Shown here one piece after another: positions 1 through 59,976 of a stretch of DNA of 59,976 bases. The stretch spans positions 5,177 to 65,152 of the forward strand of contig CAYVUW010000004.1 of NCBI GenBank assembly GCA_964455175.1, written 5' to 3'. The stretch is from an uncultured Acidobacteriota bacterium (GTDB taxonomy: Bacteria; Acidobacteriota; UBA890). Numbering within the stretch: the first letter of the stretch is position 1; the number at the start of each line of letters is the position of its first letter. Under the pieces are notes generated by a model. The model was not told the origin of the DNA and made no database searches. It worked only from the letters and a program-made list of their open reading frames with translations. A program made the position numbers and the translations under genes.

Positions 1-897
1 TGGGGTGATCATTTTGAAGTCGATAAGGCGCTCGAAAACGATGGTTATGTAAACGCTAAAAAAGACCTTCTGGAAGCGAATGGGCTTTGTTGTCTTGCGA
101 TTAGTACACACTTAGTAGGGCAATGTGTCTGCGATCCGATTGACGAGCGGCACCAGGCGATCATTCCCCCAAGAATATGGGGGGATGGCGATCCCGAAGG
201 TGTTCGGCAACGCGCCGCGCAGGAGGTCATTGACACCGCGCAAGCTGCCACGCTTTTTGGGGTCGAGGTTGTCAACGGTTTCACGGGAAGCAGTGTGTGG
301 TCAAAGCTGTATTTCTTTCCGCCCACCTCACAGGCTGATATCGACGTTGGCTACAGTGACTTTGCTGACCGGTGGACACCGATCATGGATGCTTATTCCA
401 CACACGGTGTCCGCTTTGGGCTTGAGGTGCACCCAACCGAAATTGCCTACGATATCTACACGGCACGCCGTGCGCTTGACGCGATCGGAAACCATCCGAA
501 CTTCGGTTTCAACTTCGATCCTAGCCACCTGATTCCCCAGTTTGTCGATCCCGTTGCATTCCTCGACGAGTTCAGTGATCGCATCTTCCACGTTCACATC
601 AAGGACGCTAGCGGTCAATTGGACGGCCTTAGCAGCATTTTGTCGTCCCATCTTGACTTTGGTGATCCACGTCGTGGTTGGGACTTTGTGTCGCCGGGTC
701 GTGGTCAAGTGGAATGGGATCCGATCATTCGGGTACTGAACAGAATTGGCTACAAGGGCCCACTGTCGATCGAATGGGAGGACAGTGGTATGGATAGAGA
801 ATGGGGGGCTCAAGAGGCTTTGGAAATGGTACGTGGCCAGGACTTTGAACCCTCTAATGTTGCCTTCGATGCTGCCTTCGGAGACGAAGATGAGTGA
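1..897 (+). CDS. Sugar phosphate isomerase/epimerase (xylose isomerase-like TIM barrel, AP_endonuc_2 type), 5' truncated
   Basis: Frame 1 is open from base 1 ([12 protein letters not shown]...[14 protein letters not shown]...[14 protein letters not shown]), so the gene extends upstream of the 295 start in the ORF track. Metal-ligand motifs LEVHP, FDPSH, HVHIKD and SIEWED are present. Confidence 0.9.
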
Positions 898-2083
898 GCA
901 GGCATTTACTGACATGGCGGCTTCCGGCGCAGATGAGGATGTTCGGCACATTGGTGTCGGCATGCTGGGTTACGCCTTTATGGGGAAGGCGCACACAAAC
1001 GCCCTAAAAAAAATACCTCACATGATGTATCCACCTCCTGCGATACCAGATTTGGCAGCAATCTGTGGGCGTGATGGGGATGCTGTTTCTGAGGCCGCGC
1101 GTCGTTACGGTTACGCTCGTAGCTACACAGACTGGCGTGACATGCTCGAAGACGAAACCGTTGAACTGTTTGATAACGGAGGTCCTAACGACACGCACGC
1201 CGAGCCCTGCATAGCCGCTGCTGAAGCTGGTAAACACGTGTTATGTGAAAAGCCACTGGGGCGCACTGCCGAGGAATCTAAGCTCATGCTCGATGCGGTG
1301 GAGAAGGCTGGCGTCAAGCACATGGTGGCCTTCAACTACCGATTTGTCCCGGCGATTCGACAGGCGCGCCAGCTTATTGAAAGCGGCGCTCTGGGCCGCA
1401 TTTATCACTACCGGGCGGTTTATCTGCAGGAATGGATTATGTCCCACTACGACACACCCAAGATTTGGCGGCTCGACAAGGATCAGGCCGGGAGTGGTGC
1501 ATTGGGAGATTTAGGTGCTCACATAATTGATTTGGCACACTATTTGGTTGGCGACATAGGCTCGGTGGGGGCATTGGCAACAACGTTCATCCAAGAACGA
1601 CAACTTCCAGACGGTAGCGCCGCCGTCCCAGTCAATGTCGACGATGCGTTTGTTGCCACGGTTGAGTTCAGTAATGGGGCATTGGGCACGCTCGAGGCGA
1701 CCCGTTTTGCCGCTGGTCGCAAGAACCACCAGGTTATCGAGATCAACGGCGAAAAAGGCAGCATTCGCTTTGATCTGGAACGCTTCAATGAGCTGGAAGT
1801 GTTTTGGATTGACGACGCACCGAAAGAAACACAGGGCTTCCATCGAGTGCTGGTCACTGAGTCACACCACCCATTTTGGGAGAACTGGTGGCCCCACGGC
1901 CACATAATCGGGTGGGAACACACGTTCGTGCATGAGATCACGCACCTTCTCGATTGCATAGTCAATGACGGTGACGTAGCACCGCACGGCGCGACCTTCG
2001 AAGACGGTTATCGTGCAGCCATCGTTTGCGATGCAATCCTAGAATCGGCAGACAAGCGCCGGCAGATGGATATTCGGTATTGA
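890..2083 (+). CDS. Gfo/Idh/MocA family NAD(P)-dependent oxidoreductase
   Basis: Rossmann start [19 protein letters not shown] motif and [13 protein letters not shown]. The ATG at 890 overlaps the end of the upstream gene (stop at 895-897); 914 is an alternative start. Confidence 0.92.
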
Positions 2084-2130
2084 GGTGGACCTGGGCAAGT
2101 CAGCTGTCCCATGTTGAAGGAGGTTTCCCA

Positions 2131-3519
2131 TTGCGTACACGGCTACTTTCAATCCTAACCTTGACTGCTTTAGGGGCCCCTTTGGTTGTGGGCGCCAACG
2201 TGGCCTCACTCCCTGCAGGGTCATTGGCTAGACAGCAAGCCACTGCTGCCGCATCACAAATTGATGGTGCCCGAACGCGGTGGGAAATCAGCTGCAACAT
2301 CCGCAAGGACAAATTCGATTTCGTTCTCCCGAAGGCGATGCGTGCCAACAACATCGATATGTGGATCGTTATCGACCGGGGCCGTGGTACGCAGCCAATG
2401 ACACTCGATTTCGCTATCTCGACGGTCAACGGACAGGGCTTCTTCGTTTTCATTAATCATGGTGCCGGTCGCATCGAACGTTTCCAGTTGGGAGGCGGAA
2501 GTGAATTGGCTCAGGAGTGCGGTGCGTACGACGATTTCCGCAGTCTCGGTGAGCTTCGGGACATCGTGATCCAGAGTGATCCACAGCGCATCGCATTGAA
2601 TTTCCTGGAAGTCCCGAACATACGTGAGGGGCTGCACGTTGCTGACGGGTTGACTCACAGTGACTTCCAATTCCTCAGCGAAGAGCTTGGTGAGCCGTAC
2701 GCCTCGCGCTTTGTTTCCGCACAGCAGTTGGTCGCCGATTTTCGCGGGGAGCGTGTTGCCCTAGAGCTGGTTGAATTCTCAAAGGTCGCTGATTTGACGA
2801 GCTCGTACATTGAACGTGCCCTATCTAACGAGGTTATTACCCCAGGTGTTACGACACACAACGATGTTTCCTGGTGGCTGGAAGAACAGCGCGAAAGTAT
2901 GGGTTTGTTGCGTACCTGGTACCCAACCGTTTACACACACCTCCCCGACGGAGGTGAGATCGGTGGGACAGACCGGGTTATTCAGCGTGGTGACGTGCTA
3001 CAGATAGATTGGGGACTCGAGCGCAACAATTTCGCAACCGATATCAAACGCTTCGGCTATGTGTTGCGTGAGGGAGAGACCGAGGTGCCACCGGGGATCC
3101 AGAATGCGTTTGAGGAATCGTTACGGGTGCAAAGGATCATTCGTAACAACGTCACATCAGGGCGCACGGGACGAGAACAAATTGACGCGCTGAAGCAAAT
3201 CATCAGGGACGCTGGCTACGTTTATACCGAAAAAGAACGAGCTAGCGATGTGGAGGGAATCGAGGTCAACGTTGGGATGCACGCCGCTGGTAATATCGGA
3301 CACGATATGGCGGCGTCGCTGTTCGAAATCTTTCCATTTCGCACTGAGTACATGGTCCGACCCAACAACATCATCTCGCTTGAGTACATCGTCTTCACTC
3401 CTGCTCCGGAGTGGGATGGGGCGAAAGTCCCCGTGAATGTTGAAGAGAATGCGACGATTACCGAGCGTGGCATCGAATGGCTTTACCCGCCACAGATGCG
3501 AGTACAGGTTATTCGATAG
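2131..3519 (+). CDS. Exported M24 family metallopeptidase (Xaa-Pro aminopeptidase-like)
   Basis: TTG start after AAGGAGG and an N-terminal signal peptide. Pita-bread ligands are QIDWG..ATDIKR (D,D), HAAGNIGH (H plus second His), SLEY (E) and VEEN (E). Confidence 0.85.
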   Translation: MRTRLLSILTLTALGAPLVVGANVASLPAGSLARQQATAAASQIDGARTRWEISCNIRKDKFDFVLPKAMRANNIDMWIVIDRGRGTQPMTLDFAISTVNGQGFFVFINHGAGRIERFQLGGGSELAQECGAYDDFRSLGELRDIVIQSDPQRIALNFLEVPNIREGLHVADGLTHSDFQFLSEELGEPYASRFVSAQQLVADFRGERVALELVEFSKVADLTSSYIERALSNEVITPGVTTHNDVSWWLEEQRESMGLLRTWYPTVYTHLPDGGEIGGTDRVIQRGDVLQIDWGLERNNFATDIKRFGYVLREGETEVPPGIQNAFEESLRVQRIIRNNVTSGRTGREQIDALKQIIRDAGYVYTEKERASDVEGIEVNVGMHAAGNIGHDMAASLFEIFPFRTEYMVRPNNIISLEYIVFTPAPEWDGAKVPVNVEENATITERGIEWLYPPQMRVQVIR

Positions 3520-3568
3520 GCCACGTCAATCTGCAGCTCTTGAGAAGCTATCGGCGCCCAGAAGGGCG

Positions 3569-4474
3569 TTACCTCCAGGAAGCACCGGCTCCTTCTCCGA
3601 TGTGGGTAGCCTCGCCGCTGACGAGCTCGATGAGCTTTAGCATAAACTGACCGTTCTCCCTTGCCGTCAAAAGGATCTGGCTGCCATCCGGTGACCACTC
3701 CGGAAAGGCGTCACCGAACATCATGCTCTCAGTTATTTGGCGTTTTTGGGAACCGTCGACGTTCATCACCCAGAGGTTTTTATCTTCTTCTGTGCCTGAG
3801 GCCCAGGCGACTTGGCTGCTGTCTCGTGAGAGTGATGGCCACTCATCAAGGTGGTTGTTTTCAGTTAGACGTCTGGTCTCTCCGCTCTCTGGATTCGTCA
3901 AGTAGATCTCAGGATTGCCGTCTCGGTTCGATTCGTAGACAACGGCAGCACCATCACGCCCCCATCGCGCGTAGGCATCGCTTGTGCTGCCAGTATCGAT
4001 ACGTTCTTCGGCTCCGGTTGCGACGATGATGAGGTAAAGGCCGCGACCGTTGGCATCATCCTTGGTAACGAGAATTTGCTCGCCACGTGGGCCCCAGTCG
4101 GCTGGGTTGCCATTGTTTGCGAGTGCCACGGAAGACTCCCCGGATTCCGTGTCCAGAATCATGACGTTAGCCGAATCCTCGTTCATTGCGACGAACAGGA
4201 CTCGATTGCCATCCGGTGACCACACCGGAAAGGCAACATGCCCTCCTAAAGAGGTCAATTGCTGGGGAACAAGGTCAGAGATATTTGCAGAGAACACTTC
4301 GGAGGCTTTGCCGGCGGGACTGGCGTAGACGATCTCAGGCTTCCCCATCGTTGCACTGGGCCCACTTGCGCCTTCGGCAGGCAATTCCCCCGTCGGTGTG
4401 TTACCTCCGGCGCAGGCTACGAGAATTAGTGCCAGTGCGACAGGAACACTCCGGAGCTGCCCACATCGAATCAC
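3569..4474 (-). CDS. TolB-like/PD40 six-bladed beta-propeller lipoprotein
   Basis: Lipobox LVAC; repeated P-x-WSPDG motifs (PVWSPDG, PEWSPDG), SNRDGNPEIY and WVMNVDGS. GTG start overlaps the upstream TGA (GTGA). Confidence 0.88.
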   Translation of the reverse strand: MIRCGQLRSVPVALALILVACAGGNTPTGELPAEGASGPSATMGKPEIVYASPAGKASEVFSANISDLVPQQLTSLGGHVAFPVWSPDGNRVLFVAMNEDSANVMILDTESGESSVALANNGNPADWGPRGEQILVTKDDANGRGLYLIIVATGAEERIDTGSTSDAYARWGRDGAAVVYESNRDGNPEIYLTNPESGETRRLTENNHLDEWPSLSRDSSQVAWASGTEEDKNLWVMNVDGSQKRQITESMMFGDAFPEWSPDGSQILLTARENGQFMLKLIELVSGEATHIGEGAGASWR

Positions 4475-5388
4475 TGGCTCTCCTCGGCCCGGGTCGGCCC
4501 GATCTCCTGCAACGTTTCTGAACTCGGTGCCACCATGGTGCGACCAACGGTCTGTTGGTACACCTCATAAAACTCAGGCAGCTTGTCCTCAAGGTCAGAA
4601 GCATTTCTGATCGTCCACTCGTCCCCTCCCTGCGGCCCGTAGGGTTCCTGGAGGTTCCACGCCGTGGAGATGATCCAATAGGCGAACTCTTGCATTAGAA
4701 CCCGATGATGTCTTTCCCCCATGTCGTCACCGTATTGCTCAACGTTGTAGTAGCCCTCGTCAATTGATTTTTGCATCGCCTGTGCTAGTGCCGAGGTTTC
4801 ATTGATGCCCCACTCGTTGGGGAACGTGTAGTGCAATCCGACATCGCTCGTGTAATGCAGAATATGCTCCACGACCTCCATTACCTGCCCGCTCGGCACG
4901 TCTTCCATGATGATGTCGCAGATGCTGTTCTGGCTTCTAGTTAGGTCAAACGCTTCCTCTTCTGTTTGCCTGTAACTCCTATCGTCTCCGACGGGAACAG
5001 GAATCACCGCCCTGTAGCGGTAGTGGTTCTTGAGAATCTCCTCTTGCATTTCCAGGTCAAGGTTTTCATCGCGCGGATAGATTTCGGCAATGGTCTTTCC
5101 AACTAGGCGCATGAAGTCATCGGAGGCATCTTCACGTGCTACCAACTTCAAGCCGCTTGCCGTGAGTTCTTTTGTAAAGGGCGGATATTCATTCGTCGTT
5201 GCAACGTCCGTTACCTCGTACACATCAGCGGGAACCTCACCGATGGGTGAAATTAGGATGCAGCCGCCGAACATCTCCGGCGAAGCATTTGTTTGGTTTG
5301 CTGCGTTGTCGGTAACCGAGTCAGTAACAGTTGTACTGCATGCTCCAAAGACAAAAACTGTAAGAAAAACAGCTGCGAGCAACTTCAT
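4471..5388 (-). CDS. Zincin-like (ATLF/PPEP-type fold) lipoprotein with an atypical EHILH motif
   Basis: ATG at 5388 after GGAGG; lipobox FGAC. VVEHILHYTSDVG aligns with ALEEILHMVSDVG of 46499-47332, and downstream QEFAYW aligns with SEYIYW. Confidence 0.7.
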   Translation of the reverse strand: MKLLAAVFLTVFVFGACSTTVTDSVTDNAANQTNASPEMFGGCILISPIGEVPADVYEVTDVATTNEYPPFTKELTASGLKLVAREDASDDFMRLVGKTIAEIYPRDENLDLEMQEEILKNHYRYRAVIPVPVGDDRSYRQTEEEAFDLTRSQNSICDIIMEDVPSGQVMEVVEHILHYTSDVGLHYTFPNEWGINETSALAQAMQKSIDEGYYNVEQYGDDMGERHHRVLMQEFAYWIISTAWNLQEPYGPQGGDEWTIRNASDLEDKLPEFYEVYQQTVGRTMVAPSSETLQEIGPTRAEESQ

Positions 5389-5459
5389 TGGGAAACCTCC
5401 GGTTGATAGCCTGACGCCAAACATGGATGTTTGTGTGATTCTGGGAAGTTAGCTTCCCG

Positions 5460-6524
5460 TCAACTAGTCTCCTGCGTACCAACGGAATCGGGCACCGTTG
5501 TTTTCATCCAGTAAGCAGTATTGTGAAAGTTTGCTGCGACGCTTCCGGGCGGTACCAGCGCGTCACACGCGGCGCGTGAATCGTCATCAAGGGTCATTTC
5601 AAGAACCGGCAATAGATGTTGAAGGTGATCAAGTGTGCGCGCGCCGATCAGTGGTGCAGTAATACCCGGCTGATCCTTGCACCACAGCACCGCCAACTGT
5701 GCCGGAGTGATGCCAACTTGCTTGGCAACCTTAGCGAACTCACGAGCAATCTCCACACCACGTTGCGTTACCCGATCGGCATAAAACCCGCCACGCTTAG
5801 CGGCGCGTGAATCGGCTGGGTATTCATCGGCGTTGTTGTAACGTCCCGCTAGCACACCCATGCCCAAAGAGCCCCAGCAGATGATTCCGAGTCCGTGGCG
5901 CTGTGCCAGCGGGATTAGCTCGTTCTCGATACGCCGATCCAAAAGATTGTACGGTGGTTGCTCTGAGGCATAGCGCACCCAGCCCTTCATCTCGGACACC
6001 ATGATTCCCTCCATGACCAACCAAGCTGGTTGGGTCGAGCATCCGATGTAGCGCACCTTGCCTTGCTGTACCAGATCGTCGAGGGCGCCAATAGTTTCGT
6101 CGAGCGGAATATCGAAGGATGGGCGGTGCAACTGGTATAAGTCTATGTAGTCAGTTTGCAAGCGTCTTAATGACTCCTCGCAAGCGCGAATGATGTTCAG
6201 CCGCGAGTGCCCAGATTCATTAGGGCCGACACCGGGAACTTCTTCATCGAGTGAGATCCCGCGGCGCCTTCGTCCATGGTCGACCTTAGTGGCAATGAGG
6301 ACCTTATGGCGGATACCGCGTTCCTTAATGGTTTGGCCGATAATGGTCTCGCTCATACCCTCTGCGTAGACATCGCCGGTGTCTATCAGGTTGATGCCCG
6401 CGTCAATCGCTTGGTTGATGATCGCAGTTGCTTCATCCGCAGGCGTTGCGTCACCGAAGTTATCTGAGCCAAGACAGAGAGGGGAAACATTCACACCTGT
6501 GCGGCCGAGGATTCTGTATTGCAC
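5460..6524 (-). CDS. Aldo/keto reductase (paralog 1 of 3)
   Basis: GTG start ([18 protein letters not shown]) after AGGAAGG. Catalytic tetrad motifs are DTGDVY, ATK and LYQLH; [11 protein letters not shown] is also present. Confidence 0.93.
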
Positions 6525-6653
6525 TTTGCTTGCCTTCCTAGGATACGAAGCAATTCTTTTCACCGCGTTCGCGGACCGTACATCGTATACGATCTGTGCT
6601 CCTTTGCTGCTGCCACCGCTTTAATCTAAGACAACCTAGCTAGGAGACATGCT

Positions 6654-7502
6654 GTGATGTTGCGTTACTTACTCGTTGCATCGGTCGCGGTTACTTCTGT
6701 GGACGGGACCGCACCGGTGCAAGACGAAGTGTTGGCTGCGTTTCCTATTATTGAGACCGGGGAGAAAGTAATCATTCCGCCTCTGGGGGTACATCCCTTC
6801 TATCAGAAGTACATCAACGCGGAAGGCATCCTCATAGTCAGTTCGGTACAAGTTCCGGATGCGGCCCTCCTAGCGGCGCGGCGCACTGTTTTACATCTGC
6901 TTGCCCGCAGACCTGATGTGCACATAGAGATGTTGGCCTACAATCCGCGTATTTCCATCATGGGCGTCTCAGAGACTGCGTCGGATTTGCCCGAATTTGA
7001 TGTCGGCGCTGATGGCCAATGGGGGTTGGGGCAGATGCAGGGCGACCCAACCACGCTCGTTTCTGAACGCGGAATTTGCTACCCAGGGAACACTAAATAC
7101 CGCGCCAATTTTTTGTTACATGAATTTGTCCACAACATGCAGAATTTGGGTTGGATCCAGACCGACCCTGGTGTCGATGAAGAAATCTATGCGGCCTACA
7201 GCAACGCGGTAGCCCGAGGTTGGTTTGCTCCCCCGAGAACTGAAACGATGGGTATTGGACCAGATCGTTCCTTTGGGGATGACGAATACCTGACCCACAA
7301 CGTTAACGCTTGGTTTAACCTTAACGAATCGTTGCCGGGGCCCTGGGTAGATGTCCAGATTGGCGAGGCAGGGCCGCTCTCGGGGACGCGGGAACAGCTG
7401 CGCCAACGTGACCCGGCACTGTTTGAGATCATCGACCGTTTTCTTCCCGACTCGCTGGGGGACTTGATGAGCGGTTGTCCGCCGAATGTGGTTGATTGGT
7501 AA
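6654..7502 (+). CDS. Exported zincin-like metallopeptidase (canonical HEFVH)
   Basis: AGGAGA RBS and signal peptide. LLHEFVH zinc motif, downstream DEYL third-ligand motif and C-terminal LRQRDPALFEII helix typical of ATLF/PPEP-like domains. Confidence 0.75.
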   Translation: MMLRYLLVASVAVTSVDGTAPVQDEVLAAFPIIETGEKVIIPPLGVHPFYQKYINAEGILIVSSVQVPDAALLAARRTVLHLLARRPDVHIEMLAYNPRISIMGVSETASDLPEFDVGADGQWGLGQMQGDPTTLVSERGICYPGNTKYRANFLLHEFVHNMQNLGWIQTDPGVDEEIYAAYSNAVARGWFAPPRTETMGIGPDRSFGDDEYLTHNVNAWFNLNESLPGPWVDVQIGEAGPLSGTREQLRQRDPALFEIIDRFLPDSLGDLMSGCPPNVVDW

Positions 7503-7504
7503 AA

Positions 7505-8011
7505 ATGTCTCGTCGGTTCCTAATCAGCATCCTGGAAGTCACGCGAACAGCAGCGCGTGCCGTTGTAGTCCTTGCGTTCGCCACGATTGTCATCGTGGTG
7601 TTTGGGCAGGTCGTTTCACGCTTTCTATTCAACGCTCCGTTTTCATGGTCAGAGGAGTTGGCCCGATATCTCCAAGTTTGGCTGATCATGGTGGGATCGG
7701 CTGTCTGTCTTCGTAAAGGGCTGCATCTGACTGTTGACTACGCTGTCCATTCGTTGCCGGAGGGCAGCACGAAGCGAAACCTGCACCTCCTATCGCTAGC
7801 GGCAATTCTGTTTTTCCTAGGGATCGTATTCATCTCTGGCATCTCACTGATTACAGCGACGCTAAATCAACGAACACCTGCACTGCAGATACCAATCTGG
7901 GTTGTCTACTTGGCCATACCTGTCGGTAGTTTCTTGATGTTTTTGGAATCGGTTGGTCTCGTACTGACGGCATTCGACGGCGCGAGCCCGCCAATGGATG
8001 GTGACCAATGA
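7505..8011 (+). CDS. dctQ: TRAP transporter small permease
   Basis: About four hydrophobic segments; motifs QVVSRFLFNAPFSWSEELARY and GLHLTVD; directly upstream of dctM. Confidence 0.92.
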   Translation: MSRRFLISILEVTRTAARAVVVLAFATIVIVVFGQVVSRFLFNAPFSWSEELARYLQVWLIMVGSAVCLRKGLHLTVDYAVHSLPEGSTKRNLHLLSLAAILFFLGIVFISGISLITATLNQRTPALQIPIWVVYLAIPVGSFLMFLESVGLVLTAFDGASPPMDGDQ

Positions 8012-8033
8012 ACTTGGGGGAAGAAGTGCAGCG

Positions 8034-9317
8034 ATGATCGCGATTCTTGTTATCGCCATCGTGGTGTTTTTTCTCATCGGCATGCCGATTGCTTTTGCGA
8101 TCGGTGCCGGTTCGACGATTGCGATTCTATGGGATGGGACATTGCCGATCTCGATCGTCGCGCAGCGGATGTTCTTCGGACTCGATTCGTGGTTACTAAT
8201 GGCAATCCCGCTATTTATGCTCGCCGGCCAACTGATGGCTGCTGGTGGTATGTCGTCACGCTTGGTCGCCTTCACGACCGAACTTTTCGGTTTCATACGC
8301 GGCAGTTTGGGTTTCGTCTGCGTTGCGGCGTCAATGACTTTTGCGGGAGTTTCTGGTTCTTCGACCGCCGATACTGCGGCGGTCGGGTCGATTCTCTTGC
8401 CGCTGATGAAGGAGCGTGGCTACGACATGCGGTTCGCGACGGCATTGCAGGCCGCTGCAGGGTCGATCGGCCCAGTTATACCCCCCAGTTTGCTGATGAT
8501 CCTGATTGGGTTTACTACCAACACCTCGGTTTCAGCACTTTTTCTTGGAGGTATTGTTCCGGGGCTGTTAATCGGTCTTGGCTTGATGGTGGTGACGTAC
8601 GTGCATGCTGCCCGCGGCGGCCCTGCCTACCTGGGCACGCAAACGCACGTCGATTTCCGCCGCGTTGTGCGTACCGGTTTAGTGGCGGCGCCAGCACTTG
8701 GTATGCCAGTGATTATTCTAGTGGGCATCGTCGGAGGGATTTTTACCACTACCGAGGCTGCCGTCGTAGCGGTTGTGTACGGCCTGGGTGTCGGCATGTT
8801 CGTCTATAGAGAAATCTCGCTGCGTGACCTTCCGGGTATCATCGCCCGCTCCGCGGAGCTCGCCACAGTTATCATGTTTATACAGACGACGGCTTTTCTG
8901 TTTGCTTGGTTAATTACCGTTCACCAGGTTCCAGCCTTGTTAGCGAAGGCTTTCGTGGCACAAGTGAGCGGTCCCGGCACATTCTTCCTCCTCTACATCC
9001 CGCTTCTTTTGTTGGTCGGAGCGGTGATGGAGAGCTTCTCAGCCACGATCGTGTTACTGCCGATCATCTTTCCGATCGCACAGAGTCTCGGGGTAAACCC
9101 GGTTCACTTCGGGGTGGTTACGACCGTTGGGTGGGCGATTGGTTATGTCACGCCGCCGTTCGGCGCCACGCTGTTCGTTTCTTGTAGCCTTACCGGCAAG
9201 AGCATTCGAGAAACAACACCGTTCATTCTACCGATCGTCTTGTCAATGCTAGCTGTGTTACTACTGATAACCTTCTTCCCAGCAGTCGTGTTGTGGATTC
9301 CGGACATGTTTCAGTGA
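8034..9317 (+). CDS. dctM: TRAP transporter large permease
   Basis: Motifs LMAIPLFMLAGQLM, FAGVSGSSTADTAAVG, IGPVIPPS, NPVHFG and TPPFGATLF. Start placed at the ATG after GGGGGAAG (ORF track starts at 7998). Confidence 0.95.
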   Translation: MIAILVIAIVVFFLIGMPIAFAIGAGSTIAILWDGTLPISIVAQRMFFGLDSWLLMAIPLFMLAGQLMAAGGMSSRLVAFTTELFGFIRGSLGFVCVAASMTFAGVSGSSTADTAAVGSILLPLMKERGYDMRFATALQAAAGSIGPVIPPSLLMILIGFTTNTSVSALFLGGIVPGLLIGLGLMVVTYVHAARGGPAYLGTQTHVDFRRVVRTGLVAAPALGMPVIILVGIVGGIFTTTEAAVVAVVYGLGVGMFVYREISLRDLPGIIARSAELATVIMFIQTTAFLFAWLITVHQVPALLAKAFVAQVSGPGTFFLLYIPLLLLVGAVMESFSATIVLLPIIFPIAQSLGVNPVHFGVVTTVGWAIGYVTPPFGATLFVSCSLTGKSIRETTPFILPIVLSMLAVLLLITFFPAVVLWIPDMFQ

Positions 9318-9334
9318 AGGGCGAGGAGGGTGCG

Positions 9335-10324
9335 ATGTCGACAAGGCATGGTTTAGCGACCGTGCTACTGGCGGTGGTGCTGCTGGTGAGTTCTTGCGTA
9401 AGGGGTGCCCCCGATGTCTTTATTATCAAAGTGGCATCGTCGGCTCCGGCGGATGAGCCGGGATCACGGGCCCTGCAACGTTTCGTTGACGTCCTCAATG
9501 AAGCCGCCCCTGGACGTGTCGAGGCGAGACTATTCGCAGCAGCGGCACTCGGAAACGATCGAGATGTTACCGAAGGGTTGAAACTCGGCACAGTCGAGAT
9601 GCAGATGGCTTCGAACTCGACGCTGGCTACTTTCGTTCCCGAGATGTATGTCTTCGAGATGCCGTTTTTGTTTGAAGATAACGAGCACATGTTCGCGGTG
9701 CTCGATTCGGAAATAGGAGAGAGTTTTCGTCCTGCACTTGAACGTGAAGGCTTCCATCTGATGGGTTACTTCACATTTGGCTTGAGGCACATCATGACCA
9801 CGGAGAAGCCGATTGGCACGATGGCTGATCTGGGAGGCCTCAAGATTCGAACCATGGAGAGTCCACCACATCTAGATGCGTTTGCCGCCTTCGGTGCTAA
9901 TCCTCTGCCGATGGCTTACAACGAGCTATACACGTCCCTCGAAACAGGTGTCATTGATGGCGCCGAGGCTGCCAATTCGAATTATTATTCGAAGAAATTC
10001 TATGAAGTGGCGCCTTATTGGGCTCAAGTTGGCTGGCTGCGTTTAGTAGCACCTGTGATTATGAGCAAAGCGTTTTACGACAGCATGCCTCTAGATCTCC
10101 AAGAATTAGTCGACAAGACACTTAAAGATCTCGAAGCATACGAACGGCAGCTTTACACAGAGGTTGATGAGCAGCGGCTACGTGACCTGGAGGCGGCGGG
10201 GGTTAGCGTCACCTATCCTGCCGCCGGGGCTTTCGTTGAAGCGTCTTCGACTGTTTACGAGGCATGGCTCCAGAGAATTGGCGGGCGAAGCCAGCTAAAC
10301 GCGATCCTCGATTTTCCTCGTTGA
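9335..10324 (+). CDS. dctP: TRAP transporter substrate-binding protein, probable lipoprotein
   Basis: GAGGAGG RBS; lipobox VSSC. Motifs LGNDRDVTEGLKLGTVEM, KIRTMES (carboxylate-binding Arg) and ELYTSLETGVIDGAE. Confidence 0.92.
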   Translation: MSTRHGLATVLLAVVLLVSSCVRGAPDVFIIKVASSAPADEPGSRALQRFVDVLNEAAPGRVEARLFAAAALGNDRDVTEGLKLGTVEMQMASNSTLATFVPEMYVFEMPFLFEDNEHMFAVLDSEIGESFRPALEREGFHLMGYFTFGLRHIMTTEKPIGTMADLGGLKIRTMESPPHLDAFAAFGANPLPMAYNELYTSLETGVIDGAEAANSNYYSKKFYEVAPYWAQVGWLRLVAPVIMSKAFYDSMPLDLQELVDKTLKDLEAYERQLYTEVDEQRLRDLEAAGVSVTYPAAGAFVEASSTVYEAWLQRIGGRSQLNAILDFPR

Positions 10325-10357
10325 GGCCTTTGTGATCGAATACTTGAGCGTTTGCTT

Positions 10358-11350
10358 ATGACCGGTCGGTCCATTGCCATCCCAGTTGGAGAGATCCGCG
10401 GTGCGCACGCTCGAATCGAACCATACATTCATCGCACACCGATTTTAACGAGTGAGACACTGGATGCAGCGTTCGGTAGCCGCATTTTCTTCAAGTGTGA
10501 GAACTTTCAGAAGAGTGGAGCTTTCAAAGTAAGGGGTGCGTTCAATGCCTTACTTTCGCTGTCACGGGAGGATGCGGCGCGTGGCATCGTCACTAGCTCT
10601 TCTGGTAATCAAGCCGCCGCTGTTTCGCTTGCCGCCGCCGCACGGGGTGTCAGTGCTTACATCGCCATGCCAAAAATCGCCGTCGCGTCGAAAGTTGCAG
10701 CAGTTCAACGCTATGGCGGCAACATTGTCTGGGTTGAGTCGAATAATCGTATTCCTACCTCGGAAGAATACGACGCTACGGCATTGGCAATACAGGAAGA
10801 AACTGGCGCCAACCTCGTGCACCCGTACGACGACCTGAGAACAATTGCCGGTCAAGCAACCTGTGCCTTCGAGTTACTCGAAGAGGTACCCGATATTGAC
10901 TACTTGTTGGCACCAGTGGGTGGTGGTGGACTCCTGAGTGGCACCTGTTCGAGTGCCGCAGCATTAGCGACCGGTACGAAGGTTGTCGGCTGCGAGCCGG
11001 AGAAGGCTGACGACGCGTGGCGTTCTTTTCAAGAAGGAACAATCGTTCCTCAAATTGATCCTCAGACTATCGCCGACGGGCTGCGCACTTCATTGGGCGA
11101 GTATACGTTTCCGATCATCGCTGCGAACGTCAGTGAGATTGTCACAGTGTCGGAAGACGCGATCCTTAGGTCCATGCGGCTGGTTTGGGAAACCATGAAA
11201 ATCGTCATTGAGCCAAGTGCTGCGGTGCCTGTGGCGGCACTGTTAGAAAATAAGATTTCGGGACACGCGGATCGCATTGGGGTGATTCTGTCGGGTGGCA
11301 ACGTTGATCTGGACTCTTTGCCTGATTGGTCGGAGCTCTCAGCTGAGTAG
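10358..11350 (+). CDS. PLP fold-type II serine/threonine dehydratase family enzyme, serine racemase / hydroxyaspartate ammonia-lyase type
   Basis: FKCENFQKSGAFKVRGA (PLP Lys), SSSGNQA, PVGGGGLLSG, EPSAAV and ILSGGNVD. No C-terminal ACT regulatory domain. Confidence 0.88.
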   Translation: MTGRSIAIPVGEIRGAHARIEPYIHRTPILTSETLDAAFGSRIFFKCENFQKSGAFKVRGAFNALLSLSREDAARGIVTSSSGNQAAAVSLAAAARGVSAYIAMPKIAVASKVAAVQRYGGNIVWVESNNRIPTSEEYDATALAIQEETGANLVHPYDDLRTIAGQATCAFELLEEVPDIDYLLAPVGGGGLLSGTCSSAAALATGTKVVGCEPEKADDAWRSFQEGTIVPQIDPQTIADGLRTSLGEYTFPIIAANVSEIVTVSEDAILRSMRLVWETMKIVIEPSAAVPVAALLENKISGHADRIGVILSGGNVDLDSLPDWSELSAE

Positions 11351-11484
11351 AGACTCCATCGGATCAGTGCGCCTTGTCATCTCCCAGGCAATGCCCGAGT
11401 TAGATGAAGAAACTCAGAAGCAAACATGCGGGGAGCTTGGGCGGAAAGGCGCTTAGTACCGACTCAGGCAGGCCCGTGCTGCGT

Positions 11485-13179
11485 CTAGCTGATGATCCAG
11501 ATGAAGGATCCGATTAGCACAACGACCATAAAGCAGCTCGCCAGGAACCCAATCACTGTATAGGCGGTGGGTCGCATGATCTCGAAATCCGGATGTGCAA
11601 TCAGCACTGACCGTGCTGCTGGCGCAGTACCAGCTGGCAGCGTGAGGGGTTCTCCCTCTGGCTCATCTTCCGACACCGGGGTTCGCAGGCACTCGTAAAC
11701 TCTGTCAAGTGTCTTCTTGTCGGGCGGTTGGGTAACAAGGCTAACCGCCACCATCATCACCAGCGAGACGGTCAGGTAGATGATCATTTGCCACGGCAGA
11801 AACAGCTTGCCTTCGTAGAGCATGAACTCCGGAAGGGATCCTGCAAAGTGGTTATTGAAGCTCCAGCCGATGAAACCGATATCACTGGTGAACAACGCTG
11901 CTGCGTAGCCACCAAGCGTTGACGCCCAAGCGGCCGCAGCTGTGGCTCGTCGCCATACGAAACTCATCCAAATCGCCAAGCCCATCATCGCCCCCACCAT
12001 CCAGAAGACTTCGAGCCCCCTCACAACTCCTGGCAACGTGAAGGCGATCGATAGCCCGGCGAGCACCACGGTGATCGAGGTTAGCCTGCCCACTAGCACG
12101 TAGTGGCGCTCGCTTCGACCTGGACGGATCAGGGGCCTATAGATGTTTTCGGTAAAGAGGGCGGCCGCTGCGACCATCAAACAGTCACATGAGCTCATGA
12201 CCGCCGCTAGCACCGAAGCGATGAACAACCCGATCAGCCCAGGCGCGATCTGCGGTAGCAGGTCCCTGGCCATCAGACCGTAGACATGGTCTGGATTCAC
12301 CGTTGTGCCAGCGTAATATCCTACAGCGCACATGGCAGTCAGCACCCAGGCGATGGTGACGATGCGCTTGAGAAACATCCCGGCAACTAGGCCCACACGT
12401 GCGTCATCTTCCGTTCTTCCGGCGCCAATCATTTGCATCGAGTATGGCGTGGCAACCCACCCGATGAGTCCATTAAGAGCGAGGATGACGACGTAGAGGA
12501 CGGTGATATCACTGGGAGCAACAATCGAGAAAAGCTCCGGATTATCGACTGAAGCGCGCCCGCGCAGTCCCTCTAGACCGCCGACTGCATTCAGGGCAAA
12601 TGGCAGAATTAGAAATGAAAGTACAATCGTGAGAACGCCCTGAACTGCGTCCGTTAGGATCGCTGCGTTTAATCCTCCCGCGACGCCGTAGATGACAAAC
12701 AAAATAGTCATGCCTATGATCGCCATCTCTGGGCTAATTGCCCCACCGGAAACTGGGGCGATCAGGGCGGCAGTAGCCTTGAGGACAACACCGATATTTA
12801 CAGACAGCTGGAACATGCCGACAATCGCGAAAAGTACGGCTACGCTCCGACCGTAACGAATTAAAAGATAGTCAGACGTGGTTACCGCGCGCATGCGTCG
12901 GAAGAGAGGTGCTAGCAGCCAGTAGAACGGCGTGGAGAACAGCCACAGCCACTGGTACCAAATACCCGATGCACCGACCGTGTATGTCTTTGATGCAACG
13001 CCGATTGCCTGGTCAGTGTTCGTCCCTGTGCCAAAGGAAAAGAATGTCATCAGGAGCTTGCCGGATTGGCGATCGCTGATGAAGAAGTTCGAAGAAGTCT
13101 TCACGCGACGAGCAGCCGAAATGCCTAGTACAGTCACACCGATCAGGTACGCTGCAACGACCACCCAGTCGATAAGCAC
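11485..13179 (-). CDS. Sodium:solute symporter (SSS) family transporter, substrate unknown
   Basis: About 13-14 hydrophobic segments. Motifs YGVAGGLNAAILTDAVQG, PGLIGLFIASVLAAVMSSCD and YVLVGRLT. Confidence 0.92.
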   Translation of the reverse strand: MLIDWVVVAAYLIGVTVLGISAARRVKTSSNFFISDRQSGKLLMTFFSFGTGTNTDQAIGVASKTYTVGASGIWYQWLWLFSTPFYWLLAPLFRRMRAVTTSDYLLIRYGRSVAVLFAIVGMFQLSVNIGVVLKATAALIAPVSGGAISPEMAIIGMTILFVIYGVAGGLNAAILTDAVQGVLTIVLSFLILPFALNAVGGLEGLRGRASVDNPELFSIVAPSDITVLYVVILALNGLIGWVATPYSMQMIGAGRTEDDARVGLVAGMFLKRIVTIAWVLTAMCAVGYYAGTTVNPDHVYGLMARDLLPQIAPGLIGLFIASVLAAVMSSCDCLMVAAAALFTENIYRPLIRPGRSERHYVLVGRLTSITVVLAGLSIAFTLPGVVRGLEVFWMVGAMMGLAIWMSFVWRRATAAAAWASTLGGYAAALFTSDIGFIGWSFNNHFAGSLPEFMLYEGKLFLPWQMIIYLTVSLVMMVAVSLVTQPPDKKTLDRVYECLRTPVSEDEPEGEPLTLPAGTAPAARSVLIAHPDFEIMRPTAYTVIGFLASCFMVVVLIGSFIWIIS

Positions 13180-13226
13180 TTTGTTCTTGCCTCAGCTAAA
13201 TTCCTGCGCTGGAGAAGTTGGAAGGG

Positions 13227-14813
13227 CTAAGCGAGCAAAGTGGTGAGCTCGTCTTCGTTTCCGGTCATTTCCCAGCGGGTCAGAGAAATCGGAATGATAC
13301 CGCCGCCCATGAAATCATCCATGAAGCGTTTCAACTTAAACTCGCCGCCCTGAAGTTGCGCGCATTCAGCCAGTAGCTGCAGGATCATGTTCTTGCCACC
13401 TACATAGCTCACGGAGTGTGCCGGCGCTCGTAACGCCTCCTCAATATCCCACCACACAGCATCGCTGTCGGCATCAGCCCACGGGTAGGGAAGCTTCTCG
13501 ACGAACCCTTTGATTCCATCCTGCATGGTGTATTCATTGGCGTGCATTTTGAGGTCCGAAATAGCCCGCGCTGCGCGAAACGCCATCCAGATGTAAGTAA
13601 TTTCCTTAGCCCGTGGCCGATCATCGAGTATGCCGAGCTGCAGCATCATTTCCTCGACGCCGAACGATAGCGCCTCAGACCGTGACTCATGCATGTCGAA
13701 TAGACGAATAGTGTCTCGGATCGGCCGGCTATTGCCATCCTGGTACCAAATCGTCCTATCGCGTACATAGTAGTGCCCAAAGAATGTATGCGTGATCTGT
13801 GTCATTGGTTCACGGTCAGAACACTGCTCAAAGAAGCCTCGGTAGTGAGGTCTAAGATAGGCACTCATCCCCCAAGTACGTGGGTAGTGGGCAGGCGGCA
13901 GTGGCTCTAAACTATCCGGAACGGTAATGATCTCGCCATCTCGAAGAAAGGCTAGTAGCTCTTGCGCTGCAGCCCCCTGCCGATTGAGGTTCTCAGCCTC
14001 GCAGGCGGTGAGCTTGAACGGGGGCAAGCCTCTGTTTTTGTGCTCCTCAAGCTTCAAGAAAGCAATGGCGCGATGGTAGTCGTTACAGATTGTCGTAAGC
14101 AGTTTGTCCCAATCGTGAGGGACAAGCAGGACGTCCTTCAACCATCGGTTGTAGTTGTTCTTGCCGATACCGGCGGGTGCTGATACGCGGCCCTGATTGT
14201 CGATGAGCCATTCACGGAATCGGTGCATAGCGGAGAGCGCTTTCTCTGCATCGTTTGCTAACTCTGGCTGTTTTGCGGCAAGTTCGTCCACAAGTTCGCG
14301 CATTACGATAAGCTCGCGTTCCTGTACCCGAATTGCCACGGTTGCTAGGTCATCAGCTATCTCTGAAAGGTTGCCACGGGCTTGGTCGAGCACGGTGGGG
14401 ACGCACTGCAACTTTGTACGTAGCTGGCTGATCGCATCGTCGGCAACGGGCAAGCTAGGAACTCGCGGCGACCAATCATCGTTCATCCGCGAGTAGTGCA
14501 CCAACAGCCTTGGATAGACTCCGTCGGTGATGTTGTAAAAGCCAGGATCGCGTGCCCAGGGCCGCAGAACTTCATGATCGAAGGCTACGCCGTTTAACTC
14601 GGCGCGGACCACGTGATAGTCGACTTGTTCACTGACTTTCCAGTGCGCGATGTCATACGACGCTAGCAGGTCTCTGAATACTTGAAGTTCTTCGCGCTTG
14701 CGCTGCATTGCTGGCGGCGTGTAATCGGGAACCCCATCGTTGGTTTCTGGTACTAATGAAGCGCGAAACTCCTCGAATAGGCTGATCAGGTCAGAATGCC
14801 CTGGCGGGGTCAA
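13227..14813 (-). CDS. DUF885-like protein without a signal peptide, HTFFGH variant
   Basis: Shares QVDYHVVRAELNG, PWARDPGFY, KLEEHKNRGLP and ISLTRWEMTG with 39523-41259 and 57445-59070. No hydrophobic N-terminus. Confidence 0.75.
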   Translation of the reverse strand: MTPPGHSDLISLFEEFRASLVPETNDGVPDYTPPAMQRKREELQVFRDLLASYDIAHWKVSEQVDYHVVRAELNGVAFDHEVLRPWARDPGFYNITDGVYPRLLVHYSRMNDDWSPRVPSLPVADDAISQLRTKLQCVPTVLDQARGNLSEIADDLATVAIRVQERELIVMRELVDELAAKQPELANDAEKALSAMHRFREWLIDNQGRVSAPAGIGKNNYNRWLKDVLLVPHDWDKLLTTICNDYHRAIAFLKLEEHKNRGLPPFKLTACEAENLNRQGAAAQELLAFLRDGEIITVPDSLEPLPPAHYPRTWGMSAYLRPHYRGFFEQCSDREPMTQITHTFFGHYYVRDRTIWYQDGNSRPIRDTIRLFDMHESRSEALSFGVEEMMLQLGILDDRPRAKEITYIWMAFRAARAISDLKMHANEYTMQDGIKGFVEKLPYPWADADSDAVWWDIEEALRAPAHSVSYVGGKNMILQLLAECAQLQGGEFKLKRFMDDFMGGGIIPISLTRWEMTGNEDELTTLLA

Positions 14814-14817
14814 TGGC

Positions 14818-15843
14818 TCATACCTTCATCTTCATCCAATTAGCGGTATTGTGAAAATCGGCGACCGCACTGCCCGGCGGAACCAGCTGGTCACACATCG
14901 TGCGTAGTTCAAGGGGAAGCTCGATGTCAAGAAGAGGAATGAGTTGCTCGAGCTGTTTTAGGGTGCGCGGCCCGACCAGTGGTGCAGTGATCCCAGGTTG
15001 GTCTTTACACCAGAGAACCGCGAACTGAGCTGGAGTGAGCTCGATCTGGTCCGCCAGCTCAGCGAACTTCCGCGCTACGGCGATGCCACGCTCCGTTACG
15101 CGGTCCGCATAGTAGCCACCGCGGAGGGCAGCGCGTGACTCCTCGGGGTATTCCTCGGGGTCTTTGTAGCGACCGGCGAGCACCGCTTGGGCCATCGGTG
15201 CCCAACTGATGATCCCAAGACCCCATTTTTGACAGAGCGGAATAAGTTCATTCTCGATGCGGCGGTCGAGCAGGTTGTACGGTGGTTGTTCGGAGACGTA
15301 CCGGGCATAGCCTTTTAACTCACTTATATACAATGCTTCCATAACCATCCAAGCTGGGTGTGTCGAGCAGCCGATGTAGCGAATTTTCCCCTGCCGAACC
15401 AAATCGTCGAGCGCGCCTAACGTCTCATCAATTGGGATCTCAGGCGATGGTCTATGCATCTGATAGAGGTCAATGTAGTCGGTCTGTAGACGTTTCAGTG
15501 TTTGCTCACAGCCCCTGATGATGTTGAGGCGTGAATGGCCGTGGTCGTTGGCATTGATGCCGGGAGAACTCGTGTCGAGATTGAGGCCGGGCACGTGATC
15601 GATCTTTGTGGATATAAGTACCGAGTGCCGCCGCCCGTTTCCTTTCAGGGCTCTGCCAATGATGCGCTCACCTTCTCCATCGGCGTAAATGTCGCCGGTA
15701 TCCAGTAAATTGATGCCAGCATCGAGTGCTCGATTGAGCATCTCGACGCACTCGGGCTCAGGGGTAGGGTCTGCGAAGTTGTCGGTACCGAAGCACAATG
15801 GTGAGACTTTAAGGCCTGTGCGGCCTAGCTCCCGGTATTCCAT
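14818..15843 (-). CDS. Aldo/keto reductase (paralog 2 of 3)
   Basis: MEYRELGRTGLKVSPLCFG, DTGDIY, STK, LYQMH and [11 protein letters not shown]. Confidence 0.93.
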   Translation of the reverse strand: MEYRELGRTGLKVSPLCFGTDNFADPTPEPECVEMLNRALDAGINLLDTGDIYADGEGERIIGRALKGNGRRHSVLISTKIDHVPGLNLDTSSPGINANDHGHSRLNIIRGCEQTLKRLQTDYIDLYQMHRPSPEIPIDETLGALDDLVRQGKIRYIGCSTHPAWMVMEALYISELKGYARYVSEQPPYNLLDRRIENELIPLCQKWGLGIISWAPMAQAVLAGRYKDPEEYPEESRAALRGGYYADRVTERGIAVARKFAELADQIELTPAQFAVLWCKDQPGITAPLVGPRTLKQLEQLIPLLDIELPLELRTMCDQLVPPGSAVADFHNTANWMKMKV

Positions 15844-16128
15844 GAGACCCTACGGGGGTTGAGAATCAGGCTAATCATTCGATTGTCATCGATCTGGTGG
15901 AGCACACAACTTCTAAGGTAGGGATGTAGCCAAAGAGAGGCTAACGAAAGCGTCAGCCGCGATTTCAAAGTCGTTGGGACCAATCGCGCACAATACTGAT
16001 ACATGAACGGCCTGGCAAGCACGGTGGGTAGGGTTTAGCGGAGTGAGCCGGGAACTAACATCCTTCGTCTACTTGACACCTCACGGCATCGCACCGACGA
16101 TGGGCGATCAAGGCTTTCAGGATGTTCA

Positions 16129-17103
16129 ATGAAAAACACCGAAAAACACCACTTCCAACAAGTTGATGTAAACAGCGTGCCACGTTCCGCCCAAGTGGCT
16201 ACCTTAATGCGAGCACAGCTCTGCGAGGGGTTCGATGGCCTCGACATCGCTCTGGCAGGTGTTCCCTTCGATGGTGGTTCGTCGTTCCGTGCTGGAGCTC
16301 GACACGGGCCGGCGCAAATGCGCGAAATGTCTCGCCTTATACGGCAGGCTCACTACTCGACGAACATTGCACCTTTTGAGATTTGTCGCATCGGCGACGT
16401 TGGGGATGCACCGATTAACCCCCTTGACATGTCCGCCAGTCTCGAAAGCATCGAGTCTTTTTTCTCGGCTATTCGTGCAGCTGGCGCATTGCCTCTAGTT
16501 GCGGGAGGAGATCACACGATCACTTTGCCAATTCTGCGGGCGGTTGCCGGGGACGCGCCCGTTGGCCTACTGCAAATTGATGCCCATTCCGACACACAAG
16601 ACCGTATGTTCGGCCAGATCTATGCGAACGGAACTCCGATTCGACGAGCCATCGAGGAAGGTTTGCTGGAGCCATCACACATTATTCAAATCGGGATCCG
16701 CGGTACGTTGTTTTCAGCGGATGAACTTGACTGGGCTCGTGAGCAAGGCATCACGATCATGACGATCGACGATGTTTATGAACTCGGGGCAAATGGCATC
16801 ATGAATGCGGCCAGAGAGACTTTGCACGGCCTGCCGACCTACATTACCGTCGACATGGACGCCATCGACCCAGCATTCGCGCCCGGCGTTGGAGGCCTGG
16901 AACCTGGTGGAATGACCGTGCGTGACGTGCAGTTGTTGTTGCGAGGTATGGAAGGGTTAGACCTGGTGGGGGCTGACATCAATGAAGTGTCTCCACCACT
17001 CGATCCAACCGGAAACACGGCCGTTGTTGCCTGCAACCTTATGTTTGAACTGCTTTGTATTTTAGCTGCGAGGGTCAGAACAACCCGTAAGGAGCAAGAA
17101 TGA
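16129..17103 (+). CDS. Ureohydrolase (arginase/agmatinase superfamily; agmatinase- or guanidinobutyrase-like)
   Basis: GVPFDGG..RAGARHGP, GGDH, DAHSD and DMDAIDP binuclear-metal motifs, plus DINEVSPPLD. Confidence 0.92.
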   Translation: MKNTEKHHFQQVDVNSVPRSAQVATLMRAQLCEGFDGLDIALAGVPFDGGSSFRAGARHGPAQMREMSRLIRQAHYSTNIAPFEICRIGDVGDAPINPLDMSASLESIESFFSAIRAAGALPLVAGGDHTITLPILRAVAGDAPVGLLQIDAHSDTQDRMFGQIYANGTPIRRAIEEGLLEPSHIIQIGIRGTLFSADELDWAREQGITIMTIDDVYELGANGIMNAARETLHGLPTYITVDMDAIDPAFAPGVGGLEPGGMTVRDVQLLLRGMEGLDLVGADINEVSPPLDPTGNTAVVACNLMFELLCILAARVRTTRKEQE

Positions 17104-18380
17104 GTTTATTTACACCGCTGCTAATTGCTGCCGCCATGATTGGAACAGCGGGGGGACTTTCCCCGCAGCGGGGGGAGACTTTGCCTGATATAGATATCTC
17201 TACATCGCCAAATGGCATCGTACTGTTGCCCGATAATGTGCCATTGGTTTTTAGGGATGTGTTCGTTCGCTATACGAAGGTCGTTGCGCCGAACAGCAAA
17301 CCAATCCATATCCTGGCCCAGGATGGGTGGAGCGAAGCACGCATCCTCAAGGCCCGAAACGTTCTCGAGCATATACTCACAGACGTTCCAGGGACTCGAT
17401 ATGGTGCCGACAAAAGCATTGTAGCCAACACAATGGCGGACAATCGCGCAACATTAACTCTGTTTAACACCGAGCCCGATATGCGCGAAGCTTTTCGAGG
17501 ACCGTTACGCCACGTCGCCCTTGGAATGCAAGATCTGCGTGCCAACGAGTCTCCTGTCGAAGGGCACGAAGACTACATGGCGCACCGCACCAGGGACGCT
17601 TCGTTCGAGGAAGTCCTACATATGGTGCATGACTATGGCATCAAGCCGGCGTTGCCGCAGATGCAACTTGACTTGATCCGTATCACAGACGTGGCTATGG
17701 AGCGCGGGCTCTGGCAAGGTCGGCAGGACGACCTTGAAAACGAGCCTAACGAATACGTCGCGGCGATATATGACAACTATCTGGATCTGTGGACCGTGCC
17801 ACCGACCGTTTATGAGGGCCGCCCTATTGAGACTGGGCGCATCCCGGACGGCACATCACACTTTGGCATCTATGGCGCGCGGGGGCGGGCTGGTCTGCGC
17901 AATCTCGACCCCGAAGGGCTGGCTATCCTCCAGGAATTCTTCCCTCCATTCCTGACCTATACTCCCGAGCTGCCATCGGAATTTACAGGCGCGTTTTCGC
18001 TCCAGTTCGATCCGGATCTGCGGTATACGGCCAAGTCACAGCATCTCAAAGATGTAACCCTCACGGGTGACAACGATGCTGGTTTAATTGGCAATGACTG
18101 GGACAATATTTTCTTGGGAAACGCTGGCGACAACATGTTACGTGGCAACGGTGGCAAGGATCTCCTCGATGGCAGCACCGGAACCGACACCGCGATATTC
18201 GCGGGCAACATGGCTGACTATGAGGTAATTCGTGACGGGAATATAACTAGGGTAATTGACAAGCGCGCCGCCCGAGACGGGGCTGATTTGTTGCTCAACA
18301 TGGAACGGATTGCTTTCGCCGACCAGGTGATCGACCTTACACAACGTTATCGGCGCTTACGAATCAACTTCTACCAATAG
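17100..18380 (+). CDS. Exported zincin-like protein (EEVLH) with C-terminal RTX/serralysin-type Ca-binding repeats
   Basis: ATGA overlap with the ureohydrolase stop; hydrophobic N-terminus; RDASFEEVLH and NEYVAA. Gly-rich nonapeptides (GNAGDNMLR, GNGGKDLLD, GSTGTDTAI) are followed by a DGADLLLNMERIAFAD tail. Confidence 0.75.
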   Translation: MSLFTPLLIAAAMIGTAGGLSPQRGETLPDIDISTSPNGIVLLPDNVPLVFRDVFVRYTKVVAPNSKPIHILAQDGWSEARILKARNVLEHILTDVPGTRYGADKSIVANTMADNRATLTLFNTEPDMREAFRGPLRHVALGMQDLRANESPVEGHEDYMAHRTRDASFEEVLHMVHDYGIKPALPQMQLDLIRITDVAMERGLWQGRQDDLENEPNEYVAAIYDNYLDLWTVPPTVYEGRPIETGRIPDGTSHFGIYGARGRAGLRNLDPEGLAILQEFFPPFLTYTPELPSEFTGAFSLQFDPDLRYTAKSQHLKDVTLTGDNDAGLIGNDWDNIFLGNAGDNMLRGNGGKDLLDGSTGTDTAIFAGNMADYEVIRDGNITRVIDKRAARDGADLLLNMERIAFADQVIDLTQRYRRLRINFYQ

Positions 18381-18439
18381 CTGGATAGAAGAGGTTCTCG
18401 CCACTGTGCCTTCAGCGGTGATCTCTTGAGAAGTGCGGA

Positions 18440-19822
18440 CTAGCGGATCAGCAAAATTCTTTCGTTGCGTGGATACAACAACTCGACGCCCTGATTCGTA
18501 ACTATGACGTTGTCTTCGAAGTTGATTCGTAAGCGCTGGTCGCCGAATGATGGCAGAGCCGTGTGGGTTATGAACTCGAATGAGAAGATGTTGTTGGACT
18601 GAATCATGAGGTTGGCTCGGAGTTCGCGGAACGGTGCAAACGAAGGACCGACCGCCACTTGGCTGTTGCCCGTGTTGCCGACGACATGACAATCGATCGA
18701 AATACCAGTCACACTGGGTTGGTCAAAGCTCTCGACGATCTGCCTGTCGATTTCACCAAAGTTGACGAAAGGTGTGTATACAAACCCTTCGGCCTCGAGC
18801 GCCGCGACGACCGCAGCGAGTGTTTCACGTGCGGTGCGGCCTGTTCGAATGTTTCGGCGCATGATGTCGCGGGCCCGGCGGCCTTCATCCCAGGCATGCC
18901 TAATGTCCTCTGGCAGAGCTGTTTCATCTTCTCGCAGCAGGTAGGCGTTTCGCTTCATGTCGGTACCGAAATTGAGGTATTTCACCCCCGTGTCGAACTG
19001 CAGCAGGTCGCCTCGCTGAAAAGCGTATGTGCTTGAGCGGTATTCTTGGGGCTCTGCGAGGGCGGAATGAATCACTATGGGTCTAGTGAGGCCGAACGAA
19101 GATCCCAGACCGGCCTCTAACAGGCGTTCTTGCACCCACCAGGCGACGTCTTCACCGGTTGTAATTCCAGGCGTGATAACTTCGCGTGATAAGGCTCGCT
19201 CCAGGATCCGACGGGTCATGTCACCGGCCTGGGCGAAGGCGACGATCTCCGATTGAACCCGGCGTACTCGGAAGTCGGTGATGAGATTCTCGCTGGAGAC
19301 AAGCCGGGAGGCGTAAGTCTCGCCGATTGCTTCCACAAGCTGCTGATACCCGGAATGCGACAGGCCGTCAGCCGCTGCAAGCCACGCGGACGTGTTGACG
19401 GCGATCCGCTCCGGGTCCCGTTCCTCAATAAATTGACGCAATTCCGTAGCATTGTGGTTGGGATACCAGGCATTCCAGTCGTTCCAAGCAAAGATGTCGT
19501 ACGCGCCGCTCGTGTACATTCCTTGGCCACGGCCGGCAAGCACGGCACGCTCGATCCTGTCACCACCGCGATCGGTAAAAATGAAATAGCCGGCGGTTCC
19601 ACCAAGATCGAGTGCTAGCGCGTCAGGGTTGCCATCACGGATGACATGAATCCACATGTCTATACCGTTGTCCCGCATCACGCCGGGGAGCACCACGTCG
19701 AACTTCTCTCTTTGGATCAGGTCGAGCATTTCTGCCCGCGCCTGGGCTTCTTGCGCAGATGCTTGGGCCCCCGAGATGATGGTGACCAAAGATGCGAGCA
19801 CTGCAAGGATTTGCTTCTTCAT
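18440..19822 (-). CDS. Exported M24 family protein, HxxGNTGN variant
   Basis: ATG at 19822 after AGGAG; signal MKKQILAVLASL...ASA. Motifs QFDTG..GTDMKR, CHVVGNTGN, SFEF and FEDN. Confidence 0.85.
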   Translation of the reverse strand: MKKQILAVLASLVTIISGAQASAQEAQARAEMLDLIQREKFDVVLPGVMRDNGIDMWIHVIRDGNPDALALDLGGTAGYFIFTDRGGDRIERAVLAGRGQGMYTSGAYDIFAWNDWNAWYPNHNATELRQFIEERDPERIAVNTSAWLAAADGLSHSGYQQLVEAIGETYASRLVSSENLITDFRVRRVQSEIVAFAQAGDMTRRILERALSREVITPGITTGEDVAWWVQERLLEAGLGSSFGLTRPIVIHSALAEPQEYRSSTYAFQRGDLLQFDTGVKYLNFGTDMKRNAYLLREDETALPEDIRHAWDEGRRARDIMRRNIRTGRTARETLAAVVAALEAEGFVYTPFVNFGEIDRQIVESFDQPSVTGISIDCHVVGNTGNSQVAVGPSFAPFRELRANLMIQSNNIFSFEFITHTALPSFGDQRLRINFEDNVIVTNQGVELLYPRNERILLIR

Positions 19823-20035
19823 GATCTTTCTCCTGGCCAAGCATAAGGGGCAATGTTGGGCGATTCAGAATCGCATCGATCTCTACACGTTTCAGCTAAA
19901 CCCTACTTTACTGACTCCTTGGTTAACCTCGGCGAGGGCACATTGGATGTGAAAGTGCTGGAACTTTTACTTATTCAGGCGGCAGTACCCGCAGCTAAGA
20001 TCATGGCTTCAATAGTGGGCTGCAATCCTTGAAAG

Positions 20036-21118
20036 TCATTCCAGGACACGCGCCTTGTTCCAGTATGAGGTGTTGTGAAAATCAGCAACGAAACTGCCTG
20101 GGGGGACCAGTTTGTCGCATGCCTCTCGAAGCTCGTTACTGAGATCCATCTCCAGCACTGGTAGAAGGGTTTCCAGATGCTCCAGGGTTCGAGTACCCAT
20201 TAGTGGGGCAGTGATCCCTGGTTGATCCTTGGACCACAGTAACGCTAACTGGGCTGGCGGAATCCCAGCCTTGTCAGCCAGCTTCATAAACTCGACGCCG
20301 ATTTCAACCCCTTTTTCGTTGACGCGCTTAGCGTAGAAACCACCACGAGTAACGGCACGCGAGCCTTCCGGAAAGTCATTCGCATCCGTGTACCGGCCGG
20401 CAAGGATGCCCATGGCGAGCGGGCCCCAAGTGATTAGTCCGACACCGTATCGCTGCGCCATTGGAATCAGCTCGTTTTCGATACGTCGATCTAAAAGATT
20501 GTAGGGTGGCTGCTCTGTGGCAATGCGGACACAGTTTTTTATCTCACTGAACATAATCGCTTCCACGACGGCCCAAGAAGGGTGGGTTGATGTCCCGATG
20601 TAACGGACTTTCCCCTGCCGTACCAGATCTGTCAGAGCCCCGAGTGTCTCCTCGATCGGTAGCTCAGGTGTTTGTCGGTGGAGCTGTAACAAATCGATGT
20701 AGTCAGTTTGGAGCCGTCGCAAAGAGTCTTCACAGGTTCGGATGATGTTGAGCCGCGAGTGGCCGAATTCATTAGGGCCGAGGGAGTCGGTCTCCATGCT
20801 TGGCAGTGCGCTATCGGCATCCTCTGCCGGTTTGTACTCCTCGTACGACATGCCGACGCGCCGCCGTCCATGGTCAACCTTTGTCGCGACAAAAACTTGG
20901 TGCCGTTTTTTGTTGTCTTTAAGGGCTCGCCCGATGATGCGCTCGCTTGCACCCTCGCAATAGGTGTCACCAGTGTCGATCAGGTTGATGCCGGCATCGA
21001 GCGTTCGATTGATGATCTTCCGGGCTTCCTCCTCGGAGGTTGCGTCACCGAAGTTGTCGGTTCCGAGGCCAAGTGGAGAAACTTTGACACCGGTGCGTCC
21101 TAATGCACGGTATTCCAA
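20036..21118 (-). CDS. Aldo/keto reductase (paralog 3 of 3)
   Basis: TTG start (EYRALGRTGVKVSPLGLG) after AAGGA; DTGDTY, ATK, LLQLH and [11 protein letters not shown]. Confidence 0.93.
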   Translation of the reverse strand: MEYRALGRTGVKVSPLGLGTDNFGDATSEEEARKIINRTLDAGINLIDTGDTYCEGASERIIGRALKDNKKRHQVFVATKVDHGRRRVGMSYEEYKPAEDADSALPSMETDSLGPNEFGHSRLNIIRTCEDSLRRLQTDYIDLLQLHRQTPELPIEETLGALTDLVRQGKVRYIGTSTHPSWAVVEAIMFSEIKNCVRIATEQPPYNLLDRRIENELIPMAQRYGVGLITWGPLAMGILAGRYTDANDFPEGSRAVTRGGFYAKRVNEKGVEIGVEFMKLADKAGIPPAQLALLWSKDQPGITAPLMGTRTLEHLETLLPVLEMDLSNELREACDKLVPPGSFVADFHNTSYWNKARVLE

Positions 21119-21387
21119 GGTTGTTTCCTTCTGTCGAGTCACTCAGCGGGTCATCCAGCTCACATAATAAGCGCCGGGGAAGTTTAGCTGAGCGTTGTTT
21201 TTCTAAGGGCTTTAGGAGTTGATGGTATGTGTCTGGTAGCACCGGATAATACTCATGAATGCCGACCGCTGCTTACGGTCTTTCTTCTGTTGGTAACTGG
21301 CAGAGTACTCTCCGAGGTATACGTGGCACGAAGATCTATAACAATGGATGAGTCTGAATACCGTCTCGCCAGATAGTGAGGAGATTA

Positions 21388-22980
21388 ATGCATTACTTAA
21401 AGGCCATATTTGTTGGGCTATTTTCCTGGCCATTGATTGTCGCTGCTGGGGGTAGTGTCCAAGAACCAGTGGACTATGAGGTTATCGAACGGATTAAGGC
21501 CGAAGCGTTTGGCAATTCCCAGGTGATGGATGTTGCCGGCACTCTGGCGGATGTTTATGGGCCTCGCTTCTCCAACTCACCCTCATACAATAGGGCGATC
21601 CAGTGGGCGCAGGAAAAATTTGAAGAGTTTGGGTTTGATGCCCAAATTGAGTCGTTCGGTCCCGTTGGGCTTGGGTGGGAGAATCGCTACACCTCGGTGC
21701 ATATGCTTGGCCCCGAGTACATGACAATAATTGCGTACCCGGTACCCTGGTCACGCGGGACAGAAGGGCGCATTACAAGCACAGCGGTTTTCGTCAATGC
21801 AGCGGCGATCCGATCCGAAGCAGAGTTGGAGGCCTACCGGGCCGAGGTACGCGACAAAGTCGTCTTCGTCGCTCCCGAGCGTAAACTCGTCCCGGGTTTT
21901 GAACCAAGCGGTGAGCGCTTCACTCAAGCACAACTCGACGATTGGTCACGGTTCTTTGTCTTGCCGCAATCGGAGCCTGCCACGGCGGTATATGTACCCC
22001 CGACAGCCAGCTCGTTAGGCGACCCTCTACCTCTAGAACGGATCGAGGCGTTTCTCGAAACGGCCGGAGCGTCACTGCTCGTTTCCCCGGGCATGGGAAC
22101 GAACCTGGGGGCTTTCGACAAGGGAACTGTACGCGTCGTCGGAGGCGCGCCAATTTCCCCTGCTGACCCTAAACCTATGCCGCAGGTAATCGTCGCACCC
22201 GAGCATTACAATCGTGTTGTGCGACTTCTCGAGAGAGGTGTCGAGGTTGCCATCGAGGCTGAAGTGAGGATCCATTACGACGAGGAAGATCTGCAGGACT
22301 ACAATTTAGTTGCCGAGATTCCTGGAACTGACCTTGCCCATGAGATCGTAATGATCGGCGGGCACTTCGATGCCGAATCAGCTGGCACAGGGGCTACCGA
22401 CAATGCCTCTGGCAGTGCTGTAGTCATGGAGGCGATGCGCGTTCTCCACTCGATCGGAGCCCAACCGCGACGTACGATTCGCGCTGTGTTGTGGGGCTCG
22501 GAGGAGGCAGGGCATTTGGGGTCCCGCAGCTACATCAACAACCACTTCGCCAACTGGGAAACCGGCGAACCTTTGCCCGACTACGACAACCTATCGGTCT
22601 ATTTCAATACTGACTGGTACGGTCGCTTCCGCGGAATCTTCCTCGAAGGCAACCCCTTGGTTGTGCCAATCTTCACCGAATGGATGAAGCCTTTCAACAA
22701 CCTCGGGCTCACCCACCTTATTCCAGTTAACACCCGGGGCACCGATAGTGACTCGTTCAATGCGGTTGGCCTCCCAGGATTTAAGTTTCTGCAGGACGAT
22801 CTTGAGTACTTCACCACGACATGGCATTCGAATATGGATGTGTACGATCGGCTTGTTGCCGAAGACTTGATGGGCAATGCAGCCATTCTCGCTAGCTTTG
22901 CCTATCATGCGGCGATGCGTGACGAAAAGATCCCACGAGTTGAAAAAAGGCTCATCAACGGACGTCGCTGGCTCAAATAA
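21388..22980 (+). CDS. Exported M28 family peptidase (carboxypeptidase Q-like, PA insert), canonical active site
   Basis: GAGGAG RBS and signal peptide. Motifs GGHFD, GATDNASG, WGSEEAG, FNTD and WHSNMDVYD. Confidence 0.9.
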   Translation: MHYLKAIFVGLFSWPLIVAAGGSVQEPVDYEVIERIKAEAFGNSQVMDVAGTLADVYGPRFSNSPSYNRAIQWAQEKFEEFGFDAQIESFGPVGLGWENRYTSVHMLGPEYMTIIAYPVPWSRGTEGRITSTAVFVNAAAIRSEAELEAYRAEVRDKVVFVAPERKLVPGFEPSGERFTQAQLDDWSRFFVLPQSEPATAVYVPPTASSLGDPLPLERIEAFLETAGASLLVSPGMGTNLGAFDKGTVRVVGGAPISPADPKPMPQVIVAPEHYNRVVRLLERGVEVAIEAEVRIHYDEEDLQDYNLVAEIPGTDLAHEIVMIGGHFDAESAGTGATDNASGSAVVMEAMRVLHSIGAQPRRTIRAVLWGSEEAGHLGSRSYINNHFANWETGEPLPDYDNLSVYFNTDWYGRFRGIFLEGNPLVVPIFTEWMKPFNNLGLTHLIPVNTRGTDSDSFNAVGLPGFKFLQDDLEYFTTTWHSNMDVYDRLVAEDLMGNAAILASFAYHAAMRDEKIPRVEKRLINGRRWLK

Positions 22981-22988
22981 AAATAAGC

Positions 22989-24374
22989 TCAGCGGATTAA
23001 CAGAATCCTCGGATTCGGAGGATAGAGCCATTCGACGCCATGGACCGTAACGATGGCGTTGTCCTCGAAGTTGATCGACATGCGTGTTCCATCGTCCATG
23101 ACGGAATGCACCACGAATTCCAGCGAGAAGATGTTGTCTGGTTGGATCATGACGTGTGCACGATCGGGGCGGAACGGTGCGAACGATGGTCCCACTGCTG
23201 CCTCGCTGTTCCCGGTATTGCCGACGGTGTGGCAGTCAATGGAAATACCAGTACGAGGATCCTCGCCCATCGCGTTGATGATGTCGCGATCGCGGCTGTC
23301 GTCGACGAAGGGTGTGTAAACGTACCCTGCTGCCTCCAGAACCTCGACAAGGTATGCCAATGTCTCACCGGCTGTACGTCCAACTTTGATGTTGTTTTCG
23401 ATGATCTGCCGGGCCTGGTAGCCCATGTCCCAGGCGTGTTGGATGTCAGCTGGCGGAGCGGTTTCTCCCTCGCGCAACACGTAAGCGTGGCGCTTGAAGT
23501 CGGTGCCGAAGTTCAGGTAGCGGATTCCCATGTCATAAGAGAGGAAATCTCCGCGTTGAATGGCTCCGTCCCGGCTTCTCCGTGGCCCACGGCCCCCTGC
23601 TGCAGTTCGGGAGATCCCAGGGGTGCTAACCCCAAATGATGGCCGCACACCCATCTCTAACAGCCTCTCCTGTACCCACCAGCCCACGTCCCGGCTGGTG
23701 GTGGCCCCAGGCACAACGACCTCATTTGATAGTGCTCTCTCCAACGTGCGCCGAGTCATTTCACCAGCTGTGGAAAAAGCGGCGATCTCTCGCTCTACTC
23801 GACGTACACGGAAGTCGGTTATGAGCTGGTCCGCTGATACCAGTCGATCGGCATAAACCGGTCCGATTGTTTCCACAAGATTCTGGTAGTCGGTGTGCGA
23901 CATGCCGTCGGCAACGCCGATCCATTTCGAGCTATTGATTGCTATGCGCCGTGGATCGCGTTCCTCGACCAAGGTCCGGAGATCTTCGGTCGATCCAACT
24001 GTGTCGTATACAGACCGATCTTGCAGTTGGAATGGGCTTAACGCGATGCGTTCGATTCTATCGCCCCCGCGATCGGCAAAAACAAACGTTCCAAATTCGG
24101 CCCCTAGATCGTGTTCCAACGGGTCGGGGTTGCCCATGCGGATCGAGTGGATCCACATATCGATGCCGTTATCACGCATCGCTCCCGGCAAGATCAGGTT
24201 GAACTTATCGCGCCGGATAAGGTTGAGCGTTTCCCAGCGAGCTTTGGCATCGAGCATGCGCACGTCTTGGCTCACGACCGGTTGCGCGCTCGACAAATTA
24301 CCCATCGCGAGTATGAGGGCCAACAACCCACCACCTAGCAAAGCGGTTCTAGTTGTGCTGGAACTCCCCTTCAT
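22989..24374 (-). CDS. Exported M24 family protein, HxxGNTGN variant
   Basis: Signal peptide. Motifs SYDMG..GTDFKR, CHTVGNTGN, SLEF and FEDN. ATGA overlap with the TPR gene stop. Confidence 0.85.
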   Translation of the reverse strand: MKGSSSTTRTALLGGGLLALILAMGNLSSAQPVVSQDVRMLDAKARWETLNLIRRDKFNLILPGAMRDNGIDMWIHSIRMGNPDPLEHDLGAEFGTFVFADRGGDRIERIALSPFQLQDRSVYDTVGSTEDLRTLVEERDPRRIAINSSKWIGVADGMSHTDYQNLVETIGPVYADRLVSADQLITDFRVRRVEREIAAFSTAGEMTRRTLERALSNEVVVPGATTSRDVGWWVQERLLEMGVRPSFGVSTPGISRTAAGGRGPRRSRDGAIQRGDFLSYDMGIRYLNFGTDFKRHAYVLREGETAPPADIQHAWDMGYQARQIIENNIKVGRTAGETLAYLVEVLEAAGYVYTPFVDDSRDRDIINAMGEDPRTGISIDCHTVGNTGNSEAAVGPSFAPFRPDRAHVMIQPDNIFSLEFVVHSVMDDGTRMSINFEDNAIVTVHGVEWLYPPNPRILLIR

Positions 24375-25255
24375 TTGCCCTTATCTCCATGCTCCTGGCC
24401 TTGCTGTTCAAGCCAAGTTTCAAGGTACCTGATATGCACGGCGACATCGCTTCGTATGGCGCTCGGTGTAGTGATGTCAGACAGTGACATCTGCCGCGAG
24501 TAAATTTCTTCACCGGAAGTTGGGTGTACCAATTTAAAGTAGCCGTTAATTTCCCCATCTTCGAAGGTGTCCGCTTGGACTAAGAGCACATGGGTGGCCA
24601 AGGCTACCTGGCTGACGGCCGCGAAATGTTTTGATTCCACAAGCGCAAGAATATACAGACGACGAACTTCCGGGAGTTCTTGTTGCGTACGGTTCATCTC
24701 AACAGAGCTGGTGTCCAAAAAAGAACTGGGCGATAAGTCCGCGGTAATTAGCCGGGTCATGTCCAGGTCGGCAACAAAAACACGTGGCGCAGCGAGGCGG
24801 ACATCCAAGTCATCAGGGCGCGGCGAAACTGCTTCGATTTGCTTGAAATACGCGGCCATGTCTTGCCCCGACTGGGCTGCGAGAATTGCTTGATCCCAGG
24901 CGTCTTCAAAACGTTGGCTTTGAAATGCTGCGATCATGGCCCCCTGGTGGATCGGGGCGTTACCCGGGTCTAGCTTTGCGGCCTGAGTGAGAAGGTCAAA
25001 GGCTTCATCGAATCGTCGGAGACGTCCGAGCGTCGTCCCGGCGAAATACAAAGCTGGCACATACTCCGGAGCCTCCTCGAGGGCTTGCTGCAGTTCCGCC
25101 AGTGCTTGTTCGAGTTGACCCTCCTGGAGTAGTTGCTGCCCTTTCTGTATGCGCTCCTCGAGGGTCTGCGCTATGGCGCCACTAGGGATAGCGAGCAATG
25201 TTAAACAGGACAAGAAGGCGAATGCTCGTAATCTGATTTCATAGGCTCGGGTCAT
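24371..25255 (-). CDS. Exported tetratricopeptide-repeat protein with an uncharacterised C-terminal domain
   Basis: Signal RLRAFAFLSCLTLLAIPSGAIA and TPR-like helices (ALAELQQALEEAPEYVPALYFAG, AFDLLTQAAKLDPGNA). Start 25255 follows GAGGA; 25285 is an alternative. The ORF-track extension to 25564 overlaps the TMEM220 gene. Confidence 0.75.
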   Translation of the reverse strand: MTRAYEIRLRAFAFLSCLTLLAIPSGAIAQTLEERIQKGQQLLQEGQLEQALAELQQALEEAPEYVPALYFAGTTLGRLRRFDEAFDLLTQAAKLDPGNAPIHQGAMIAAFQSQRFEDAWDQAILAAQSGQDMAAYFKQIEAVSPRPDDLDVRLAAPRVFVADLDMTRLITADLSPSSFLDTSSVEMNRTQQELPEVRRLYILALVESKHFAAVSQVALATHVLLVQADTFEDGEINGYFKLVHPTSGEEIYSRQMSLSDITTPSAIRSDVAVHIRYLETWLEQQGQEHGDKGK

Positions 25256-25281
25256 CAGTTTTATTCCTCTCGACAGGTGTT

Positions 25282-25695
25282 TCATTGTTGGGTTTTGCGG
25301 CCCCGATGGACAAGATACGTAGTCCAGGATGCAACCGATAGAAGTCCCAAGAACTCGCGTCCTTCTTCCATTTCTCTGCTCATCATCTCCCAGGATTGAA
25401 AAAGGTCTGGGTGTGGGAATGAGGTTTGCGTAACTACTGTGGGTACTAGTGTGGCTGCCCAAACGAAGGCCCCCACCGCAACCACTGCCGGTATTTTCCA
25501 CAAGTCCGGAAACCACAACGCGGCGAAAGAGACACCCGCTGCGGCAAGGTAAAGCACCAACCAAGCATAAGGATCAGGATCGTTGTATTGCACTGCAGCT
25601 GCAAAGACAAGCAACATCCCCACGGTGCCGACCCCAAATTTCGCTGTCTTGGACGGCATTTCCAGCGTGCCCGGAATGGCATTCTCTCCCGGCAT
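25282..25695 (-). CDS. Transmembrane 220 (TMEM220) family protein
   Basis: QYNDPDPYAWLVLY and EEGREFLGL motifs; four hydrophobic segments; TAATG coupling to the upstream M24 gene. Confidence 0.8.
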   Translation of the reverse strand: MPGENAIPGTLEMPSKTAKFGVGTVGMLLVFAAAVQYNDPDPYAWLVLYLAAAGVSFAALWFPDLWKIPAVVAVGAFVWAATLVPTVVTQTSFPHPDLFQSWEMMSREMEEGREFLGLLSVASWTTYLVHRGRKTQQ

Positions 25696-27047
25696 TACTT
25701 AATGATGTACCACTCGACCTGGCGGCCGCCAAGGAAAACAAGCCGGTCCTCGGTCATGGCTACATTTTGCTCCAGTGTAATGCGGACATCCTGTCCACCC
25801 CATTCCGGAACAGATGTCCACGTGTGCAACTCCATGGCGTATGTCGTGTTGGCGTAGACCGGATATCCTCCCGGTGGTAGCAATGGCGCCGGTTCAGCCA
25901 GCTCGCCACCCCCCAGGCCAGGTCCGGCCCCATAGCGCATCTTGATAAACCCCCCATTCAAGCTGTATCGCCGAAGATAATACGGCAGCGGATGTGAGTA
26001 GATCGATGGTCGCAAGCCGTCGTCCCAGGCAGCCTCAAGAGCATCGTTGACAATGTCATTCGACGGTTTGCCGGCCGCGAAAGCGTTAGCAAAGTGTATT
26101 TGAAGACGATTGGTGTTGTTGAGTGCTACTTGTAATCCTTCGGGTGCATCCGTCTCGCCTTCCTTCAGCACATAGGCGACTTGCTGTGTGTCCGTTCCAA
26201 CGCCGAAATAGTTGATTCCGGTATCCACGCTGATCATGTCTCCACGCCTAATGATCATGTTGTAACCATTGCGAGGTGGCACCTCAATGGTGAAGTGTTC
26301 GTCATCCTCTTCATACTTAGGACGCTCGAGTCGGCTTCGTTGGATCGTGATCGTTGGATGGTCGCTGGTTTCGAGCCCCAGGTCGCGGTAACGCTGACGG
26401 ATCCACCAGTTCAGATCGTCGGTCGTAGTGACGTCCGGCACAACGACCCTGTTCGAGAATGCCTCAGCGATAATGTCGTAGGCGACCCGCGCTACGTGGT
26501 TGAAGGCACTGACTTCTTCGGGGTTTCTTTTCTCCAGGAATCCGGTACGCAGGTCACGGCTGACGACAAAGCGTGCGGCCATTTCGCTGTCAACGATCTC
26601 GGCAAATTGCTCTCGTGAACCACGGCTGACACCTATGTGGCTGGGATCATGGCTGTTTATGAGATCGGCAACTTCGCCGGCATCAATTGCCAAAGACTCG
26701 ACACCATCGTCTGCGCCCTTATCTATAAAGATCAATGCGTCATATCGCTGTGATACTAAGCCTTCATAATTGGCCGGTACCAACGAGTAATAAAGGGCGC
26801 CGTCTTCCTCACCGATCAGCCACACGTCGACCCCCACGCGTCGCATTACCTCAGGAACGATGTGTTTCTTCCGCCAGCGCAGCCACTCTTCTTCCATCAG
26901 TATTTGCTGTCTTATGGGTGCAATGTTCTCGATGTCGTTTTGCGACTCGATGCCGTAGGGTTGCTGGAAGGCTTGTGGCCTACCGATGGCCGTAGGTAGC
27001 AGCACCATAACTACCAAGAAGGAAAACGCTACTTTTGTTAGCGACAT
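25695..27047 (-). CDS. Exported M24 family protein with an insertion after the metal-ligand His
   Basis: Signal peptide. Motifs DHPTITIQR, SVDTG..GTDTQQ, SHPLPYYLRR...YGAGPG, AMEL and LEQN. Confidence 0.82.
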   Translation of the reverse strand: MSLTKVAFSFLVVMVLLPTAIGRPQAFQQPYGIESQNDIENIAPIRQQILMEEEWLRWRKKHIVPEVMRRVGVDVWLIGEEDGALYYSLVPANYEGLVSQRYDALIFIDKGADDGVESLAIDAGEVADLINSHDPSHIGVSRGSREQFAEIVDSEMAARFVVSRDLRTGFLEKRNPEEVSAFNHVARVAYDIIAEAFSNRVVVPDVTTTDDLNWWIRQRYRDLGLETSDHPTITIQRSRLERPKYEEDDEHFTIEVPPRNGYNMIIRRGDMISVDTGINYFGVGTDTQQVAYVLKEGETDAPEGLQVALNNTNRLQIHFANAFAAGKPSNDIVNDALEAAWDDGLRPSIYSHPLPYYLRRYSLNGGFIKMRYGAGPGLGGGELAEPAPLLPPGGYPVYANTTYAMELHTWTSVPEWGGQDVRITLEQNVAMTEDRLVFLGGRQVEWYIIK

Positions 27048-27118
27048 TTCTTGCGTGTGTCCTGTCTGTTGGGTTGGTTCCGATACATTAGTGTGATCCC
27101 AACGAACCTGAGGAAAAC

Positions 27119-28555
27119 ATGATGATAGTTCGAACCATTCTATTTTTTTTCACGTCGCTACTCACGCTGTCTGCGACAGCCGTTCCGCAAATTGTGCAAA
27201 CGGCTCGAGAACGAGCCGAGATTCTCCACCTGATCCGAAAGGAAAAACTGGACCTGATCTTGCCGGATGCAATGCGTGACAACGACGTTGACATGTGGAT
27301 CCATGTAGCCCGCGGGGGAGATCCTGACCCGATGCAAGCTCATTTTGGTTCGATTTCAGGTTATGCGATCTTCACCGACCGAGGTGGAGACAGAATCGAG
27401 CGCGCTCTCTTCGGAGGAGGCGGGCATCCCGACTTCTTCGACATCTACGGCTCGCGAGATATAGCCATGGCGATTGAGGGCTATGACTATCGGACACAGG
27501 ATTTTGCCGTTTACAACGAACTGCGCGAGTTCGTGGCCGAGCGAGACCCTGAGGTCATCGCGGTCAACACGTCGGATTGGCTCTCCATTGCCGACGGCAT
27601 CTCTCATTCTCAATGGGAAAAGCTCGTACGTATTCTAGGCCCAGAATACGCGGCACGTATTATCTCCGCGGAAAACGTGATTACCGATTTTCGTGTGCGC
27701 AGAGTGCAGCGGGAGATCGTTGCTTTTGCTAACGCGCTGGAAATCCACCGCCAAATCCTCGAGCGTGCCTTGAGCAACGAGGTGATTGAGCCAGGCGTTA
27801 CGACGCTTGGTGAGATTGGCTGGTGGGTGCGTGAGGAGTTTGCCAAACGCGGCATGGACTTCGATAACGAAATGGGTGTCAGTATCCCGCGGATACTCTA
27901 CTCGCACGTGTCATTGCCAATCGACCCGCCAGATGTTCGATGGTGGATCCACCACGACGACTATGTGATTCAGAGGGGTGACTTCCTAACCTTTGACGTC
28001 AGTCTTCAGTACCTCGACTACTTCAGCACTGACTACAAGCGAAATGCTTATTTGTTGAGGGAAGGAGAAGAGACAGTGCCGGAGGACATCCAGTACGCCT
28101 ACGATCAGGCGATCGCAGCGAGGGCGATCATTCGTGAGGAAATAGAGGTTGGTAAGACCGCCGAGAAAACGCTAGCCGATATTGTTGCCGCTCTTGAAGC
28201 TGCGGACTATATCTACACCCCGTTCAAAGACGTTGGCACTGAGGACTACGTGCGTATACAAGAAGCACTAATTAACGAGGAACGTTCAGGGTTCTCTATC
28301 GACCTACACAGCCAGGGCAACAACGGGGGCAGCCTGATTACCGTCGGACCATCCGTGTCGCCGTTTCGTCTCGACCGGTCGCACCTGATCATTCAGGAGA
28401 ACAACTTCTTCTCGTTTGAGTACATGGTGCACACTAACCTACCGGAAAGGCCTAGGTTCCCGGTGTCGATTAACATCGAGGGGAACCACATAGTCACTAG
28501 CCGTGGGGTCGAATACCTTCACCCGCCGAACGAACGAATCTTGCTGGTCCACTGA
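27119..28555 (+). CDS. Exported M24 family protein, HSQGNN variant
   Basis: GAGGAA RBS and signal peptide. Motifs TFDVS..STDYKR, LHSQGNNGG, SFEY and IEGN. Close paralog of 55995-57422. Confidence 0.85.
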   Translation: MMIVRTILFFFTSLLTLSATAVPQIVQTARERAEILHLIRKEKLDLILPDAMRDNDVDMWIHVARGGDPDPMQAHFGSISGYAIFTDRGGDRIERALFGGGGHPDFFDIYGSRDIAMAIEGYDYRTQDFAVYNELREFVAERDPEVIAVNTSDWLSIADGISHSQWEKLVRILGPEYAARIISAENVITDFRVRRVQREIVAFANALEIHRQILERALSNEVIEPGVTTLGEIGWWVREEFAKRGMDFDNEMGVSIPRILYSHVSLPIDPPDVRWWIHHDDYVIQRGDFLTFDVSLQYLDYFSTDYKRNAYLLREGEETVPEDIQYAYDQAIAARAIIREEIEVGKTAEKTLADIVAALEAADYIYTPFKDVGTEDYVRIQEALINEERSGFSIDLHSQGNNGGSLITVGPSVSPFRLDRSHLIIQENNFFSFEYMVHTNLPERPRFPVSINIEGNHIVTSRGVEYLHPPNERILLVH

Positions 28556-28627
28556 AAGTGGTCACCGAAATTGGCGTGCACACGGTACCCGTAAACCCTT
28601 CTGATGTAAGCGCCGGAGAAATACAGG

Positions 28628-29377
28628 TCAATTTTGCAGCTCGCGGACCCAAATATTGCGAAAGCTGACCAGATTCCCATGATCCTGCAGCGTTAGAGGA
28701 AGCTTGCTTTCGTGGGCTTCGTATTCGGGCCTGCCGATGTATGTGGTGGGACCATGTAGCGTGACGTGATTGTGGATCAATATGCCATTGTGAAGCACAG
28801 TCATGGTCGCTGGCTCTTCGAGTTGCCCGTTTGAAGTAAAGCGCGGTGCGGTGAAAATAATGTCGTAGCTTTGCCACTCACCAGGCGCTCGTGTTGCATT
28901 AACCGTCGGGATGTATTGCTTATAGATGCTGCCCGCCTGGCCGTTCGAATAGGTGTGGCTTTCATAGGAATCGAGTACCTGCACCTCATACAAGCCCATG
29001 AGAAATACGCCGCTGTTGCCGCGTTCTTGACCTTCCCCTGTCAGCACTAAGGGGGTTTTCCATTCGAGGTGGAGTTGAACGTCGCCGAATGCTGCCCGGG
29101 TAGCCAAGTCCCCGGTGCCTGGCACTACCGTAAAGGCACCTTCCTCGACTTCCCACTCGGGAGTGCCGTTACGACCTGACCATTCCGACAGGTCTATTCC
29201 ATCGAACAGCACTACCGCGTCTGAAGGGGCTCGCGTGGTGTGCCCAGGATCGATCTTGGGGGGGACCGGATTCCAGACTTCAGTGGCTGTTGGGTCCTGT
29301 TGTGACAGGGCGGCGGTGACCGCCATCCCAAGGGCAAGTATGAGGAAGGAACATGTGGTGAATCTCGACGCTTGCAT
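28628..29377 (-). CDS. DUF1080 (3-keto-disaccharide hydrolase family) exported protein
   Basis: Signal peptide. Motifs APSDAVVLFDG, GNSGVFLMGLYEVQVLDS, NGQAGSIYKQ and LQDHGNLVSFRNIWVREL. Confidence 0.92.
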   Translation of the reverse strand: MQASRFTTCSFLILALGMAVTAALSQQDPTATEVWNPVPPKIDPGHTTRAPSDAVVLFDGIDLSEWSGRNGTPEWEVEEGAFTVVPGTGDLATRAAFGDVQLHLEWKTPLVLTGEGQERGNSGVFLMGLYEVQVLDSYESHTYSNGQAGSIYKQYIPTVNATRAPGEWQSYDIIFTAPRFTSNGQLEEPATMTVLHNGILIHNHVTLHGPTTYIGRPEYEAHESKLPLTLQDHGNLVSFRNIWVRELQN

Positions 29378-29416
29378 GGTTTGCTCCCGTGCAGGTGGAG
29401 GGTTATTACTACGTGT

Positions 29417-31009
29417 CTACCTTTCCGGAATATTGACGAGCGTGTAGTAAGCCTCGGTGTGTAGAAGATTGGCGCCTTCGACGTTACGTACGCCTGCGAG
29501 ATGTAATTCGTGCACATATCCAGCGCGAATTGGATCGATCGTTAGACGAACGCTCAGTCCGTCGTCGGCAACCGTGGCAGACGTGATGTTCACTTCTATC
29601 TTGTCGTCCTCGGGCCCGCCATATCTGCTGCTTAGCTCGTAGGTATAGCTCTCCATGCGGTACGACGCCGGATCCTCAGCGCTTTGTCGATCAACCGGCT
29701 CGGTGAAAGTAAGCTCGAAGCCGTTGGGTTTAGCGTGCATTTCGTGGACTTCAAACGGTGTTAAACCCTTCCATACCAGGCGCTGCAAGCCAAAAGCGTC
29801 AGGCCCGATGCTGCCCCATCCACGAGCCGACATGCCGATGAAAAGTGAGTCATCTGTACCAAATGCGAGCCGTAAGGCACCACTCTGCAGGCCCCGGCGG
29901 AAATTAAATACGGCGCCTTGCCAGTGATTGCCAACTTCCTCCAGAAACACTCGCATAATCATCGCGTGATGTTGGTCACCTACAAAAACCTGGCCGTGGA
30001 ACGGCCCGAACTGGCCGCCAGTCGTATCCCATTTGAAACCGCTTGGCGATTGCCCCATCTTGACGTACGGAAACCAAACTGACGGCATTTTGTAGCTCGG
30101 GATCTCCTCCTGCAGATCCTTCATCCAAGTGCCGTCTCGCGGCAAGCTATCGGGAATCGAATCAACAAGGGATCCGGGCAGATCGATCGACGGCATGCCG
30201 TGCGGGTGACCGTGGAAGTCACCAACCTCAATTTTTGATAGCTTTGAAGCGTTGTTCCATTCGCCCTGGTTATCGGTATAGAAGACGTCACCCCAGGGGC
30301 TGATCTCAACACCTGCAGGGGAGCGAAGCCCTGCCGCTACGTATTCTGTCGCCCCAGTGTTTGGCTCGATACGAGCCGCCCAGCCTCGCCAGTCCGCTGC
30401 CCCGTAAGGCTCTGCGTCGAAGGGAATGTTTAAGGTCACCCAGAGTTTGCCGTCGGGAGTTTGCCGTGGGCCAAAGGCATATTCGTGGTAGTTGCCGCTT
30501 AGCTCCCAATCGTCAGTGACCGTCTCAAAAACGTCGGCACGGTCATCGCCGTTCGTATCTCGCATGCGTGATAATTCGCCACGCTGAGCGAAATAGATCC
30601 AGCCATCGAGCTCCAGAAGGCCCAGTGGCTGAGCTAATCCAAACGCATAGCGTTTGAAAACAGGTCTGGGTGGGACGCTGTAGGCGTTCTCTACTATGAA
30701 GACTTCCCCTCGTCGAGTAGCTACCATCAAGCGGCCGTCTGAGAGCTGCAGGAGTCCACTGGCCTCCATAATCATGCCGTCCAGCAGGGGCATGGTAATC
30801 AGTTCGTAATAGCGGCTTTCTGCCTCGATCTGTGCTGGGAGCGACAGCACCATTTCTTCTAGAAACGCTCGTTCTTGCTCCTCCCTTTGATTGTCTTCGT
30901 CTCTGTCAAACTGGTCTGGAGGGTCCTGTGCGAATGCTGGGCCTGACAAAGTGATGGTTGCGAGCAATATGCCGAGTCGCAAACTGTTGCAGCTCAAAAA
31001 ATTCACCAT
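29417..31009 (-). CDS. Exported beta-propeller protein (soluble sugar dehydrogenase-like fold; often labelled large multifunctional secreted protein)
   Basis: Signal peptide. Motifs DTNGDDRAD, GNYHEYAFGP, GLRSPAG, YTDNQGEW, FHGQVFVGD and terminal AYYTLVNIP. Confidence 0.7.
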   Translation of the reverse strand: MVNFLSCNSLRLGILLATITLSGPAFAQDPPDQFDRDEDNQREEQERAFLEEMVLSLPAQIEAESRYYELITMPLLDGMIMEASGLLQLSDGRLMVATRRGEVFIVENAYSVPPRPVFKRYAFGLAQPLGLLELDGWIYFAQRGELSRMRDTNGDDRADVFETVTDDWELSGNYHEYAFGPRQTPDGKLWVTLNIPFDAEPYGAADWRGWAARIEPNTGATEYVAAGLRSPAGVEISPWGDVFYTDNQGEWNNASKLSKIEVGDFHGHPHGMPSIDLPGSLVDSIPDSLPRDGTWMKDLQEEIPSYKMPSVWFPYVKMGQSPSGFKWDTTGGQFGPFHGQVFVGDQHHAMIMRVFLEEVGNHWQGAVFNFRRGLQSGALRLAFGTDDSLFIGMSARGWGSIGPDAFGLQRLVWKGLTPFEVHEMHAKPNGFELTFTEPVDRQSAEDPASYRMESYTYELSSRYGGPEDDKIEVNITSATVADDGLSVRLTIDPIRAGYVHELHLAGVRNVEGANLLHTEAYYTLVNIPER

Positions 31010-33930
31010 GAGAGTTCCACGTCGATTGAAATGGTTTGGTTTGATGCGATGCCTACAGGCAGCAGGAGCTGCTGTACTCCCTGTGAAGTTCTAACGATTG
31101 GAGTCATTGGTGTACTTGAGCGCAAAGCGATGTCGAGATGGCCATCAATTGTCCACGAACCTTTGGTGTTTTCTATGATCTCGTCTCCCTCAGCGAGCAG
31201 TAGGTACAGGTCATCTGATACTTGCCCTGCTTCCAGTGAGAAGCGTCGTGTCAAACTGGCACCCCCCGGCCTGACGACGGGGATGGGCTGTTCCTCGATG
31301 ACAATGTCTTTCAGCTGGTACATGAAAATTGGACGGCGAGCATCATCTAGCCGGTAGCCCATGAAACGACCGCCGGTGTTGCGGTCAGTCATCGTAACGG
31401 GCGGCCACGGTTCGTCAATGTTGTCGAGAAATGCTAATGCTGGTCCCGGGGGCATGTTTGCTACTTCGTTGCCGTAAGGGTCAAGAAACCGACCAGCCCG
31501 GCCACTCCATGTCCCTTGTGCGTCGTAAAAACCACCACGCCACGCCTTGGCCAACCTCATAACGTTGGCATCGAAAGCGACGTGTACGGATTCGGGATAA
31601 CCAACAACAATGGCACGCGGACTAACGTCAGTCATGAATGTCCTGAAAATGATTGGTTCGTCTTTCGGGGTCAGAACCATCGAATCACCTACGTTCATTC
31701 CGTCCGGTACTGGCATCGACGAGCCGAGTGACAGGTAGCTATAGATGGCATTGATTTGCCCAGCCACCGTGCCATCAGCGATATCTGGGTGGATGACACT
31801 ACCCCCGGTCCAGAAAGATGGCATGCGTGTGTCCCGATTGATGGAATGCGGGTCACGGAGGAGCCGATTGATCCACCCGGCACGTAGCCTCCCGTAGAAT
31901 GTCGCCATATTGATCGTCGAGACACCCTGTGCAGCATTGACGCCCACGTCGTGGCATGTGATGCAGCGCATACCTTGATCCCCAATCAATGTTCGCCCAT
32001 CCTTGATTGCTTGCTCCGTAAATGGGGGTTCGTCTAAGTCACCCTTTGCGGCGTCCGTAGCCTCAAGTGTTGCAGCCAGTGTTTCAATCGGTTGGCCGCT
32101 AAAGCGCGGCATGCGAGTCTGCATGTAGTTGCGGCGCACATGCATTCGGTCCTCTGTCAAAACCGAATGCAGCGCTTCCGGCTTCAATTTGCCACCGACT
32201 CCTGTAAGGGTTGGAGGTATGCGTCCTTCGTCACCTAAGTCCAGACCGGGGACCATCGTAAAGTAGGGAATTCGTGCTGCGTTGGGACCGCCTGTCGCCC
32301 CACTCGTTTCTGTCCGTTGGTGACACGCATAACAGTCATAAGTTCCTAGAGCGTGAACGACGTTACTCGCTACATCCCTTGGCTGGGCCAGTTGATCAAG
32401 GTCTCTAGTCGCCTCGATAATGGCGTGACGTTGGGAGTCATCGAGGTTGTAGCGTGGTGCGCCGACTGCAGTGTGCCACTCGCTCGCAACCTCAAACTTG
32501 AGGGTTTCGAGTGAAGGCGCAGAATACAAGGCTGGGTTGGGCACTATCCCCTGAAGCTCATGACAGGAGGCACAGCCGACTTCAGTAAATAGCTGAGCCC
32601 CCTGTTCAGCAGCCGCTGGATCGACCTGAAATACTGTTGGCAAGGTTGGTGACAGTCGCACATCTTCCACGATGGCGACCCGGTCGATAGGTGTTGGTTC
32701 AGCGAACTTGCCGCCCTCTATTGTTGTCTCAATATACGGTTGTCCCGTGTCACCCCTGATGTAGTAGGTCACCTCGATGGCATGATCCCCAGCTTCAAGA
32801 TCGACCTCGACGGGTATCTCTCGGCCCGTGTCACGTTGCTTGGTGGCTACTGCTTCCCCGTCAATAAGAAGCTCGGAACCTGAGCGTCGATCTGAGGCGA
32901 GCACGAAGGTATAGGTTCCGGCCGTTTCAATGGGGATCAAGCCGCTGTAGCGGAACATATGATTACCCCGGCTGGTTCTGACCGGCAGATCGAGTGAGAG
33001 CACGTCAATTCGCCCTATGTTTTCCGCGACCAGTTCGTCAAAAATAGGTGGTGGCCGTGTGAAGAACCCATCTGCGTCTTCATCCTCCATTGGGTCAAGG
33101 AAGTACTCGAATTCGAATCCGCCGATTCTTTCTGCGGCGGCGGACTCTTGTTCGCGTAAAAGGTAAACAGCTATATCCGTGGCTTCTTCCTCGTTTAAGT
33201 ACAAGGACGGCATGCGGCCACCATGAAGAATTGTCTCGGGGTTGAGCAAGAATTGGGTTAGTGCAAAGACCGATGTTTTGGCGGCCAGGTCTGGCAACGG
33301 TACGAAAGGAGTTGTTGATTCGGTGTCGCTCTCTTCCGGTGCGTGACAGGCTACGCAACCAACTGAATGAAACAATTTACGGCCTTGTTCGACAGTTGCC
33401 CGGTAGAGAGATGGTTGGTATTCCGCGGACTCCAAGGTTCCGCTTTCACGGATGAGAAAGTGTGTAAGCTGTTCAACCGCACTCTCACGTTCCGCAGATG
33501 GCACGGCTTGAAATAGGTTCGGCATAGTGACGCCGGACTTCTGTGCTTGGGGGTCGGCAAGATAAGCGGCGAGCCAGCCGGGAGTTACACGCTGACCGAT
33601 TCCACTCAGATCCGGGGCGGTCTTTGTCGTGATTCTCTCGTTGATTTCAGCGTGCTCGTCGCTTGAAGCCACATGGCAGGAAAGACAGTTCAGCTCGCCG
33701 AGCAATACTTCGCCAAGCGCTGCGGCATCCGCAACATTAGCAACCCTCATGCTCTCGTACCCTGGGACGATCGGAGCCTTGTTGCCGGTGCGCGTGATGG
33801 GTACGGAAGTGTTGTCTGTCTCGGGCCCGATGCAACCAACCACCAAGGCGCTCAATAACAGCGCTATTGCTCCTCCGACCCTGGTGTGGGCCCAGGGCCT
33901 TACTGGCTTAGGATATGGCGGACCTTTCAC
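31003..33930 (-). CDS. Pentaheme c-type cytochrome lipoprotein with a PA14 domain
   Basis: Lipobox VVGC. Five CxxCH motifs: CLSCH, CVACH, CASCH, CYACH, CITCH. PA14-like segment (RYSGLIPIETAGTYTFVLASD..SELLIDG..LEAGDHAIEVTY). GTG start overlaps the upstream TGA. Confidence 0.88.
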   Translation of the reverse strand: MKGPPYPKPVRPWAHTRVGGAIALLLSALVVGCIGPETDNTSVPITRTGNKAPIVPGYESMRVANVADAAALGEVLLGELNCLSCHVASSDEHAEINERITTKTAPDLSGIGQRVTPGWLAAYLADPQAQKSGVTMPNLFQAVPSAERESAVEQLTHFLIRESGTLESAEYQPSLYRATVEQGRKLFHSVGCVACHAPEESDTESTTPFVPLPDLAAKTSVFALTQFLLNPETILHGGRMPSLYLNEEEATDIAVYLLREQESAAAERIGGFEFEYFLDPMEDEDADGFFTRPPPIFDELVAENIGRIDVLSLDLPVRTSRGNHMFRYSGLIPIETAGTYTFVLASDRRSGSELLIDGEAVATKQRDTGREIPVEVDLEAGDHAIEVTYYIRGDTGQPYIETTIEGGKFAEPTPIDRVAIVEDVRLSPTLPTVFQVDPAAAEQGAQLFTEVGCASCHELQGIVPNPALYSAPSLETLKFEVASEWHTAVGAPRYNLDDSQRHAIIEATRDLDQLAQPRDVASNVVHALGTYDCYACHQRTETSGATGGPNAARIPYFTMVPGLDLGDEGRIPPTLTGVGGKLKPEALHSVLTEDRMHVRRNYMQTRMPRFSGQPIETLAATLEATDAAKGDLDEPPFTEQAIKDGRTLIGDQGMRCITCHDVGVNAAQGVSTINMATFYGRLRAGWINRLLRDPHSINRDTRMPSFWTGGSVIHPDIADGTVAGQINAIYSYLSLGSSMPVPDGMNVGDSMVLTPKDEPIIFRTFMTDVSPRAIVVGYPESVHVAFDANVMRLAKAWRGGFYDAQGTWSGRAGRFLDPYGNEVANMPPGPALAFLDNIDEPWPPVTMTDRNTGGRFMGYRLDDARRPIFMYQLKDIVIEEQPIPVVRPGGASLTRRFSLEAGQVSDDLYLLLAEGDEIIENTKGSWTIDGHLDIALRSSTPMTPIVRTSQGVQQLLLPVGIASNQTISIDVELSW

Positions 33931-34949
33931 CAAACTACCTCGTCAGGGGCGATCACGACGGGCATGTCGGCTCCCGGGAACGACCTTGGAATCCCCAGGG
34001 TGACCGCACCAGTAGCGACATATTCAGTTCCTCGAGCGAGAACAGTTTGAAAACCGACGCAGTGTAACGATGCGCCGAATGGCTCGAATTCGTCGTTATA
34101 GTGGCCCATCGGCATGTGAAAAATTTTGCCTTCGCCGTAGGTAATGAGCATGAAAATCGGTTCATTTTCGTTGGTATATAGCGAGTACGAGTGTGCGAGA
34201 ACCTCGACGTTCTCCGCCGGGCCACGCAGAGAGGCATAGAGTTCATCTACGGCGTGCATCCATTCGGTTGGCAACCCGGAAAGGATCGGGTGGTCGGGCT
34301 GGTCATGAATCACCAGGAAGTCGCGCATTCGACCATGTTCCCCGCTGATACCCTCGTTCGGCGAAGTAGCTACCCACTCGCCATCGACCAGGCGGAGGAT
34401 CGAGCCGTGCACACCAGCTTCCCGGCCACCCCAACCACCGACACCGATCATCTTATTGTACTCAAGCCAGTTGGCGTCATGATTATCGGCGGCATGTACG
34501 GAGACAAAGCCGCCACCTCCTCGAACGAAAGTATCGAAGTCCGCCTTCGTGGTTTCTGACCAAAGGGACTCGCAGCCACCGTCTTGCTCGCAATCGTCAT
34601 TGAAGTTGCTGAGCACGACCTGGTAATCGGAGAATTTGGGGCGCCAAGCGTTCCATGCTTCGCGGGAAGCACGCTTGCGAGGGGAGGTGCTTACTTCGAC
34701 GGTAAAACGCCCTGTTTGTTCCAGGGTTGCCTTGGTGGCTTCTGTGGTGCGCTCCCAGTCGTGGTTATTGACGCCGTCAATGATTAGCACTTTGATCCGA
34801 TTCACATCAGCTGTCGCCGAAGATGTGACTTCCGAGGTCCCATCCGATCCTGGCATCAGGGCGTCGCCTGTTTGCCCGGTGCAGCCGCTGTTTAAGAACC
34901 CAAAGAACAAAATGAAGTACAGCAAGCCCCGACAATTCGACAGGCTCAT
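33927..34949 (-). CDS. ThuA-like (trehalose utilisation, class I glutamine amidotransferase-like fold) lipoprotein
   Basis: Lipobox NSGC. Motifs IKVLIIDGVNNHDW, GGGFVSVHAADN, DHPILSGLP, DELYASL and GKIFHMPMGH. Confidence 0.88.
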   Translation of the reverse strand: MSLSNCRGLLYFILFFGFLNSGCTGQTGDALMPGSDGTSEVTSSATADVNRIKVLIIDGVNNHDWERTTEATKATLEQTGRFTVEVSTSPRKRASREAWNAWRPKFSDYQVVLSNFNDDCEQDGGCESLWSETTKADFDTFVRGGGGFVSVHAADNHDANWLEYNKMIGVGGWGGREAGVHGSILRLVDGEWVATSPNEGISGEHGRMRDFLVIHDQPDHPILSGLPTEWMHAVDELYASLRGPAENVEVLAHSYSLYTNENEPIFMLITYGEGKIFHMPMGHYNDEFEPFGASLHCVGFQTVLARGTEYVATGAVTLGIPRSFPGADMPVVIAPDEVVW

Positions 34950-35026
34950 GAAGACATCCTTTTTCTAACTGAGTTTGTTTCGCACTTCACAAAGAATCCT
35001 ATACAGCATACGGCCACGACTAATAG

Positions 35027-37810
35027 CTAGTATCGCTTGTCGTACCAATGGTCCTGTAGTACGACCGTTGTGCCGGTGAGTTCGTGTCCATTCACCAGAA
35101 CCTTCACTATGTACTCGCCCGGTTGGGCCCGGATGTGCTTGTAGTCGCGTTCCCTCCACTCCGGCAGAGTGTGGATCCAGATCTCAAGAGATCGACCGAA
35201 GATGCTTACTTCTTCGTCAGGTTCACCGAAATGATCAGTGCCATCGTAGTAGTCGAAATATTCTTCCTCGGTCTGGGCTCGTTCGAACGAGCGATCCCAT
35301 TGCACCTTTTCTTCTTCGGTGAGAGGGATCCTCTCGGTTAAGTACCACTGCACACTGTTGAGCCCGCCATTCCCCGACCCACTGTACTCGTTGACCAACC
35401 ACGAACCTCGGTAGATCTGCACAGTGACTTCATCGACCGCCAGCTCGCTCAGGTAGTAGTTCACTATCACGCCATGAGGGGCATTCTCTCCATCATAGTT
35501 ATGGAAGGCTGCCGCAACCTGCGTTCCCCGAGATGAAATCCATAGGACTTGTGGTTCGATCTTAAAAAGATGTTCCTGTTTCGCAATAACATCAGGGGTT
35601 AGCTCCTGCAGCACCGAAATATCAGCGATCCAGAAGCTACGGCCGTAGGTGGCCACAACAAGATCGTTTTCACGTGGGTGGATGACCATGTCGTGAATTG
35701 GGACATTTGGCATGTTGTTACGCAGCGATGTCCAGCTCGCCCCGCCATCAAGTGAGACGTAAATTGCTTTGGCCGTGCCGATAAAAAGCAAGTTGGGGTT
35801 CGTATGATCCTCGCGGATCACGTTAACGGGTTCATCTTCGGGTAGTCCGTTGACGATTTTGGCCCATGTCGCACCGTAATCTGTTGTTTTGTAGACGTAA
35901 GGCTTGAGATCATGGCGGTCTCGGCGACCTCCACTGAAGCTGACGTAGGCGGTTGCCGGATCATGGTGAGATGCTTCAACCCGGCTAACCTTGGTCACAG
36001 GGCTATCTGGAAGGTTGTCGTTCAGCCGCGCCCAGTTTTCACCACCATTTTGGGTGAGTTGCACGTTACCGTTGTCGGTGCCGACCCAGATTAACCCAGC
36101 CACGAGCGGCGATTCGGCGATCGTCGTGATCGTCCCGTTGACCCTCCTACCTTCCGCGGCTTCTCCTCCAAGCGACAGGTCGGGGCTGATCTCCTGCCAG
36201 TCTTCACCTCGGAATTCAGAACGCAACAGCATGTTGGCACCGTGAAAAATAACGTTGCTATTGTGGGGCGAGATTAAGATGGGAGCAATGAAGTTGAAGC
36301 GCACGTCGGGATTGCCGCGATAGCGGATGTTCTTCCGTACGCCAGTCTTTTGATCGTTTCTTGATATCGAGCCGTTCTGTGACTCCACATACATCCATCG
36401 GTTGTCACTCGGGTCGACCTGCGCGTAGGAGCCGTCGGCACCGCGCACATGTTCCCAAGCCTCGAAGCGGATCGGAAAACGGCTGCGGCTAGTGCTCGGC
36501 CCACGCCACGTACCGAAGTCCTGCATCCCCCCGTAAACGTTGTAGGGATAGGCCATGTCGACACCAACTGCTTCGAGTTGTCCGAGCGGCAGGTTGTCTG
36601 GGTGGTACCAGGTGTGGCCCCCAGTGAACGAAATGGCGAGGCCATAGTCGTAGCCGAGCAGCATATGGTCGCTATTGTCCGGGTTTATCCACATCGCCTG
36701 GTTGTCGCCGCCGAAACGGATTGCTCTGCCCCAGGTCTGGCCGCCGTCGAAAGTCCCCTGCACACCCGTGTTAAGCACGTAAATTCGATGGTCATCATTA
36801 GGGTCGATACGGATCTGCCCGTAACGTGATGACCCTTTGAGACCCGCATCGGGCGGACTAATACGGTGCCATGTTCCGCCTGCGTCGTCAGTGCGCCAAA
36901 CTGCGTTGGAAAAGCGGTTGTAGCCTTCACCATCAGGGCTTGGGGTCAGGATCGAAGCGACGACTGTATCGGCATTACTCTGATAGATATCGAGTCCGAT
37001 GCGATCCATGCTTTCGGTGGGAAGGCCGCCTGTCAGCTTGGTCCATGTGTTACCTGCGTCAGTGGTTTTGTAGATACCGCTGCCTGCGCCACTATTTCGG
37101 TCCCAACTCGAGGCGTAAAGAACGTTGGGGTCACGCGGGTCTATGACGATGTCGGCGGCGCCGACGTGGTAGCCGTCGTGGGTAACGGCCAACGACTTGG
37201 TCCAGGTGGTGCCACCGTTGATGGTTTTGAATATGCCCTTCGAGGGGTCATCAGTTCCCCAGTCGCCGACCAGCGCAGCGTATACAACATCGGGGTTACC
37301 GGGGTGTACAAGTATCCGTGAGATGTAGAGAGAGTCTTCGAGTCCCATGTGCAACCAGGACTCGCCCCCGTCAGTTGATTTGTACATTCCTTCGCCCCAG
37401 TAGGAGGCGTTTCCCGTACCCACCCACAAAATGTTCGGGTCGGAATGTGCCACAGCGATGTCGCCAATCGAGTTGATGTTCTCGTGATCGAAGATTGGCT
37501 TCCAAGTGAGTCCGTTGTCGGCGGTTTTCCACAAGCCACCGGTTGAGGCAGCCGCGTAGAACGTGAATGGTTGCTTCGCGAGGTCTGGGACACCGAGGTC
37601 CATAATTCGGCCACCTTGCTTGGTCGGGCCGATGGATCGAAAGTGGATCTGGTCGAGAACGTTGGCTGGGATTCCTGAGGTTGAGACTCCCTGGGCAGGG
37701 GGGACAGAAGGTAGCGGGGCTTCCAGAGAACCCATTGCAGCAGAAGCCGCGGCAGACGAACTCAGCAGTGCAATGGCCATTAGACAGCGCAAAAGACTTG
37801 AGGTGTTCAT
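35027..37810 (-). CDS. Exported Vps10/sortilin-like BNR (Asp-box) repeat double propeller
   Basis: Signal peptide; FRSIGPTKQGGRI start. About 11 Asp-boxes (e.g. KSTDGGESW, KTTDAGNTW, KTTDYGATW, VSLDGGASW) and IHPRENDLVVATYGRS. Confidence 0.88.
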   Translation of the reverse strand: MNTSSLLRCLMAIALLSSSAAASAAMGSLEAPLPSVPPAQGVSTSGIPANVLDQIHFRSIGPTKQGGRIMDLGVPDLAKQPFTFYAAASTGGLWKTADNGLTWKPIFDHENINSIGDIAVAHSDPNILWVGTGNASYWGEGMYKSTDGGESWLHMGLEDSLYISRILVHPGNPDVVYAALVGDWGTDDPSKGIFKTINGGTTWTKSLAVTHDGYHVGAADIVIDPRDPNVLYASSWDRNSGAGSGIYKTTDAGNTWTKLTGGLPTESMDRIGLDIYQSNADTVVASILTPSPDGEGYNRFSNAVWRTDDAGGTWHRISPPDAGLKGSSRYGQIRIDPNDDHRIYVLNTGVQGTFDGGQTWGRAIRFGGDNQAMWINPDNSDHMLLGYDYGLAISFTGGHTWYHPDNLPLGQLEAVGVDMAYPYNVYGGMQDFGTWRGPSTSRSRFPIRFEAWEHVRGADGSYAQVDPSDNRWMYVESQNGSISRNDQKTGVRKNIRYRGNPDVRFNFIAPILISPHNSNVIFHGANMLLRSEFRGEDWQEISPDLSLGGEAAEGRRVNGTITTIAESPLVAGLIWVGTDNGNVQLTQNGGENWARLNDNLPDSPVTKVSRVEASHHDPATAYVSFSGGRRDRHDLKPYVYKTTDYGATWAKIVNGLPEDEPVNVIREDHTNPNLLFIGTAKAIYVSLDGGASWTSLRNNMPNVPIHDMVIHPRENDLVVATYGRSFWIADISVLQELTPDVIAKQEHLFKIEPQVLWISSRGTQVAAAFHNYDGENAPHGVIVNYYLSELAVDEVTVQIYRGSWLVNEYSGSGNGGLNSVQWYLTERIPLTEEEKVQWDRSFERAQTEEEYFDYYDGTDHFGEPDEEVSIFGRSLEIWIHTLPEWRERDYKHIRAQPGEYIVKVLVNGHELTGTTVVLQDHWYDKRY

Positions 37811-37991
37811 GTTGTTGGCTCCATGCTCAAAGGTAGATAGCAGGAATTTATTCTGCGTAAAGATTGATTGAACAAAGTTGCACGATGGTTAAGACATTTC
37901 TAGCTGCACCCAGCAGTTTTCTTCGAGGGAGGGTAATCGCTCCGAGCCTTTCGTTCATGAAACGTCGTAACAACGTGAACAGCCGTTCGGG

Positions 37992-39320
37992 TTAGCGTCC
38001 TCCATTACTCCATTTCTGCACGCTGGAAATATCGGGGACACCCCAATCAGAACCCTTCCAGCCCAGAAATCCATCCATGCGAAAAGCCCAAAAGCCCGTT
38101 GTCATATCGCTGATCACGATCAGACCGTCAGCGTTGCGGACGTCGATCCCAAATGCACCGTTATCCGTCGGGTATACATCGGTGTTCAGTGGGCCTACGT
38201 AGGTGTCGTAGTAAGCAACCGTTACCGGATTGTACGGATCCATCAAGCTGAAGACTTGGAGGCCGTCCATGTAGCCGGAGACGAAAACGTATGGCCAGCG
38301 GATCTCATGGTTGTGGACCAGATGGCGCCAATCGGCGGTCCACGCCGAGATCGGCACACGTATGTTTGACACTTCGCCGTCAAGTGCTGGTTGTAAGTCA
38401 AAAATTCGCAGCGGTGCATAGCGGTACTCAGTTTCAGCAACGACGTAGCGGCCGTCGGGTGTTGCGGCGAAGGTGTGCCCGTCTTTTACTCCCTCGATTT
38501 CAGTGAGTGAGACTAATAGCTCTGGATTAGTGATGTCGGTGAGGTTGTAGACGTAGTAGCCACCCGTCCCAGCTCCGTAGAATCTGTCCTGTTCGCTGTC
38601 GACGTGATAGGCAACGTACATATCGTGATAACTGGCCATCGGGTTTGCTCCCGGGCCGGCAGGCACGGTGGCGATCAACGCGTCGTTTGGCCGATCTTCA
38701 ACAACGTTACCGAGGTCGTATACGTTGACGGCCGATCCCTCAGTTGTAGCGAATAGCAATACTCGACCACTAGTGTGCGTGTAGATAAAAATGTTGTGGA
38801 AGCCGTTTGGCTGTCTGGGTGCTTGAATGCGTGCGACTTCTTTCACCGTGGTGGGGTCGGGAAGGCCCGTCACGTCGAAGACGACCGCTCCCATAGCGCT
38901 GTTCGGTCCACCCTGGTTGAACTGCACCGATTGAACGAGGTAATAGCTGTCATTCCATTTGAAATACTTGACGTCCATACCGCCGCCGCCTAGGTGAAGA
39001 TCCTGATTTTCGATCCGCCAGCGGTAAATTATCTTTGGGTTCGCGGGGTCTTCGATGTTGATGATGTCGGTGCCTTTTTCTCCTTCACTGCCATATACCA
39101 TGCGGGCGACGTAAACGAACGGGCGGTGTAGCTCCTGTTCAATCTCAATGTCAGCGACGCTCAGGCGTGGCCCGAGAGGAAGATGTGCGACGACCTCGAT
39201 GTTGTCACTACCCGGTTTGTCTGGTGTCCATTGTTGAGTGGTATGGGCACTGCCGGGTTGTGATGCCCCGACGATCAAAAGAATGGACAACGTACCGCAG
39301 GCGACGCGACCGTTTAGCAT
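37992..39320 (-). CDS. Exported LVIVD-repeat (choice-of-anchor B-like) beta-propeller protein
   Basis: Signal peptide. Repeated blades IINIEDPANP, VFDVTGLPDP, VYNLTDITNP and VFSLMDPYNPVTVAYYDT; GAFGIDV. Confidence 0.78.
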   Translation of the reverse strand: MLNGRVACGTLSILLIVGASQPGSAHTTQQWTPDKPGSDNIEVVAHLPLGPRLSVADIEIEQELHRPFVYVARMVYGSEGEKGTDIINIEDPANPKIIYRWRIENQDLHLGGGGMDVKYFKWNDSYYLVQSVQFNQGGPNSAMGAVVFDVTGLPDPTTVKEVARIQAPRQPNGFHNIFIYTHTSGRVLLFATTEGSAVNVYDLGNVVEDRPNDALIATVPAGPGANPMASYHDMYVAYHVDSEQDRFYGAGTGGYYVYNLTDITNPELLVSLTEIEGVKDGHTFAATPDGRYVVAETEYRYAPLRIFDLQPALDGEVSNIRVPISAWTADWRHLVHNHEIRWPYVFVSGYMDGLQVFSLMDPYNPVTVAYYDTYVGPLNTDVYPTDNGAFGIDVRNADGLIVISDMTTGFWAFRMDGFLGWKGSDWGVPDISSVQKWSNGGR

Positions 39321-39522
39321 GAATTACTTCTCCTGGTAATCAGCGGCATTGCAATCAGCTCCGTATACTGCTCGGAACGATTAATGGGTAAAAGAGACAA
39401 GAATTTCTTTTTAGCAATTCTTTACGCTTCTACGCTCCTTGTGAAGAGACAAGATTAGAGTAAAGAACTAAGGTTCTGTGCCATTTTTCAGATGCGCACA
39501 TCAACTTCGCGAAGGTTCTGCC

Positions 39523-41259
39523 ATGTATGCACGGTTTGATTCGGTGATCTCAACAGTCATTTTGACGCTTTCTCTCGTTGTTTCCTCAGCTTCATCAGCA
39601 AATACAGCAGGGCAGGGTGCTGCTGCTGAGGTTGCCCAACGTGGTGACAGCTACGCCGACCTGGTATCCATGTTCGAAGAATTTCGTGCATCTGGAGATG
39701 CAACCAACAGCGCCGGTGTGCCCGACTACTCGGCGCCGGCAGTGGCGGAGCGGTACCAGGTCCTGCAGCAATTTCGGGAGCGGCTTGCGGCGTTGGACAC
39801 AGACGCTTGGCCGATTTGGCAACAGGTTGACTACCATCTGGTGCGTGCTGAGATGAACGCCGTGGAATTCCACCATCGCGTGCACAAACCGTGGGCCCGT
39901 GATCCCGGGTTTTATTCCATCCGGGGCGGTGACGCCGGCGCCTCGATCGAAGCGGAGACGTTCACCCGCCCTCTTTTCGATCTGGAGCCGCCGTTTTCGG
40001 TAGACGAGAAAGCTCGCTACCAGGCCACGTTGCGGGCGATCCCGGGAATCTACGAGCAAGCGCGCAGCAACCTTACTGAGGCCGCCGGCGATCTTGCTGT
40101 GCTCGCCATTCGCAATGCCGAAAGTGAAGCCCGGAACTACGATCGCATTGCGCAACGACTGCAAGACGCTCACCCTGACCTGGTGCCGGACGCCCGGGCC
40201 GCCGGGCAGGCGGTGCGCGACTACGCCGCTTGGTTGGCAGCTAACCTCGATGACATGACCGCCCCGGCCGGAATCGGCAAGGACAATTACAGCTGGTGGA
40301 TGCGCAACGTGCAGCTTTCGCCGTGGGGCTGGGAGGAGAGCAACGACATCATCCAGCGGGAGTATGACCGCATCATCACGTTCCTAAAGCTCGAGGAGCA
40401 GCGCAATCGCGACCTCCCGATCCTGGAGGTCGACATGACTGAGCGGGAGTACGAGGCCAGTGTTTACGAGGCACTTCATGCTGTCGTCGAGTTTCTCCAC
40501 GACGAAAAAATCATGACCATCGACGACTGGGTAAACCCGACTGACTACACGGGCTTCGAAACGCTGGAAGAGCTCGATGAGCGCATCGTCCGTGAGGGAG
40601 GCGGGCGCGACGAGCGATTCTTGCCCGAGAACTCCAGCATCGACACCAAGGTACGGCAACGGGAGATGTTGCCCGGAGAAACGCACGAGTTCATCGGCCA
40701 CATGCTCGATTTCCAGCGCCAGGAGCGCTTGACGAAGAGCCCGATTCGCAGCGCCGGGCGGCGCTACAACATGGACTCGATGCGCACCGAGGGTTGGGCG
40801 GTGGCGCTCGAGGAGCTGCTGATGCAGGCGGGAGTACTCGACGACCGGCCCCGTAAGGGCCGGGAGATGGAGTATCTGATGAATGCCTCGCACATGAGCC
40901 TGTCGATACCCGACATGAAGATGCACGCCAACGAGATCAATTTGGAGGAGGCACGGCATCTTTGCGCCGAGATTATGCCGCGCGGTTGGTCGAGCCCTGA
41001 GGAAAACATGGTCTGGTTCGAGATGCAGTCCAATATCCGCAACCCGGGCGGCTTTCATAGCAACGTCGTTACCGGCAAGGCTTACTTCATGAAGCTGTTC
41101 AGGGAGCGAGCGCAGGAACTCGGCGAAGAATTTGTACTGAGGGACTTTATAGATGAGTTCCTGGAGGTTGGCATTATCCCAATGTCCCTCATTCGTTGGG
41201 AAATGACGGGCAACAGTGATGACATCGCCCTAGTGACCGAGGATCTGCCTCGTCGCTGA
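39523..41259 (+). CDS. Exported DUF885-like metalloprotein (THEFIGH)
   Basis: Signal peptide. Motifs QVDYHLVRAEMNA, PWARDPGFY, HEFIGH, TEGWAVALEE and SLIRWEMTG. Confidence 0.78.
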   Translation: MYARFDSVISTVILTLSLVVSSASSANTAGQGAAAEVAQRGDSYADLVSMFEEFRASGDATNSAGVPDYSAPAVAERYQVLQQFRERLAALDTDAWPIWQQVDYHLVRAEMNAVEFHHRVHKPWARDPGFYSIRGGDAGASIEAETFTRPLFDLEPPFSVDEKARYQATLRAIPGIYEQARSNLTEAAGDLAVLAIRNAESEARNYDRIAQRLQDAHPDLVPDARAAGQAVRDYAAWLAANLDDMTAPAGIGKDNYSWWMRNVQLSPWGWEESNDIIQREYDRIITFLKLEEQRNRDLPILEVDMTEREYEASVYEALHAVVEFLHDEKIMTIDDWVNPTDYTGFETLEELDERIVREGGGRDERFLPENSSIDTKVRQREMLPGETHEFIGHMLDFQRQERLTKSPIRSAGRRYNMDSMRTEGWAVALEELLMQAGVLDDRPRKGREMEYLMNASHMSLSIPDMKMHANEINLEEARHLCAEIMPRGWSSPEENMVWFEMQSNIRNPGGFHSNVVTGKAYFMKLFRERAQELGEEFVLRDFIDEFLEVGIIPMSLIRWEMTGNSDDIALVTEDLPRR

Positions 41260-41283
41260 AGGGCGCCGGAAAGGGAGTTCGAA

Positions 41284-42573
41284 ATGAAGCGAATGCAGAT
41301 GCTGCTGGTTTCCACAGTGCTCATAACCACGATGGCCTGTGCTCAGCAAGGTCCAGAAGGTCCAGACCCGAATCGGCCGGGGGCGCTAGAGCTAATCGAG
41401 TACGACGTTCCGGACCAGGTCGACATCGACTATGAGGTACTGGACGCCATCGACACTTCGTCTTCCGAGTTTGGCGTGGTGCCGTTGCCGACCGACGTCG
41501 GCAGAACCCTGACGGGGCTGTTCACGAAGTACACGAAGCACGTCGCCCCCAACGGCAAGCCGATTCATATCCTCGGCCAGTCGCGTGTGAGCGATCTACA
41601 GATGGCGCGCGCTCGGGAGATTCTCCGGTACCACCTTGCGGATGCTCCGGGCACCAGGTACGGAAGTAGTAAGTCCGAGATCGCCAACCGCATGGGAGAC
41701 GTGCGAGCGACTCTCATCTACACAGATACTCAGGCCCGGGCGTTCGCAATGTACGACATTCTCGAACCCTCGGACCTCGCTATCCAGGACCTGTATGCCA
41801 CGGAATCCCCCGTGGAGGGCGACTATGTCTATGTTCACAACGAGGCTCCGCAAGGAGGTTTCTATACCCGCGACGCTTCGTACGAAGAGATCATGCATCT
41901 GGTGCATGCCAAAGGCATCGAAGAGGCACTTCCCGAGTACCACGCTGCTATTGAACAAGCTGAGAAGCGTGCTGTGGAAGCCGGGATATACAAATACGGG
42001 CGAACAGCACCGCACGAATACATCATCAGCGGTTTCGACATCTATTTTGGCCTGTGGGACCACGACCCCCAGGGCGACGGGGGGTCGTACGGTGATGAGT
42101 ACCCGTACCACACACGTGCCGAGATGCAGGCCGGCGACCGTCCCCTGTTCGACCTGGTCGAGGAGTTCTGGCCCGAATACCTGACCTACAACGCTTACAT
42201 TGACCCATCGTTCGAAGGAACGTTCGTGATGGTCCACGACAAAGCCATCGAGTACACCAACAAGTCTCGATTCCTGGTCGACGTTACCCTCACTGGCGAC
42301 AAAGACACCAGCGTTTCAGGTAACGACCAGGACAACCTGCTTACTGGCAACGTTGGCGACAACGGTTTCACAGGTGGTGCGGGAGATGATGTGATCGCCG
42401 GTGTGGCCGGAAGTGATCGAGCCTTCTTTGCCGGGGTAGCGTCTGATTATCAGATTGAAACCAAGGGGGCGATAACGATCGTCACCGACACTGTGGACGG
42501 CCGCGATGGTACCGACGAGTTGACCGGTATCGAAGTCCTCGTTTTTCACGACAAAGAAGTCGAACTCGAGTAG
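41284..42573 (+). CDS. Zincin-like lipoprotein (EEIMH) with C-terminal RTX-type repeats
   Basis: GGGAG RBS; lipobox TMAC; RDASYEEIMH and HEYII. Nonapeptides GNVGDNGFT, GGAGDDVIA and GVAGSDRAF, then DGTDELTGIEVLVF. Paralog of 17100-18380. Confidence 0.75.
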   Translation: MKRMQMLLVSTVLITTMACAQQGPEGPDPNRPGALELIEYDVPDQVDIDYEVLDAIDTSSSEFGVVPLPTDVGRTLTGLFTKYTKHVAPNGKPIHILGQSRVSDLQMARAREILRYHLADAPGTRYGSSKSEIANRMGDVRATLIYTDTQARAFAMYDILEPSDLAIQDLYATESPVEGDYVYVHNEAPQGGFYTRDASYEEIMHLVHAKGIEEALPEYHAAIEQAEKRAVEAGIYKYGRTAPHEYIISGFDIYFGLWDHDPQGDGGSYGDEYPYHTRAEMQAGDRPLFDLVEEFWPEYLTYNAYIDPSFEGTFVMVHDKAIEYTNKSRFLVDVTLTGDKDTSVSGNDQDNLLTGNVGDNGFTGGAGDDVIAGVAGSDRAFFAGVASDYQIETKGAITIVTDTVDGRDGTDELTGIEVLVFHDKEVELE

Positions 42574-42624
42574 GGTCTGCGGCCCCTTGAAGGTTCAGAT
42601 CAACTCCTGGGAAGAATCATTTGG

Positions 42625-44163
42625 TTACCATGGTCGTGGCAGGATCCGAGGCAACATCTCATCACGCATCGCCGCGTGATACACGAACGTTGCCAAGATA
42701 ACGGAATTGGCCATGAGATCTTCAGGGACAAGGCGGTCGTAAACGTCCATGTTTGAGTGGTAGCGGCGACCGTCCCGACGGTCTTGGTGGAAGTAAAAAC
42801 CTGACAAGCCTACTTCTTGGTAGGCTTCGTGGACCCCTCTCCCGGTGGTAAACAAATGCTGCATACCTAGGTTATGCAAAGGCTTCAACCATTCGCTGAA
42901 GATCCCGCGGATTGCTTCGCTTCCCTGAATATTGAGCGCCACGATGCGCCCGGCCCCCGCGTCGACGTTGAAGTAGGCCGACAAATTGTCATAGTCGGGC
43001 TTATACTCGCGATTCTCTAGGTCGGCATAGTTTTGGGCCACGTGACTGCGGTTGCCGAAAAGGCCCATCTCGTGGCCTCCCCAAAGCCCGATGCGAATGG
43101 TCCGGCGCGGTCTGATGCCGAGTGCCTGAAAGATGCGTGCGACCTCCATGGAAGTTGCCGACCCCGCAGCGTTGTCTGTCGCCCCGGTGCCGATTGGTTC
43201 CGATTGCAGGTGCCCGCCAACCAACACGAGTTCATCGGCCAGGTCAGTGCCAGGAATTTCAGCGATAACGTTGTAATCAATGGTGTCGTCGGCAGGGAAA
43301 TCGACCCTGACCTCTGCTTCCATCTCGACCGGGATACCCTTCTGCAGGATCCTCACCATGCGGTTGTAGTGCTCCGCTGCCAGAATCCATTCGGTAATCG
43401 GCGGGCCAGCGTTCATTTCCCACATGCGCCGTTCCAAGGCGTAACCGTTGACGGCACCGTCGACGGTGCCGTAAGCATGCGAGCCGTCTGTTCTCGCTAC
43501 TGCGGCTGCACCTGCGGCGAACACTAAATCGACGCGTTCCTCAAAGGTGAATCCGCTGCGGGACCGACGTCGTTCAGGTTGTTCTGCCGGGCCGATGGGG
43601 ATTTGCGCCATCTCGTCGAGTTCCGCCTTGGTATAGGGTCCCGTAGATGGCCCGTACTGATCGCTAAGGTCGCGGAGCGGCTCGATGAGAACGACCTTGC
43701 CAGGGATCTCTTCGCGGTAGGGGGCCAGATCGGCTTCCGATTCGATATCGTCAAGGTTTACGTGTATAGCCTGGAGCCTAATTTTGCCGTTGGTGCCTAG
43801 CGACCATGCTGCAGGGTAGCCGATTATCGGCATGTAGCGTGGCGCGACCATGTGAAACGATGAGTACTGATTTTCCCAACCACGGCCAAACTCAAACGGC
43901 TCCAGGCGAGCGTTGGAAAGTCCATAGTCCTCAAGCCTTTGCCTTGCCCACTCTGCTGCTGCAAGGTAGCCGCTCGATTTGGAGTTGCGTGGACCAAACA
44001 CATCGGTGAGCCAGCCAGCGTTCTCCATTACTTCAGAGTTGTTGAAAGCCTCGTCGAGTATCTGGTCGACGATATCCCAGTGGACTGGTTCCTGGACCGG
44101 CAGAACAGCGGCGACTAAAAACGGTATCGCACAACAAATCGCAAAAAGTCGAGCTACTTTCAT
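42625..44163 (-). CDS. Exported M28-fold protein, GGHE variant
   Basis: Signal peptide. Motifs GGHLQS, GATDNAAG, WGGHEMG, FNVD and YHSNMDVYD; C-terminus LPRPW. Confidence 0.85.
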   Translation of the reverse strand: MKVARLFAICCAIPFLVAAVLPVQEPVHWDIVDQILDEAFNNSEVMENAGWLTDVFGPRNSKSSGYLAAAEWARQRLEDYGLSNARLEPFEFGRGWENQYSSFHMVAPRYMPIIGYPAAWSLGTNGKIRLQAIHVNLDDIESEADLAPYREEIPGKVVLIEPLRDLSDQYGPSTGPYTKAELDEMAQIPIGPAEQPERRRSRSGFTFEERVDLVFAAGAAAVARTDGSHAYGTVDGAVNGYALERRMWEMNAGPPITEWILAAEHYNRMVRILQKGIPVEMEAEVRVDFPADDTIDYNVIAEIPGTDLADELVLVGGHLQSEPIGTGATDNAAGSATSMEVARIFQALGIRPRRTIRIGLWGGHEMGLFGNRSHVAQNYADLENREYKPDYDNLSAYFNVDAGAGRIVALNIQGSEAIRGIFSEWLKPLHNLGMQHLFTTGRGVHEAYQEVGLSGFYFHQDRRDGRRYHSNMDVYDRLVPEDLMANSVILATFVYHAAMRDEMLPRILPRPW

Positions 44164-44288
44164 TCTGGATTTCCTCTTTGATTAATGGCGCTGCATGATC
44201 AGCACCGTTCTAACCTGAAGCGAGAGCGCGGCGGGACCCACTGTTCAGCATGCCAGCCCGAAGAGTCAATGTGATCCGCTCAAGGGTA

Positions 44289-45827
44289 CTAGCGCGATTG
44301 TTCGCCAATATGTTCCGCCAATCGAACAGCAAGCGCCGACAACGTTAGCGTTGGGTTAGCTGCTGCAATACTGGAGAAAACAGCGTTCGAACACACATAG
44401 AGGTTGTCCGTGCCGTGAATCTGCAAATCAGGATTGACGACACCATCTGCATCAGAGCTGCTCATGCGACAGGTTGACGATGCATGGGCTCCGTCAGGGT
44501 CCCCAGCGTCGGTTTCGATACTGTCTTCGGTGCACCCTGCGGTTTTCAGTATTTCAACGAACGTCTGCACATGTTCCTGTCGAGTTTTGATATTGATTTC
44601 GTGAACGCCAACCTCGATTTCTGTGGTAGGGAGGCCATGTCTCGTCGTACCGCTTCCCAAGCTCACTCGATTTTCCGGGCTTTCGAATTGCTCCATTTCA
44701 CCACCCAAAGAGATTCTCATCTCAGAAATCAAGCTTGCATCCATATCAGCCCGCGACACATTTGCAAGGATTTGTCTTTCGAGAGATGAGTTTAAGCCGA
44801 CACTCCCGGAAAACCACATTTTGCCTTTGTGCTGATATTCCGGCGAATCAAAATGCCGGCTGATCAGAGAGGTAAAGCCGAGTTCCCCAGCGAGCTTGTC
44901 CGGGTTTCCGGGCCGAACCCCTGAGGCACCCATCACTGGATGGCCGATCAAATGCCGGCCGACATGTCCTGAGTCGTTGCCAATACCGTCGACCCAGTCC
45001 TTGTTGGCAGAGGAAAGTAGAAGTTTCGCGGATTCGATCGTGCCCCCGCAAAGGATAACTGCATCGGCTTCCATTGAGTCAGGAGTCCCCGTCTTAAGGT
45101 TTAGAAAGCTGACGCCCCGGGTATGCTTTTTCCCATCCATCAGTATTTTTGTGACGGGAGCTTCTGTTTTCAGGGTTAGCTTGTCCTCATATTCGTCTTG
45201 CAGTCGTGCTAAATCGTAGAGAGCCGTATATCGGGCATTCACAGGGCAATAATTACAGGTGCCTGTCGTAATACATCGATTGCCGTCCCTGGCTATCGAC
45301 ATATGCCCGTAGGATATGTCATGGGTTTTGAGGGCCTCGATGATTAGTACGTCACCTAGGCTGAAAGCGGTTGGAGGGAATGGGTATTTCGCACCATACC
45401 GTGGGGGATCATCATTCTCTGAATCACCTGTAATGCCCAGTAGAATCTCGGCTTCCGCGTAATAAGGCGCCAGCTCGTCGTAATTGATTGGCCAGTCGGT
45501 TCCGAAGCCAGTGCGGGACTTTAGTTCAAAGTCTTCAGGCTTAAAGCGAGGTGTCAGGCCGCCCCAGTGATTGGTCGTGCCGCCTTTCATGAAAAGCCTC
45601 GAGCCGCGTAGTCCGAAGTGTTCGTGCTCGGTTCTCGGATCATCCACGAACTCTCTGTAGAGATCGACGTCGGCCATTACTTGATCAAGCCATATTCGGT
45701 AATCGCCAGGCTTAAAGTCGGGACCTGCCTCAAAAACTGTGATCTGATAGTCGTTTCCAGTCTTGAGGAGCTGCCTTGCCAATGTCACACCGGCCACGCC
45801 AGAGCCAACGATGATGATGGACTCCAT
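44289..45827 (-). CDS. GMC family FAD oxidoreductase (sugar/glucoside dehydrogenase catalytic subunit-like)
   Basis: IVGSGVAG dinucleotide motif, GGTTNHWGG, Cys cluster CITTGTCNYCP, GRHLIGHP, HASSTCRM and ANPTLT. Confidence 0.9.
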   Translation of the reverse strand: MESIIIVGSGVAGVTLARQLLKTGNDYQITVFEAGPDFKPGDYRIWLDQVMADVDLYREFVDDPRTEHEHFGLRGSRLFMKGGTTNHWGGLTPRFKPEDFELKSRTGFGTDWPINYDELAPYYAEAEILLGITGDSENDDPPRYGAKYPFPPTAFSLGDVLIIEALKTHDISYGHMSIARDGNRCITTGTCNYCPVNARYTALYDLARLQDEYEDKLTLKTEAPVTKILMDGKKHTRGVSFLNLKTGTPDSMEADAVILCGGTIESAKLLLSSANKDWVDGIGNDSGHVGRHLIGHPVMGASGVRPGNPDKLAGELGFTSLISRHFDSPEYQHKGKMWFSGSVGLNSSLERQILANVSRADMDASLISEMRISLGGEMEQFESPENRVSLGSGTTRHGLPTTEIEVGVHEINIKTRQEHVQTFVEILKTAGCTEDSIETDAGDPDGAHASSTCRMSSSDADGVVNPDLQIHGTDNLYVCSNAVFSSIAAANPTLTLSALAVRLAEHIGEQSR

Positions 45828-45828
45828 G

Positions 45829-46419
45829 CTAGACGGCTCCTTTCCTGTAGCTCTCGGGAGCGGTGAACGAACCACCGAAGTAGCCGCTGTAGTTCCATAG
45901 CCCGAAGTTCTTAAAGGCGCCCGACATGGGAATCTGATGAGTGATCAGTTCGGAGAAGACCAGACGCCTGGCGCGCCCCAGCTTCGTGGCAGCGAAATTC
46001 TGAACGTCAGAGTCGGCAAAGAGAAGGGATGCCCACGCCTGCTCCACACTGGAGGTGGTGCCGACCATCATCGAGATCAGTTCGACGGCGTGTTTGTACT
46101 CTGTTAAGTAACTGGGTTCTTCGCTTGTCTTGAAGTCAAGGTCGGCCCGTAACCGATTGAAGTAGAGCCCCATATCCGCGTCCAGTTCCCAGGCGCGGTT
46201 TACGTACTGACAAAGGCCTACAAGCTTTTCGAAGTCCTCCTGAGGCAAGCTGCCGGTTCGCTTTGCGTCAACCGGTGATCGGGAGTTGCTGACGAATTGC
46301 AGCAGTTCATCCGCTTCATCATTGCCCAGCATTACACAACCCAGGGGTATGGCTGCGAGTACGCTCGAAGAAAGCCCCATGCGGATGAGCTGTCTGCGAT
46401 CGATCTTCAATTCGGTCAT
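45829..46419 (-). CDS. Tat-signal small subunit (gluconate 2-dehydrogenase subunit 3 / hitch-hiker type) for the adjacent GMC
   Basis: Twin-arginine DRRQLIR followed by a hydrophobic stretch ending PLGC. C-terminal GAFKNFGLWNYSGYFGG. Stop lies 1 nt before the GMC start. Confidence 0.65.
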   Translation of the reverse strand: MTELKIDRRQLIRMGLSSSVLAAIPLGCVMLGNDEADELLQFVSNSRSPVDAKRTGSLPQEDFEKLVGLCQYVNRAWELDADMGLYFNRLRADLDFKTSEEPSYLTEYKHAVELISMMVGTTSSVEQAWASLLFADSDVQNFAATKLGRARRLVFSELITHQIPMSGAFKNFGLWNYSGYFGGSFTAPESYRKGAV

Positions 46420-46498
46420 GTTCGATGGATATCTTTCATGATTGGCAACAGTACGTCGACGAAGTTACCTGGATGTTTCTGGTAGGAAATTGGGATGA

Positions 46499-47332
46499 TT
46501 AGTGATGCTCGTACGGTTCAATAGTGAGGGTCATCCCCGTGTATTTTCCGTCGGGAGCAACGCTCGGGAATTTGTACTCGGAGTTGCTTAAAATTGCGTA
46601 AACGGCAAGGTCCTTCTCCTGTAACAACGCTCGTGTCGTCAGCTTCCACTCGCGGCCAACCTGCTCGAAGCGTCCGGGGATGTCTTGCGCGCCGAGAAAT
46701 GAAGTAAACGCCCAGTAGATATATTCCGACGCCATACAGTCATAGTCGCAGGTTTCATCGTCGTAGGAATACCAAGCACCAGACGGGTATTCGTCTGGAA
46801 TTTCTTGAAATTGTCCACCGCGGGCCAAATCCATTGCGTTGGCGATCTCCGTCCCAGGTACCCTCCCAAAGACCTCAGGGTAAGCGCCGCCCCAGCCGAC
46901 ATCTGAGACCATATGTAGGATTTCTTCCAGCGCCCCGTCGAAAACCCCTTCCTCCTTAGCATCCGGGTGAGTTTCGTCGCCATACAAACCTTGGCCGCGT
47001 GGGCGTGACCCCCTCGGGGCACCCCGCATTTCACCCTGCGTCCCAGTCATGGTAATAGCGCCTTCCCCTTCGAGAAGTGCCGCCATGATCAGCGGGTTGT
47101 CTGGTTTGCCGTCTTCGTTGTTGTCTATGTACTGGGCAAGCACTCCGGCCGCGTGAAGCAGCTTGTGATCGCCGGTTGTGTTTGTGGCGTAAATGGGCAC
47201 ACCGAACACATCAACCTTTTTGGTAAACGCTACCCGCTCGTTTGATTGTGGCAGCTCTAAGTCACTCGAATCACTGTTGCTGCATGCTCCCATTATGAAA
47301 ATGACCAGCATTAATACACACATTGTTTTCAT
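46499..47332 (-). CDS. Zincin-like lipoprotein (EEILH)
   Basis: Lipobox MGAC. Motifs FTKKVDVFGVPI, DNNEDGKPDN, FDGALEEILH and CDYDCMASEYIYW. TTG at 47347 is an alternative start. Confidence 0.72.
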   Translation of the reverse strand: MKTMCVLMLVIFIMGACSNSDSSDLELPQSNERVAFTKKVDVFGVPIYATNTTGDHKLLHAAGVLAQYIDNNEDGKPDNPLIMAALLEGEGAITMTGTQGEMRGAPRGSRPRGQGLYGDETHPDAKEEGVFDGALEEILHMVSDVGWGGAYPEVFGRVPGTEIANAMDLARGGQFQEIPDEYPSGAWYSYDDETCDYDCMASEYIYWAFTSFLGAQDIPGRFEQVGREWKLTTRALLQEKDLAVYAILSNSEYKFPSVAPDGKYTGMTLTIEPYEHH

Positions 47333-47477
47333 AGGTGTTGGCTTCAACTTGTCCCCGCTTTCGCCAAGAGAGGCAGTTTAAGATGGGTGACATTTCATCT
47401 CGGAATGCGATCCCAGACCCTTTGAAACCCCAGGTTTTGTAAGCCCCCAGCCTCCAAAAGAAAGCCGGAGATGCCGC

Positions 47478-47504
47478 CATTGTTGTTTCTAAGAAACCTC
47501 AATG
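47478..47504. promoter_or_regulatory. Operator-like imperfect palindrome in a divergent promoter region
   Basis: CATTG-TT-GTTTCT-A-AGAAAC-CT-CAATG; 11 of 13 symmetric positions are complementary around 47491. Confidence 0.35.
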
Positions 47505-47765
47505 TGTTTGCCCCCCACCGGAACGATCGGTGGGATATGAGACTAGGGCAAAGTTCATGATCACTCCTTGTATCTCAGTGGCCGGATGAGGGCAAGAGTC
47601 TGATTGAGCATGCACATCGCGGCAAGTTAACTTCAGTGATTATGTTTTGTTATCAGTGTGAATACTGGCCTGTTGTTCGCTGGCACAGCTGCGAATAGAG
47701 TTTTAAAGCGTTCGTCAAGTGCTGGAGGTCAGTGGGCGAACATTCTGTTCTTGAGGAGGGTAATA

Positions 47766-50561
47766 GTGATTCCTTTCACGCGGTCTGCTCTGAGCTTGTT
47801 ATTGCTAGCGATTTTGGTTGCGTCTGACGTTTCTGGGCAATCGGGTCCCAGCAACCTTCTTGACTGGGTGCATTACCGAGAAATAGGTCCCACACGACCT
47901 GGAGGGCGTGTGGTTGCATTTGCCGTATCGAGCCAGGATCCCTATGTGTTCTACGTTGGCGCTGGTCCGGGGGGATTGTGGAAAACCGTCAACAATGGGA
48001 CGACGTTCGAATCAATATTCGACAATGAGCAGACATCATCAATCGGCCACATGGTTGTTGCCCCAACCGACGACAACATCGTCTACATCGGCACCGGTGA
48101 GGGAAATCTTAGAAACAGCGCCTACTACGGCGACGGAGTCTATAGAACAAACGACGGCGGTGTCAGTTGGTTAAACGTGGGTCTGCGAAAATCAGGGCAA
48201 ATAGGAAGGCTGGTTGTTCATCCCAAGAATCCCGACCTGGTTTATGTTGCGGCGCAGGGGCAGTACTACACGGAAAATTCAGAGCGGGGCGTGTACAAAA
48301 CAACAAACGGTGGCCGAACGTGGGAGAAGTCACTCGGAATCGTTGCTGAAGGCGTTGACGTTGGCGCAACAGATATTGTCATGGATCCGCGCGATCCTGA
48401 CGTCCTCTATGCTGCGACGTACCAGAGGATTCGCAGACCATGGGGCTTTTCCGGGTCCGGCCCTGGCAGCGGTATCCACAAAACTACCGATGGCGGCTCA
48501 ACATGGACGAAGCTATCTAATGGTCTCCCCGGCGGACTGATCGGGAAGATCGGTCTCGCCATATATCCCAAGAATCCGGACGTTCTCTATGCGGTCATCG
48601 AGAACGACAATGCTGAGGGGGTTTCCTACGAAGACCGGTGGAGTGAGATACAAGCAGGCAAACCCGGCGCTGTTGAACCGATTGGGAGTGTTGTTTACCG
48701 GACCGACGATGGTGGGCAATCGTGGCGCCAGACTACCGAAAGCACGGTTGGAGAGAGGACTAATTATTACGGCCAGATTGTTGTTGATCCTGGTGATGAA
48801 AACACGGTTTACGTCATGGATTCGATGGTGCATAAATCGACCGATGGGGGGCGCAATTGGTCGCGGGCGTTCGAATATGGTGGGGACAATCACGTTCTCT
48901 GGATTGATCCGGAGAATAGAGATCATATGTTGTTGGGATACGACTATGGTTTCGCGATGAGCTTCGACTCGGGGGCGAACTGGCTCCATCTTGACAATGT
49001 GTCGATGGCGCAAATCTACGCAATCGGTGTTGATATGGAGTACCCGTACAATGTCTACGGGGGCCTGCAAGATTTTGGCTCATGGAAGGGGCCAAGCACC
49101 AAAAAGGGCAGGTTCCCAATCAGGTTCGAGGACTGGGAACATGTGCTTGGTGGCGACGGTTTTTACAATCAGGTTGACCCGACCAACGGACGCTGGCTCT
49201 ATACCGAGTCGCAATTTGGAGGGCTTTCGCGCAATGACCAGAAGACGGGGGTACGGAGACGCATCGCGTATCGTGGGAACAACAACGTCCGCTTCAATTG
49301 GAATGCCCCACTTCTAATATCGCCACACAATGCGGACGTTATCTACCATGGTGCGAACATCCTTCTGAAGTCCCGGTTTCGGGGCGAACGATGGGAAGAG
49401 GTCAGTCCTGACCTCACCAAGAATGACGCGTCGAAGTTCGGCGGTCGCGAAGTGAGTCAGTATGGGACTTTGACGACGATCGACGAATCACCAGTGGAAC
49501 AGGGTGTGCTGTGGGCTGGAACGGACGACGGTAACGTGCAGGTAAGCCGCGACGGTGGCGATAACTGGACTCTCGTCAATGACAATATTCCCGACAACCC
49601 TGAGTACTGGGTGTCAAGAATCATCGGGTCACACCATGCTGCGGGTACCGCCTATGTGACGTTTACAGGTCGTCACATGACGGATTACCGACCGTTTGTT
49701 TACAAAACCACAGATTATGGGGAAACGTGGTTATCGATAACGGGCAACCTGCCTGACGAGAGCATCAATGTGATCCGAGAGGACCACAAAAACCCGAACC
49801 TTCTTTTTGTTGGGACAGACCGGACTGTTCACGTATCACTTGACGGGGGTCGCTCTTGGCATGAACTGAAAAACAATTTGCCAACGATTCCGGTACACGA
49901 TCTGGTTATTCATCCCCGCGAGAATGATCTTGTGGTCGGAACGTTTGGCCGCGGTTTCTACATTGCTGATATTTCCCCTCTTCAGGAGTTGACGGAAGAG
50001 GTCATGGACAATGACGTCCATTTCTTTGAAATTGAAAACAAGGTTCAGTGGGTCATGCCACGGCAAACAGCGGTTGCCGATCAGAACTTCGAAGGCGAAA
50101 ACGAACCGCACGGTGCCATGTTGAACTACTACCTGAAAAACAGCCTTCCTGAAGGCGTGAAGTTGTCAATTTACGATGGGGCAATTTTGATCAATGAATT
50201 CGAAGGGGCGGGGAACCCTGGTATTAACAGTGTCATGTGGGGAATGACCCGCCGCGGAAGGAAGAAAACTCCAGAAGAGGTCGCCCGTTGGGATGAACAG
50301 ATGAGATATGGGGAGCCAGAACCGTTTTACGATTACTATGACACCAACGAGTTTTTCGGGGCCGCGGACGAGGAAGTAGGAAGGACCGGGCTCTCGCTAA
50401 GGACGCGGGTGCAGGGGCGGCCGGGAATGCGGGGCAGAGACTACGTGCTACACCGCGTCCAGCCCGGACAATACCGGGTAGAGCTAGAGGCGAAGGGAAC
50501 AGCCTTCACGCAGACTTCACTCATTCTGCAAGACTTCTGGTACGACAAAAACTTCCAATAG
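47766..50561 (+). CDS. Exported Vps10/sortilin-like BNR repeat double propeller (paralog of 35027-37810)
   Basis: GTG start after GAGGAGG; signal peptide; YREIGPTRPGGRV. Multiple Asp-boxes (RTNDGGVSW, KTTDGGSTW, KSTDGGRNW, VSRDGGDNW, VSLDGGRSW). Confidence 0.88.
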   Translation: MIPFTRSALSLLLLAILVASDVSGQSGPSNLLDWVHYREIGPTRPGGRVVAFAVSSQDPYVFYVGAGPGGLWKTVNNGTTFESIFDNEQTSSIGHMVVAPTDDNIVYIGTGEGNLRNSAYYGDGVYRTNDGGVSWLNVGLRKSGQIGRLVVHPKNPDLVYVAAQGQYYTENSERGVYKTTNGGRTWEKSLGIVAEGVDVGATDIVMDPRDPDVLYAATYQRIRRPWGFSGSGPGSGIHKTTDGGSTWTKLSNGLPGGLIGKIGLAIYPKNPDVLYAVIENDNAEGVSYEDRWSEIQAGKPGAVEPIGSVVYRTDDGGQSWRQTTESTVGERTNYYGQIVVDPGDENTVYVMDSMVHKSTDGGRNWSRAFEYGGDNHVLWIDPENRDHMLLGYDYGFAMSFDSGANWLHLDNVSMAQIYAIGVDMEYPYNVYGGLQDFGSWKGPSTKKGRFPIRFEDWEHVLGGDGFYNQVDPTNGRWLYTESQFGGLSRNDQKTGVRRRIAYRGNNNVRFNWNAPLLISPHNADVIYHGANILLKSRFRGERWEEVSPDLTKNDASKFGGREVSQYGTLTTIDESPVEQGVLWAGTDDGNVQVSRDGGDNWTLVNDNIPDNPEYWVSRIIGSHHAAGTAYVTFTGRHMTDYRPFVYKTTDYGETWLSITGNLPDESINVIREDHKNPNLLFVGTDRTVHVSLDGGRSWHELKNNLPTIPVHDLVIHPRENDLVVGTFGRGFYIADISPLQELTEEVMDNDVHFFEIENKVQWVMPRQTAVADQNFEGENEPHGAMLNYYLKNSLPEGVKLSIYDGAILINEFEGAGNPGINSVMWGMTRRGRKKTPEEVARWDEQMRYGEPEPFYDYYDTNEFFGAADEEVGRTGLSLRTRVQGRPGMRGRDYVLHRVQPGQYRVELEAKGTAFTQTSLILQDFWYDKNFQ

Positions 50562-50588
50562 CCTTGAACATTACTCCCTACAGGGTAG

Positions 50589-50620
50589 CGATAGCCTGAA
50601 AGGTTAGCTGACGGCTATCG
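50589..50620. terminator. Candidate terminator hairpin between convergent genes
   Basis: 8-bp inverted repeat CGATAGCC / GGCTATCG with a 16-nt loop, between the stops at 50561 (+) and 50625 (-). Only a weak A/T tract flanks it. Confidence 0.35.
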
Positions 50621-50624
50621 AAAG

Positions 50625-52229
50625 TTACCAAGGCCGAGGTGCCACGCGCGGCAGTTTTTCGTCGCGCATGGCAGCATGGTAAGCGAACGTTGCCAACACA
50701 ACTGCTGACTGCATCAGCCCCTCCGGCACCAATCGCTCGTAGGTATCCATGCTGCCGTGGGCGTTGATGTTGTCAATGACCTTCCTGTCTTGCTCAAAAT
50801 AGAAGCCAGGCAATCCGACTTCTTCGTAAGCCTCGTGTTGCAACCCGGTGGTAAACAAATGAGTCATCCCGAGGTTACGCAGCGGCTTCATCCATTCTAA
50901 GAAAATGGACCGAACAAGCTCGTTACCCATAATCGATACCCCACGAATCCTGCCGCTGCCAATATCCATATTGAAATAGGCTGACAGGTTCTCGTAGTCT
51001 TCCTTGTATTCCTTTGTTTGTGGGTCGGCGAAGTTTGTACGTACGTGATGGCGATTACCGAACAAGCCCATTTCGTGCCCGCCCCAGAGTCCAAAGCGTA
51101 TGGTTCGCCTTGGCCTCACGCCGATGGCAGCAAGCGTGCGTGCCGCCTCCATGGTGGCAACGACCCCGGCAGCATCGTCGACGGCGCCGGTAGCTGCGGG
51201 GTTCGCTTCCAGATGTGCGCCGACAATAACTAGCTCGTGCGCTAGGTCAGTGCCAGGGATCTCAGCGATAACGTTGTGATCGGTAAGGTCGTTACGGCTG
51301 AAAGAAACTCTAACGTTGGCTTCTATCTCCACTGGTACGCCCTTCTCGAGGATGCGCATGATGCGGTTGTAATGCTCCGCTGACATCACAAGCTCCGGTG
51401 GGTGCGGTGTTGCATCGACCTCCCAGGGCTTGGTTTCCAGGGTGTACCTATTATTCTCGACAACTACCGTCCCGTAGTCGGTACGCCCGTCAGTGCGAAC
51501 AATAGCTGCAGCACCCTCGGCGAAAACGAAGTCGATAATCTGCTGGCGGGGCAATGTGGATCGATTCGCGCTCCGCTCCGACTGGACGGGATTGGTTGGC
51601 CCGACTGTAATCTTTGCCATTGCGTCGAGCTCTTCTTCAGTGAAGCCTTCCGGTAGCAGCGGGATAGTTGTACTGATTGCTTGTTTCGGATGAGTTAACA
51701 CAAGTGCGTTCTTTAGTCTTCCCCGATACGGTTCTAGATCTATCTCGCCCTCGATCTGAGAAAAATCTAAGTAGACCGCTGGACCTTGCACCTTCCCGTT
51801 GGTGCCCTGGGACCAGGTTGCCGGGTAGGCAAGCAGCGACATGTATTGGGGTTTCATCATATGAACTGAGATGTACTCATTCACATAGCCGATGCCGAAT
51901 TCATAAGGCTCTAAATATGAGTTTGAAATTCCATATTCCTTGAACTTCTCGACTGCCCATTCAGCAGCGGCTTTGTACCCAGGGGATTTGGCGACGCGGG
52001 GGCCGAACACGTCAGTCAGCCAGCTAGCGTTGTCCATAAGCTCGGTGTTAGTGAAGATTTCCTCACGGATTTGTTGTGCGACATCCCAGTACACTGGTTC
52101 CTGTAGGGGCGCTGATGACACTGGGAGAACCGAAAACACCAGTAGGACTGAGGCAAGCATGGTCACTACGCATCTGCGGCTAGCGATTTGGGCTTGTTGC
52201 GGGGCTCGTTCCATTTGCTTGCTCACCAT
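50625..52229 (-). CDS. Exported M28-fold protein, GGHE variant
   Basis: Signal peptide. Motifs GAHLEA, GAVDDAAG, WGGHEMG, FNMD and AHGSMDTYE; C-terminus APRPW. Start overlaps the upstream stop. Confidence 0.85.
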   Translation of the reverse strand: MVSKQMERAPQQAQIASRRCVVTMLASVLLVFSVLPVSSAPLQEPVYWDVAQQIREEIFTNTELMDNASWLTDVFGPRVAKSPGYKAAAEWAVEKFKEYGISNSYLEPYEFGIGYVNEYISVHMMKPQYMSLLAYPATWSQGTNGKVQGPAVYLDFSQIEGEIDLEPYRGRLKNALVLTHPKQAISTTIPLLPEGFTEEELDAMAKITVGPTNPVQSERSANRSTLPRQQIIDFVFAEGAAAIVRTDGRTDYGTVVVENNRYTLETKPWEVDATPHPPELVMSAEHYNRIMRILEKGVPVEIEANVRVSFSRNDLTDHNVIAEIPGTDLAHELVIVGAHLEANPAATGAVDDAAGVVATMEAARTLAAIGVRPRRTIRFGLWGGHEMGLFGNRHHVRTNFADPQTKEYKEDYENLSAYFNMDIGSGRIRGVSIMGNELVRSIFLEWMKPLRNLGMTHLFTTGLQHEAYEEVGLPGFYFEQDRKVIDNINAHGSMDTYERLVPEGLMQSAVVLATFAYHAAMRDEKLPRVAPRPW

Positions 52230-53857
52230 GGTCGCGGTACCGCCCGAGGTAACTTCTCGTCGCGCATCGCAGCGTGATATGCGAACGTGGCCATAACGAC
52301 TGCATTCTGAATCAAATCCTCGGGAACCAGGCGATCGTACAGATCCATGTTCGTATGTGCGTTCATGTCATCGATCGCCTTCCGGTCTTGATCGAAATAG
52401 AAGCCCAACAACCCGACTTCTTCGTAGGCCTCATGTTCCATTCCGTTGAGGAACAGGTGTGTCATCCCCAAAGCGCGCAGCGGTTTTATCCATTCAAGAA
52501 GAATTGACCGCAGGACCTCACTCCCCATAATTGAAACGCCACGGACTTTTCCGGTACCGATGTCCAGATTGAAATAGGCTGAAAGGTTGTCGTAGTCAGC
52601 CTTGTACTCTTGGGTTACTGGGTCTGCAAAGTTTTGCCGGACATGGCTGCGGTTGCCGTACAAACCCATTTCGTGCCCACCCCAGAGACCAACTCGAATC
52701 GTCCTGCGAGGCTGTGCCCCGATAGCCATGAGAATCCTCGCTGCCTCCATGGTTGCAGCGACGCCGGCACCATCGTCGATGGCTCCGGTACCGACCGGTT
52801 CCGACTGCAGATGCGCACCGATGATGACGATCTCATGCGCCAGATCAGTTCCAGGGATTTCAGCAATAACGTTGTAGTCGTAAGGGTCGTCAGCCGGAAA
52901 TTCGACTCTGATCTCGAGTTCCATCTCAACCGGAATGTCTTTCTCCAGAATCCGCATCATGCGGTTGTAGTGCTCTGCCGCAATGATTACCTCGGTAATT
53001 GGCGCTGGAGCGTCTGCTTCCCACATGCGCCGTTCCATTGAATAACCATTGACCGCAGCATCTACCATTCCCAGCCCGTTGCTCCCATCGGGCCGAACTA
53101 CCGCTAGTGCGCCCTCGGCGAAAACGAAATCGTAGATTTGTTCGCGTGATAGTCGTTCATCATGCGGTCTTTGTTCCCGGGACTCTTCGGATTCCGGGCC
53201 GGGGATGGGAATCGCTGCCATCGCGTCGAGCTCTTTGTCAGTGAAGCTCGTGGGTTTGAACTGAAAGTGGGTGGGAACGGTTTGTATTGGACTGATGAGG
53301 ATAATGAAGTCTTCTAACTGGCCGCGGTAGGGATCCAGATCCGCTTCGATGGCAAACGCTTCGAAGTTGACGTACTTAACGGGTGCCCGAATCTTTCCAT
53401 CTGTACCGGCTGACCATGGTGCAGGATAGGCGATGAACGGCGAGTACCGTGGGCTCGTCATGTGCACCGACGTGTATTTGTTGTCCCAGCCTGCCGCGAA
53501 GTCGAACGGCTCCAATCGAGCTTCAGACAAACCGTAATCATCGAGTTTCTGCCGCGCCCATTCCGATGCTGCAATGTAGCCGGAAGACTTTGAGTTCCTC
53601 GGCCCGAAAACATCGGTGAGCCAGCTAGCGACCTCCATTACCTCCGAACGTTCGAAGGCCTCCTCCATTATTTGGCCGACGGCATCCCAGTACACTGGCT
53701 CCGGTTCAGGTGTTGGAGTAGCTATTTGAGGATTCTGTGGTTGCCACGGAATCAAGGCACTGGCCGGTGAGACAACCGCAGAGGCTAGAGACAACGCGGC
53801 TACTAAAATGCCCGGGCCGCGCGTGATTATCCGGCCATTCCATGGCCGGGCCCTCAT
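52223..53857 (-). CDS. Exported M28-fold protein, GGHE variant
   Basis: Signal peptide. Motifs GAHLQS, GAIDDGAG, WGGHEMG, FNLD and AHTNMDLYD; C-terminus VPRPW. Confidence 0.85.
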   Translation of the reverse strand: MRARPWNGRIITRGPGILVAALSLASAVVSPASALIPWQPQNPQIATPTPEPEPVYWDAVGQIMEEAFERSEVMEVASWLTDVFGPRNSKSSGYIAASEWARQKLDDYGLSEARLEPFDFAAGWDNKYTSVHMTSPRYSPFIAYPAPWSAGTDGKIRAPVKYVNFEAFAIEADLDPYRGQLEDFIILISPIQTVPTHFQFKPTSFTDKELDAMAAIPIPGPESEESREQRPHDERLSREQIYDFVFAEGALAVVRPDGSNGLGMVDAAVNGYSMERRMWEADAPAPITEVIIAAEHYNRMMRILEKDIPVEMELEIRVEFPADDPYDYNVIAEIPGTDLAHEIVIIGAHLQSEPVGTGAIDDGAGVAATMEAARILMAIGAQPRRTIRVGLWGGHEMGLYGNRSHVRQNFADPVTQEYKADYDNLSAYFNLDIGTGKVRGVSIMGSEVLRSILLEWIKPLRALGMTHLFLNGMEHEAYEEVGLLGFYFDQDRKAIDDMNAHTNMDLYDRLVPEDLIQNAVVMATFAYHAAMRDEKLPRAVPRPW

Positions 53858-53890
53858 CAAACCGCGTCTCTTGCCGGCGTAAAATCCCAA

Positions 53891-55798
53891 CTAATTCTCC
53901 TTGACCGGAATTACCGGAAGGATGAGATGAGACGGGTATTGTCTCGAATGGTGGACCGTATTCCTAGCGATCACCCATTCCGTCTCATCGTAATTGTTTC
54001 CCCCGGTATTAAGATTTCGCTCATAGGATGGGAAATCACTACTTGAAACCTGCAGCCGGATCCTGTGCCCCGGTGCAAAGTAATTACTAGTGGCATCCAT
54101 GTCCACTTGAATCTGGTATACGCCACCTTCTTCCATCCAGACTTTCTTAGTGAACCCTTCGCGATAGCGAGCCCGCAAAATACTCGCTTGGATGTTGTAG
54201 GCCGTCCCGTCTGGGTACACGTCCACGAGCTTAGCCGTGAAATCAGTATCCTTTGCCGAAGACGATATATAGAAGACTGCCGTTATCGGGCCGGTCAACT
54301 CGACACCTTCTTCCAGCGGCGGTGTGGTGTAGACAAGCACATCATTGCGAACTTCGACCGGGCCTTGATCGATCGCACCGGCGGATGTTCCCCAGGGAGT
54401 TCCGCGCGGCCCCCCTGTGGATGGGACCGGATGAGCGGGGTCGTAAATGAAAGTGTCCGGCGATTCGTCACGGGGGGGCTCTGTGGAAAGTCGACCGTCC
54501 CCGTAGCGGCTATTTGCACCTCCCATGCTATGAAGAAAGTATTTGGTGTATTCAGTTTCCGGCAGCGGCCACGCATCCGCTGAGCTCCACTCGTTGCTCC
54601 CCATTGTGTAGTACTGGACCTTCGGCATATCCGTGGCGCCGTTTTCCTCTCCTTTGAGCCAATACTCAAACCATTTGATATAGATCGAGTAATAATCGAG
54701 CCGGGCGTCACCGATATCGCGATCACCCACCACCGTGTGCTCTGTTGCCTGCTCATAGCTGCAATGGGTCGTCGGGGCAATAATAAGGAATTGATTGGCC
54801 GCAGCGGTTTCAGAGACAGCTTTCTCTCGGAAGTAGTTAAACTCGTAAATCGTCTCGTCGACACTGATGTCGTACCAGGAGCTCACGTGTAATGCTGTTA
54901 CATCGATTGTTTCGGTTCCGTCGTAATAGCCCATCGTGTCATGCCACCAGGGATCGCCAAAATCCCGCGTTGCCAGATCGAGAAAATCGTTAGGAGGCGC
55001 CCCTGCTTTATTCATAATGTCGATGAGAGGCAACGTCCAGACCAGTTTTTCCCAATCTGGCTCCGGTGCTGTAGTTGCCTGGGGAGAGTAGAAATCGCGG
55101 ATTTTGGCAATCTCCTCATCTGATAGTCCCGGTGGGGGCTTAAAGGAATACTTGTTGCCGGAGCTGAAATACCAAGGCACGGTGGCGGCGAAGTCGAGAA
55201 CACCGCCCTTGAAGCCCGACCAATACCGATACCGGCCGTTTGCGGCACCGATGAACGGCCCATTCCGAGGAATCATTGTGGTCAGGTTAGGGTGTTTCAG
55301 TGGTGCTGTGGCGGCTTGCACCTCGGCTGGATACGAGCAGCCATGCATCCCCACCTTGCCGTTGGACCAAGATTGCTTGGCAATCCAATCAACGGCATCG
55401 TAGCCATCCTCAGCTTCACTTCCCGCCGGTGGAGAGTAGATCCCTTCAGACTCGAACTTGCCTCGGCTGTCTTGCACGGCGACAACAAAGCCTCGTGACG
55501 CAAACATATAAGCGTCGCCGTTCTTGTTATCTCTCAATTCGTTCTTGTTATACGGAGTCCGGATGAGAATTACGGGCAGTTTTTCGTCAGGAATTTCTGG
55601 GAAGTACAGGTCGGTTGCCAACCGTACACCGTCTCGCATGGGGACCATGCGGCTTTTCTCCAACCGCACTTCGTTTTCCGGGGCAGGTCGGCTGATAGGA
55701 CCTGATGAATCCTGCAACATTGCTTCATATGCCTCCGCAACGGTAATAAGCGCCCCCAACACTAGAAAAATCAAAACAGGGATAAGGCGAAGTCTCAT
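53891..55798 (-). CDS. Exported CocE/NonD (S15) family serine hydrolase
   Basis: Signal peptide. Motifs VPMRDGVRLATDLY, LIRTPY, QDSRGKFESEG, nucleophile GCSYP, WYD and PTTH, plus a C-terminal jelly-roll (DTDFTAKLVDV, NLNTGG). Confidence 0.9.
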   Translation of the reverse strand: MRLRLIPVLIFLVLGALITVAEAYEAMLQDSSGPISRPAPENEVRLEKSRMVPMRDGVRLATDLYFPEIPDEKLPVILIRTPYNKNELRDNKNGDAYMFASRGFVVAVQDSRGKFESEGIYSPPAGSEAEDGYDAVDWIAKQSWSNGKVGMHGCSYPAEVQAATAPLKHPNLTTMIPRNGPFIGAANGRYRYWSGFKGGVLDFAATVPWYFSSGNKYSFKPPPGLSDEEIAKIRDFYSPQATTAPEPDWEKLVWTLPLIDIMNKAGAPPNDFLDLATRDFGDPWWHDTMGYYDGTETIDVTALHVSSWYDISVDETIYEFNYFREKAVSETAAANQFLIIAPTTHCSYEQATEHTVVGDRDIGDARLDYYSIYIKWFEYWLKGEENGATDMPKVQYYTMGSNEWSSADAWPLPETEYTKYFLHSMGGANSRYGDGRLSTEPPRDESPDTFIYDPAHPVPSTGGPRGTPWGTSAGAIDQGPVEVRNDVLVYTTPPLEEGVELTGPITAVFYISSSAKDTDFTAKLVDVYPDGTAYNIQASILRARYREGFTKKVWMEEGGVYQIQVDMDATSNYFAPGHRIRLQVSSSDFPSYERNLNTGGNNYDETEWVIARNTVHHSRQYPSHLILPVIPVKEN

Positions 55799-55994
55799 AG
55801 TGTGCTTCTGCAACTCTCTGGAGACCGTTTCTTCCCGGAGGGACTCTGTCTCCTATTTTCGAAAAAAATAACAAGAAACCACGAGATTTGACCGAAGGAT
55901 GCCCTAGAATTCGCTGCGGATCCATTCTGAACGTTGACCTAGTTAGAAACTGTAATCGGGTAATGGGGCAAGCTCGTCAGGGAGAGAGATAGTG

Positions 55995-57422
55995 ATGACC
56001 TTTAGAACACTTTTACAAGTAGCTGTATTTTCGGCTGTTGTTTTGTTCGTCGCGCCGATTGCCTATGGGCAATCGGATGTAATGACGGCGAAAGTAAGCT
56101 CGGAAATTCTCCACCTAATGCGGAAAGAAAAACTTGACCTCATACTTCCTGGGGCCATGCGTGACAACAACATTGACATGTGGATCCATGTCACGCGGCA
56201 AGGTGATCCGGACCCAATGGTCCAGCAGTTTGGCAACGCGTGGGGATACATTGTTTTTACGGACCGGGGAGGAGACCGGATTGAGCGAGCGTTGTTCGGT
56301 GGCGGCGGTAGTCGGGAGCTATTTGATATCTTCGGTTCACGGGCAATCCGGATGGCGATCGCCGGTTATGACTACGGCGATCAAGATTTCTCTGTCTACG
56401 ATGAGCTGCGAAATTTCGTCGCCGAGCGAAACCCATCGACAATAGCGGTTAACACTTCCGATTGGCTTGCGATTGCAGATGGAATATCTCATTCACAGTA
56501 CGTAAAGCTCCAGAAAATCCTTGGCCCCGAGTATTCCAAGAAAATCGTCTCAGCGGAAAATGTGATCACGGATTTTCGGGCGCGTCGAACACAACGGGAG
56601 ATCGTCGCCTACGCGAATGCGTTGGAAATACACCGTCAAATTCTCGAACGCTCTTTGTCCAATGAGGTGATAACCCCAGGGGAGACTACTTTAGGGGAAG
56701 TGGGTGCGTGGGTTAGAGAGCAGTTTCACCAGCGGGGCTTGTTGCGAGGGCCCGATGCAGGCGCAGGGTCCCCCGGGATCCTGTATTCAGCGACGGCGTC
56801 AAAGCTGGGGCGGTTTGATGATGATGACTACGTGATCCAGCGTGGTGATTTCCTGACGTTTGACACAGGTGTTAGATATCTCGACTATTTCTCGACGGAT
56901 TACAAACGCAATGCTTATGTTCTCAGGGAAGGTGAAACTGCTCCTCCCGAGAGTATTCAGCACGCATTTGATCGAGCTGTCGGTGCTCGTGAGATCATGC
57001 GCAAGGAAATCAAGGTTGGTCGAACGGCTGGGCAGACGTTGGCTGCCAGCGTGGAAGCAATGGAAGCTGCTGGCTACATTTACACACCTTTTACCGATAT
57101 TGGTGAAGATGACTACATGCTCGTGCAGGAGGCACTCATCAATACCGACAAATCGGGATTTTCTATTGATTTTCACAGCCAGGGGAACAACAGCGGTAGT
57201 TTGGTGACGGTCGGACCTTCGGTGGCTCCATTTCGATCTGACCGAGATCACTTAGTAATTCAGGAAAACCACATGTTCTCTTTCGAATACATGGTTCACA
57301 CGAATGTTCCAGAACGTCCTGGCTATCCTGTTTCGATCAACATCGAAGGCAATCACATCGTGACCAGCCGGGGTGTGGAATACCTTTATCCGCCAAATGA
57401 ACGAATTTTGCTGATTTACTAA
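55995..57422 (+). CDS. Exported M24 family protein, HSQGNN variant
   Basis: Signal peptide. Motifs TFDTG..STDYKR, FHSQGNNSG, SFEY and IEGN. Long near-identical stretches shared with 27119-28555 (PVSINIEGNHIVTSRGVEYL). Confidence 0.86.
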   Translation: MTFRTLLQVAVFSAVVLFVAPIAYGQSDVMTAKVSSEILHLMRKEKLDLILPGAMRDNNIDMWIHVTRQGDPDPMVQQFGNAWGYIVFTDRGGDRIERALFGGGGSRELFDIFGSRAIRMAIAGYDYGDQDFSVYDELRNFVAERNPSTIAVNTSDWLAIADGISHSQYVKLQKILGPEYSKKIVSAENVITDFRARRTQREIVAYANALEIHRQILERSLSNEVITPGETTLGEVGAWVREQFHQRGLLRGPDAGAGSPGILYSATASKLGRFDDDDYVIQRGDFLTFDTGVRYLDYFSTDYKRNAYVLREGETAPPESIQHAFDRAVGAREIMRKEIKVGRTAGQTLAASVEAMEAAGYIYTPFTDIGEDDYMLVQEALINTDKSGFSIDFHSQGNNSGSLVTVGPSVAPFRSDRDHLVIQENHMFSFEYMVHTNVPERPGYPVSINIEGNHIVTSRGVEYLYPPNERILLIY

Positions 57423-57444
57423 GCTTTTAGGGGAGCGAAACACA

Positions 57445-59070
57445 TTGAACCTTGGAAGTCGGACATTTGTTGTAATGGTTGCATTCCTGGGCATGGTGGC
57501 GGTGGGCTCGCATGCTTTGCCCAATGCTTTTGGGGCGAAACAGGGAAGCTACGAGGACCTCCTTGAGCTATTCCGACAATTCAGGAATTTTCAGCGACCG
57601 GAAATCCAGACAACCGTGCCTGACTATTCCGCGACCACTATGGCGGAACAGTTTGTCGAGTTGCGCCAGTTTCAGCGCAGACTTGCCGATATCGACATTG
57701 ATGGTTGGTTGATTCATGAGCAGGTTGACTACCACCTGGTGCGGGCGGAGATGAACGGTATGGAGTTCCAGCATCGCGTGCTGGCTCCTTGGTCGCTCGA
57801 TCCGGGGTTTTACAATGATGTATTGCCACGCCTTGGTAGGGCACAGGATTTTCCGCTCAGTGAATCTAGAGCCGATGAGTTGCAAGTTCGTCTCAGGGCC
57901 GTCGCCGAGATAATCGAGCAGGCCAAGGTGAACCTTAACGACTTCTCCCGGATTGCCGCCGATCTCGGCACGCTTGCTGTCCTTTCACTGGGAGACACTC
58001 GTGAATCGTATGAGCAAATCGTCGCTGATCTTGCCGAGCACCATCCGGACTTGGTGGAGGATGGTCTTGAGGCCCTTGCCGCAATCGGTGACTACATAGC
58101 GTGGATAGAGAATAACAAGCGCCGAATGACTGCCCGGGCTGGGGTCGGCAAGGAAAACTATAGCTGGCTGATGAAAAACGTTTACCTCTTCCCGTACACC
58201 TGGGATGAGGTTCGTATGATCGTGGAACTTGAAGACAATCGTGTCAGGACTTTCCAGCGCCTTGAGGAGAATCGTAACCGAAACGTTCCTCCAATTGAGC
58301 CAGTTCAGTCACAAGCTGAGTACAAAGCTAGCGTCTCTGAGGCGATTGAGCATCTGATGGATTTTTTAGTGAAAGAACGAATTTTCACGGTGGATGACTA
58401 TTTAACACCGGATGGATACTTTGGCTCATGGCATGGATTCGACAATCCTTGGCCCGAAAAGCACGATTATTTCTTCAATTTTTCTCATCGCGAACCGCTA
58501 ATGGAAGAGACTCACGAGATGGTCGGGCACCATTTTGATGGGTTACGTTCACGGAATGACCAACGTGAGATCCGTGGTGGTAGACGGCCGTACAAGATTG
58601 GCACCGCGCGGGGAGAAGGGCTCGCGTTTGCACTTGAGGAACTGCTAATGCACGCCGGCTATCTTGACGGCAGGAACCCTCACGGACGCGAAATTACCTA
58701 TGAGCAATCTGCCTTTCGCACCGTCCGTGCCCTTTCGGACATCTATATGCACAGCGGCGATTGGAGCTATGAGGATGCGTATCAGTTCTGTGTAGAAAAT
58801 GCGCCCCACGGTGAATTGCTCGATGGCAGTCACCACCTATGGTTCGAACTTGATACCACCCTGAGAGGTGTGGGGCACCATATGCTCATGGTCGTTGGGA
58901 AGGTTCAGTTCATGAAGCTAATGAGAAATCGTGCCAACCAGCTCGGTGATGATTTCGTTCTCGAGGAATTCATGGACGATGTCCTCAACACCGGATCGAT
59001 TCCCTGGTCCTTAATTCGTTGGGAGATGACTGGGTTAGACGACGAGATCAAACAATTGACCGTGCAGTGA
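57445..59070 (+). CDS. Exported DUF885-like metalloprotein (THEMVGH)
   Basis: TTG start after GGGGAG; signal peptide. Motifs QVDYHLVRAEMNG, HEMVGH, GEGLAFALEE and SLIRWEMTG. Confidence 0.78.
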   Translation: MNLGSRTFVVMVAFLGMVAVGSHALPNAFGAKQGSYEDLLELFRQFRNFQRPEIQTTVPDYSATTMAEQFVELRQFQRRLADIDIDGWLIHEQVDYHLVRAEMNGMEFQHRVLAPWSLDPGFYNDVLPRLGRAQDFPLSESRADELQVRLRAVAEIIEQAKVNLNDFSRIAADLGTLAVLSLGDTRESYEQIVADLAEHHPDLVEDGLEALAAIGDYIAWIENNKRRMTARAGVGKENYSWLMKNVYLFPYTWDEVRMIVELEDNRVRTFQRLEENRNRNVPPIEPVQSQAEYKASVSEAIEHLMDFLVKERIFTVDDYLTPDGYFGSWHGFDNPWPEKHDYFFNFSHREPLMEETHEMVGHHFDGLRSRNDQREIRGGRRPYKIGTARGEGLAFALEELLMHAGYLDGRNPHGREITYEQSAFRTVRALSDIYMHSGDWSYEDAYQFCVENAPHGELLDGSHHLWFELDTTLRGVGHHMLMVVGKVQFMKLMRNRANQLGDDFVLEEFMDDVLNTGSIPWSLIRWEMTGLDDEIKQLTVQ

Positions 59071-59134
59071 ACCACACTCTGTTGACCTCCTTGTTTTCAA
59101 TGCCGCGCAGTTAACTAAATAGACGAATTAAGAA

Positions 59135-59976
59135 GTGACTACGACAACCTTTTCGTCACAGGAAATTGCACTAAAAGTTACGGCTCTGCTGTTTCTGGCA
59201 TCAACAGCCACAATGGCCTATGCAATACAGGACCAAGCTGTTGAGTCTTTCCCACTGATCGAAACAGGGGAGCAGGTGGTGGCTCCCCCGAATGGGACAC
59301 CTCTTTTTTACACGAAGTACATCAACGCTGGCGGTGTTGTCACCGTCTGCTCCGAGGCTGTGCCCGACGCTGCTTTAATTGGGGCTTACCGGACCTTCCT
59401 GCATTTGACGAGTCACCGGCCAGACGTTCTCGAAGCTATGCTGCAACACAAGCCCCGGATCTCGATCATGGGGCTATCGGAAACAGCTTCGAACTTGCCT
59501 GAATTCGGCCTCTCCAGTGATGGGCAATGGGGCCTCGGCCAAATGCCTGATTCGTCGACCAGCTTGGTGTCCGTGCGTGGTGTTTGCTACCCGGGTAATG
59601 GCGAGTACCGAGCCAATTTTCTGCTCCACGAGTTTGTCCATGCCATGCAAAACTTGGGCTGGCCGACAACAGACCCTCAAATTGAAGATGAGGTATGGGG
59701 GGCCTACGTAAATGCGGTTAAACAAGGTTATTTCAAAGCCCCTAGCAACGAACCGCTGGAAGGCATCACCCCGTTCGATGCGTTTGGGGACGACGAGTAC
59801 CTTACCCACAATGTGAACGCCTGGTTTGATCTGAACGAATCACTGCCTGGTCCCTGGGTGGATGTCCAGATCGGCGACAGTGGTCCCCCTTCAGGTACCC
59901 GCGCTCAACTCCGTGCCCGCGACCCACAGCTGTACAAAATCATCGGACGCTTTCTGCCTGATACTTTGGGAGATCT
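59135..59976 (+). CDS. Exported zincin-like metallopeptidase (HEFVH), 3' truncated; absent from the ORF track
   Basis: Manual translation of frame 2 from GTG 59135 gives MTTTTFSSQEIALKVTALLFLASTATMAYA...FPLIETGE...YRANFLLHEFVH...GDDEYLTHNVNAWFDLNESLPGPWVDVQIG, with no stop before the window end. Close paralog of 6654-7502. Confidence 0.85.
   Translation, partial: MTTTTFSSQEIALKVTALLFLASTATMAYAIQDQAVESFPLIETGEQVVAPPNGTPLFYTKYINAGGVVTVCSEAVPDAALIGAYRTFLHLTSHRPDVLEAMLQHKPRISIMGLSETASNLPEFGLSSDGQWGLGQMPDSSTSLVSVRGVCYPGNGEYRANFLLHEFVHAMQNLGWPTTDPQIEDEVWGAYVNAVKQGYFKAPSNEPLEGITPFDAFGDDEYLTHNVNAWFDLNESLPGPWVDVQIGDSGPPSGTRAQLRARDPQLYKIIGRFLPDTLGD

Follow-up and report, generated by a model that had tools for sequence, protein, structure and literature searches.

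What function could be served by 19 genes with metallopeptidase folds, many of them with altered catalytic motifs, within the single 59,976-nucleotide stretch of Acidobacteriota DNA analysed here (the window)? Pfam searches agree with the number of genes, the division into families and the placement of the M24, M28 and DUF885 genes given by the first-pass annotation: six M24 (PF00557), four M28 (PF04389), three DUF885 (PF05960) and six small HExxH/EExxH/EHxxH proteins, which together take up ~43% of the window. The view that nearly all carry export signals also stands, with a hydrophobic N-terminal signal-like segment in 18 of the 19 proteins by a heuristic other than SignalP, the exception being the DUF885 protein at 13227-14813. 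The lipobox pattern is matched by two of the 19, and a third, 41284, has a suitably placed Cys by eye. The 'four unrelated folds' originally described are four families with probably only three distinct folds, as both the small proteins and DUF885 appear to be zincin-type, the latter by its Pfam clan membership.

The six M24 genes are as follows.

2131-3519 (ORF 2026-3519), + strand: M24B-like paralog (PF00557 9.1e-12) with ligands D, D, H, E, E and a hydrophobic N-terminus
18440-19840, - strand: M24B-like paralog (PF00557 3.2e-12), the alignment and model reference
22989-24374, - strand: M24B-like paralog (PF00557), five ligands
25695-27047, - strand: divergent M24-like paralog (PF00557 3.9e-9), Arg at the His-ligand position, dN/dS 0.086
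27119-28555, + strand: M24B-like paralog (PF00557), five ligands, dN/dS 0.049
55992-57422, + strand: M24B-like paralog (PF00557), five ligands, dN/dS 0.040

These copies score 28.1-47.1 bits against PF00557 (cut-off 23), and the signal-like segment of ORF 2026-3519 begins near ORF residue 40. Five of the six retain the metal ligands D, D, H, E, E; 25695-27047, with Arg for His, belongs to a separate M24 sub-clade shared with another, strongly expanded lineage. In the numbering of 18440-19840, a protein with >2,545 homologues, D283, D294, E422 and E442 are invariant and H385 is present in at least 90% (31 sequences). The AF2 model of this protein (pLDDT 87) gave the Xaa-Pro aminopeptidase 2zsg as top Foldseek match (E 2e-18, TM 0.77 normalised to target), with Xaa-Pro aminopeptidases and prolidases ranked first and DoeA/EutD and DddP placed below some 17 peptidase structures. 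Two-domain architecture (a pita-bread fold preceded by a creatinase/prolidase-like N-terminal domain) and the five ligands are common to the window proteins and the M24B peptidases (T. maritima 2zsg, P. furiosus 1pv9, E. coli PepP, YpdF), but the window proteins are only 12-19% identical to these enzymes, are predicted to be exported, have an insertion in the C-terminal half and, four residues past the fourth ligand, a family-specific His (H426, conserved in at least 90%), and are of a type found at 25 to 178 copies per genome. No PDB relatives of the window M24 proteins were found by phmmer. In a profile alignment to 1pv9 and 3q6d, which is coarser than a residue-level superposition, the position of the M24B 'PH' His was not matched by any His, and the whole subfamily appears to lack this residue. 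The conserved non-ligand His residues of E. coli PepP are H243, H350 and H361. In several paralogs located on other contigs, one or two of the carboxylate ligands have been lost, so that, judging from their sequences, not all M24 copies can be standard dinuclear hydrolases.

The M28 genes comprise one canonical and three variant copies.

21376-22980, + strand: M28 with canonical site (HFD, D, EE, D, H; state HDDEEDH), PF04389 1.1e-27, aligned to 3iib and SGAP 1cp7
42625-44163, - strand: M28 'HE' variant (HLQ, D, HE, D, H; state HQDHEDH), PF04389, HE clade, dN/dS 0.078
50625-52229, - strand: M28 'HE' variant (HLE, D, HE, D, H), PF04389, HE clade, dN/dS 0.113
52223-53890, - strand: M28 'HE' variant (HLQ, D, HE, D, H), PF04389, HE clade, dN/dS 0.149

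All four score well above the PF04389 cut-off (72.8-97.5 bits against 21.3), and 50625-52229 and 52223-53890 overlap by 7 nt. The nearest known M28 systems are AAP (Aeromonas/Vibrio proteolyticus), SGAP 1cp7 and the Shewanella M28 protein 3iib, the last of which is matched by both the M28 domain and the N-terminal region. The five co-catalytic ligands of these systems (H, D, E, D, H) recur in every window copy, aligned with those of 3iib and SGAP, and 152 of the 154 relatives in the alignment also carry them. The HE clade differs from textbook M28 in having His at the general-base Glu (EE to HE or HD) and Gln or Glu at the second-shell HxD Asp, with WGGHEMG in place of WGSEEAG and HLQ or HLE in place of HFD; the WGGHEMG of 42625-44163 aligns with the EE of 3iib and SGAP. 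Both changes are present in three of the four window copies, the general-base Glu and HxD Asp being kept only in 21376-22980. Among the aligned relatives the two states are almost equally frequent (HQDH[E/D]DH n=74, HDDEEDH n=73), and in the 154-sequence tree the HE state results from one change, forming a single clade with branch support 99; monophyly of the variant motifs, raised as a question by the first-pass annotation, is therefore found for M28. By fold and ligands the three HE copies are members of M28; by catalytic dyad they are not.

The His of this clade would serve as general base. To our knowledge no natural M28 enzyme of the HE kind has been characterised, and the sole precedent we know of is the laboratory E151H mutant of AAP, reportedly ~2000-fold slower than the wild type. 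Given that this engineered variant is reportedly so much slower, the natural HE clade may be tuned to another substrate or reaction. The HE form may also still be a peptidase, because an engineered Glu to His M28 enzyme (2005; cited in PMC4320195) is called functional in the title of the work that describes it.

Three genes belong to DUF885.

13227-14813, - strand: DUF885 (PF05960), HTFFGH, no signal segment, with an AKR gene immediately upstream
39478-41259, + strand: DUF885 (PF05960), HEFIGH, weakly matching the DUF885 lipoprotein structure 3u24, dN/dS 0.111
57445-59070, + strand: DUF885 (PF05960), HEMVGH, followed by an HExxH small protein, dN/dS 0.080

All exceed the Pfam cut-off (79.5-84.9 bits against 32.4), with scores that are low for the family and cover part of the model. 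HExxGH with a downstream E is present in two of the three, and in the HTFFGH of 13227-14813 Thr takes the place of the Glu; the start codon of this gene, whose product would be cytoplasmic, is separated by 4 codons only from the preceding upstream stop. Among 15 of the 17 papers that mention DUF885, no title or abstract names it, and the family is without assigned activity.

The six small proteins were recognised by motif.

6654-7502, + strand: HEFVH…EY protein upstream of TRAP genes, with a profile-profile match to the EExxH family
59135-59974, + strand: HEFVH protein running past the window end, dN/dS 0.171
17100-18380, + strand: EEVLH protein with C-terminal RTX-like repeat (RTX repeat and SapA-like C-terminal matches)
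41284-42573, + strand: EEIMH protein with C-terminal RTX-like repeat (RTX repeat and SapA-like matches), probable lipoprotein, dN/dS 0.175
46499-47347, - strand: EEILH…E208-Y lipoprotein, with AF2 model
4471-5424, - strand: EHILH lipoprotein downstream of an AKR, phmmer cross-match to 46499-47347 at 9e-6

The catalytic regions of the six matched no model in Pfam or NCBIfam. The proteins align on HEFVH, HEFVH, EEVLH, EEIMH, EEILH and EHILH and a downstream E-Y, and their family, absent from Pfam, comprises at least 2,629 representative clusters. HExxH is present in two window proteins and EExxH or EHxxH in the other four. A census of 150 rows gave EExxH in 125 (EExxH…E in 121), HExxH in 11 and EHxxH in 10. 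EExxH is invariant in 121 relatives of 46499-47347, whose 819 homologues are all unnamed; the putative third-ligand Glu (E208) is invariant in 43 sequences and aligned in all six window proteins and 142 of the 150 rows. The description of these genes by the first-pass annotation as catalytic-motif variants was correct, but 'remodelled' does not fit the small proteins, EExxH being the usual form of their family. The variant motifs in general are conserved signatures of old subfamilies.

In the AF2 model of 46499-47347 (pLDDT 90), helix 138-155 carries EExxH and helix 202-218 carries E208. Foldseek scores for this model were weak and not significant (best E 0.03, TM 0.2-0.36), with gluzincins at ranks 1-9 and making up most of the top 30. 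The motifs of HExxH protein 6654-7502 and the EExxH family are in register (hhalign probability 79%, E 1.7e-5), and one distant superfamily member matches Pfam ATLF PF07737 (41.1 bits against a cut-off of 27.4, 2e-10), a model that gave no match to the window proteins even at E <= 5. On sequence and model, the family is similar to gluzincins, for example those of the lethal-factor (ATLF) type: a beta-sheet, an xExxH helix and a later Glu helix are common to the model and to gluzincins (ATLF PF07737/M34, the M9 collagenase peptidase domain, M1 aminopeptidases), and HExxH members are present in the small proteins' own superfamily, whereas in most of the family the first zinc-binding His is replaced by Glu. 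Metal would be bound in the EExxH proteins by E-x-x-x-H plus the distal Glu.

The idea of a unique island did not hold, as the same genome (2.45 Mb) carries, over many contigs, about 25 M24-subfamily copies, 7 close M28 and 7 DUF885. Compared with the rest of its genome the window is enriched (per-family Poisson P between 7e-4 and 7e-8), forming a local maximum, about tenfold, of an expansion that spans the genome. As the first-pass annotation had proposed to check, the four families co-occur across genomes, with copy numbers that co-vary over 26 same-order genomes (rho 0.90, 0.77, 0.84) and are weakly related to genome size (rho 0.37). Three ~4 Mb genomes of the other lineage, which lies outside the window's sampled relatives, contain 125-178 M24, 21-30 M28 and 26-33 zincin-like matches each, and some genomes of that lineage include copies with internal stops. 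The M24 sub-types appear to be old and retained, because the sub-clades of the two lineages interleave. Co-clustering of the families is also seen in other genomes with gene order shuffled, and 'one coherent system' proved too strong a term, since order changes between genera and only pairs are kept. The DUF885 gene followed by an HExxH protein gene is one such pair, found in loci of four other genomes (two of the same genus, two of other genera), and the nearest relatives of M24 gene 22989-24374 directly adjoin an HExxH small protein gene in three same-order genomes.

Three of the neighbouring genes are listed here.

53891-55813, - strand: exported CocE/NonD (S15) hydrolase (PF02129, PF08530; TIGR00976 417 bits)
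11485-13179, - strand: sodium:solute symporter, SSS (PF00474; only superfamily-level NCBIfam matches)
5460-6563, - strand: cytoplasmic AKR (PF00248; no signal segment)

The CocE/NonD hydrolase lies in one gene run with two M28-HE genes, and the SSS gene is downstream of the signal-less DUF885 gene. Three AKR genes (5460-6563, 14818-15843, 20036-21142) are each located upstream of a peptidase-fold gene, and the stop of an agmatinase-like gene overlaps the start of EExxH gene 17100-18380 by 4 nt. The transporter and AKR links suggested earlier were upheld in part: within arrays of the other lineage, SSS homologues lie between M28-HE and M24 genes (L002, L004) and an AKR homologue between an M28-HE and an EExxH gene (L029), but no TRAP genes were seen within about 1.5 kb of relatives of the HExxH protein. 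Cytoplasmic AKRs within operons of exported hydrolases are not accounted for by plain peptide degradation.

We lean towards the interpretation that the window encodes part of a diversified battery of exported exo-hydrolases for peptide-type substrates, drawn from metallohydrolase families that have jointly expanded in a marine Acidobacteriota order and, to a far greater degree, in the other lineage. Beyond the conservation, monophyly and purifying selection observed, we infer that the proteins act as metal-dependent exo-hydrolases in the periplasm or at the cell surface, where the many sub-types would jointly trim peptide-type (amide) substrates of many kinds from organic matter, whether dissolved or particulate. 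The products would be taken up by the co-clustered SSS or TRAP transporters and processed in the cytoplasm by the AKR, agmatinase-like and PLP dehydratase-like enzymes. No homologue returned has a specific functional name, those that are named carrying generic automatic labels. A conceptual analogue is provided by polysaccharide-utilisation loci and sulfatase arrays, in which many exported paralogs of few hydrolase families are likewise clustered with transporters, with lineage-specific expansion and shuffled gene order; the families of the window differ in being peptidase-fold rather than glycoside-hydrolase, and no SusC/D-type or regulator genes were seen among its Pfam results.

It is possible, with a lower probability and in line with the idea of the first-pass annotation, that the variant subfamilies have left peptide bonds and now carry out other C-N or C-O reactions on nitrogen compounds that are small or modified, for example amidines, osmolyte-like amides, guanidino compounds or lyase substrates; the products would pass to SSS or TRAP transporters, AKRs and the agmatinase-like enzyme. 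The coupled alteration of general base and second-shell Asp in the M28 clade is in keeping with this, as are the missing 'PH' His of the M24 profiles, the return of DoeA/EutD and DddP by the M24 fold search at probability 1.0, and the AKR, SSS and agmatinase-like genes in or beside the arrays, with the gene overlap and the recurrence of AKR and SSS noted above. However, DoeA and DddP are outranked by peptidases, the dinuclear-site ligands are all kept, the TRAP link is unseen in relatives, and export would be unusual for enzymes acting on small metabolites; dozens to >100 sub-types per genome also suit the diversity of polymers or peptides better than a few small molecules.

We consider it unlikely that many of the copies are non-catalytic pseudoenzymes that bind or sense, capturing peptides or metals at the cell surface. 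The lost His ligand of 25695-27047, the carboxylate ligands missing from M24 copies on other contigs, the Thr at the Glu position in DUF885 13227-14813 and the internal-stop copies of the other lineage would all fit such a role, but most window copies retain the full ligand set, and the residues that replace the textbook ones (H, E or Q) are in turn strictly conserved, which suggests chemistry rather than loss. Orthologue dN/dS against a syntenic same-genus genome is 0.04-0.18, as low as that of neighbouring enzymes, and because these values are no higher than those of neighbouring genes, decay is excluded; with reading frames intact, the earlier argument that the variants are not products of decay is borne out.

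Recent acquisition of the cluster as a mobile genomic island is very improbable, as is its being a group of decaying duplicates without common function, and this reading is already largely refuted: the sharing of M24 and M28 sub-types with the lineage outside the window's sampled relatives (M28 identity 55-68%) suggests horizontal transfer at some time, and the paralogs are tandem or near-tandem, but GC content is flat along the window (0.525-0.573), no tRNA genes, Rfam matches or integrase or transposase families (Pfam) were found in it, synteny with the same-genus genome is complete across 34 kb, similar enriched regions are present in same-order genomes (for example, G017 C9 at 320-460 kb), and selection is purifying.

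Alongside the favoured battery of exported exo-hydrolases for peptide-type substrates, we note a more doubtful proposal, in which the four families would form one transferable, co-evolving exported toolkit with non-textbook centres, for amide bonds that ordinary peptidases cannot cut. Its centres might tentatively be a dinuclear M28 site with His as base, a zincin-like site with Glu/His/Glu ligation and an M24B enzyme without the usual helper His. The targets could conceivably, at similarly low probability, be peptides with modifications (D-, N-methylated, cyclic or other forms) from host matrices or refractory marine organic nitrogen.

Three large conserved enzyme groups are now delimited by clear sequence signatures: the M28 HE clade, with a natural His where the textbook mechanism requires Glu, the EExxH…E superfamily and the widespread exported M24B-like subfamily. 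Each offers a direct way to test how much re-tuning these metal sites tolerate. Their joint expansion, for which no description as a nutritional strategy was found in the literature searched, suggests specialised harvesting of organic nitrogen. If the toolkit proposal is true, expansion to >200 genes in ~4 Mb genomes would represent a nutritional strategy not yet described.

Four exported peptidase-fold families, carrying conserved and selected variant motifs, cluster and expand together. The 59,976-bp window spans C4:5177-65152 of the source genome (2.45 Mb on 68 contigs, 89% complete). In it, a Pfam scan covering 42 ORFs (M24, M28 and DUF885 genes) and a motif alignment (small zincin-like proteins) identified 19 peptidase-fold genes; by their coordinates these take up ~25.9 kb, about 43% of its length:

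2026-3519 (+), M24
4471-5424 (-), small protein, EHILH
6654-7502 (+), small protein, HEFVH
13227-14813 (-), DUF885
17100-18380 (+), small protein, EEVLH
18440-19840 (-), M24
21376-22980 (+), M28
22989-24374 (-), M24
25695-27047 (-), M24
27119-28555 (+), M24
39478-41259 (+), DUF885
41284-42573 (+), small protein, EEIMH
42625-44163 (-), M28
46499-47347 (-), small protein, EEILH
50625-52229 (-), M28
52223-53890 (-), M28
55992-57422 (+), M24
57445-59070 (+), DUF885
59135-59974 (+), small protein, HEFVH

The first-pass annotation had counted six M24, four M28, three DUF885 and six zincin-like genes, and these counts are right, since the Pfam, motif and N-terminal results reproduce 19 genes, 18 of which begin with a strongly hydrophobic segment (a heuristic signal call on gene starts as predicted, unrefined). 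The exception is DUF885 13227-14813, whose start lies four codons past a stop. Two of the 19 proteins match a lipobox pattern of our own, and no NCBIfam family was matched by the M24 or DUF885 proteins or by the main part of the small proteins.

One M28 gene, 21376-22980, carries every textbook motif (GGHFD, TDNASG, WGSEEAG, NTD, WHS) and lines up with the solved M28 proteins 3iib and SGAP; at these places the remaining three have GGHLQ or GAHLE, D, WGGHEMG, D and H, with the H-E aligning exactly on the E-E of both proteins. HE or HD is found in all of the 120 best database relatives (51–99% identity), and EE in remoter relatives (~40% identity; Bacteroidota, other Acidobacteriota and others). 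At seven key positions of a 154-sequence alignment, 73 sequences read HDDEEDH and 74 HQDH[E/D]DH, with a few near-variants. The variant motif is monophyletic, its HE/HD state requiring one change and being confined to one side of a branch whose support is 99 (FastTree, as for all phylogenies here). The general base and the second-shell Asp were therefore exchanged together, once and long ago, and all metal ligands were retained. Source names among members of the HE clade (M28-HE) include Aminicenantes MAGs, Hydrogenedentes MAGs and one Marinacidobacterales MAG. The E151H mutant of the M28 enzyme AAP is reportedly ~2000-fold slower than wild type. An M28-HE protein scores higher against the AAP entry 2anp (33.4 bits) than against wild-type 1amp (29.7 bits) and for the canonical EE copy the order is inverted (32.5 versus 34.8 bits), which fits 2anp being the Glu-to-His mutant. 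A Glu-to-His exchange in M28 has a laboratory precedent in an engineered enzyme (cited in PMC4320195).

The six small proteins are mutually alignable at the motif and a downstream E-Y, and Pfam at E <= 5 returned nothing for their catalytic part. A profile built from them matched at least 2,629 representative clusters among 1.84 billion; in an alignment of 144 of the best matches and the six window proteins, 121 of the 150 rows have EExxH with the distal E, 11 HExxH and 10 EHxxH, and one family member reached the Pfam ATLF model. Profile–profile comparison (probability 79%, E 1.7e-5) puts LEEILH of the EExxH family in register with LHEFVH of the HExxH proteins. The EExxH reference, 46499-47347, has 819 relatives, none named, and the motif is invariant in 121 of them; its model (pLDDT 90) places E141-E142-x-x-H145 on one helix and an invariant E208 on a later one. 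Foldseek gave no significant match for this model (best E 0.03), although ranks 1–9 and most of the top 30, at non-significant scores, are gluzincins (M9 collagenases, M1 aminopeptidases and lethal-factor-type M34). The prevalence of EExxH, its invariance and the in-register HExxH alignment indicate that EExxH is what members of this large zincin-like family, which lacks a Pfam entry, usually carry, so that the active-site remodelling ascribed to the island is, for the small proteins, a family norm.

More than 2,545 relatives of the M24 subfamily were found at E <= 1e-5, and their annotations go no further than M24 or Xaa-Pro peptidase. Across 31 diverse sequences, D283, D294, E422 and E442 (numbered on 18440-19840) are invariant and H385 is kept in at least 90%. 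A phmmer search of the PDB with 18440-19840 gave no match; alignment with the 31-sequence profile was confined to the N-terminal half of the catalytic domain and placed both Asp residues and the last Glu on P. furiosus prolidase, with no His opposite the conserved M24B 'PH' His in this partial-coverage sequence profile. The top Foldseek matches of the AlphaFold model of 18440-19840 (pLDDT 87) are Xaa-Pro aminopeptidases and prolidases (2zsg, E 2e-18, TM 0.77 normalised to target), with ectoine hydrolase DoeA/EutD and DMSP lyase DddP ranked lower. The non-peptide chemistry suggested in the first-pass annotation is a possible but rather unlikely reading of the families.

Metal sites vary further among individual copies. 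Arg occupies the His-ligand position in the M24 copy 25695-27047, and one or two carboxylate ligands are missing from M24 paralogs elsewhere in the genome. Two window DUF885 copies have HExxGH with a downstream Glu and one has HTFFGH; HE predominates among 16 DUF885 paralogs and relatives, with HT, HG, HN or HH in a few. In further M24-like paralogs of the source genome (G000), at four places, His or other residues replace the first Asp and last Glu ligands (e.g. ILHGAG, AFHDG):

C14:35893-37350, altered first Asp/last Glu
C51:13386-17642, altered first Asp/last Glu
C5:7685-10836, altered first Asp/last Glu
C42:2-1051, altered first Asp/last Glu

This second type of M24 metal-site remodelling differs from the first and is shared with the other lineage described below. 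Roles in binding only would fit a minority of copies, and we regard them as improbable.

Selection was assessed with orthologues from a same-genus genome (G004) that is fully syntenic with the window's right-hand 34 kb; dN/dS between paralogs was set aside because synonymous sites are saturated at 40–60% identity. With ambiguous G004 codons skipped, Nei-Gojobori dN/dS is 0.04–0.18 for the peptidase-fold genes and 0.07–0.25 for their neighbours, so relaxed selection is rejected, in line with the earlier view that the variants are not decaying. GC is even along the window (0.525–0.573), with no shift, and no integrase or transposase families are among its Pfam results; decaying duplicates or a recently acquired mobile island can be all but dismissed. 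Scanning the window for Rfam families and tRNA genes gave no match, hence neither a riboswitch clue to substrate nor a tRNA-linked island border.

Genome-wide counts (six-frame, fragments included) gave ~25 M24-subfamily matches, 7 close M28, 7 DUF885 and 8 zincin-like genes on many contigs. The window is enriched ~tenfold over its own genome (Poisson P 7e-4 to 7e-8), so the proposed island stands as a local concentration but not as the sole location of these families. Each of 26 same-order genomes carries between 1 and 32 M24 copies, against 0 to 3 in other orders of the phylum. In the 26 genomes copy numbers co-vary (rho 0.90 for M24/zincin-like, 0.77 for M24/M28, 0.84 for zincin-like/M28), and the tie to genome size is weak (rho 0.37). 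Comparable enriched regions occur in same-order genomes, e.g. G017 C9 at 320–460 kb. The surroundings of M28-HE genes in other genomes repeatedly contain M24, DUF885, zincin-like, BNR/Sortilin, SSS and AKR genes, in varying order and often in co-directional runs; a DUF885 to HExxH-protein pair is kept in loci of four other genomes (two in other genera) and an M24 to HExxH-protein pair in three. Of the transporters that the first-pass annotation linked to these genes, SSS recurs in these arrays; TRAP genes were not seen beside HExxH-protein relatives, including those in other genera (~1.5-kb flanks).

In the window itself, 6654-11350 (+) encodes, in this order, an HExxH small protein, TRAP DctQ, DctM and DctP, and a PLP enzyme whose best match is beta-hydroxyaspartate dehydratase BhcB (407 bits, under the 550 cut-off). 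At 16129-18380 (+), the stop of an agmatinase-like ureohydrolase without a signal segment (171.5 bits; cut-off 174.3) and the start of an exported EExxH+RTX protein share 4 nt, which pairs a cytoplasmic with an exported product in an unusual way. Two proteins of ~930–970 aa with Sortilin/Vps10-BNR repeats (35027-37810 (-), 47658-50561 (+)) may be part of the same arrays, because homologues sit between M28-HE genes in the second lineage (L003, L006). An exported 'choice-of-anchor B' (TIGR04312-like) protein (37992-39320 (-)) has five close paralogs on other contigs. At 44289-46419 (-), a GMC oxidoreductase overlaps a 196-aa ORF with a twin-arginine-like N-terminus (RRQLIRMG), probably forming a two-subunit periplasmic dehydrogenase. 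The co-directional ThuA-like, 976-aa multihaem cytochrome c, DUF7133 and DUF1080 (3-keto-disaccharide hydrolase) genes at 28628-34949 (-) resemble a module for sugar oxidation that has no relation to the peptidase-fold set.

The expansion is extreme in a second lineage, where three complete MAG chromosomes of 3.8–4.1 Mb hold 131 (OZ252239), 125 (OZ244870) and 178 (OZ251221) six-frame M24-subfamily matches, some with internal stops, together with 21–30 close M28 matches (tandem runs of five) and 26–33 zincin-like (EExxH-type) matches. The M28-HE loci L002-L012, L017 and L029 lie on OZ252239.1, OZ244870.1 and OZ251221.1. Relatives of these chromosomes, which are not among the window's phylum relatives, have 0–2 M24 copies, in a comparison that scored part of the candidates and whose counts run lower than the 131/125/178 count. 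M24 sub-clades interleave between the three chromosomes and the window's genome, and the tree requires six or more label changes, so the sub-types are old and shared, by descent or transfer. In the literature searched we found no description of such extreme paralog expansion, and nothing specific on DUF885, Marinacidobacter, Acidobacteriota peptidases or sponge symbionts. A diet of sponge collagen or proline-rich peptides, suggested by the sponge-project-style names of related MAGs, was considered and set aside as unverified. On balance, we lean towards the four families forming a diverse battery of exo-hydrolases that act on peptide-type substrates, the products of which would be taken up by the co-clustered transporters.

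What the first reader, a model, noticed from the sequence alone, without database searches (positions are those of the whole stretch)
2131..57422. Six exported M24 paralogs: all five metal ligands kept, but five lack the second-shell catalytic His
Seen: the HxxGxxxH strand reads HAAGNIGH (2131), HVVGNTGN (18440), HTVGNTGN (22989), HPLPYYLR (25695), HSQGNNGG (27119) and HSQGNNSG (55995). D, D, H, E, E are retained in all six. The four Asn-rich variants also share a YTPF-led insertion just before the His strand. Established: the second His (H361 in E. coli aminopeptidase P) is important for peptide hydrolysis. Inference: an exported M24 subfamily with different chemistry or substrate.
Basis: partly seen in the sequence, partly recalled or inferred. 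Interest (0 to 1): 0.65.

Follow-up and report, generated by a model that had tools for sequence, protein, structure and literature searches.

The report
Exported M24 paralogs with rewired active site
Six intact, signal-peptide-bearing relatives of Xaa-Pro peptidases sit in this window (22 in the whole 2.45-Mb marine Acidobacteriota genome). They keep the two-metal site but have conserved, coordinated changes in the surrounding catalytic residues, so they are probably working periplasmic hydrolases that do not cut Xaa-Pro bonds; what they do cut is unknown.

Summary
All six ORFs exist, pass the Pfam M24 cut-off, carry Sec-type signal peptides and read exactly the His-strand strings reported. 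All keep D, D, H, E, E. The YTPF insertion is present in the four Asn-rich copies.

The tools added four points:
- **Gene count.** The six are part of 22 such genes in a 2.45-Mb MAG. The expansion is specific to this marine Acidobacteriota order: up to about 30 matches per genome, against 0-3 in other orders.
- **Conservation.** Each paralog has orthologues that keep its own signature, and dN/dS is 0.02-0.13. HxxGNTGN is the rule in more than 100 public homologues.
- **Coupled changes.** Loss of the +7 His is derived. It goes with Gly to Asp two residues before the metal His and with Tyr to His at the position of E. coli AMPP Tyr387. Among 514 distinct sequences, (D,N/G,H) occurs 141 times and (G,H,non-His) 55 times, with almost no mixed forms.
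- **No canonical control.** The whole branch, including the 2131 copy, lacks the His350 equivalent and has no conserved Arg404 equivalent.

The fold is two-domain M24B (Foldseek E about 1e-19) at only 13-18% identity. No member has been characterised.

Verdict: a real, conserved, uncharacterised exported M24B branch with a rewired second shell. Its chemistry is untested.

The parts
2131..3519 (+). P0001: exported M24B-like gene, 462 aa, TTG start. It keeps the +7 His.
   Evidence: (GAAGGAGG 7 nt upstream of TTG 2131).
3280..3303 (+). His strand HAAGNIGH of P0001. Context is NVGMH...GHD. E1+4 is Phe (SLEYIVF, 3376-3396).
   Evidence: the signature is identical in orthologues down to 59% identity.
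18440..19822 (-). P0002: exported M24B-like gene, 460 aa from ATG 19822. Clade A.
   Evidence: public gene calls begin at the same Met; AF2 pLDDT 90.2.
18665..18688 (-). His strand HVVGNTGN of P0002, preceded by SIDC. Asn replaces the AMPP His361 equivalent.
   Evidence: H379, G382, N383, T384, G385, N386 at 90% or more in 121 sequences.
18758..18778 (-). Start of the YTPF-led insertion of P0002. The same feature is at 23298-23318 (-), 28214-28234 (+) and 57081-57101 (+) in P0003, P0005 and P0006.
18563..18583 (-). SFEFITH of P0002: metal ligand E1 and the conserved His at E1+4 (the AMPP Tyr387 position). Equivalents are at 23106-23126 (-), 28412-28432 (+) and 57279-57299 (+).
22989..24374 (-). 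P0003: exported M24B-like gene, 461 aa, clade A. His strand HTVGNTGN at 23208-23231.
24371..25564 (-). TPR-repeat gene lying between P0004 and P0003 on the same strand. Its stop overlaps the P0003 start by 4 bp.
   Evidence: the same TPR-M24 overlap is present in a 96%-identical public contig.
25695..27047 (-). P0004: exported M24B-like gene, 450 aa, clade B. His strand HPLPYYLR at 25971-25994.
   Evidence: YSHP[LI]P.[YF]..RY conserved; pLDDT 92.7, extra strands 356-362 and 367-372 after the His strand.
27119..28555 (+). P0005: exported M24B-like gene, 478 aa, clade A. His strand HSQGNNGG at 28307-28330. It is divergent from P0004 across 71 bp.
55995..57422 (+). P0006: exported M24B-like gene, 475 aa, 70% identical to P0005. 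His strand HSQGNNSG at 57174-57197. A DUF885 gene follows 22 bp downstream.
21376..22980 (+). Exported M28 peptidase-family gene, convergent with P0003. M28-M24 adjacency recurs in relatives.
53891..55813 (-). Exported S15 X-Pro dipeptidyl-peptidase gene, divergent from P0006 (context).

Best explanation
The six genes encode periplasmic or exported two-domain M24B-fold metallohydrolases. They belong to a large, uncharacterised branch of the family that has expanded to 22 genes in this genome and to comparable numbers in its order.

Shown:
- Intact genes under strong purifying selection, with all five metal ligands kept.
- The branch lacks the AMPP His350 equivalent and has no conserved Arg404 equivalent.
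- The ancestral and widespread form keeps the +7 His (AMPP His361) and usually Tyr or another aromatic residue at E1+4 (AMPP Tyr387).
- Clade A (P0002, P0003, P0005, P0006) carries a coupled switch. Gly becomes Asp at His-2, His becomes Asn or Gly at +7, and the E1+4 residue becomes His. It also has a YTPF insertion of 12-15 residues and 3 extra residues after +7.
- Clade B (P0004) replaces the loop with a conserved HP.P.Y..RY segment that the model builds as extra strands.

Inferred:
- A metal-bridged hydroxide still attacks a C-N bond.
- In clade A, the Asn side-chain amide supplies the hydrogen bond that His361 normally gives. The new His at the Tyr387 position, perhaps with the new Asp, takes over proton transfer.
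- Without His350 and Arg404 the P1' pocket is no longer proline-specific.
- The paralogs are most likely exo- or dipeptidases of differing specificity. They would work with the neighbouring exported M28, S15 and DUF885 enzymes on oligopeptides before uptake.
For: - **Family and fold.** PF00557 is passed. AF2 models have pLDDT 90.2 and 92.7. The best Foldseek PDB hits are two-domain M24B peptidases: 2zsg at E 8e-20, then YpdF and prolidases.
- **Ligands.**
- **Selection.** dN/dS is 0.02-0.13, and orthogroup signatures are conserved.
- **Coupled switch.** Among 514 distinct sequences the triplets are (D,N,H) 123, (D,G,H) 18, (G,H,Y) 29 and (G,H,F) 11. No D-type sequence has His at +7.
- **Derived state.** His-retaining lineages are basal and widespread.
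- **Second shell.** The Arg404 position aligns to Asn and the His243 position to a variable residue, against Pfu prolidase. The His350 position is never His. Roles of His243, His350, His361, Tyr387 and Arg404 are taken from PMC5774706.
- **Export.**
- **Context.** M28 x4, S15 and DUF885 x3 lie in the window, and M28 adjacency recurs in relatives.
- **Expansion.** 22 genes in the genome. The order has up to about 30 matches per genome, other orders 0-3.
Against: - No member has been assayed.
- No coordinates were available, so the positions of Asn+7, His(E1+4) and Asp(-2) relative to the metals were not measured.
- The loop carrying Asn386 is the least confident part of the P0002 catalytic domain (mean pLDDT 70 for residues 381-390).
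- The three-site association rests on a few clades, so it counts few independent events.
- Loss of every canonical substrate-contacting His is also what a change to a non-peptide substrate would look like.
- Other paralogs in the same genome have lost Asp or Glu ligands, so the family can tolerate non-catalytic members.
Confidence: 0.55

Rival explanations
1. They are exported hydrolases or lyases for non-peptide small molecules such as amidines, guanidino compounds, cyclic amides, N-acyl amino acids or DMSP-like solutes. This would repeat the recruitment of the M24 fold seen in creatinase, ectoine hydrolase DoeA/EutD and DddP.
For: The canonical peptide-contacting residues are gone: the His350 and Arg404 equivalents in all six, and the His361 equivalent in five. 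In DddP the metal ligands are kept and Asp377, six residues after the metal His371, is the proposed catalytic base. That is a precedent for new chemistry set by this loop. EutD, creatinase and DddP structures appear among the Foldseek hits. Cytoplasmic AKR and arginase-family genes and a TRAP transporter lie nearby.
Against: NCBIfam gives no match to any creatinase, DoeA or DddP model; the best score is 16 bits, for an aminopeptidase model. Peptidases outrank the non-peptidases in both fold searches. Creatinase, DoeA and DddP are, to my knowledge, cytoplasmic, whereas these proteins carry signal peptides. The recurrent neighbours are exported peptidases. The AKR adjacency is kept only in close relatives.
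Confidence: 0.2
2. They are ordinary Xaa-Pro aminopeptidases or prolidases in which another residue, the conserved His at E1+4, fills the role of His361. In that case nothing changes in chemistry or specificity.
For: A His at the Tyr387 position is conserved in the clade-A copies that lack the +7 His. All metal ligands are kept. The nearest structures are X-Pro peptidases. An exported S15 X-Pro dipeptidyl peptidase lies next to P0006.
Against: The His350 equivalent, which contacts P1'/P2' in AMPP, is absent from every member, and the Arg404 position is Asn or Thr. P0004 has no His at E1+4; it has Trp. Tyr387 belongs to the Asp260-Arg404-Tyr387 relay, not to the His361 site. Twenty-two paralogs with one specificity would be hard to explain.
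Confidence: 0.12
3. They are catalytically inactive binding proteins (pseudoenzymes) that use the M24 cleft to bind ligands in the periplasm.
For: The M24 fold has non-enzymatic members. Several other paralogs of this genome have lost Asp or Glu ligands (clades D and E and o1208). The second-shell His residues are missing.
Against: All five ligands are retained in the six and are invariant or nearly so across hundreds of homologues. The replaced positions are themselves strongly conserved polar residues (Asn, His, Asp), as expected of a working site.
Confidence: 0.08

Closest known systems
M24B Xaa-Pro aminopeptidases and prolidases (E. coli PepP/AMPP 1a16, E. coli YpdF 5cnx, T. maritima 2zsg, Pyrococcus prolidase 1pv9)
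   Same: Both have a creatinase/prolidase-type N-domain plus a pita-bread catalytic domain. The five metal ligands D, D, H, E, E fall in the same alignment columns. These are the best Foldseek matches (E 1e-20 to 1e-14, TM 0.6-0.74 on the target) and the best profile hit in PDB (1pv9, E 1e-7).
   Different: Identity is only 13-18%. These proteins have a signal peptide. The His350 equivalent is absent and the Arg404 position is Asn or Thr. The His361 equivalent is replaced in five of six. The Tyr387 position is His, Phe or Trp. There is a 12-20-residue insertion before the His strand in clade A and extra strands after it in clade B. NCBIfam aminopeptidase equivalog scores are 12-16 bits against a cut-off of 393.
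DddP DMSP lyase (RdDddP 4b28, RlDddP 4rzy)
   Same: It has the M24B fold with retained metal ligands, and the residue in the loop after the metal His is not His but the proposed catalytic residue (Asp377, His371+6). It appears among the Foldseek hits for P0004.
   Different: There is no sequence-family match. Foldseek ranks it lower and with worse rmsd than the peptidases. DddP has a sixth ligand (Asp295/Asp297), which these proteins do not show.
Ectoine hydrolase DoeA/EutD (6twk) and creatinase (1kp0, 7yto)
   Same: Both are two-domain M24B-fold enzymes recruited to non-peptide C-N bonds. They appear among the Foldseek hits at ranks 14-35.
   Different: No family-model match. No partner deacetylase gene was identified in the window. 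To my knowledge creatinase has lost the metal ligands, whereas these proteins keep all five. These proteins are exported.
His-retaining members of the same uncharacterised branch (xIGCHSVGNLGHG and YGFHPVGNTGHD types in Acidobacteriota, Gemmatimonadota and Actinomycetota MAGs)
   Same: They share the branch and length, 40-48% identity, the GN after the metal His and the absent His350 equivalent.
   Different: They keep the +7 His and have Tyr or Trp at E1+4. They have Gly rather than Asp at His-2 and no YTPF insertion. They are usually present as one or a few copies per genome.

Membership tests
Peptidase_M24 (PF00557, pita-bread fold) | Score above Pfam's gathering cut-off over the whole catalytic domain | tested here: met
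   All six score 28.1-47.1 bits against a cut-off of 23, covering profile positions 4-208.
Peptidase_M24 (PF00557, pita-bread fold) | Five metal ligands Asp, Asp, His, Glu, Glu | tested here: met
   D, D, E, E of all six, and the His of five, are aligned with the genome's canonical M24B gene. P0004's His is placed. The ligands are conserved in 121 and 114 homologues.
M24B two-domain architecture (creatinase/prolidase N-domain plus catalytic domain) | Predicted structure matches solved M24B enzymes over both domains | tested here: met
   P0002 model (pLDDT 90.2): 2zsg at E 8e-20, 424 aligned columns, TM 0.74 on the target. P0004 model (pLDDT 92.7): 2zsg at E 5e-15.
Xaa-Pro aminopeptidase / prolidase (functional M24B) | Second-shell histidines equivalent to AMPP His243, His350 and His361 | tested here: not met
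   The His350 position is Asn, Ser or Ile in all six. His361 is kept only in P0001. The His243 position aligns to Glu or a variable residue (residue roles).
Xaa-Pro aminopeptidase / prolidase (functional M24B) | Asp260-Arg404-Tyr387 proton relay | tested here: not met
   The Tyr387 position is His (P0002/3/5/6), Phe (P0001) or Trp (P0004). The Arg404 position is Asn or Thr by HMMER alignment to 1pv9. MAFFT places an Arg at E2-4 in that column for P0002 and P0004, so this column is less certain.
Xaa-Pro aminopeptidase / prolidase (functional M24B) | NCBIfam equivalog model score above the cut-off | tested here: not met
   The best score is for PRK09795, 11.8-16.1 bits against a cut-off of 393. 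P0004 and P0005 match nothing.
Xaa-Pro aminopeptidase / prolidase (functional M24B) | Hydrolysis of Xaa-Pro bonds | not testable with these tools
   This needs an enzyme assay.
Creatinase / DoeA (EutD) / DddP (non-peptidase M24B enzymes) | Sequence-family match or closest structural match | tested here: not met
   No NCBIfam hit. Foldseek ranks them below the peptidases, at rank 14 or lower.

The most novel reading that the evidence does not exclude
A coordinated three-site rewiring produced a new catalytic apparatus on the M24B two-metal scaffold. The three changes are Gly to Asp at His-2, His361 to Asn or Gly, and Tyr387 to His, together with the YTPF insertion. This exported clade, with sister clades that remodel the same loop differently or lose ligands, then radiated to 20-30 genes per genome in one marine Acidobacteriota order. 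Its role would be a periplasmic toolkit for substrates other than Xaa-Pro peptides, for example modified or D-amino-acid-containing peptides, or non-peptide amides in marine dissolved organic matter.
Probability: 0.27. Interest if true: 0.7.

Novelty: new variant of a known kind. Interest (0 to 1): 0.5.

Why it matters
M24 enzymes are a textbook case of one metal scaffold reused for different chemistry: MetAP, prolidase, creatinase, ectoine hydrolase and DddP. This is a branch of thousands of sequences that is exported, which I believe is unusual for bacterial M24, and annotated only as 'M24 family metallopeptidase' or 'Xaa-Pro aminopeptidase'. That annotation is probably wrong, because the proline-pocket residues are missing.

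The two-state signature, G-x-H...G-H with Tyr or another non-His residue at E1+4 versus D-x-H...G-N with His there, gives a clean test of how the second shell of a binuclear hydrolase can be rebuilt. It can be tested by mutation. The 22-gene expansion in a 2.45-Mb genome, next to expanded M28 and DUF885 sets, suggests these marine Acidobacteriota invest heavily in periplasmic processing of nitrogen-rich organic matter. Knowing the substrates would improve annotation of many marine and sediment metagenomes.

Tried and rejected
- **Single-sequence PDB search with P0002.** Nothing below E 0.17. The profile search did better, but the His-strand region was not aligned.
- **hhalign of the family profile against the genome's canonical M24B protein.** Probability 11% and only 122 columns, so it could not be used for residue mapping. 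I used a joint MAFFT alignment instead.
- **hmmalign of 95 representative proteins to the six-sequence HMM.** The His-strand columns were too gappy beyond clade A to count states. I replaced this with regex-anchored counts.
- **3D test of which residue occupies the His361 position.** Structure prediction returns no coordinates and no model file appears in /data, so this was not possible.
- **Neighbour clustering around the His-retaining relatives.** Spurious long ORFs in high-GC contigs dominated the result, so I abandoned it.
- **Literature.** No paper mentions 'Marinacidobacter'. No paper characterising an exported M24 of this type was found. The Xanthomonas and Deinococcus prolidase papers that I recall describing Tyr/Arg-relay variants are not in the library, so I did not use that point.
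- **AKR link.** I considered that the AKR gene upstream of P0002 marks a non-peptide pathway and set this aside. The AKRs have no signal peptide, and the adjacency is kept only in close relatives.


Full report
**1. The observation**

ORF listing and translation recover six full-length frames:

| Protein | Window coordinates | Strand | His strand |
|---|---|---|---|
| P0001 | 2131-3519 | + | HAAGNIGH |
| P0002 | 18440-19822 | - | HVVGNTGN |
| P0003 | 22989-24374 | - | HTVGNTGN |
| P0004 | 25695-27047 | - | HPLPYYLR |
| P0005 | 27119-28555 | + | HSQGNNGG |
| P0006 | 55995-57422 | + | HSQGNNSG |

- All six pass the Pfam Peptidase_M24 cut-off, though weakly: 28-47 bits against 23.
- NCBIfam's curated aminopeptidase models give at most 16 bits against a cut-off of 393.
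- The genome's own cytoplasmic canonical M24B gene (G000 contig 22; HRTGHSITNEIH, VEPGIY, VRSE) was aligned with the family. The two Asp and two Glu ligands of all six, and the metal His of five, fall in the canonical columns.
- P0004's His is placed by the 22-paralog alignment. It is also supported by invariance of D275, D286, H352 and E406 across 114 homologues, with E426 at 90% or more.
- The YTPF-led insertion is present in P0002, P0003, P0005 and P0006. It is absent from P0001 and P0004.
- Each protein begins with a short basic n-region and a strongly hydrophobic 12-mer.
- P0001 starts at TTG 2131, 7 nt after GAAGGAGG.
- Public gene calls for a 96%-identical contig start P0002 at the same Met.

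**2. Surroundings and genome**

- Most genes in the window encode exported proteins.
- The neighbours include four M28 genes, three DUF885 genes and an S15 X-Pro dipeptidyl peptidase. There are also PD40 and BNR/sortilin propellers, three cytoplasmic aldo-keto reductases, an arginase-family gene, a TRAP transporter and an SSF symporter.
- P0004, a TPR gene and P0003 lie in series on the minus strand, and the TPR stop overlaps the P0003 start by 4 bp. P0005 is divergent from P0004 across 71 bp. P0006 is followed by a DUF885 gene.
- The window is contig 4 of a 2.45-Mb, 68-contig, 89%-complete MAG.
- Close relatives are titled Acidobacteriota or 'Candidatus Marinacidobacterales'.
- An HMM built from the six paralogs finds 22 family members in this genome. 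It does not match the canonical M24B-like genes found on contigs 8 and 22.
- By inspection, all 20 paralogs with a complete N-terminus have signal-peptide-like or lipoprotein-like N-termini.
- Genomes of the same family and order carry up to about 30 matches. Acidobacteriota of other orders carry 0-3.
- M28-M24 adjacency recurs in relatives. AKR-M24 adjacency is seen only in close ones.

**3. The branch as a whole**

- P0002 has more than 2,500 homologues in the 5.8-billion-protein collection. The only names given are 'M24 family metallopeptidase' and 'Xaa-Pro aminopeptidase/dipeptidase'.
- Among 1.84 billion 50%-identity representatives, the six-sequence profile finds 2,570 at E<=1e-3 and 364 at E<=1e-30.
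- No solved structure is close. The best profile hit is Pyrococcus prolidase 1pv9 at E 1e-7.
- AF2 models of P0002 (pLDDT 90.2) and P0004 (pLDDT 92.7) match two-domain M24B enzymes best. The top hits are 2zsg, YpdF and prolidases.
- EutD, creatinase, DddP and E. coli AMPP follow, at 11-18% identity.
- The six are therefore members of the M24B fold class but of no characterised family.

**4. The variant strands are conserved signatures, and the loss is derived**

- Of the 126 sequences checked (the six window proteins and the 120 listed homologues of P0002), 88 read H[CTVM]VGNTGN alone. About 20 more carry it together with an upstream HTAG hit. Only P0001 has His at +7.
- P0004's homologues keep YSHP[LI]P.[YF]..RY.
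- Searches of 40 relatives with P0001 and P0005 show that each paralog has orthologues in other genera and families that keep its own signature:

| Group | His strand | E1 strand | Lowest identity seen |
|---|---|---|---|
| P0001 | NVGMHAAGN[IL][GA]HD | E...F | 59% |
| P0002/3 | SIDCH.VGNTGNS | E...H | about 70% |
| P0005/6 | SID.HSQGNN[GS]GS | E...H | 70% |

- Identity between orthologues (59-99%) exceeds that between most paralogs (28-58%; P0005 and P0006 are 70% identical). Most of the duplications therefore predate the order's diversification.
- dN/dS against orthologues is 0.02-0.13 for all six, although dS is near saturation.
- The forms found in most relatives of the order and outside it are xIGCHSVGNLGHG and YGFHPVGNTGHD. 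They occur in soil Acidobacteriota, Gemmatimonadota and Actinomycetota. They keep the +7 His and usually have Tyr, sometimes Trp, at E1+4.
- In a FastTree rooted on the canonical gene, the His-retaining lineages (o196, o1291, o1387, the core group and P0001) are basal or paraphyletic.
- The +7 His is lost separately in clade B (the P0004 group) and in the ancestor of clade A and of the ligand-losing clades D and E. That tree is approximate.

**5. A coupled switch, and no canonical control**

According to PMC5774706, E. coli AMPP works as follows:
- The metal ligands are Asp260, Asp271, His354, Glu383 and Glu406.
- His243, His350 and His361 are essential second-shell residues. They also contact P1' and P2'.
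- An Asp260-Arg404-Tyr387 relay moves protons.

In this branch:
- The His350 position (metal His -4) is never His.
- The Arg404 position aligns to Asn in the clade A consensus by HMMER against 1pv9. It reads Asn, Thr or Pro in the other groups by register.
- MAFFT instead places an Arg at E2-4 in that column for some members, so this column is less certain.
- The His243 position aligns to a variable residue.
- This applies to the 2131 copy too. That copy also has Phe at the Tyr387 position, so it is not a canonical control.
- Loss of the +7 His in clade A goes with two other changes: Asp for Gly at His-2, and His at E1+4 (the Tyr387 position).

Counts of the triplet (His-2, +7, E1+4) among 514 distinct family sequences:

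| Triplet | Count |
|---|---|
| D, N, H | 123 |
| D, G, H | 18 |
| G, H, Y | 29 |
| G, H, F | 11 |
| G, H, S/T/W | 15 |

- No D-type sequence has His at +7. Only one G-type sequence has His at E1+4.
- The counts are sequences, not independent events. They mostly reflect two clades.
The candidate is His(E1+4), which sits at a relay position rather than at the His361 position.
- I could not measure this because no coordinates are returned. The GNTGN loop is also the least confident part of the P0002 catalytic domain (pLDDT 70).

**6. Mechanism**

Shown: intact, selected, exported proteins of M24B fold with a complete metal site and a conserved, remodelled second shell.

Inferred:
- They remain binuclear metallohydrolases.
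- In clade A, Asn+7 donates the hydrogen bond that His361 normally gives.
- His(E1+4), perhaps with Asp(-2), replaces the Tyr/Arg relay.
- The proline pocket is gone, so the substrates are not Xaa-Pro.
- Given the recurrent exported M28, S15 and DUF885 neighbours, oligopeptides are the most likely substrates.

My odds are as follows:

| Reading | Probability |
|---|---|
| Active exported peptidases with non-X-Pro specificity | about 0.55 |
| Non-peptide C-N hydrolase or lyase | about 0.2 |
| Ordinary X-Pro enzymes with a relocated His | about 0.12 |
| Pseudoenzymes | about 0.08 |

The DddP precedent shows that this loop can set chemistry. DddP keeps its metals, and Asp377, six residues after the metal His, is the proposed base. 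That is why the second reading keeps real weight.

**7. Novelty and verdict**

- Nothing in the searched literature characterises this branch.
- It is a new variant of a known kind. The fold and metal site are familiar. The unusual features are the export signal, the coupled second-shell switch and a 22-gene expansion in a small genome.
- Interest is 0.5. The finding is solid and would be worth a bench project, but the chemistry is unknown and the fold is familiar.

Noticed in passing
G000 contigs C51:13385-17642, C5:7684-10836, C14:15982-17440 and C42:1-1051 (outside the window): Other paralogs of the same branch have lost metal ligands. Clade D (o1271, o2642, o2638, o2417) and clade E (o529, o513, o2641) lack one or both Asp ligands and have His at the last Glu position (AFHDG, WWDHE). 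They lie in tandem arrays of three (C51) and two (C5). They may be non-catalytic or may use a different metal site.
   Followed up: partly
G000 contigs C27, C16 and C45 (o1972, o1395, o2494), relatives of P0004: Three clade-B paralogs keep the HPPP.[YF]..R[YF] strand but have Gly at the last Glu ligand (GIGQ, GHGQ). P0004 itself keeps it (TLEQN).
   Followed up: no
window 5460-6563, 14818-15843 and 20036-21142 (all minus strand): Three cytoplasmic aldo-keto reductase genes with no signal peptide each lie directly upstream of an exported peptidase-fold gene: a zincin-like gene, a DUF885 gene and M24 P0002. In the P0002-centred loci fetched, an AKR next to the M24 gene is seen only in close relatives.
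   Followed up: partly
window 21376-22980, 42625-44163, 50625-52229 and 52223-53890: Four exported M28-family paralogs lie in the same window. An M28 gene next to an M24-branch gene recurs in related genomes (L017, L019, L021, L023).
   Followed up: partly
L053 (JAEOTE010000103.1, titled Candidatus Heimdallarchaeota MAG); L041, L043 and L064 (titled uncultured Bifidobacteriaceae MAGs): Members of this branch occur on contigs binned to unexpected taxa. One is a clade-A-type TIDCHCVGNTGNSE, 50% identical to P0002, in a Heimdallarchaeota bin. The others are YGFHPVGNTGHD types in 'Bifidobacteriaceae' bins. This could be mis-binning or horizontal transfer.
   Followed up: no
G019:C15:607969-609096 (relative genome): One family member in a relative carries an in-frame TGA, which could mean a pseudogene or a sequencing error.
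   Followed up: no
own genome G000: The xIGCHSVGNLGHG 'core' form, present in most relatives of the order, was not found in this 89%-complete MAG. P0001 is its nearest relative here.
   Followed up: partly

Follow-up and report, generated by a model that had tools for sequence, protein, structure and literature searches.

The window analysed here is a stretch of 59,976 nucleotides from an uncultured Acidobacteriota bacterium. Between positions 6654 and 11350 it carries five genes in one orientation, which code for an HExxH protein (hereafter called the zincin), the DctQ, DctM and DctP subunits of a TRAP transporter, and a fold-type II PLP enzyme (Table 1). The zincin gene and dctQ are 2 nt apart, dctQ and dctM either overlap or are separated by 22 nt, 17 nt separate dctM from dctP and 27-33 nt separate dctP from the PLP gene; no gap exceeds 33 nt. 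The gene calls and the gaps below 35 nt reported in a previous sequence-only reading of this DNA were confirmed. The dctM start at 8034 is likelier than that at 7998, and the ortholog of the sister genus (G055) begins at the equivalent of 8034. In the case of dctP, the ATG at 9335 is preceded by GAGGAGG and the listed GTG at 9293 overlaps dctM.

Table 1. Positions in the window of the five-gene unit, of its sequence motifs and of related genes.
Feature	Position	Strand	Remarks
Divergent aldo-keto reductase (AKR) gene	5460..6563	-	PF00248, E 1.2e-74; common intergenic region with the zincin gene
Perfect 12-bp palindrome ATCGTATACGAT	6582..6593		AKR/zincin divergent intergenic region; one exact copy in the window
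Zincin ribosome-binding site	6643-6648		AGGAGA
Zincin-like ORF	GTG 6654 or ATG 6657 to TAA 7500-7502	+	First cistron; 282 aa from GTG
HEFVH motif	7119..7133	+	aa 156-160; H156 and H160 predicted zinc ligands, E157 predicted general base
DDEY (D209, D210, E211, Y212)	7278..7289	+	E211 predicted third zinc ligand
dctQ, TRAP small membrane subunit	7505..8011	+	ATG 2 nt past the zincin stop; PF04290, E 3.5e-32
dctM, TRAP large membrane subunit	8034..9317	+	PF06808, E 1.5e-100; alternative start 7998
dctP, lipoprotein-type solute-binding protein	9335..10324	+	PF03480, E 5.9e-74
Cytoplasmic (predicted) fold-type II PLP enzyme	10358..11350	+	PF00291, E 4.7e-74; alternative start TTG 10352
Exported M24-like paralog	22989..24374	-	PF00557; D-D-H-E-E metal-ligand pattern
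Second paralog set	55992..59974	+	M24-like 55992-57422, DUF885-like 57445-59070, zincin copy 2 from 59135 to the window end

The five genes are almost certainly co-transcribed, since the zincin gene and dctQ are so closely spaced without a terminator-like site between them, and since the deletion of the zincin gene in G055 (see below) left both of its ends in place, namely the 5' leader with the start and the 3' junction to dctQ. No terminator-like site was found at any of the other junctions of the unit either. Transcription would start from the region shared with the divergent AKR gene, in which a conserved palindrome (ATCGTATACGAT) is located. All contigs of the same genus have an exact copy of this palindrome at the corresponding position, as does G055, where it precedes the zincin remnant; G094 contains a version with two mismatches. 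The palindrome is a candidate operator of the five-gene unit.

Other peptidase-like genes are present in the window. In genus g10, as well as in metagenome contigs, an ortholog (72%) of the exported M24-like paralog directly precedes the ortholog of the zincin gene. The order M24-like, DUF885-like, zincin, found in the second paralog set, is the usual arrangement for the lineage of zincin copy 2. The genome contains 22 M24-like, 7 DUF885, 7 M28-like and 3 zincin-like genes.

Fold and zinc site of the zincin

At E<=10 the zincin still had no match among the Pfam-A and NCBIfam models, so that the description of this protein as a canonical zincin in the sequence-only reading holds for its HExxH motif and its fold only. 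With an AF2 model (pLDDT 86) as query, the best Foldseek matches were the Pro-Pro endopeptidases (PPEPs) PPEP-3, PPEP-2 and PPEP-1, with E-values of 4e-4 or weaker, a probability of 1.00 and a TM-score of 0.5 normalised on the target. In VIA-align, zincins filled all top rows; among them were PPEP-2 (Z 10.8, 165 residues aligned, rmsd 3.9), PPEP-3 (Z 10.2) and the catalytic domain of anthrax lethal factor (LF, Z 9.2).

The HEFVH motif (H156, E157 and H160), E211 and Y212 show no variation in the close family (34 homologs for HEFVH). Among 46 diverse superfamily members, H156 and H160 are invariant and E157, E211 and Y212 are at least 90% conserved. A widened family profile, A4, matches PPEP-1 (E 0.003), PPEP-3 and LF. 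In the corresponding alignment H156/E157/H160 are opposite H142/E143/H146 of PPEP-1, and the D210-E211 tandem falls on E184-E185, E211 being equivalent to E185. The third zinc ligand of the PPEPs is a Glu residue, E185 in PPEP-1 and E197 in PPEP-3 (PMC12828418). The zincin would then be a periplasmic zinc metalloendopeptidase in which H156, H160 and E211 bind zinc and E157 acts as general base.

In the PPEPs and LF an oxyanion Tyr (Y178 in PPEP-1) stands seven positions ahead of the Glu ligand, and no residue of the zincin clearly corresponds to it. This Tyr could not be placed because the loop before the Glu ligand is different: the superfamily consensus is TYAxxNxxEY, whereas the zincin subfamily has another loop, with an aromatic residue (Y, F or W; F207 in the window copy) four positions before E211. 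The invariant Y212 might substitute for the oxyanion Tyr.

Pfam ATLF (PF07737) is matched at E<=0.01 by 15 of the 46 diverse relatives but not by the window zincin. Two relatives, P0077 (41 bits versus 27.4) and P0080, are above the ATLF cut-off, and the match of P0077 falls within the stretch that matches the zincin family profile, a profile whose hits at E<=1e-3 number about 2,000 cluster representatives. As judged from the structural model and the profiles, the zincin is an unnamed, distant branch of the ATLF/PPEP-like gluzincins (MEROPS M34, Pfam ATLF). Its likeness to PPEP-1/Zmp1, PPEP-2, PPEP-3 and the LF catalytic domain comprises a predicted secreted single-domain gluzincin of ~200-250 residues, the fold (Z 9-11, 165-177 residues aligned), and an HExxH motif on the active-site helix with the Glu ligand in an acidic tandem ~50 residues further on (PMC12828418). 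However, identity is 13-17%, there is no ATLF match of its own, and an extra N-terminal strand region of ~30 residues is present. In addition, the host is a diderm marine acidobacterium and, unlike LF and the PPEPs, the zincin is neither a toxin nor a motility switch.

The N-terminus of the zincin is a hydrophobic signal-like segment without a lipobox Cys. Most homologs contain lipoboxes, and the N-termini of its relatives are of the lipoprotein or signal type, from which we infer that the zincin is exported. Its close homologs number 72. A dN/dS of 0.11-0.15, similar to those of dctP and the PLP gene, indicates that the zincin gene is functional, and throughout the window's genus it is found at the head of the operon under purifying selection.

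The TRAP transporter, the PLP enzyme and the AKR

TRAP transporters are organic acid importers whose operons usually include cytoplasmic catabolic enzymes. The three subunits encoded in the window score above the cut-offs of their families (PF04290, 111 bits; PF06808, 337 bits; PF03480, 249 bits); DctM also matches TIGR00786 (380 bits, cut-off 268) and DctP matches NF037995 (250 bits). DctP contains a lipobox, LVSSC. The carboxylate-binding Arg that had been proposed from a KIRxM motif is borne out by alignment, since R186 (the Arg of KIRTM), R165 and N228, in ORF numbering, align with Arg173, Arg152 and Asn213 of PDB 4P47, which constitute its carboxylate triad (PMC11668362). The nearest solved relative of DctP, 4N8Y (E 5.6e-50), binds galacturonate, and further ones bind glucuronate (4X8R), KDG (7BBR), pantoate or erythronate; however, even the best match (4N8Y, 174 bits over ~300 residues) is too distant for a ligand to be transferred. 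The window system shares with solved DctP-type systems the DctQ, DctM and DctP families and the Arg/Arg/Asn triad, but differs from them in its Q-M-P gene order, its lipoprotein binding protein, the predicted exported peptidase at its head and the putative PLP dehydratase at its tail.

The PLP enzyme belongs to PF00291 (PALP, 250 bits) and contains the PLP lysine in SGAFKVRG and, as the sequence-only reading had recognized, an SSGN motif (aa 83-86, second base). In these features it is like serine racemase, L-threo-3-hydroxyaspartate dehydratase and BhcB. In the PDB, serine racemases match it best (5CVC, 297 bits), and its top-scoring NCBIfam model is that of BhcB, the beta-hydroxyaspartate dehydratase (NF045641). 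However, it differs from BhcB (407.6 bits, equivalog cut-off 550) and from the threo-3-hydroxy-L-aspartate ammonia-lyase NF005454/PRK07048 (353.9 bits, cut-off 452) in that its scores are below both cut-offs. On motifs and scores, the enzyme is a predicted cytoplasmic member of the serine racemase/beta-hydroxyaspartate dehydratase group. No bhcA-, bhcC- or bhcD-like genes were found among the neighbours examined.

Only in family f1 are the TRAP and PLP genes adjacent. About 90 kb separates the PLP ortholog of g10 from this TRAP, and there the ortholog forms a divergent pair with two lipoprotein genes. Among the neighbours of this TRAP ortholog group the AKR gene is the most persistent; it adjoins dctQMP in three arrangements, those of f1, of L060 and of G205/G153/G002.

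Peptidase and TRAP genes in related genomes

The sequence-only reading placed the zincin in the TRAP-PLP unit, a proposal that the synteny survey did not uphold beyond one genus. Among 54 homologous loci, the zincin gene is followed by dctQ in just 6; these all belong to the window's genus, and their zincins have 93% identity or more to that of the window. Upstream of the zincin gene, the same 54 loci carry an M24-like gene in 10 cases and a DUF885-like gene in 13, both being genes for exported proteins. In the phylogenetic tree, the window zincin groups with g10 copies located behind an M24-like gene (SH-aLRT 85).

The zincin is missing from orthologous TRAP loci. The closest of these, that of the sister genus (G055), has an identical flanking gene order but retains only a remnant of the zincin gene, made up of the first ~20 and the last ~18 codons, which are out of frame with each other. 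The two parts match residues 1-18 (12/18 identical, E 7e-5) and, in a different frame, residues 264-280 (15/17 identical, E 2e-9) of the zincin P0003. At this locus dctQMP and the PLP gene are intact, with 83-94% amino-acid identity. In g10, the orthologous dctQMP genes are ~14 kb from the zincin gene and lack the PLP gene. Zincin-TRAP adjacency is absent in g10, G094, G205, G153, G002 and G397. The zincin is neither necessary for nor specific to this TRAP transporter and, since the sister genus deleted it while keeping the rest, it is an optional add-on.

Other exported peptidase-like genes (M24-like, DUF885, M28-like), or this zincin, are neighbours of three of the six DctP groups of the order, the other three having no peptidase neighbour. 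For instance, DUF885 precedes dctQMP in G397, an M24-like gene follows dctQMP in g10, and three further genomes show the order dctQMP, AKR, M24-like. Another TRAP locus is arranged as M28-like, dctP, dctQ, dctM, unk317-like, where dctP and the unk317-like gene each overlap at their start with the stop of the gene before, and yet another as M24-like, dctQ, dctM. Exported peptidase-like genes were found at 9 of 20 further TRAP loci and in 2 of 19 control stretches (Fisher p 0.03, a value that overstates independence because the genomes are related); some adjacency is also expected by chance in peptidase-rich genomes with clustered genes. This recurrence makes periplasmic hydrolysis followed by TRAP uptake plausible at clade level. 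The exported cleavage and TRAP import proposed earlier stand to that extent, but not as a conserved function of the zincin in this operon.

Bacteroidota encode substrate import-associated zinc metallohydrolase lipoproteins beside SusC/SusD importers. Conceptually they are alike in that a solute importer and a small exported zincin are encoded together, but the importer differs, SusC/SusD being a TonB-dependent outer-membrane system and TRAP an inner-membrane one. At the level of sequence, PDB 9URD gave a non-significant match (E=2). To our knowledge, neither a peptide-scavenging role nor a peptidase-TRAP operon design has been described for DctP-type TRAP transporters.

Possible role of the zincin in the five-gene unit

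The reading that we favour, by a modest balance of probability, is that the zincin is an active exported zinc metalloendopeptidase, encoded by the first cistron of the five-gene unit and coupled to the TRAP transporter in a loose and modular way within a peptidase-rich island. It would be one among many exported peptidases of a peptide-catabolic island, co-regulated with the transporter, and it would probably contribute to the formation of small carboxylates in the periplasm. DctP, a lipoprotein, would capture such products through its Arg/Arg/Asn site, and a beta-hydroxy amino acid, once imported, would be deaminated by the PLP enzyme. In other lineages, DUF885, M24-like or M28-like genes occupy the position equivalent to that of the zincin. 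M34-type enzymes are endopeptidases, so the products of the zincin would be peptides, which are not typical DctP ligands.

A broader proposal is that a functional coupling exists in the order between exported metallopeptidases (ATLF-like, M24-like, DUF885 and M28-like) and DctP-type TRAP transporters, which would import amino acids, or small acids derived from peptides, that are set free in the periplasm, the zincin being an interchangeable front end. This extension is tentative, and we consider it possible though on the unlikely side.

The sugar and hydroxy-acid ligands of the nearest solved DctP relatives fit the AKR neighbour better than a peptidase, which counts against coupling. In a rather unlikely alternative, the TRAP would import a sugar or hydroxy acid for the AKR, and local shuffling would have put the zincin gene behind the AKR/dctQ promoter, so that transcription alone is shared. 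The persistence of the AKR beside dctQMP and the loss of the zincin from an otherwise retained operon in G055 are in agreement with this idea, as is the position of dctQMP in g10, directly behind orthologs of the window genes at 33927-29417. However, the solved sugar-acid binders are too distant from DctP for their ligands to be assigned to it, chance alone would hardly explain why four different families of exported peptidases recur beside three TRAP groups, and the zincin gene, which evolves under purifying selection, keeps its place at the operon head in the whole genus.

The sequence-only reading had suggested a dedicated pathway, in which the zincin cleaves a natural product containing hydroxy- or D-amino acids (for example a siderophore or a non-ribosomal peptide), the TRAP imports the beta-hydroxy or D-amino acid set free and the PLP enzyme deaminates it. 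The tight operon, the BhcB model as best NCBIfam score, the SSGN and serine-racemase-type active-site motifs and the carboxylate triad of DctP would be expected from such a pathway. It is nevertheless improbable: the zincin is absent or deleted at orthologous TRAP loci, the TRAP and PLP genes are unlinked in g10, and the PLP enzyme falls short of both hydroxyaspartate equivalogs. Moreover, the conserved partners of the zincin are M24-like and DUF885 genes rather than this TRAP, and no NRPS, siderophore or TonB-receptor genes were found among the neighbours examined. That the zincin is a non-catalytic zincin-fold binding protein or a pseudo-enzyme, as its unplaced oxyanion Tyr (F207), its lack of a Pfam match and a distant paralog group with EEFGH in place of HExxH could suggest, is very improbable given the conservation of H156, E157, H160, E211 and Y212 in the close family and across the superfamily, and the purifying selection on the gene.

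The peptidase-TRAP association is a lead rather than a discovery, since all of it rests on genomic context, and our reading of it is that of a loose, modular coupling of zincin and TRAP inside a peptidase-rich island. The branch of the ATLF/M34 superfamily that includes the zincin is large and has no family model of its own, and the deletion in the sister genus provides a natural comparison between the operon with and without the peptidase. If the association is true, it would suggest that marine Acidobacteriota digest proteinaceous dissolved organic matter in the periplasm and capture the products there, possibly with new classes of TRAP ligands.

The five-gene unit and its leader

The five open reading frames, encoding a presumably exported HExxH protein (zincin), the TRAP components DctQ, DctM and DctP, and a PLP enzyme, are as the sequence-only reading had described them when starts, stops and gaps are read on the window DNA (see table). 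The intergenic gaps are all of 33 nt or less, and no terminator-like sites were found at the junctions. The identities of DctQ, DctM, DctP and the PALP-domain enzyme were confirmed with Pfam and NCBIfam. DctP carries an LVSSC lipobox and, in an alignment with 4P47, the Arg/Arg/Asn carboxylate triad, whose residue roles are those given in PMC11668362. The PLP enzyme contains both the lysine motif and SSGN.

A perfect 12-bp palindrome, ATCGTATACGAT, is located 61 nt 5' of the zincin start. Exact copies are kept across the genus and in G055, a genome of the sister genus, and the copy in genome G094 has two mismatches. This palindrome is a candidate operator for the divergent promoters of an aldo-keto reductase (AKR) gene and of the zincin-TRAP genes; no regulator for it was identified. 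Its consideration as a repeated regulon motif was rejected, the window containing one exact copy and two-mismatch matches no commoner than chance.

Features of the five-gene unit, the exported M24-like genes of the window and the zincin remnant of the sister genus
Feature	Position	Remarks
Palindrome	6582-6593	
Zincin gene	GTG 6654 or ATG 6657 to TAA 7500-7502	AGGAGA site 5-8 nt 5' of start
HEFVH codons of zincin	7119-7133	
dctQ	ATG 7505	two bases past zincin stop
dctM	likeliest start 8034	GGGGGAAG site 5' of start; equivalent start codon in G055 ortholog
dctP	ATG 9335	preceded by GAGGAGG site
PLP gene	start 10352 or 10358	
Exported M24-like genes (six)	2026-3519, 18440-19840, 22989-24374, 25695-27047, 27119-28555, 55992-57422	signal peptides
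Zincin deletion remnant	L034:7012-7136 (G055)	between AKR gene and dctQ; about 18 last codons out of frame

Family and predicted fold of the zincin

Searches of Pfam, NCBIfam and PDB with the zincin or with a profile of its close family gave no matches; for the zincin itself no Pfam-A or NCBIfam model was matched even at E<=10, nor any PDB sequence. In spite of this, the zincin is a real and conserved gene. Across its 72 homologs (50-93% identity), most of them with lipoprotein-type N-termini, 44 positions are invariant; H156, E157, H160, D210, E211 and Y212 are among these. Within the genus the gene is under purifying selection, with dN/dS values of 0.11-0.15 versus 0.09-0.11 for dctP and the PLP gene. 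Three close homologs (P0039, P0041 and P0046) bear the JGI name 'alpha-glucosidase', for which no support was found in sequence or fold.

The model predicted from the homolog alignment has a mean pLDDT of 86, low confidence being limited to residues 1-23, the presumed signal peptide. Its top Foldseek matches are the Pro-Pro endopeptidases PPEP-3, PPEP-2 and PPEP-1/Zmp1. VIA-align, which is independent of Foldseek, returned PPEP-2 (Z 10.8), PPEP-3 (Z 10.2) and the catalytic domain of anthrax lethal factor (Z 9.2), and every later row is also a zincin. The predicted fold is that of an M34/ATLF-like gluzincin, that is, of the lethal-factor-like group.

Sequence bridges agree with this fold assignment. 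The family profile is matched by 2,163 cluster representatives (E<=1e-3; 1.84 billion proteins searched), and 15 of 46 diverse members match Pfam ATLF, two of which exceed its gathering score. A profile of these 46 members (A4) finds PPEP-1 (E 0.003), PPEP-3 (0.013) and lethal factor (0.034), which no other sequence search reached. The A4 alignment places H156/E157/H160 of the zincin onto H142/E143/H146 of PPEP-1, and E211 onto E185, the zinc ligand of the PPEP-1 E184-E185 tandem (residue roles from PMC12828418). The oxyanion Tyr of PPEP and lethal factor is without a certain counterpart in the zincin subfamily. An ATLF-bearing cluster listed among the zincin neighbours in a protein language-model atlas is taken as a lead only. 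The zincin is presumably an exported, catalytic peptidase.

Distant members of the superfamily show other features. P0099, P0101 and P0131 are fused to other domains, the partners being peptidase M64, GH43 with F5/8-type-C and laminin-G domains, and TSP1/ZP; the TSP1/ZP fusion looks like a eukaryotic protein. HExxH is replaced by EEFGH in two distant paralogs (32-33% identity), L053:6792-7943 of genome G118 and G000:C30:4250-5047 of the window's own genome. The former is convergent with a PLP ortholog and has a DUF885 gene and a second TRAP nearby.

Gene order and the zincin remnant in the sister genus

The synteny survey covered 54 loci, 18 of them in species-representative genomes and the other 36 in metagenomes. 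The dctQ gene is directly 3' of the zincin in six loci, each encoding a zincin at least 93% identical to that of the window and therefore belonging to the same genus. The gene immediately 5' of the zincin is an exported M24-like gene in 10 loci and a DUF885-like gene in 13, both peptidase-like; in one (L060) DPP-IV precedes the zincin, divergently from AKR followed by dctQMP. The proposal that peptidase, importer and PLP enzyme form one conserved unit fails the synteny test that came with the sequence-only reading, since the zincin-dctQ order is confined to the window's genus and the zincin is deleted in G055.

This near-complete genome preserves the gene order of window 1-18 kb at 69-94% amino-acid identity, and its AKR-to-dctQ interval holds only about 200 nt. 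The interval starts with an ORF of 26-29 codons corresponding to the signal-peptide part, which matches residues 1-18 of the zincin-family protein P0003 (12/18 identical, E 7e-5). A match to residues 264-280 (15/17 identical, E 2e-9) follows in a different frame, and the interval ends with a stop and a short spacer to the dctQ ATG. The interval is what remains of the zincin gene after a deletion of about 730 nt, which left dctQMP and the PLP gene intact. A genus-specific insertion of the zincin is rejected, because both gene ends are present in the G055 intergenic region; the zincin-dctQ adjacency thus existed before the two genera diverged, and the deletion came later. Since the deletion spared the leader, with its palindrome, as well as the 3' junction, it fits one promoter 5' of the zincin for the entire unit, whose genes would be co-transcribed. 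G055 retains a DUF885-linked zincin paralog elsewhere on the contig. No remnant was found in the AKR-dctQ intergenic region of the G094 locus (L052).

The window's genome has three zincin paralogs: the copy at 6654, a second from 59135 to the window end, which comes after an M24-like and a DUF885 gene, and a third, distant one that lies on a separate contig. The tree resolves two zincin lineages. The first copy clusters with copies from another genus, g10, that lie behind an M24-like gene orthologous to window 22989-24374 (SH-aLRT 85), and the second with DUF885-linked copies (SH-aLRT 98).

Orthologous TRAP loci are arranged differently. In g10 (DctP 76% identical), orthologs of window 33927-29417 are followed by dctQMP and an M24-like gene, the distance from dctQMP being about 14 kb for the zincin ortholog and about 90 kb for the PLP ortholog. 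The latter is divergently paired with orthologs of two lipoprotein genes, window 4471-5424 and 3569-4474 (L051:6105-8951, L053:7959-10758), which suggests that in the window's family AKR and (zincin-)dctQMP were inserted between the PLP gene and these two genes. In G094, dctQ-dctM is followed directly by the PLP gene, without dctP, beside AKR (L052:5865-10954); dctP is found on a different contig, directly after the ortholog of M24-like gene 22989-24374 (L038:570-2925), by either rearrangement or assembly split. In G205, G153 and G002 (DctP 48-49% identical), dctQMP precedes AKR and an M24-like gene. In G397, from a different family of the phylum (DctP 50% identical), a DUF885 gene lies 19 nt 5' of dctQ-dctM-dctP (L039:5357-9990); its product is another exported zincin-type protein heading a TRAP operon. 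These differences in order indicate that the zincin-TRAP and TRAP-PLP adjacencies are both lineage-specific. AKR genes, and exported peptidase-like genes of one kind or another, recur as TRAP neighbours.

Exported peptidases beside TRAP importers

The window's genome (2.45 Mb) contains 22 exported-type M24-like, seven DUF885, seven M28-like and three zincin-like genes. The expanded M24-like proteins, of about 450-500 aa, are far from characterised M24 enzymes (best PDB match E 1e-3). In their D-D-H-E-E metal-ligand pattern, Asp/Asp and Glu/Glu are invariant in the seven aligned and the His is kept in six, being absent from 25695-27047. No functional study of DUF885 was found in a literature search.

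Two of the three TRAP loci of this genome lie within 1.5 kb of an exported peptidase-like gene. In a second TRAP locus, G000:C4:75097-83772, 12-19 kb past the window's right end, 1.3 kb separate dctP from a DUF885 gene, and a further AKR gene is close by. A further 20 DctP loci were drawn from eight near-complete genomes of the order. Nine of them have a peptidase-like gene within 7 kb, versus 2 of 19 control stretches 100 kb off on the same contigs (Fisher p 0.03), and the inclusion of five TRAP1 loci brings the figure to 14/25 (p 0.004); the kinship of these genomes makes such counts overstate independence. Three DctP ortholog groups show no association (0/7, 0/2 and 0/2). In one group an M24-like gene is within 7 kb in all six loci, the order M24-like, dctQ, dctM being read directly in one of them; in another, DUF885, M28-like or unk317-like genes (homologs of window 4471-5424) are neighbours in 3/3 loci. 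For instance, genome G069 has an array of M28-like, dctP, dctQ, dctM and unk317-like genes (L098:3531-10554, G069:C9), where dctP and the unk317-like gene each overlap at their start with the stop of the gene before, with a divergent DUF885 gene upstream. The occurrence of four peptidase families in five architectures argues for a real tendency of exported peptidases to lie beside TRAP, despite the kinship of the genomes.

Presence and absence of zincin and DctP co-vary. Of 401 genomes sampled from the phylum, nine carry the close zincin subfamily and eight a DctP ortholog of at least 68% identity, and all of these eight have the zincin too. Among g10 genomes, both are present in three and neither in two that are 96% complete.

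A serious rival is that the TRAP serves a sugar-acid or AKR function. It remains so because the nearest solved DctP relative binds galacturonate (the solved relatives being too distant for ligand inference), AKR genes are persistent neighbours of the TRAP, and in g10 the TRAP comes behind a putative sugar-oxidation module. With respect to the sequence-only reading, its general logic of exported cleavage, import and deamination is plausible, as peptidase-TRAP wiring recurs in the order, but not as a conserved unit; its specific substrate, a compound containing hydroxy- or D-amino acids, for instance from siderophores, is without support. The preferred reading of the zincin is as an optional and exchangeable 'front end' in the periplasm, which would share its regulation with a TRAP importer and a cytoplasmic deaminase within an island of peptide-catabolic genes.

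What the first reader, a model, noticed from the sequence alone, without database searches (positions are those of the whole stretch)
11485..15843. Cytoplasmic DUF885 pseudo-enzyme between an AKR and an SSS symporter
Seen: unlike its two paralogs, the 13227-14813 copy has no signal peptide, and its motif (13773-13790) is H-T-F-F-G-H, with Thr at the Glu position. Both His and the downstream SEAL Glu are kept, and the frame is full length. Inference: a metal-dependent ligand-binding or non-hydrolytic protein acting on the SSS substrate inside the cell.
Basis: partly seen in the sequence, partly recalled or inferred. Interest (0 to 1): 0.55.

Follow-up and report, generated by a model that had tools for sequence, protein, structure and literature searches.

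The report
Cytoplasmic Glu-less DUF885 paired with symporter
A zinc-peptidase-like protein of unknown function has lost its export signal and its textbook catalytic glutamate, yet is strongly conserved and always travels with one sodium symporter, so it probably still processes an imported peptide fragment inside the cell rather than being a dead enzyme.

Summary
The 528-aa DUF885 gene (13227-14813, minus strand) reads H-T-F-F-G-H at 13773-13790. In-frame stops 2 and 4 codons upstream of its TTG start leave no room for a signal peptide. Its two window paralogs are exported and read HE.

It is not a private mutation. It defines a well-supported clade of 58 proteins (plus one exported HN sister) in marine Acidobacteriota, Aminicenantes and Woeseiaceae, with Thr, Val or Cys at the Glu position. 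57 of them lack a signal. They share three extra loops and a clade-specific His375-Glu376. dN/dS is 0.08-0.25.

The symporter link is real: the transporter lies in 16 of 25 loci, and its close orthologs occur only in relatives that have this gene. The AKR link is weaker (7 loci). The wider setting is clusters of exported proline-type peptidases (M24, S15, amidohydrolase) and TonB-type receptors.

"Pseudo-enzyme" is not shown. In this subfamily HE is the minority state even among exported members (HD, HN, H-x2-H), while both His, Glu380, Glu387-Glu388 and two Arg are universal.

My best reading is a metal-dependent cytoplasmic enzyme with a different general base. It is a new variant of an uncharacterised family, of moderate interest. 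Earlier notes of this scan linked other DUF885 genes to proline peptidases on other DNA.

The parts
14818..15843 (-). Cytoplasmic aldo-keto reductase, first gene of the three-gene unit
   Evidence: Pfam Aldo_ket_red at 230.6 bits. No NCBIfam equivalog cut-off is reached. There is no hydrophobic N-terminus. Its stop lies 4 nt before the DUF885 start. An AKR sits beside the DUF885 clade in 7 of 25 loci.
13227..14813 (-). Cytoplasmic DUF885-clade protein, 528 aa, TTG start
   Evidence: AF2 model with pLDDT 90.7. Fold matches DUF885 structures at Z 24.6-26.3. It belongs to a 59-row clade with support 100.
13773..13790 (-). H342-T-F-F-G-H347 motif, with Thr at the position of the zincin general-base Glu
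   Evidence: The position is T, V or C in all 58 members of the signal-less clade.
13686..13691 (-). Clade-specific His375-Glu376, at the first turn of the helix that carries Glu380
   Evidence: 100% conserved in the clade and at most 3% elsewhere, where Asp and Gly are commonest. The helix spans 376-393 in the model.
13650..13676 (-). Glu380 (S-E-A-L) to Glu387-Glu388, the universally conserved acidic residues on the ligand helix
13740..13751 (-). Clade-specific four-residue insert I355-W-Y-Q358, just after the motif
11485..13179 (-). Sodium:solute symporter (SSS), 564 aa, starting 47 nt downstream of the DUF885 stop
   Evidence: Pfam SSF at 110.2 bits. All NCBIfam equivalog cut-offs are missed (PutP 74 against 515.5). 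Orthologs of at least 69% identity occur only in relatives with the DUF885 clade, and beside it.
15990..16018 (-). Promoter-like site upstream of the AKR, in the divergent intergenic region
   Evidence: Consensus scan only, 9 of 12 matches. The count in the region is not above the shuffled expectation. Weak.

Best explanation
The gene encodes a conserved cytoplasmic member of a derived clade within a DUF885 subfamily. The fold is that of a two-lobed gluzincin closest to M32 carboxypeptidases.

In this clade the export signal was lost and the Glu after the first His became Thr, Val or Cys. Three loops and a His375-Glu376 pair were added around the site. Both His, Glu380, Glu387-Glu388 and Arg366/Arg378 were kept.

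The gene is transcribed with, and inherited with, a dedicated SSS transporter. The pair usually lies inside clusters of exported proline-type peptidases (M24, S15 CocE/NonD, amidohydrolase 'Xaa-Pro dipeptidase'-like) and TonB-type outer-membrane barrels.

Proposed working, inferred rather than shown:
- Exported peptidases trim peptides outside the cytoplasm.
- The SSS imports a small carboxylate-bearing product, either a dipeptide-like or a modified amino acid.
- The cytoplasmic DUF885 binds it through its metal and Arg pair and converts it, most likely by hydrolysis.
- The general base comes from somewhere other than the motif. Candidates are Glu376 or Glu387/Glu388.
- The AKR, where present, handles a carbonyl product or side product.

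What is shown: the anatomy, the clade, the selection, the fold and the gene linkage. What is inferred: metal binding, catalysis and the substrate class.
For: - No room for a signal peptide, here or in 16 of 18 ortholog loci at the DNA level.
- The clade has support 100, with T/V/C at residue 343 in all 58 members.
- Thr and Val are isosteres, so the position is kept for shape and not chemistry.
- H342, H347, R366, E380, E387, E388, R413 and R416 are at least 90% conserved both in the clade and outside it.
- Clade-specific invariant H375/E376 and three loops.
- dN/dS is 0.08-0.25.
- The AF2 model has pLDDT 90.7. It matches DUF885 structures at Z 24.6-26.3 and then M32 carboxypeptidases at Z 10-11.8 over 340-370 residues.
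- The SSS is present in 16 of 25 loci and directly adjacent in 14. Only two full-length loci lack it.
- SSS orthologs of at least 69% identity occur only in the relatives that carry the clade.
- Exported M24 genes occur in 18 loci, S15 in 6, amidohydrolase in 6 and TonB-type barrels in 4. All have signal peptides.
Against: - No DUF885 protein has a demonstrated activity, so 'hydrolase' rests on fold and clan only.
- The motif Glu is the general base in every characterised gluzincin (established knowledge), and Val cannot replace it.
- SSS transporters are not known to carry peptides. The transporter matches no substrate-specific model.
- A 53%-identical SSS paralog sits in a sugar-type context.
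- Two complete loci lack the SSS.
Confidence: 0.5

Rival explanations
1. True pseudo-enzyme. It is a cytoplasmic metal-dependent ligand-binding protein with no turnover. It might act as a sink, sensor or regulator for the SSS cargo, or as a partner that gates the transporter.
For: The canonical general base is absent, and is replaced by chemically inert Val in 40 of the 58 clade members (tree groups). The protein is tightly linked to a transporter. Ligand-contact-type residues (Arg366, Arg378) are kept.
Against: The same position is non-Glu in most exported relatives, which sit among exported peptidases, so loss of Glu is not special to a regulatory role. The clade gained an invariant His-Glu pair and loops under dN/dS of 0.08-0.25. 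No DNA-binding or signalling domain is present and no fused form was found. Cytoplasmic binding partners of SSS importers are not an established class.
Confidence: 0.2
2. A non-hydrolytic metal enzyme, such as a lyase, isomerase or cyclase, acts on the imported compound. Its product bears a carbonyl that the co-transcribed AKR reduces.
For: An AKR recurs beside the clade in four separate lineages: the window genus with G010, G017/G019, L040, and the Woeseiaceae locus L034. The remodelled site has a new His375-Glu376. The canonical hydrolytic base is lost.
Against: The AKR is absent from 18 of 25 loci. This genome places AKR paralogs next to several unrelated peptidase-like genes, so the AKR may be a general neighbour. 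No precedent was tested.
Confidence: 0.15
3. An artefact: a mis-called start, a sequencing error, or a decaying gene copy.
For: The start codon is TTG. Some MAG loci show the gene split (L036, L037, L040).
Against: Stops lie 2 and 4 codons upstream. The TTG and the N-terminal 35 residues are conserved in orthologs. The codon is ACA, two changes away from Glu. 58 clade members agree. dN/dS is well below 1. The split copies also have a split SSS next to them, which is typical of assembly indels.
Confidence: 0.02

Closest known systems
DUF885 (Pfam PF05960) structural-genomics proteins 3U24 (Shewanella), 3IUK (Arthrobacter) and 3O0Y (Colwellia)
   Same: Same fold over about 470 residues (Z 24.6-26.3, rmsd 3.6-3.9). 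The Pfam hit is above the gathering score. They share the Glu...Glu helix.
   Different: Only 15-17% identical. The solved ones are lipoproteins or exported proteins of unknown function. Canonical members read H-E-x-x-P-G-H. This protein reads H-T-F-F-G-H, one residue shorter and without Glu. It is cytoplasmic and has three extra loops.
Exported paralogs of the same subfamily in this genome (window 39478-41259 and 57445-59070, and four more elsewhere in the genome)
   Same: 34-41% identical over the full length, with the same H-x4-H spacing and the same Arg366, Arg378, Glu380 and Glu387-388.
   Different: They have signal or lipoprotein peptides and HE. They lack the I-W-Y-Q insert and His375-Glu376. 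One follows an exported M24 gene rather than a transporter.
M32 carboxypeptidases (Taq-type: BsuCP 3HQ2, FisCP 5E3X, PfuCP 1K9X, TcMCP-1 3DWC)
   Same: They are the best characterised structural neighbours, with Z 10-11.8 over 340-370 residues. They are cytoplasmic two-lobed gluzincins that take only short peptides and bind the C-terminal carboxylate (established knowledge).
   Different: 8-11% identity. M32 enzymes have a strict HExxH with a catalytic Glu. This protein shows no sequence-level match.
M2/M3 peptidases (ACE, ACE2, Dcp, oligopeptidase F, thimet oligopeptidase)
   Same: Weak whole-fold resemblance (Foldseek E of 0.009-0.08; Z 7-10). A lead from memory only: ACE2 pairs with a sodium-coupled amino acid transporter (B0AT1).
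   Different: TM-scores are about 0.3. Those families have a canonical HExxH. The ACE2 pairing uses its collectrin-like domain and an SLC6 transporter, not an SSS. No physical pairing was tested here.

Membership tests
DUF885 (PF05960) | Pfam model hit above the gathering score | tested here: met
   84.2 bits against a cut-off of 32.4, E 2.1e-23. The best stretch covers only the C-terminal part.
DUF885 (PF05960) | DUF885 fold as in 3U24, 3IUK and 3O0Y | tested here: met
   Z 24.6-26.3 with 468-476 residues aligned. Foldseek E 1.5e-13, TM 0.73.
DUF885 (PF05960) | Canonical H-E-x-x-P-G-H motif | tested here: not met
   The motif is H-T-F-F-G-H. Distant canonical relatives in the same search read HEG[IM]PGH.
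Gluzincin metallopeptidases (clan MA, HExxH plus Glu) | Two His metal ligands on or after the active-site helix | tested here: inconclusive
   H342 and H347 are invariant. However, the spacing is i, i+5 rather than i, i+4, and metal binding was not tested.
Gluzincin metallopeptidases (clan MA, HExxH plus Glu) | General-base Glu directly after the first His | tested here: not met
   Thr343 here, and T, V or C throughout the clade.
Gluzincin metallopeptidases (clan MA, HExxH plus Glu) | Third-ligand Glu on the following helix | tested here: met
   E380 lies 33 residues after H347 and is at least 90% conserved in all groups. E387-E388 are also universal. Which of them binds the metal was not testable.
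M32 carboxypeptidase | Sequence membership and the HExxH motif | tested here: not met
   No Pfam or PDB sequence hit. The fold resemblance of Z 10-11.8 is the only link.
Sodium:solute symporter family (PF00474), neighbour gene | Pfam SSF over the full domain | tested here: met
   110.2 bits, covering profile positions 1-406 of 406.
PutP, PanF and MctP equivalogs (substrate-specific SSS) | NCBIfam equivalog cut-off | tested here: not met
   PutP 74 against 515.5; PanF 61 against 328; MctP 29.4 against 625.
Aldo-keto reductase (PF00248), neighbour gene | Pfam Aldo_ket_red over the full domain | tested here: met
   230.6 bits. No NCBIfam equivalog cut-off is reached.

The most novel reading that the evidence does not exclude
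The clade may be a gluzincin-fold enzyme whose general base has moved off the metal-binding motif, to Glu376 on the ligand helix or to Glu387/388. It would work as the dedicated intracellular partner of an SSS transporter that imports a small peptide or modified imino/amino acid. That would give both the first activity for a DUF885 protein and the first peptide-type cargo for an SSS carrier. By extension, most of this DUF885 subfamily (HD, HN, H-x2-H) would use a non-canonical catalytic arrangement.
Probability: 0.2. Interest if true: 0.7.

Novelty: new variant of a known kind. Interest (0 to 1): 0.45.

Why it matters
DUF885 is a large bacterial family with solved structures but no known activity. 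This clade offers an unusually clean handle on it. It is a single cytoplasmic, soluble protein whose substrate must be the cargo of one co-inherited transporter. It also has a natural 'mutant' motif that tests whether the family really uses zincin chemistry.

The finding also warns against calling proteins pseudo-enzymes from one missing motif residue. In this subfamily the textbook Glu is the minority state.

Ecologically, the module belongs to peptide-scavenging loci of marine sediment Acidobacteriota, Aminicenantes and Woeseiaceae, which are important degraders of detrital protein.

Tried and rejected
- **Upstream alternative start:** rejected, because stops lie 2 and 4 codons upstream.
- **Private mutation or sequencing error:** rejected.
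- **Compensation by an acidic residue at 375/376 only in Glu-less clades:** rejected as stated. An Asp at 375 or 376 is common in nearly all clades, including canonical HE ones. What is clade-specific is the change of that Asp to His375 plus a new Glu376.
- **Fusion to the SSS or to another domain (Rosetta-stone evidence):** none was found among longer proteins. The only hit was a tandem DUF885 of 1127 aa, and this search is weak evidence.
- **Literature:** no paper characterises DUF885 or PF05960.
- **Protein Atlas:** it returned only DUF885 clusters.
- **PDB sequence search for the exported M24 neighbour:** no hit.
- **Proline or hydroxyproline catabolic genes beside the pair:** none seen among the recurrent neighbours that I scanned.
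- **DNA-level synteny with same-genus genomes that lack the gene:** too diverged to read an insertion or deletion.
- **Tools not usable:** Model coordinates are not exposed, so distances around the metal site could not be measured.
Full report
**1. Observation**

The region holds three co-directional minus-strand genes:
- an AKR at 14818-15843;
- a DUF885 gene at 13227-14813;
- an SSS transporter at 11485-13179.

The gaps between them are 4 nt and 47 nt. Pfam confirms Aldo_ket_red (230.6 bits), DUF885 (84.2 bits against a cut-off of 32.4) and SSF (110.2 bits).

Residues 342-347 of the DUF885 protein are H-T-F-F-G-H. They are encoded by cat aca ttc ttt ggg cac at 13790-13773.

Read upstream in frame from the TTG start, there are stops 2 and 4 codons away. 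No alternative start can therefore add a signal peptide.

A tblastn search of the window finds exactly two paralogs, at 39478-41259 and 57445-59070. They are 37-38% identical. They read HEFIGH and HEMVGH, and carry hydrophobic N-terminal extensions of 37-60 residues.

The whole genome is a 2.45-Mb Acidobacteriota MAG, 89% complete. It holds seven members of this subfamily. Five read HE; the four complete ones among them are exported, and the fifth is cut by a contig end. One has an H-x2-H motif. This one reads HT.

**2. Not a private change: a clade**

Among 120 database relatives, every protein of about 523-545 aa without an N-terminal extension has Thr, Val or Cys after the first His. This holds down to about 47% identity. 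Thr is found in close relatives and Val in more distant ones.

A tree of 161 rows (FastTree; local support only) gives a 59-row clade with support 100. Its features are:
- 58 rows read HT (16), HV (41) or HC (1).
- 57 of the 59 rows lack a signal peptide.
- The earliest branch (P0061) is an HN lipoprotein.
- One nested member (P0060) has regained a signal, or its gene was called with one.

At the DNA level, 16 of 18 ortholog loci leave only 12-17 codons between the nearest upstream in-frame stop and the conserved L-F-x-E-F-R anchor. The lack of a signal is therefore a property of the clade and not of gene calling.

Pairwise dN/dS among five orthologs is 0.08-0.25, although dS is near saturation in some pairs.

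The clade is rare and patchy. It occurs in 9 of 401 sampled Acidobacteriota genomes, mostly in the window's own order. It also occurs in Aminicenantes, Marinacidobacterales and Woeseiaceae MAGs.

**3. The Glu position in the wider subfamily**

A census of the raw motifs gives the following.

| Group | Motif state (rows) |
|---|---|
| Exported relatives | H-x2-H (31), HN (17), HE-x2-GH (13), HD (13), canonical HE-x2-PGH (6), HA-x2-PGH (5), a few others |
| Signal-less clade | HV (about 40), HT (16), HC (1) |

The textbook HE is therefore a minority state, and it is confined to one exported clade plus the distant canonical group.

By contrast, H342, H347, R366, E380, E387, E388, R413 and R416 are at least 90% conserved both inside and outside the clade.

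Thr and Val are isosteres. Residue 343 thus looks to be selected for shape, not chemistry (inference).

Residues invariant in the clade but almost absent elsewhere are:
- three loops: N94-H106, W314-Y319 and I355-W-Y-Q358;
- Y349, W409, W455 and E459;
- H375-E376, which replace the Asp-Gly common in other clades.

E376 sits at the first turn of helix 376-393, four residues before E380. By helix geometry it should face the same way as E380. This is an inference, because I could not read coordinates.

**4. Fold**

The AlphaFold2 model built on a 43-sequence alignment has pLDDT 90.7 and pTM 0.91.

| Structural match | Score |
|---|---|
| Three DUF885 structural-genomics entries | Z 24.6-26.3; Foldseek E 1.5e-13 to 2e-8 |
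| M32 carboxypeptidases | Z 10-11.8 over 340-370 residues |
| M3 enzymes and MATCAP | Z 9-10 |
| ACE | about Z 7 |

The protein is thus a two-lobed, short-peptide-type gluzincin fold. No DUF885 protein has a published activity in the searched library.

**5. Gene neighbourhood**

I compared 24 loci from species-representative genomes with the window.

*The SSS transporter.* It lies in the fetched stretch in 16 of the 25 loci, and is directly adjacent on the same strand in 14. Seven of the nine loci without it are contigs that end within about 2 kb. Only two complete loci lack it.

Among 41 relatives, SSS orthologs of at least 69% identity occur in exactly six genomes besides the window's own. 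All six carry the DUF885 clade, with the SSS next to it or two genes away. A 52-55% identical SSS paralog has a different distribution.

*Exported peptidases and receptors.* The most frequent other neighbours are:

| Neighbour | Loci |
|---|---|
| Divergent exported M24 proteins (41 genes, up to four per locus) | 18 |
| Exported CocE/NonD S15 hydrolases | 6 |
| Exported amidohydrolases, best hit the Caulobacter-type Xaa-Pro dipeptidase, below cut-off | 6 |
| TonB-type barrels with a CarboxypepD_reg domain, in Aminicenantes-type loci | 4 |

The full-length M24 and S15 products almost all start with signal peptides; the amidohydrolases mostly do.

*The AKR.* Cytoplasmic AKRs occur in 7 loci from four lineages.

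*The window itself.* It is a peptidase island with M28 x4, M24 x3, S15 and DUF885 x3. The exported DUF885 at 57445 directly follows an exported M24 gene.

**6. Interpretation**

The conserved picture has exported peptidases outside the cell, then one inner-membrane SSS, then one cytoplasmic DUF885-clade protein, sometimes with an AKR.

The most economical reading is that the protein acts on the SSS cargo inside the cell. Four things together argue for a retuned, still metal-dependent enzyme rather than a decayed one:
- universal retention of the two His, the acidic helix and the Arg residues;
- newly fixed loops and the His375-Glu376 pair;
- strong purifying selection;
- the fact that exported sisters living among peptidases also lack the motif Glu.

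I put about 0.5 on a catalytic, probably hydrolytic, enzyme with a base elsewhere. I put 0.15 on non-hydrolytic chemistry feeding the AKR. The remaining 0.15 covers other possibilities.

The substrate is unknown. The proline-type flavour of the neighbours suggests a small Pro- or Hyp-containing or otherwise blocked peptide fragment, or an imino acid derivative. That flavour comes from the M24 and S15 genes and the Xaa-Pro dipeptidase-like amidohydrolase. Earlier scan notes on other genomes, which I checked only in part, also tie DUF885 to hydroxyproline operons and M24 genes.

This is weak evidence, for three reasons. The SSS reaches no substrate-specific model. A 53%-identical paralog sits with Gfo/Idh/MocA, a TIM-barrel isomerase-like gene and a 3-keto-disaccharide hydrolase. 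No Pro or Hyp catabolic genes were seen beside the pair.

**7. Comparison and novelty**

The protein is a member of DUF885 by Pfam score and fold, but it fails the canonical motif. It fails the defining general-base feature of the gluzincins while keeping the ligand set.

It resembles M32 carboxypeptidases in fold only.

From memory, the six-residue H-E-x-x-G-H form of the paralogs, together with a downstream E-E, recalls the M49 DPP III motifs. I did not test that.

The finding is a new, well-delimited variant within an uncharacterised family. It is not a new kind of system. Its value is as an experimental entry point into DUF885 and as a caution about calling pseudo-enzymes from a single motif residue.

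**8. Limits**

- The tree is FastTree only and unrooted.
- Signal peptides were called by a hydrophobicity and extension heuristic.
- Synteny ORFs were called mechanically.
- Several loci come from the same lineages as the genome search relatives, so they are not independent.

Noticed in passing
window 18440-19840 (-), 22989-24374 (-), 55992-57422 (+); loci L017-L040: A divergent subfamily of exported M24 proteins of about 450-490 aa. Pfam hits are only 38-66 bits, and phmmer finds no PDB hit. They occur in 1-4 copies next to DUF885-subfamily genes in 18 of 25 loci. In the window one lies directly upstream of the exported DUF885 at 57445. The M24-DUF885 pairing looks like a conserved two-enzyme unit.
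   Followed up: partly
window 21376-22980, 42625-44163, 50625-52229, 52223-53890, 53891-55813: The window is a peptidase island. It holds four M28 genes, an S15 X-Pro dipeptidyl-peptidase, three M24 genes and three DUF885 genes within 60 kb.
   Followed up: partly
proteins P0088-P0123 and own-genome locus L043 (G000:C2:45659-47188): A large exported clade of the same subfamily (31 rows) has the motif shortened to T-H-x-x-H-W. That gives a His spacing of i, i+3 and no Glu at all, yet it keeps E380 and E387-E388.
   Followed up: partly
L047 (G040:C4) 3250-5058 (-), 6022-7188 (-), 7459-8940 (-): In another Acidobacteriota genome, a 42%-identical SSS transporter sits beside an amidohydrolase and a full-length bacterial ACE-like M2 peptidase (Pfam 765 bits).
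   Followed up: no
L045 (G007:C1) 3808-12465: A 53%-identical SSS paralog lies with Gfo/Idh/MocA, an AP_endonuc_2 TIM barrel, a 3-keto-disaccharide hydrolase and an ornithine cyclodeaminase/mu-crystallin gene. That is a sugar-like or imino-acid context, unlike that of the DUF885-linked SSS.
   Followed up: no
window 7496-10324 (+); L018, L033, L038: A TRAP transporter (DctQ, DctM, DctP) recurs within a few kb of the DUF885-SSS pair in the window's own lineage, in a Woeseia MAG and in one further MAG. The link was not analysed.
   Followed up: no
window 14813; L018 and L026 at 8001: The rare TTG start codon of the DUF885 gene is conserved at the same position in orthologs of 80-85% identity.
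   Followed up: partly
L036, L037, L040: In three MAG loci the clade gene appears split or truncated, and in two of them (L037, L040) the adjacent SSS does too. These are probably assembly indels rather than pseudogenes.
   Followed up: no
window 16129-18380 (+): An agmatinase-like arginase-family gene (below the equivalog cut-off) overlaps the start of an exported 426-aa protein with no Pfam match. The pair is transcribed divergently from the AKR, and is conserved only in the closest relatives (L017, L018).
   Followed up: no
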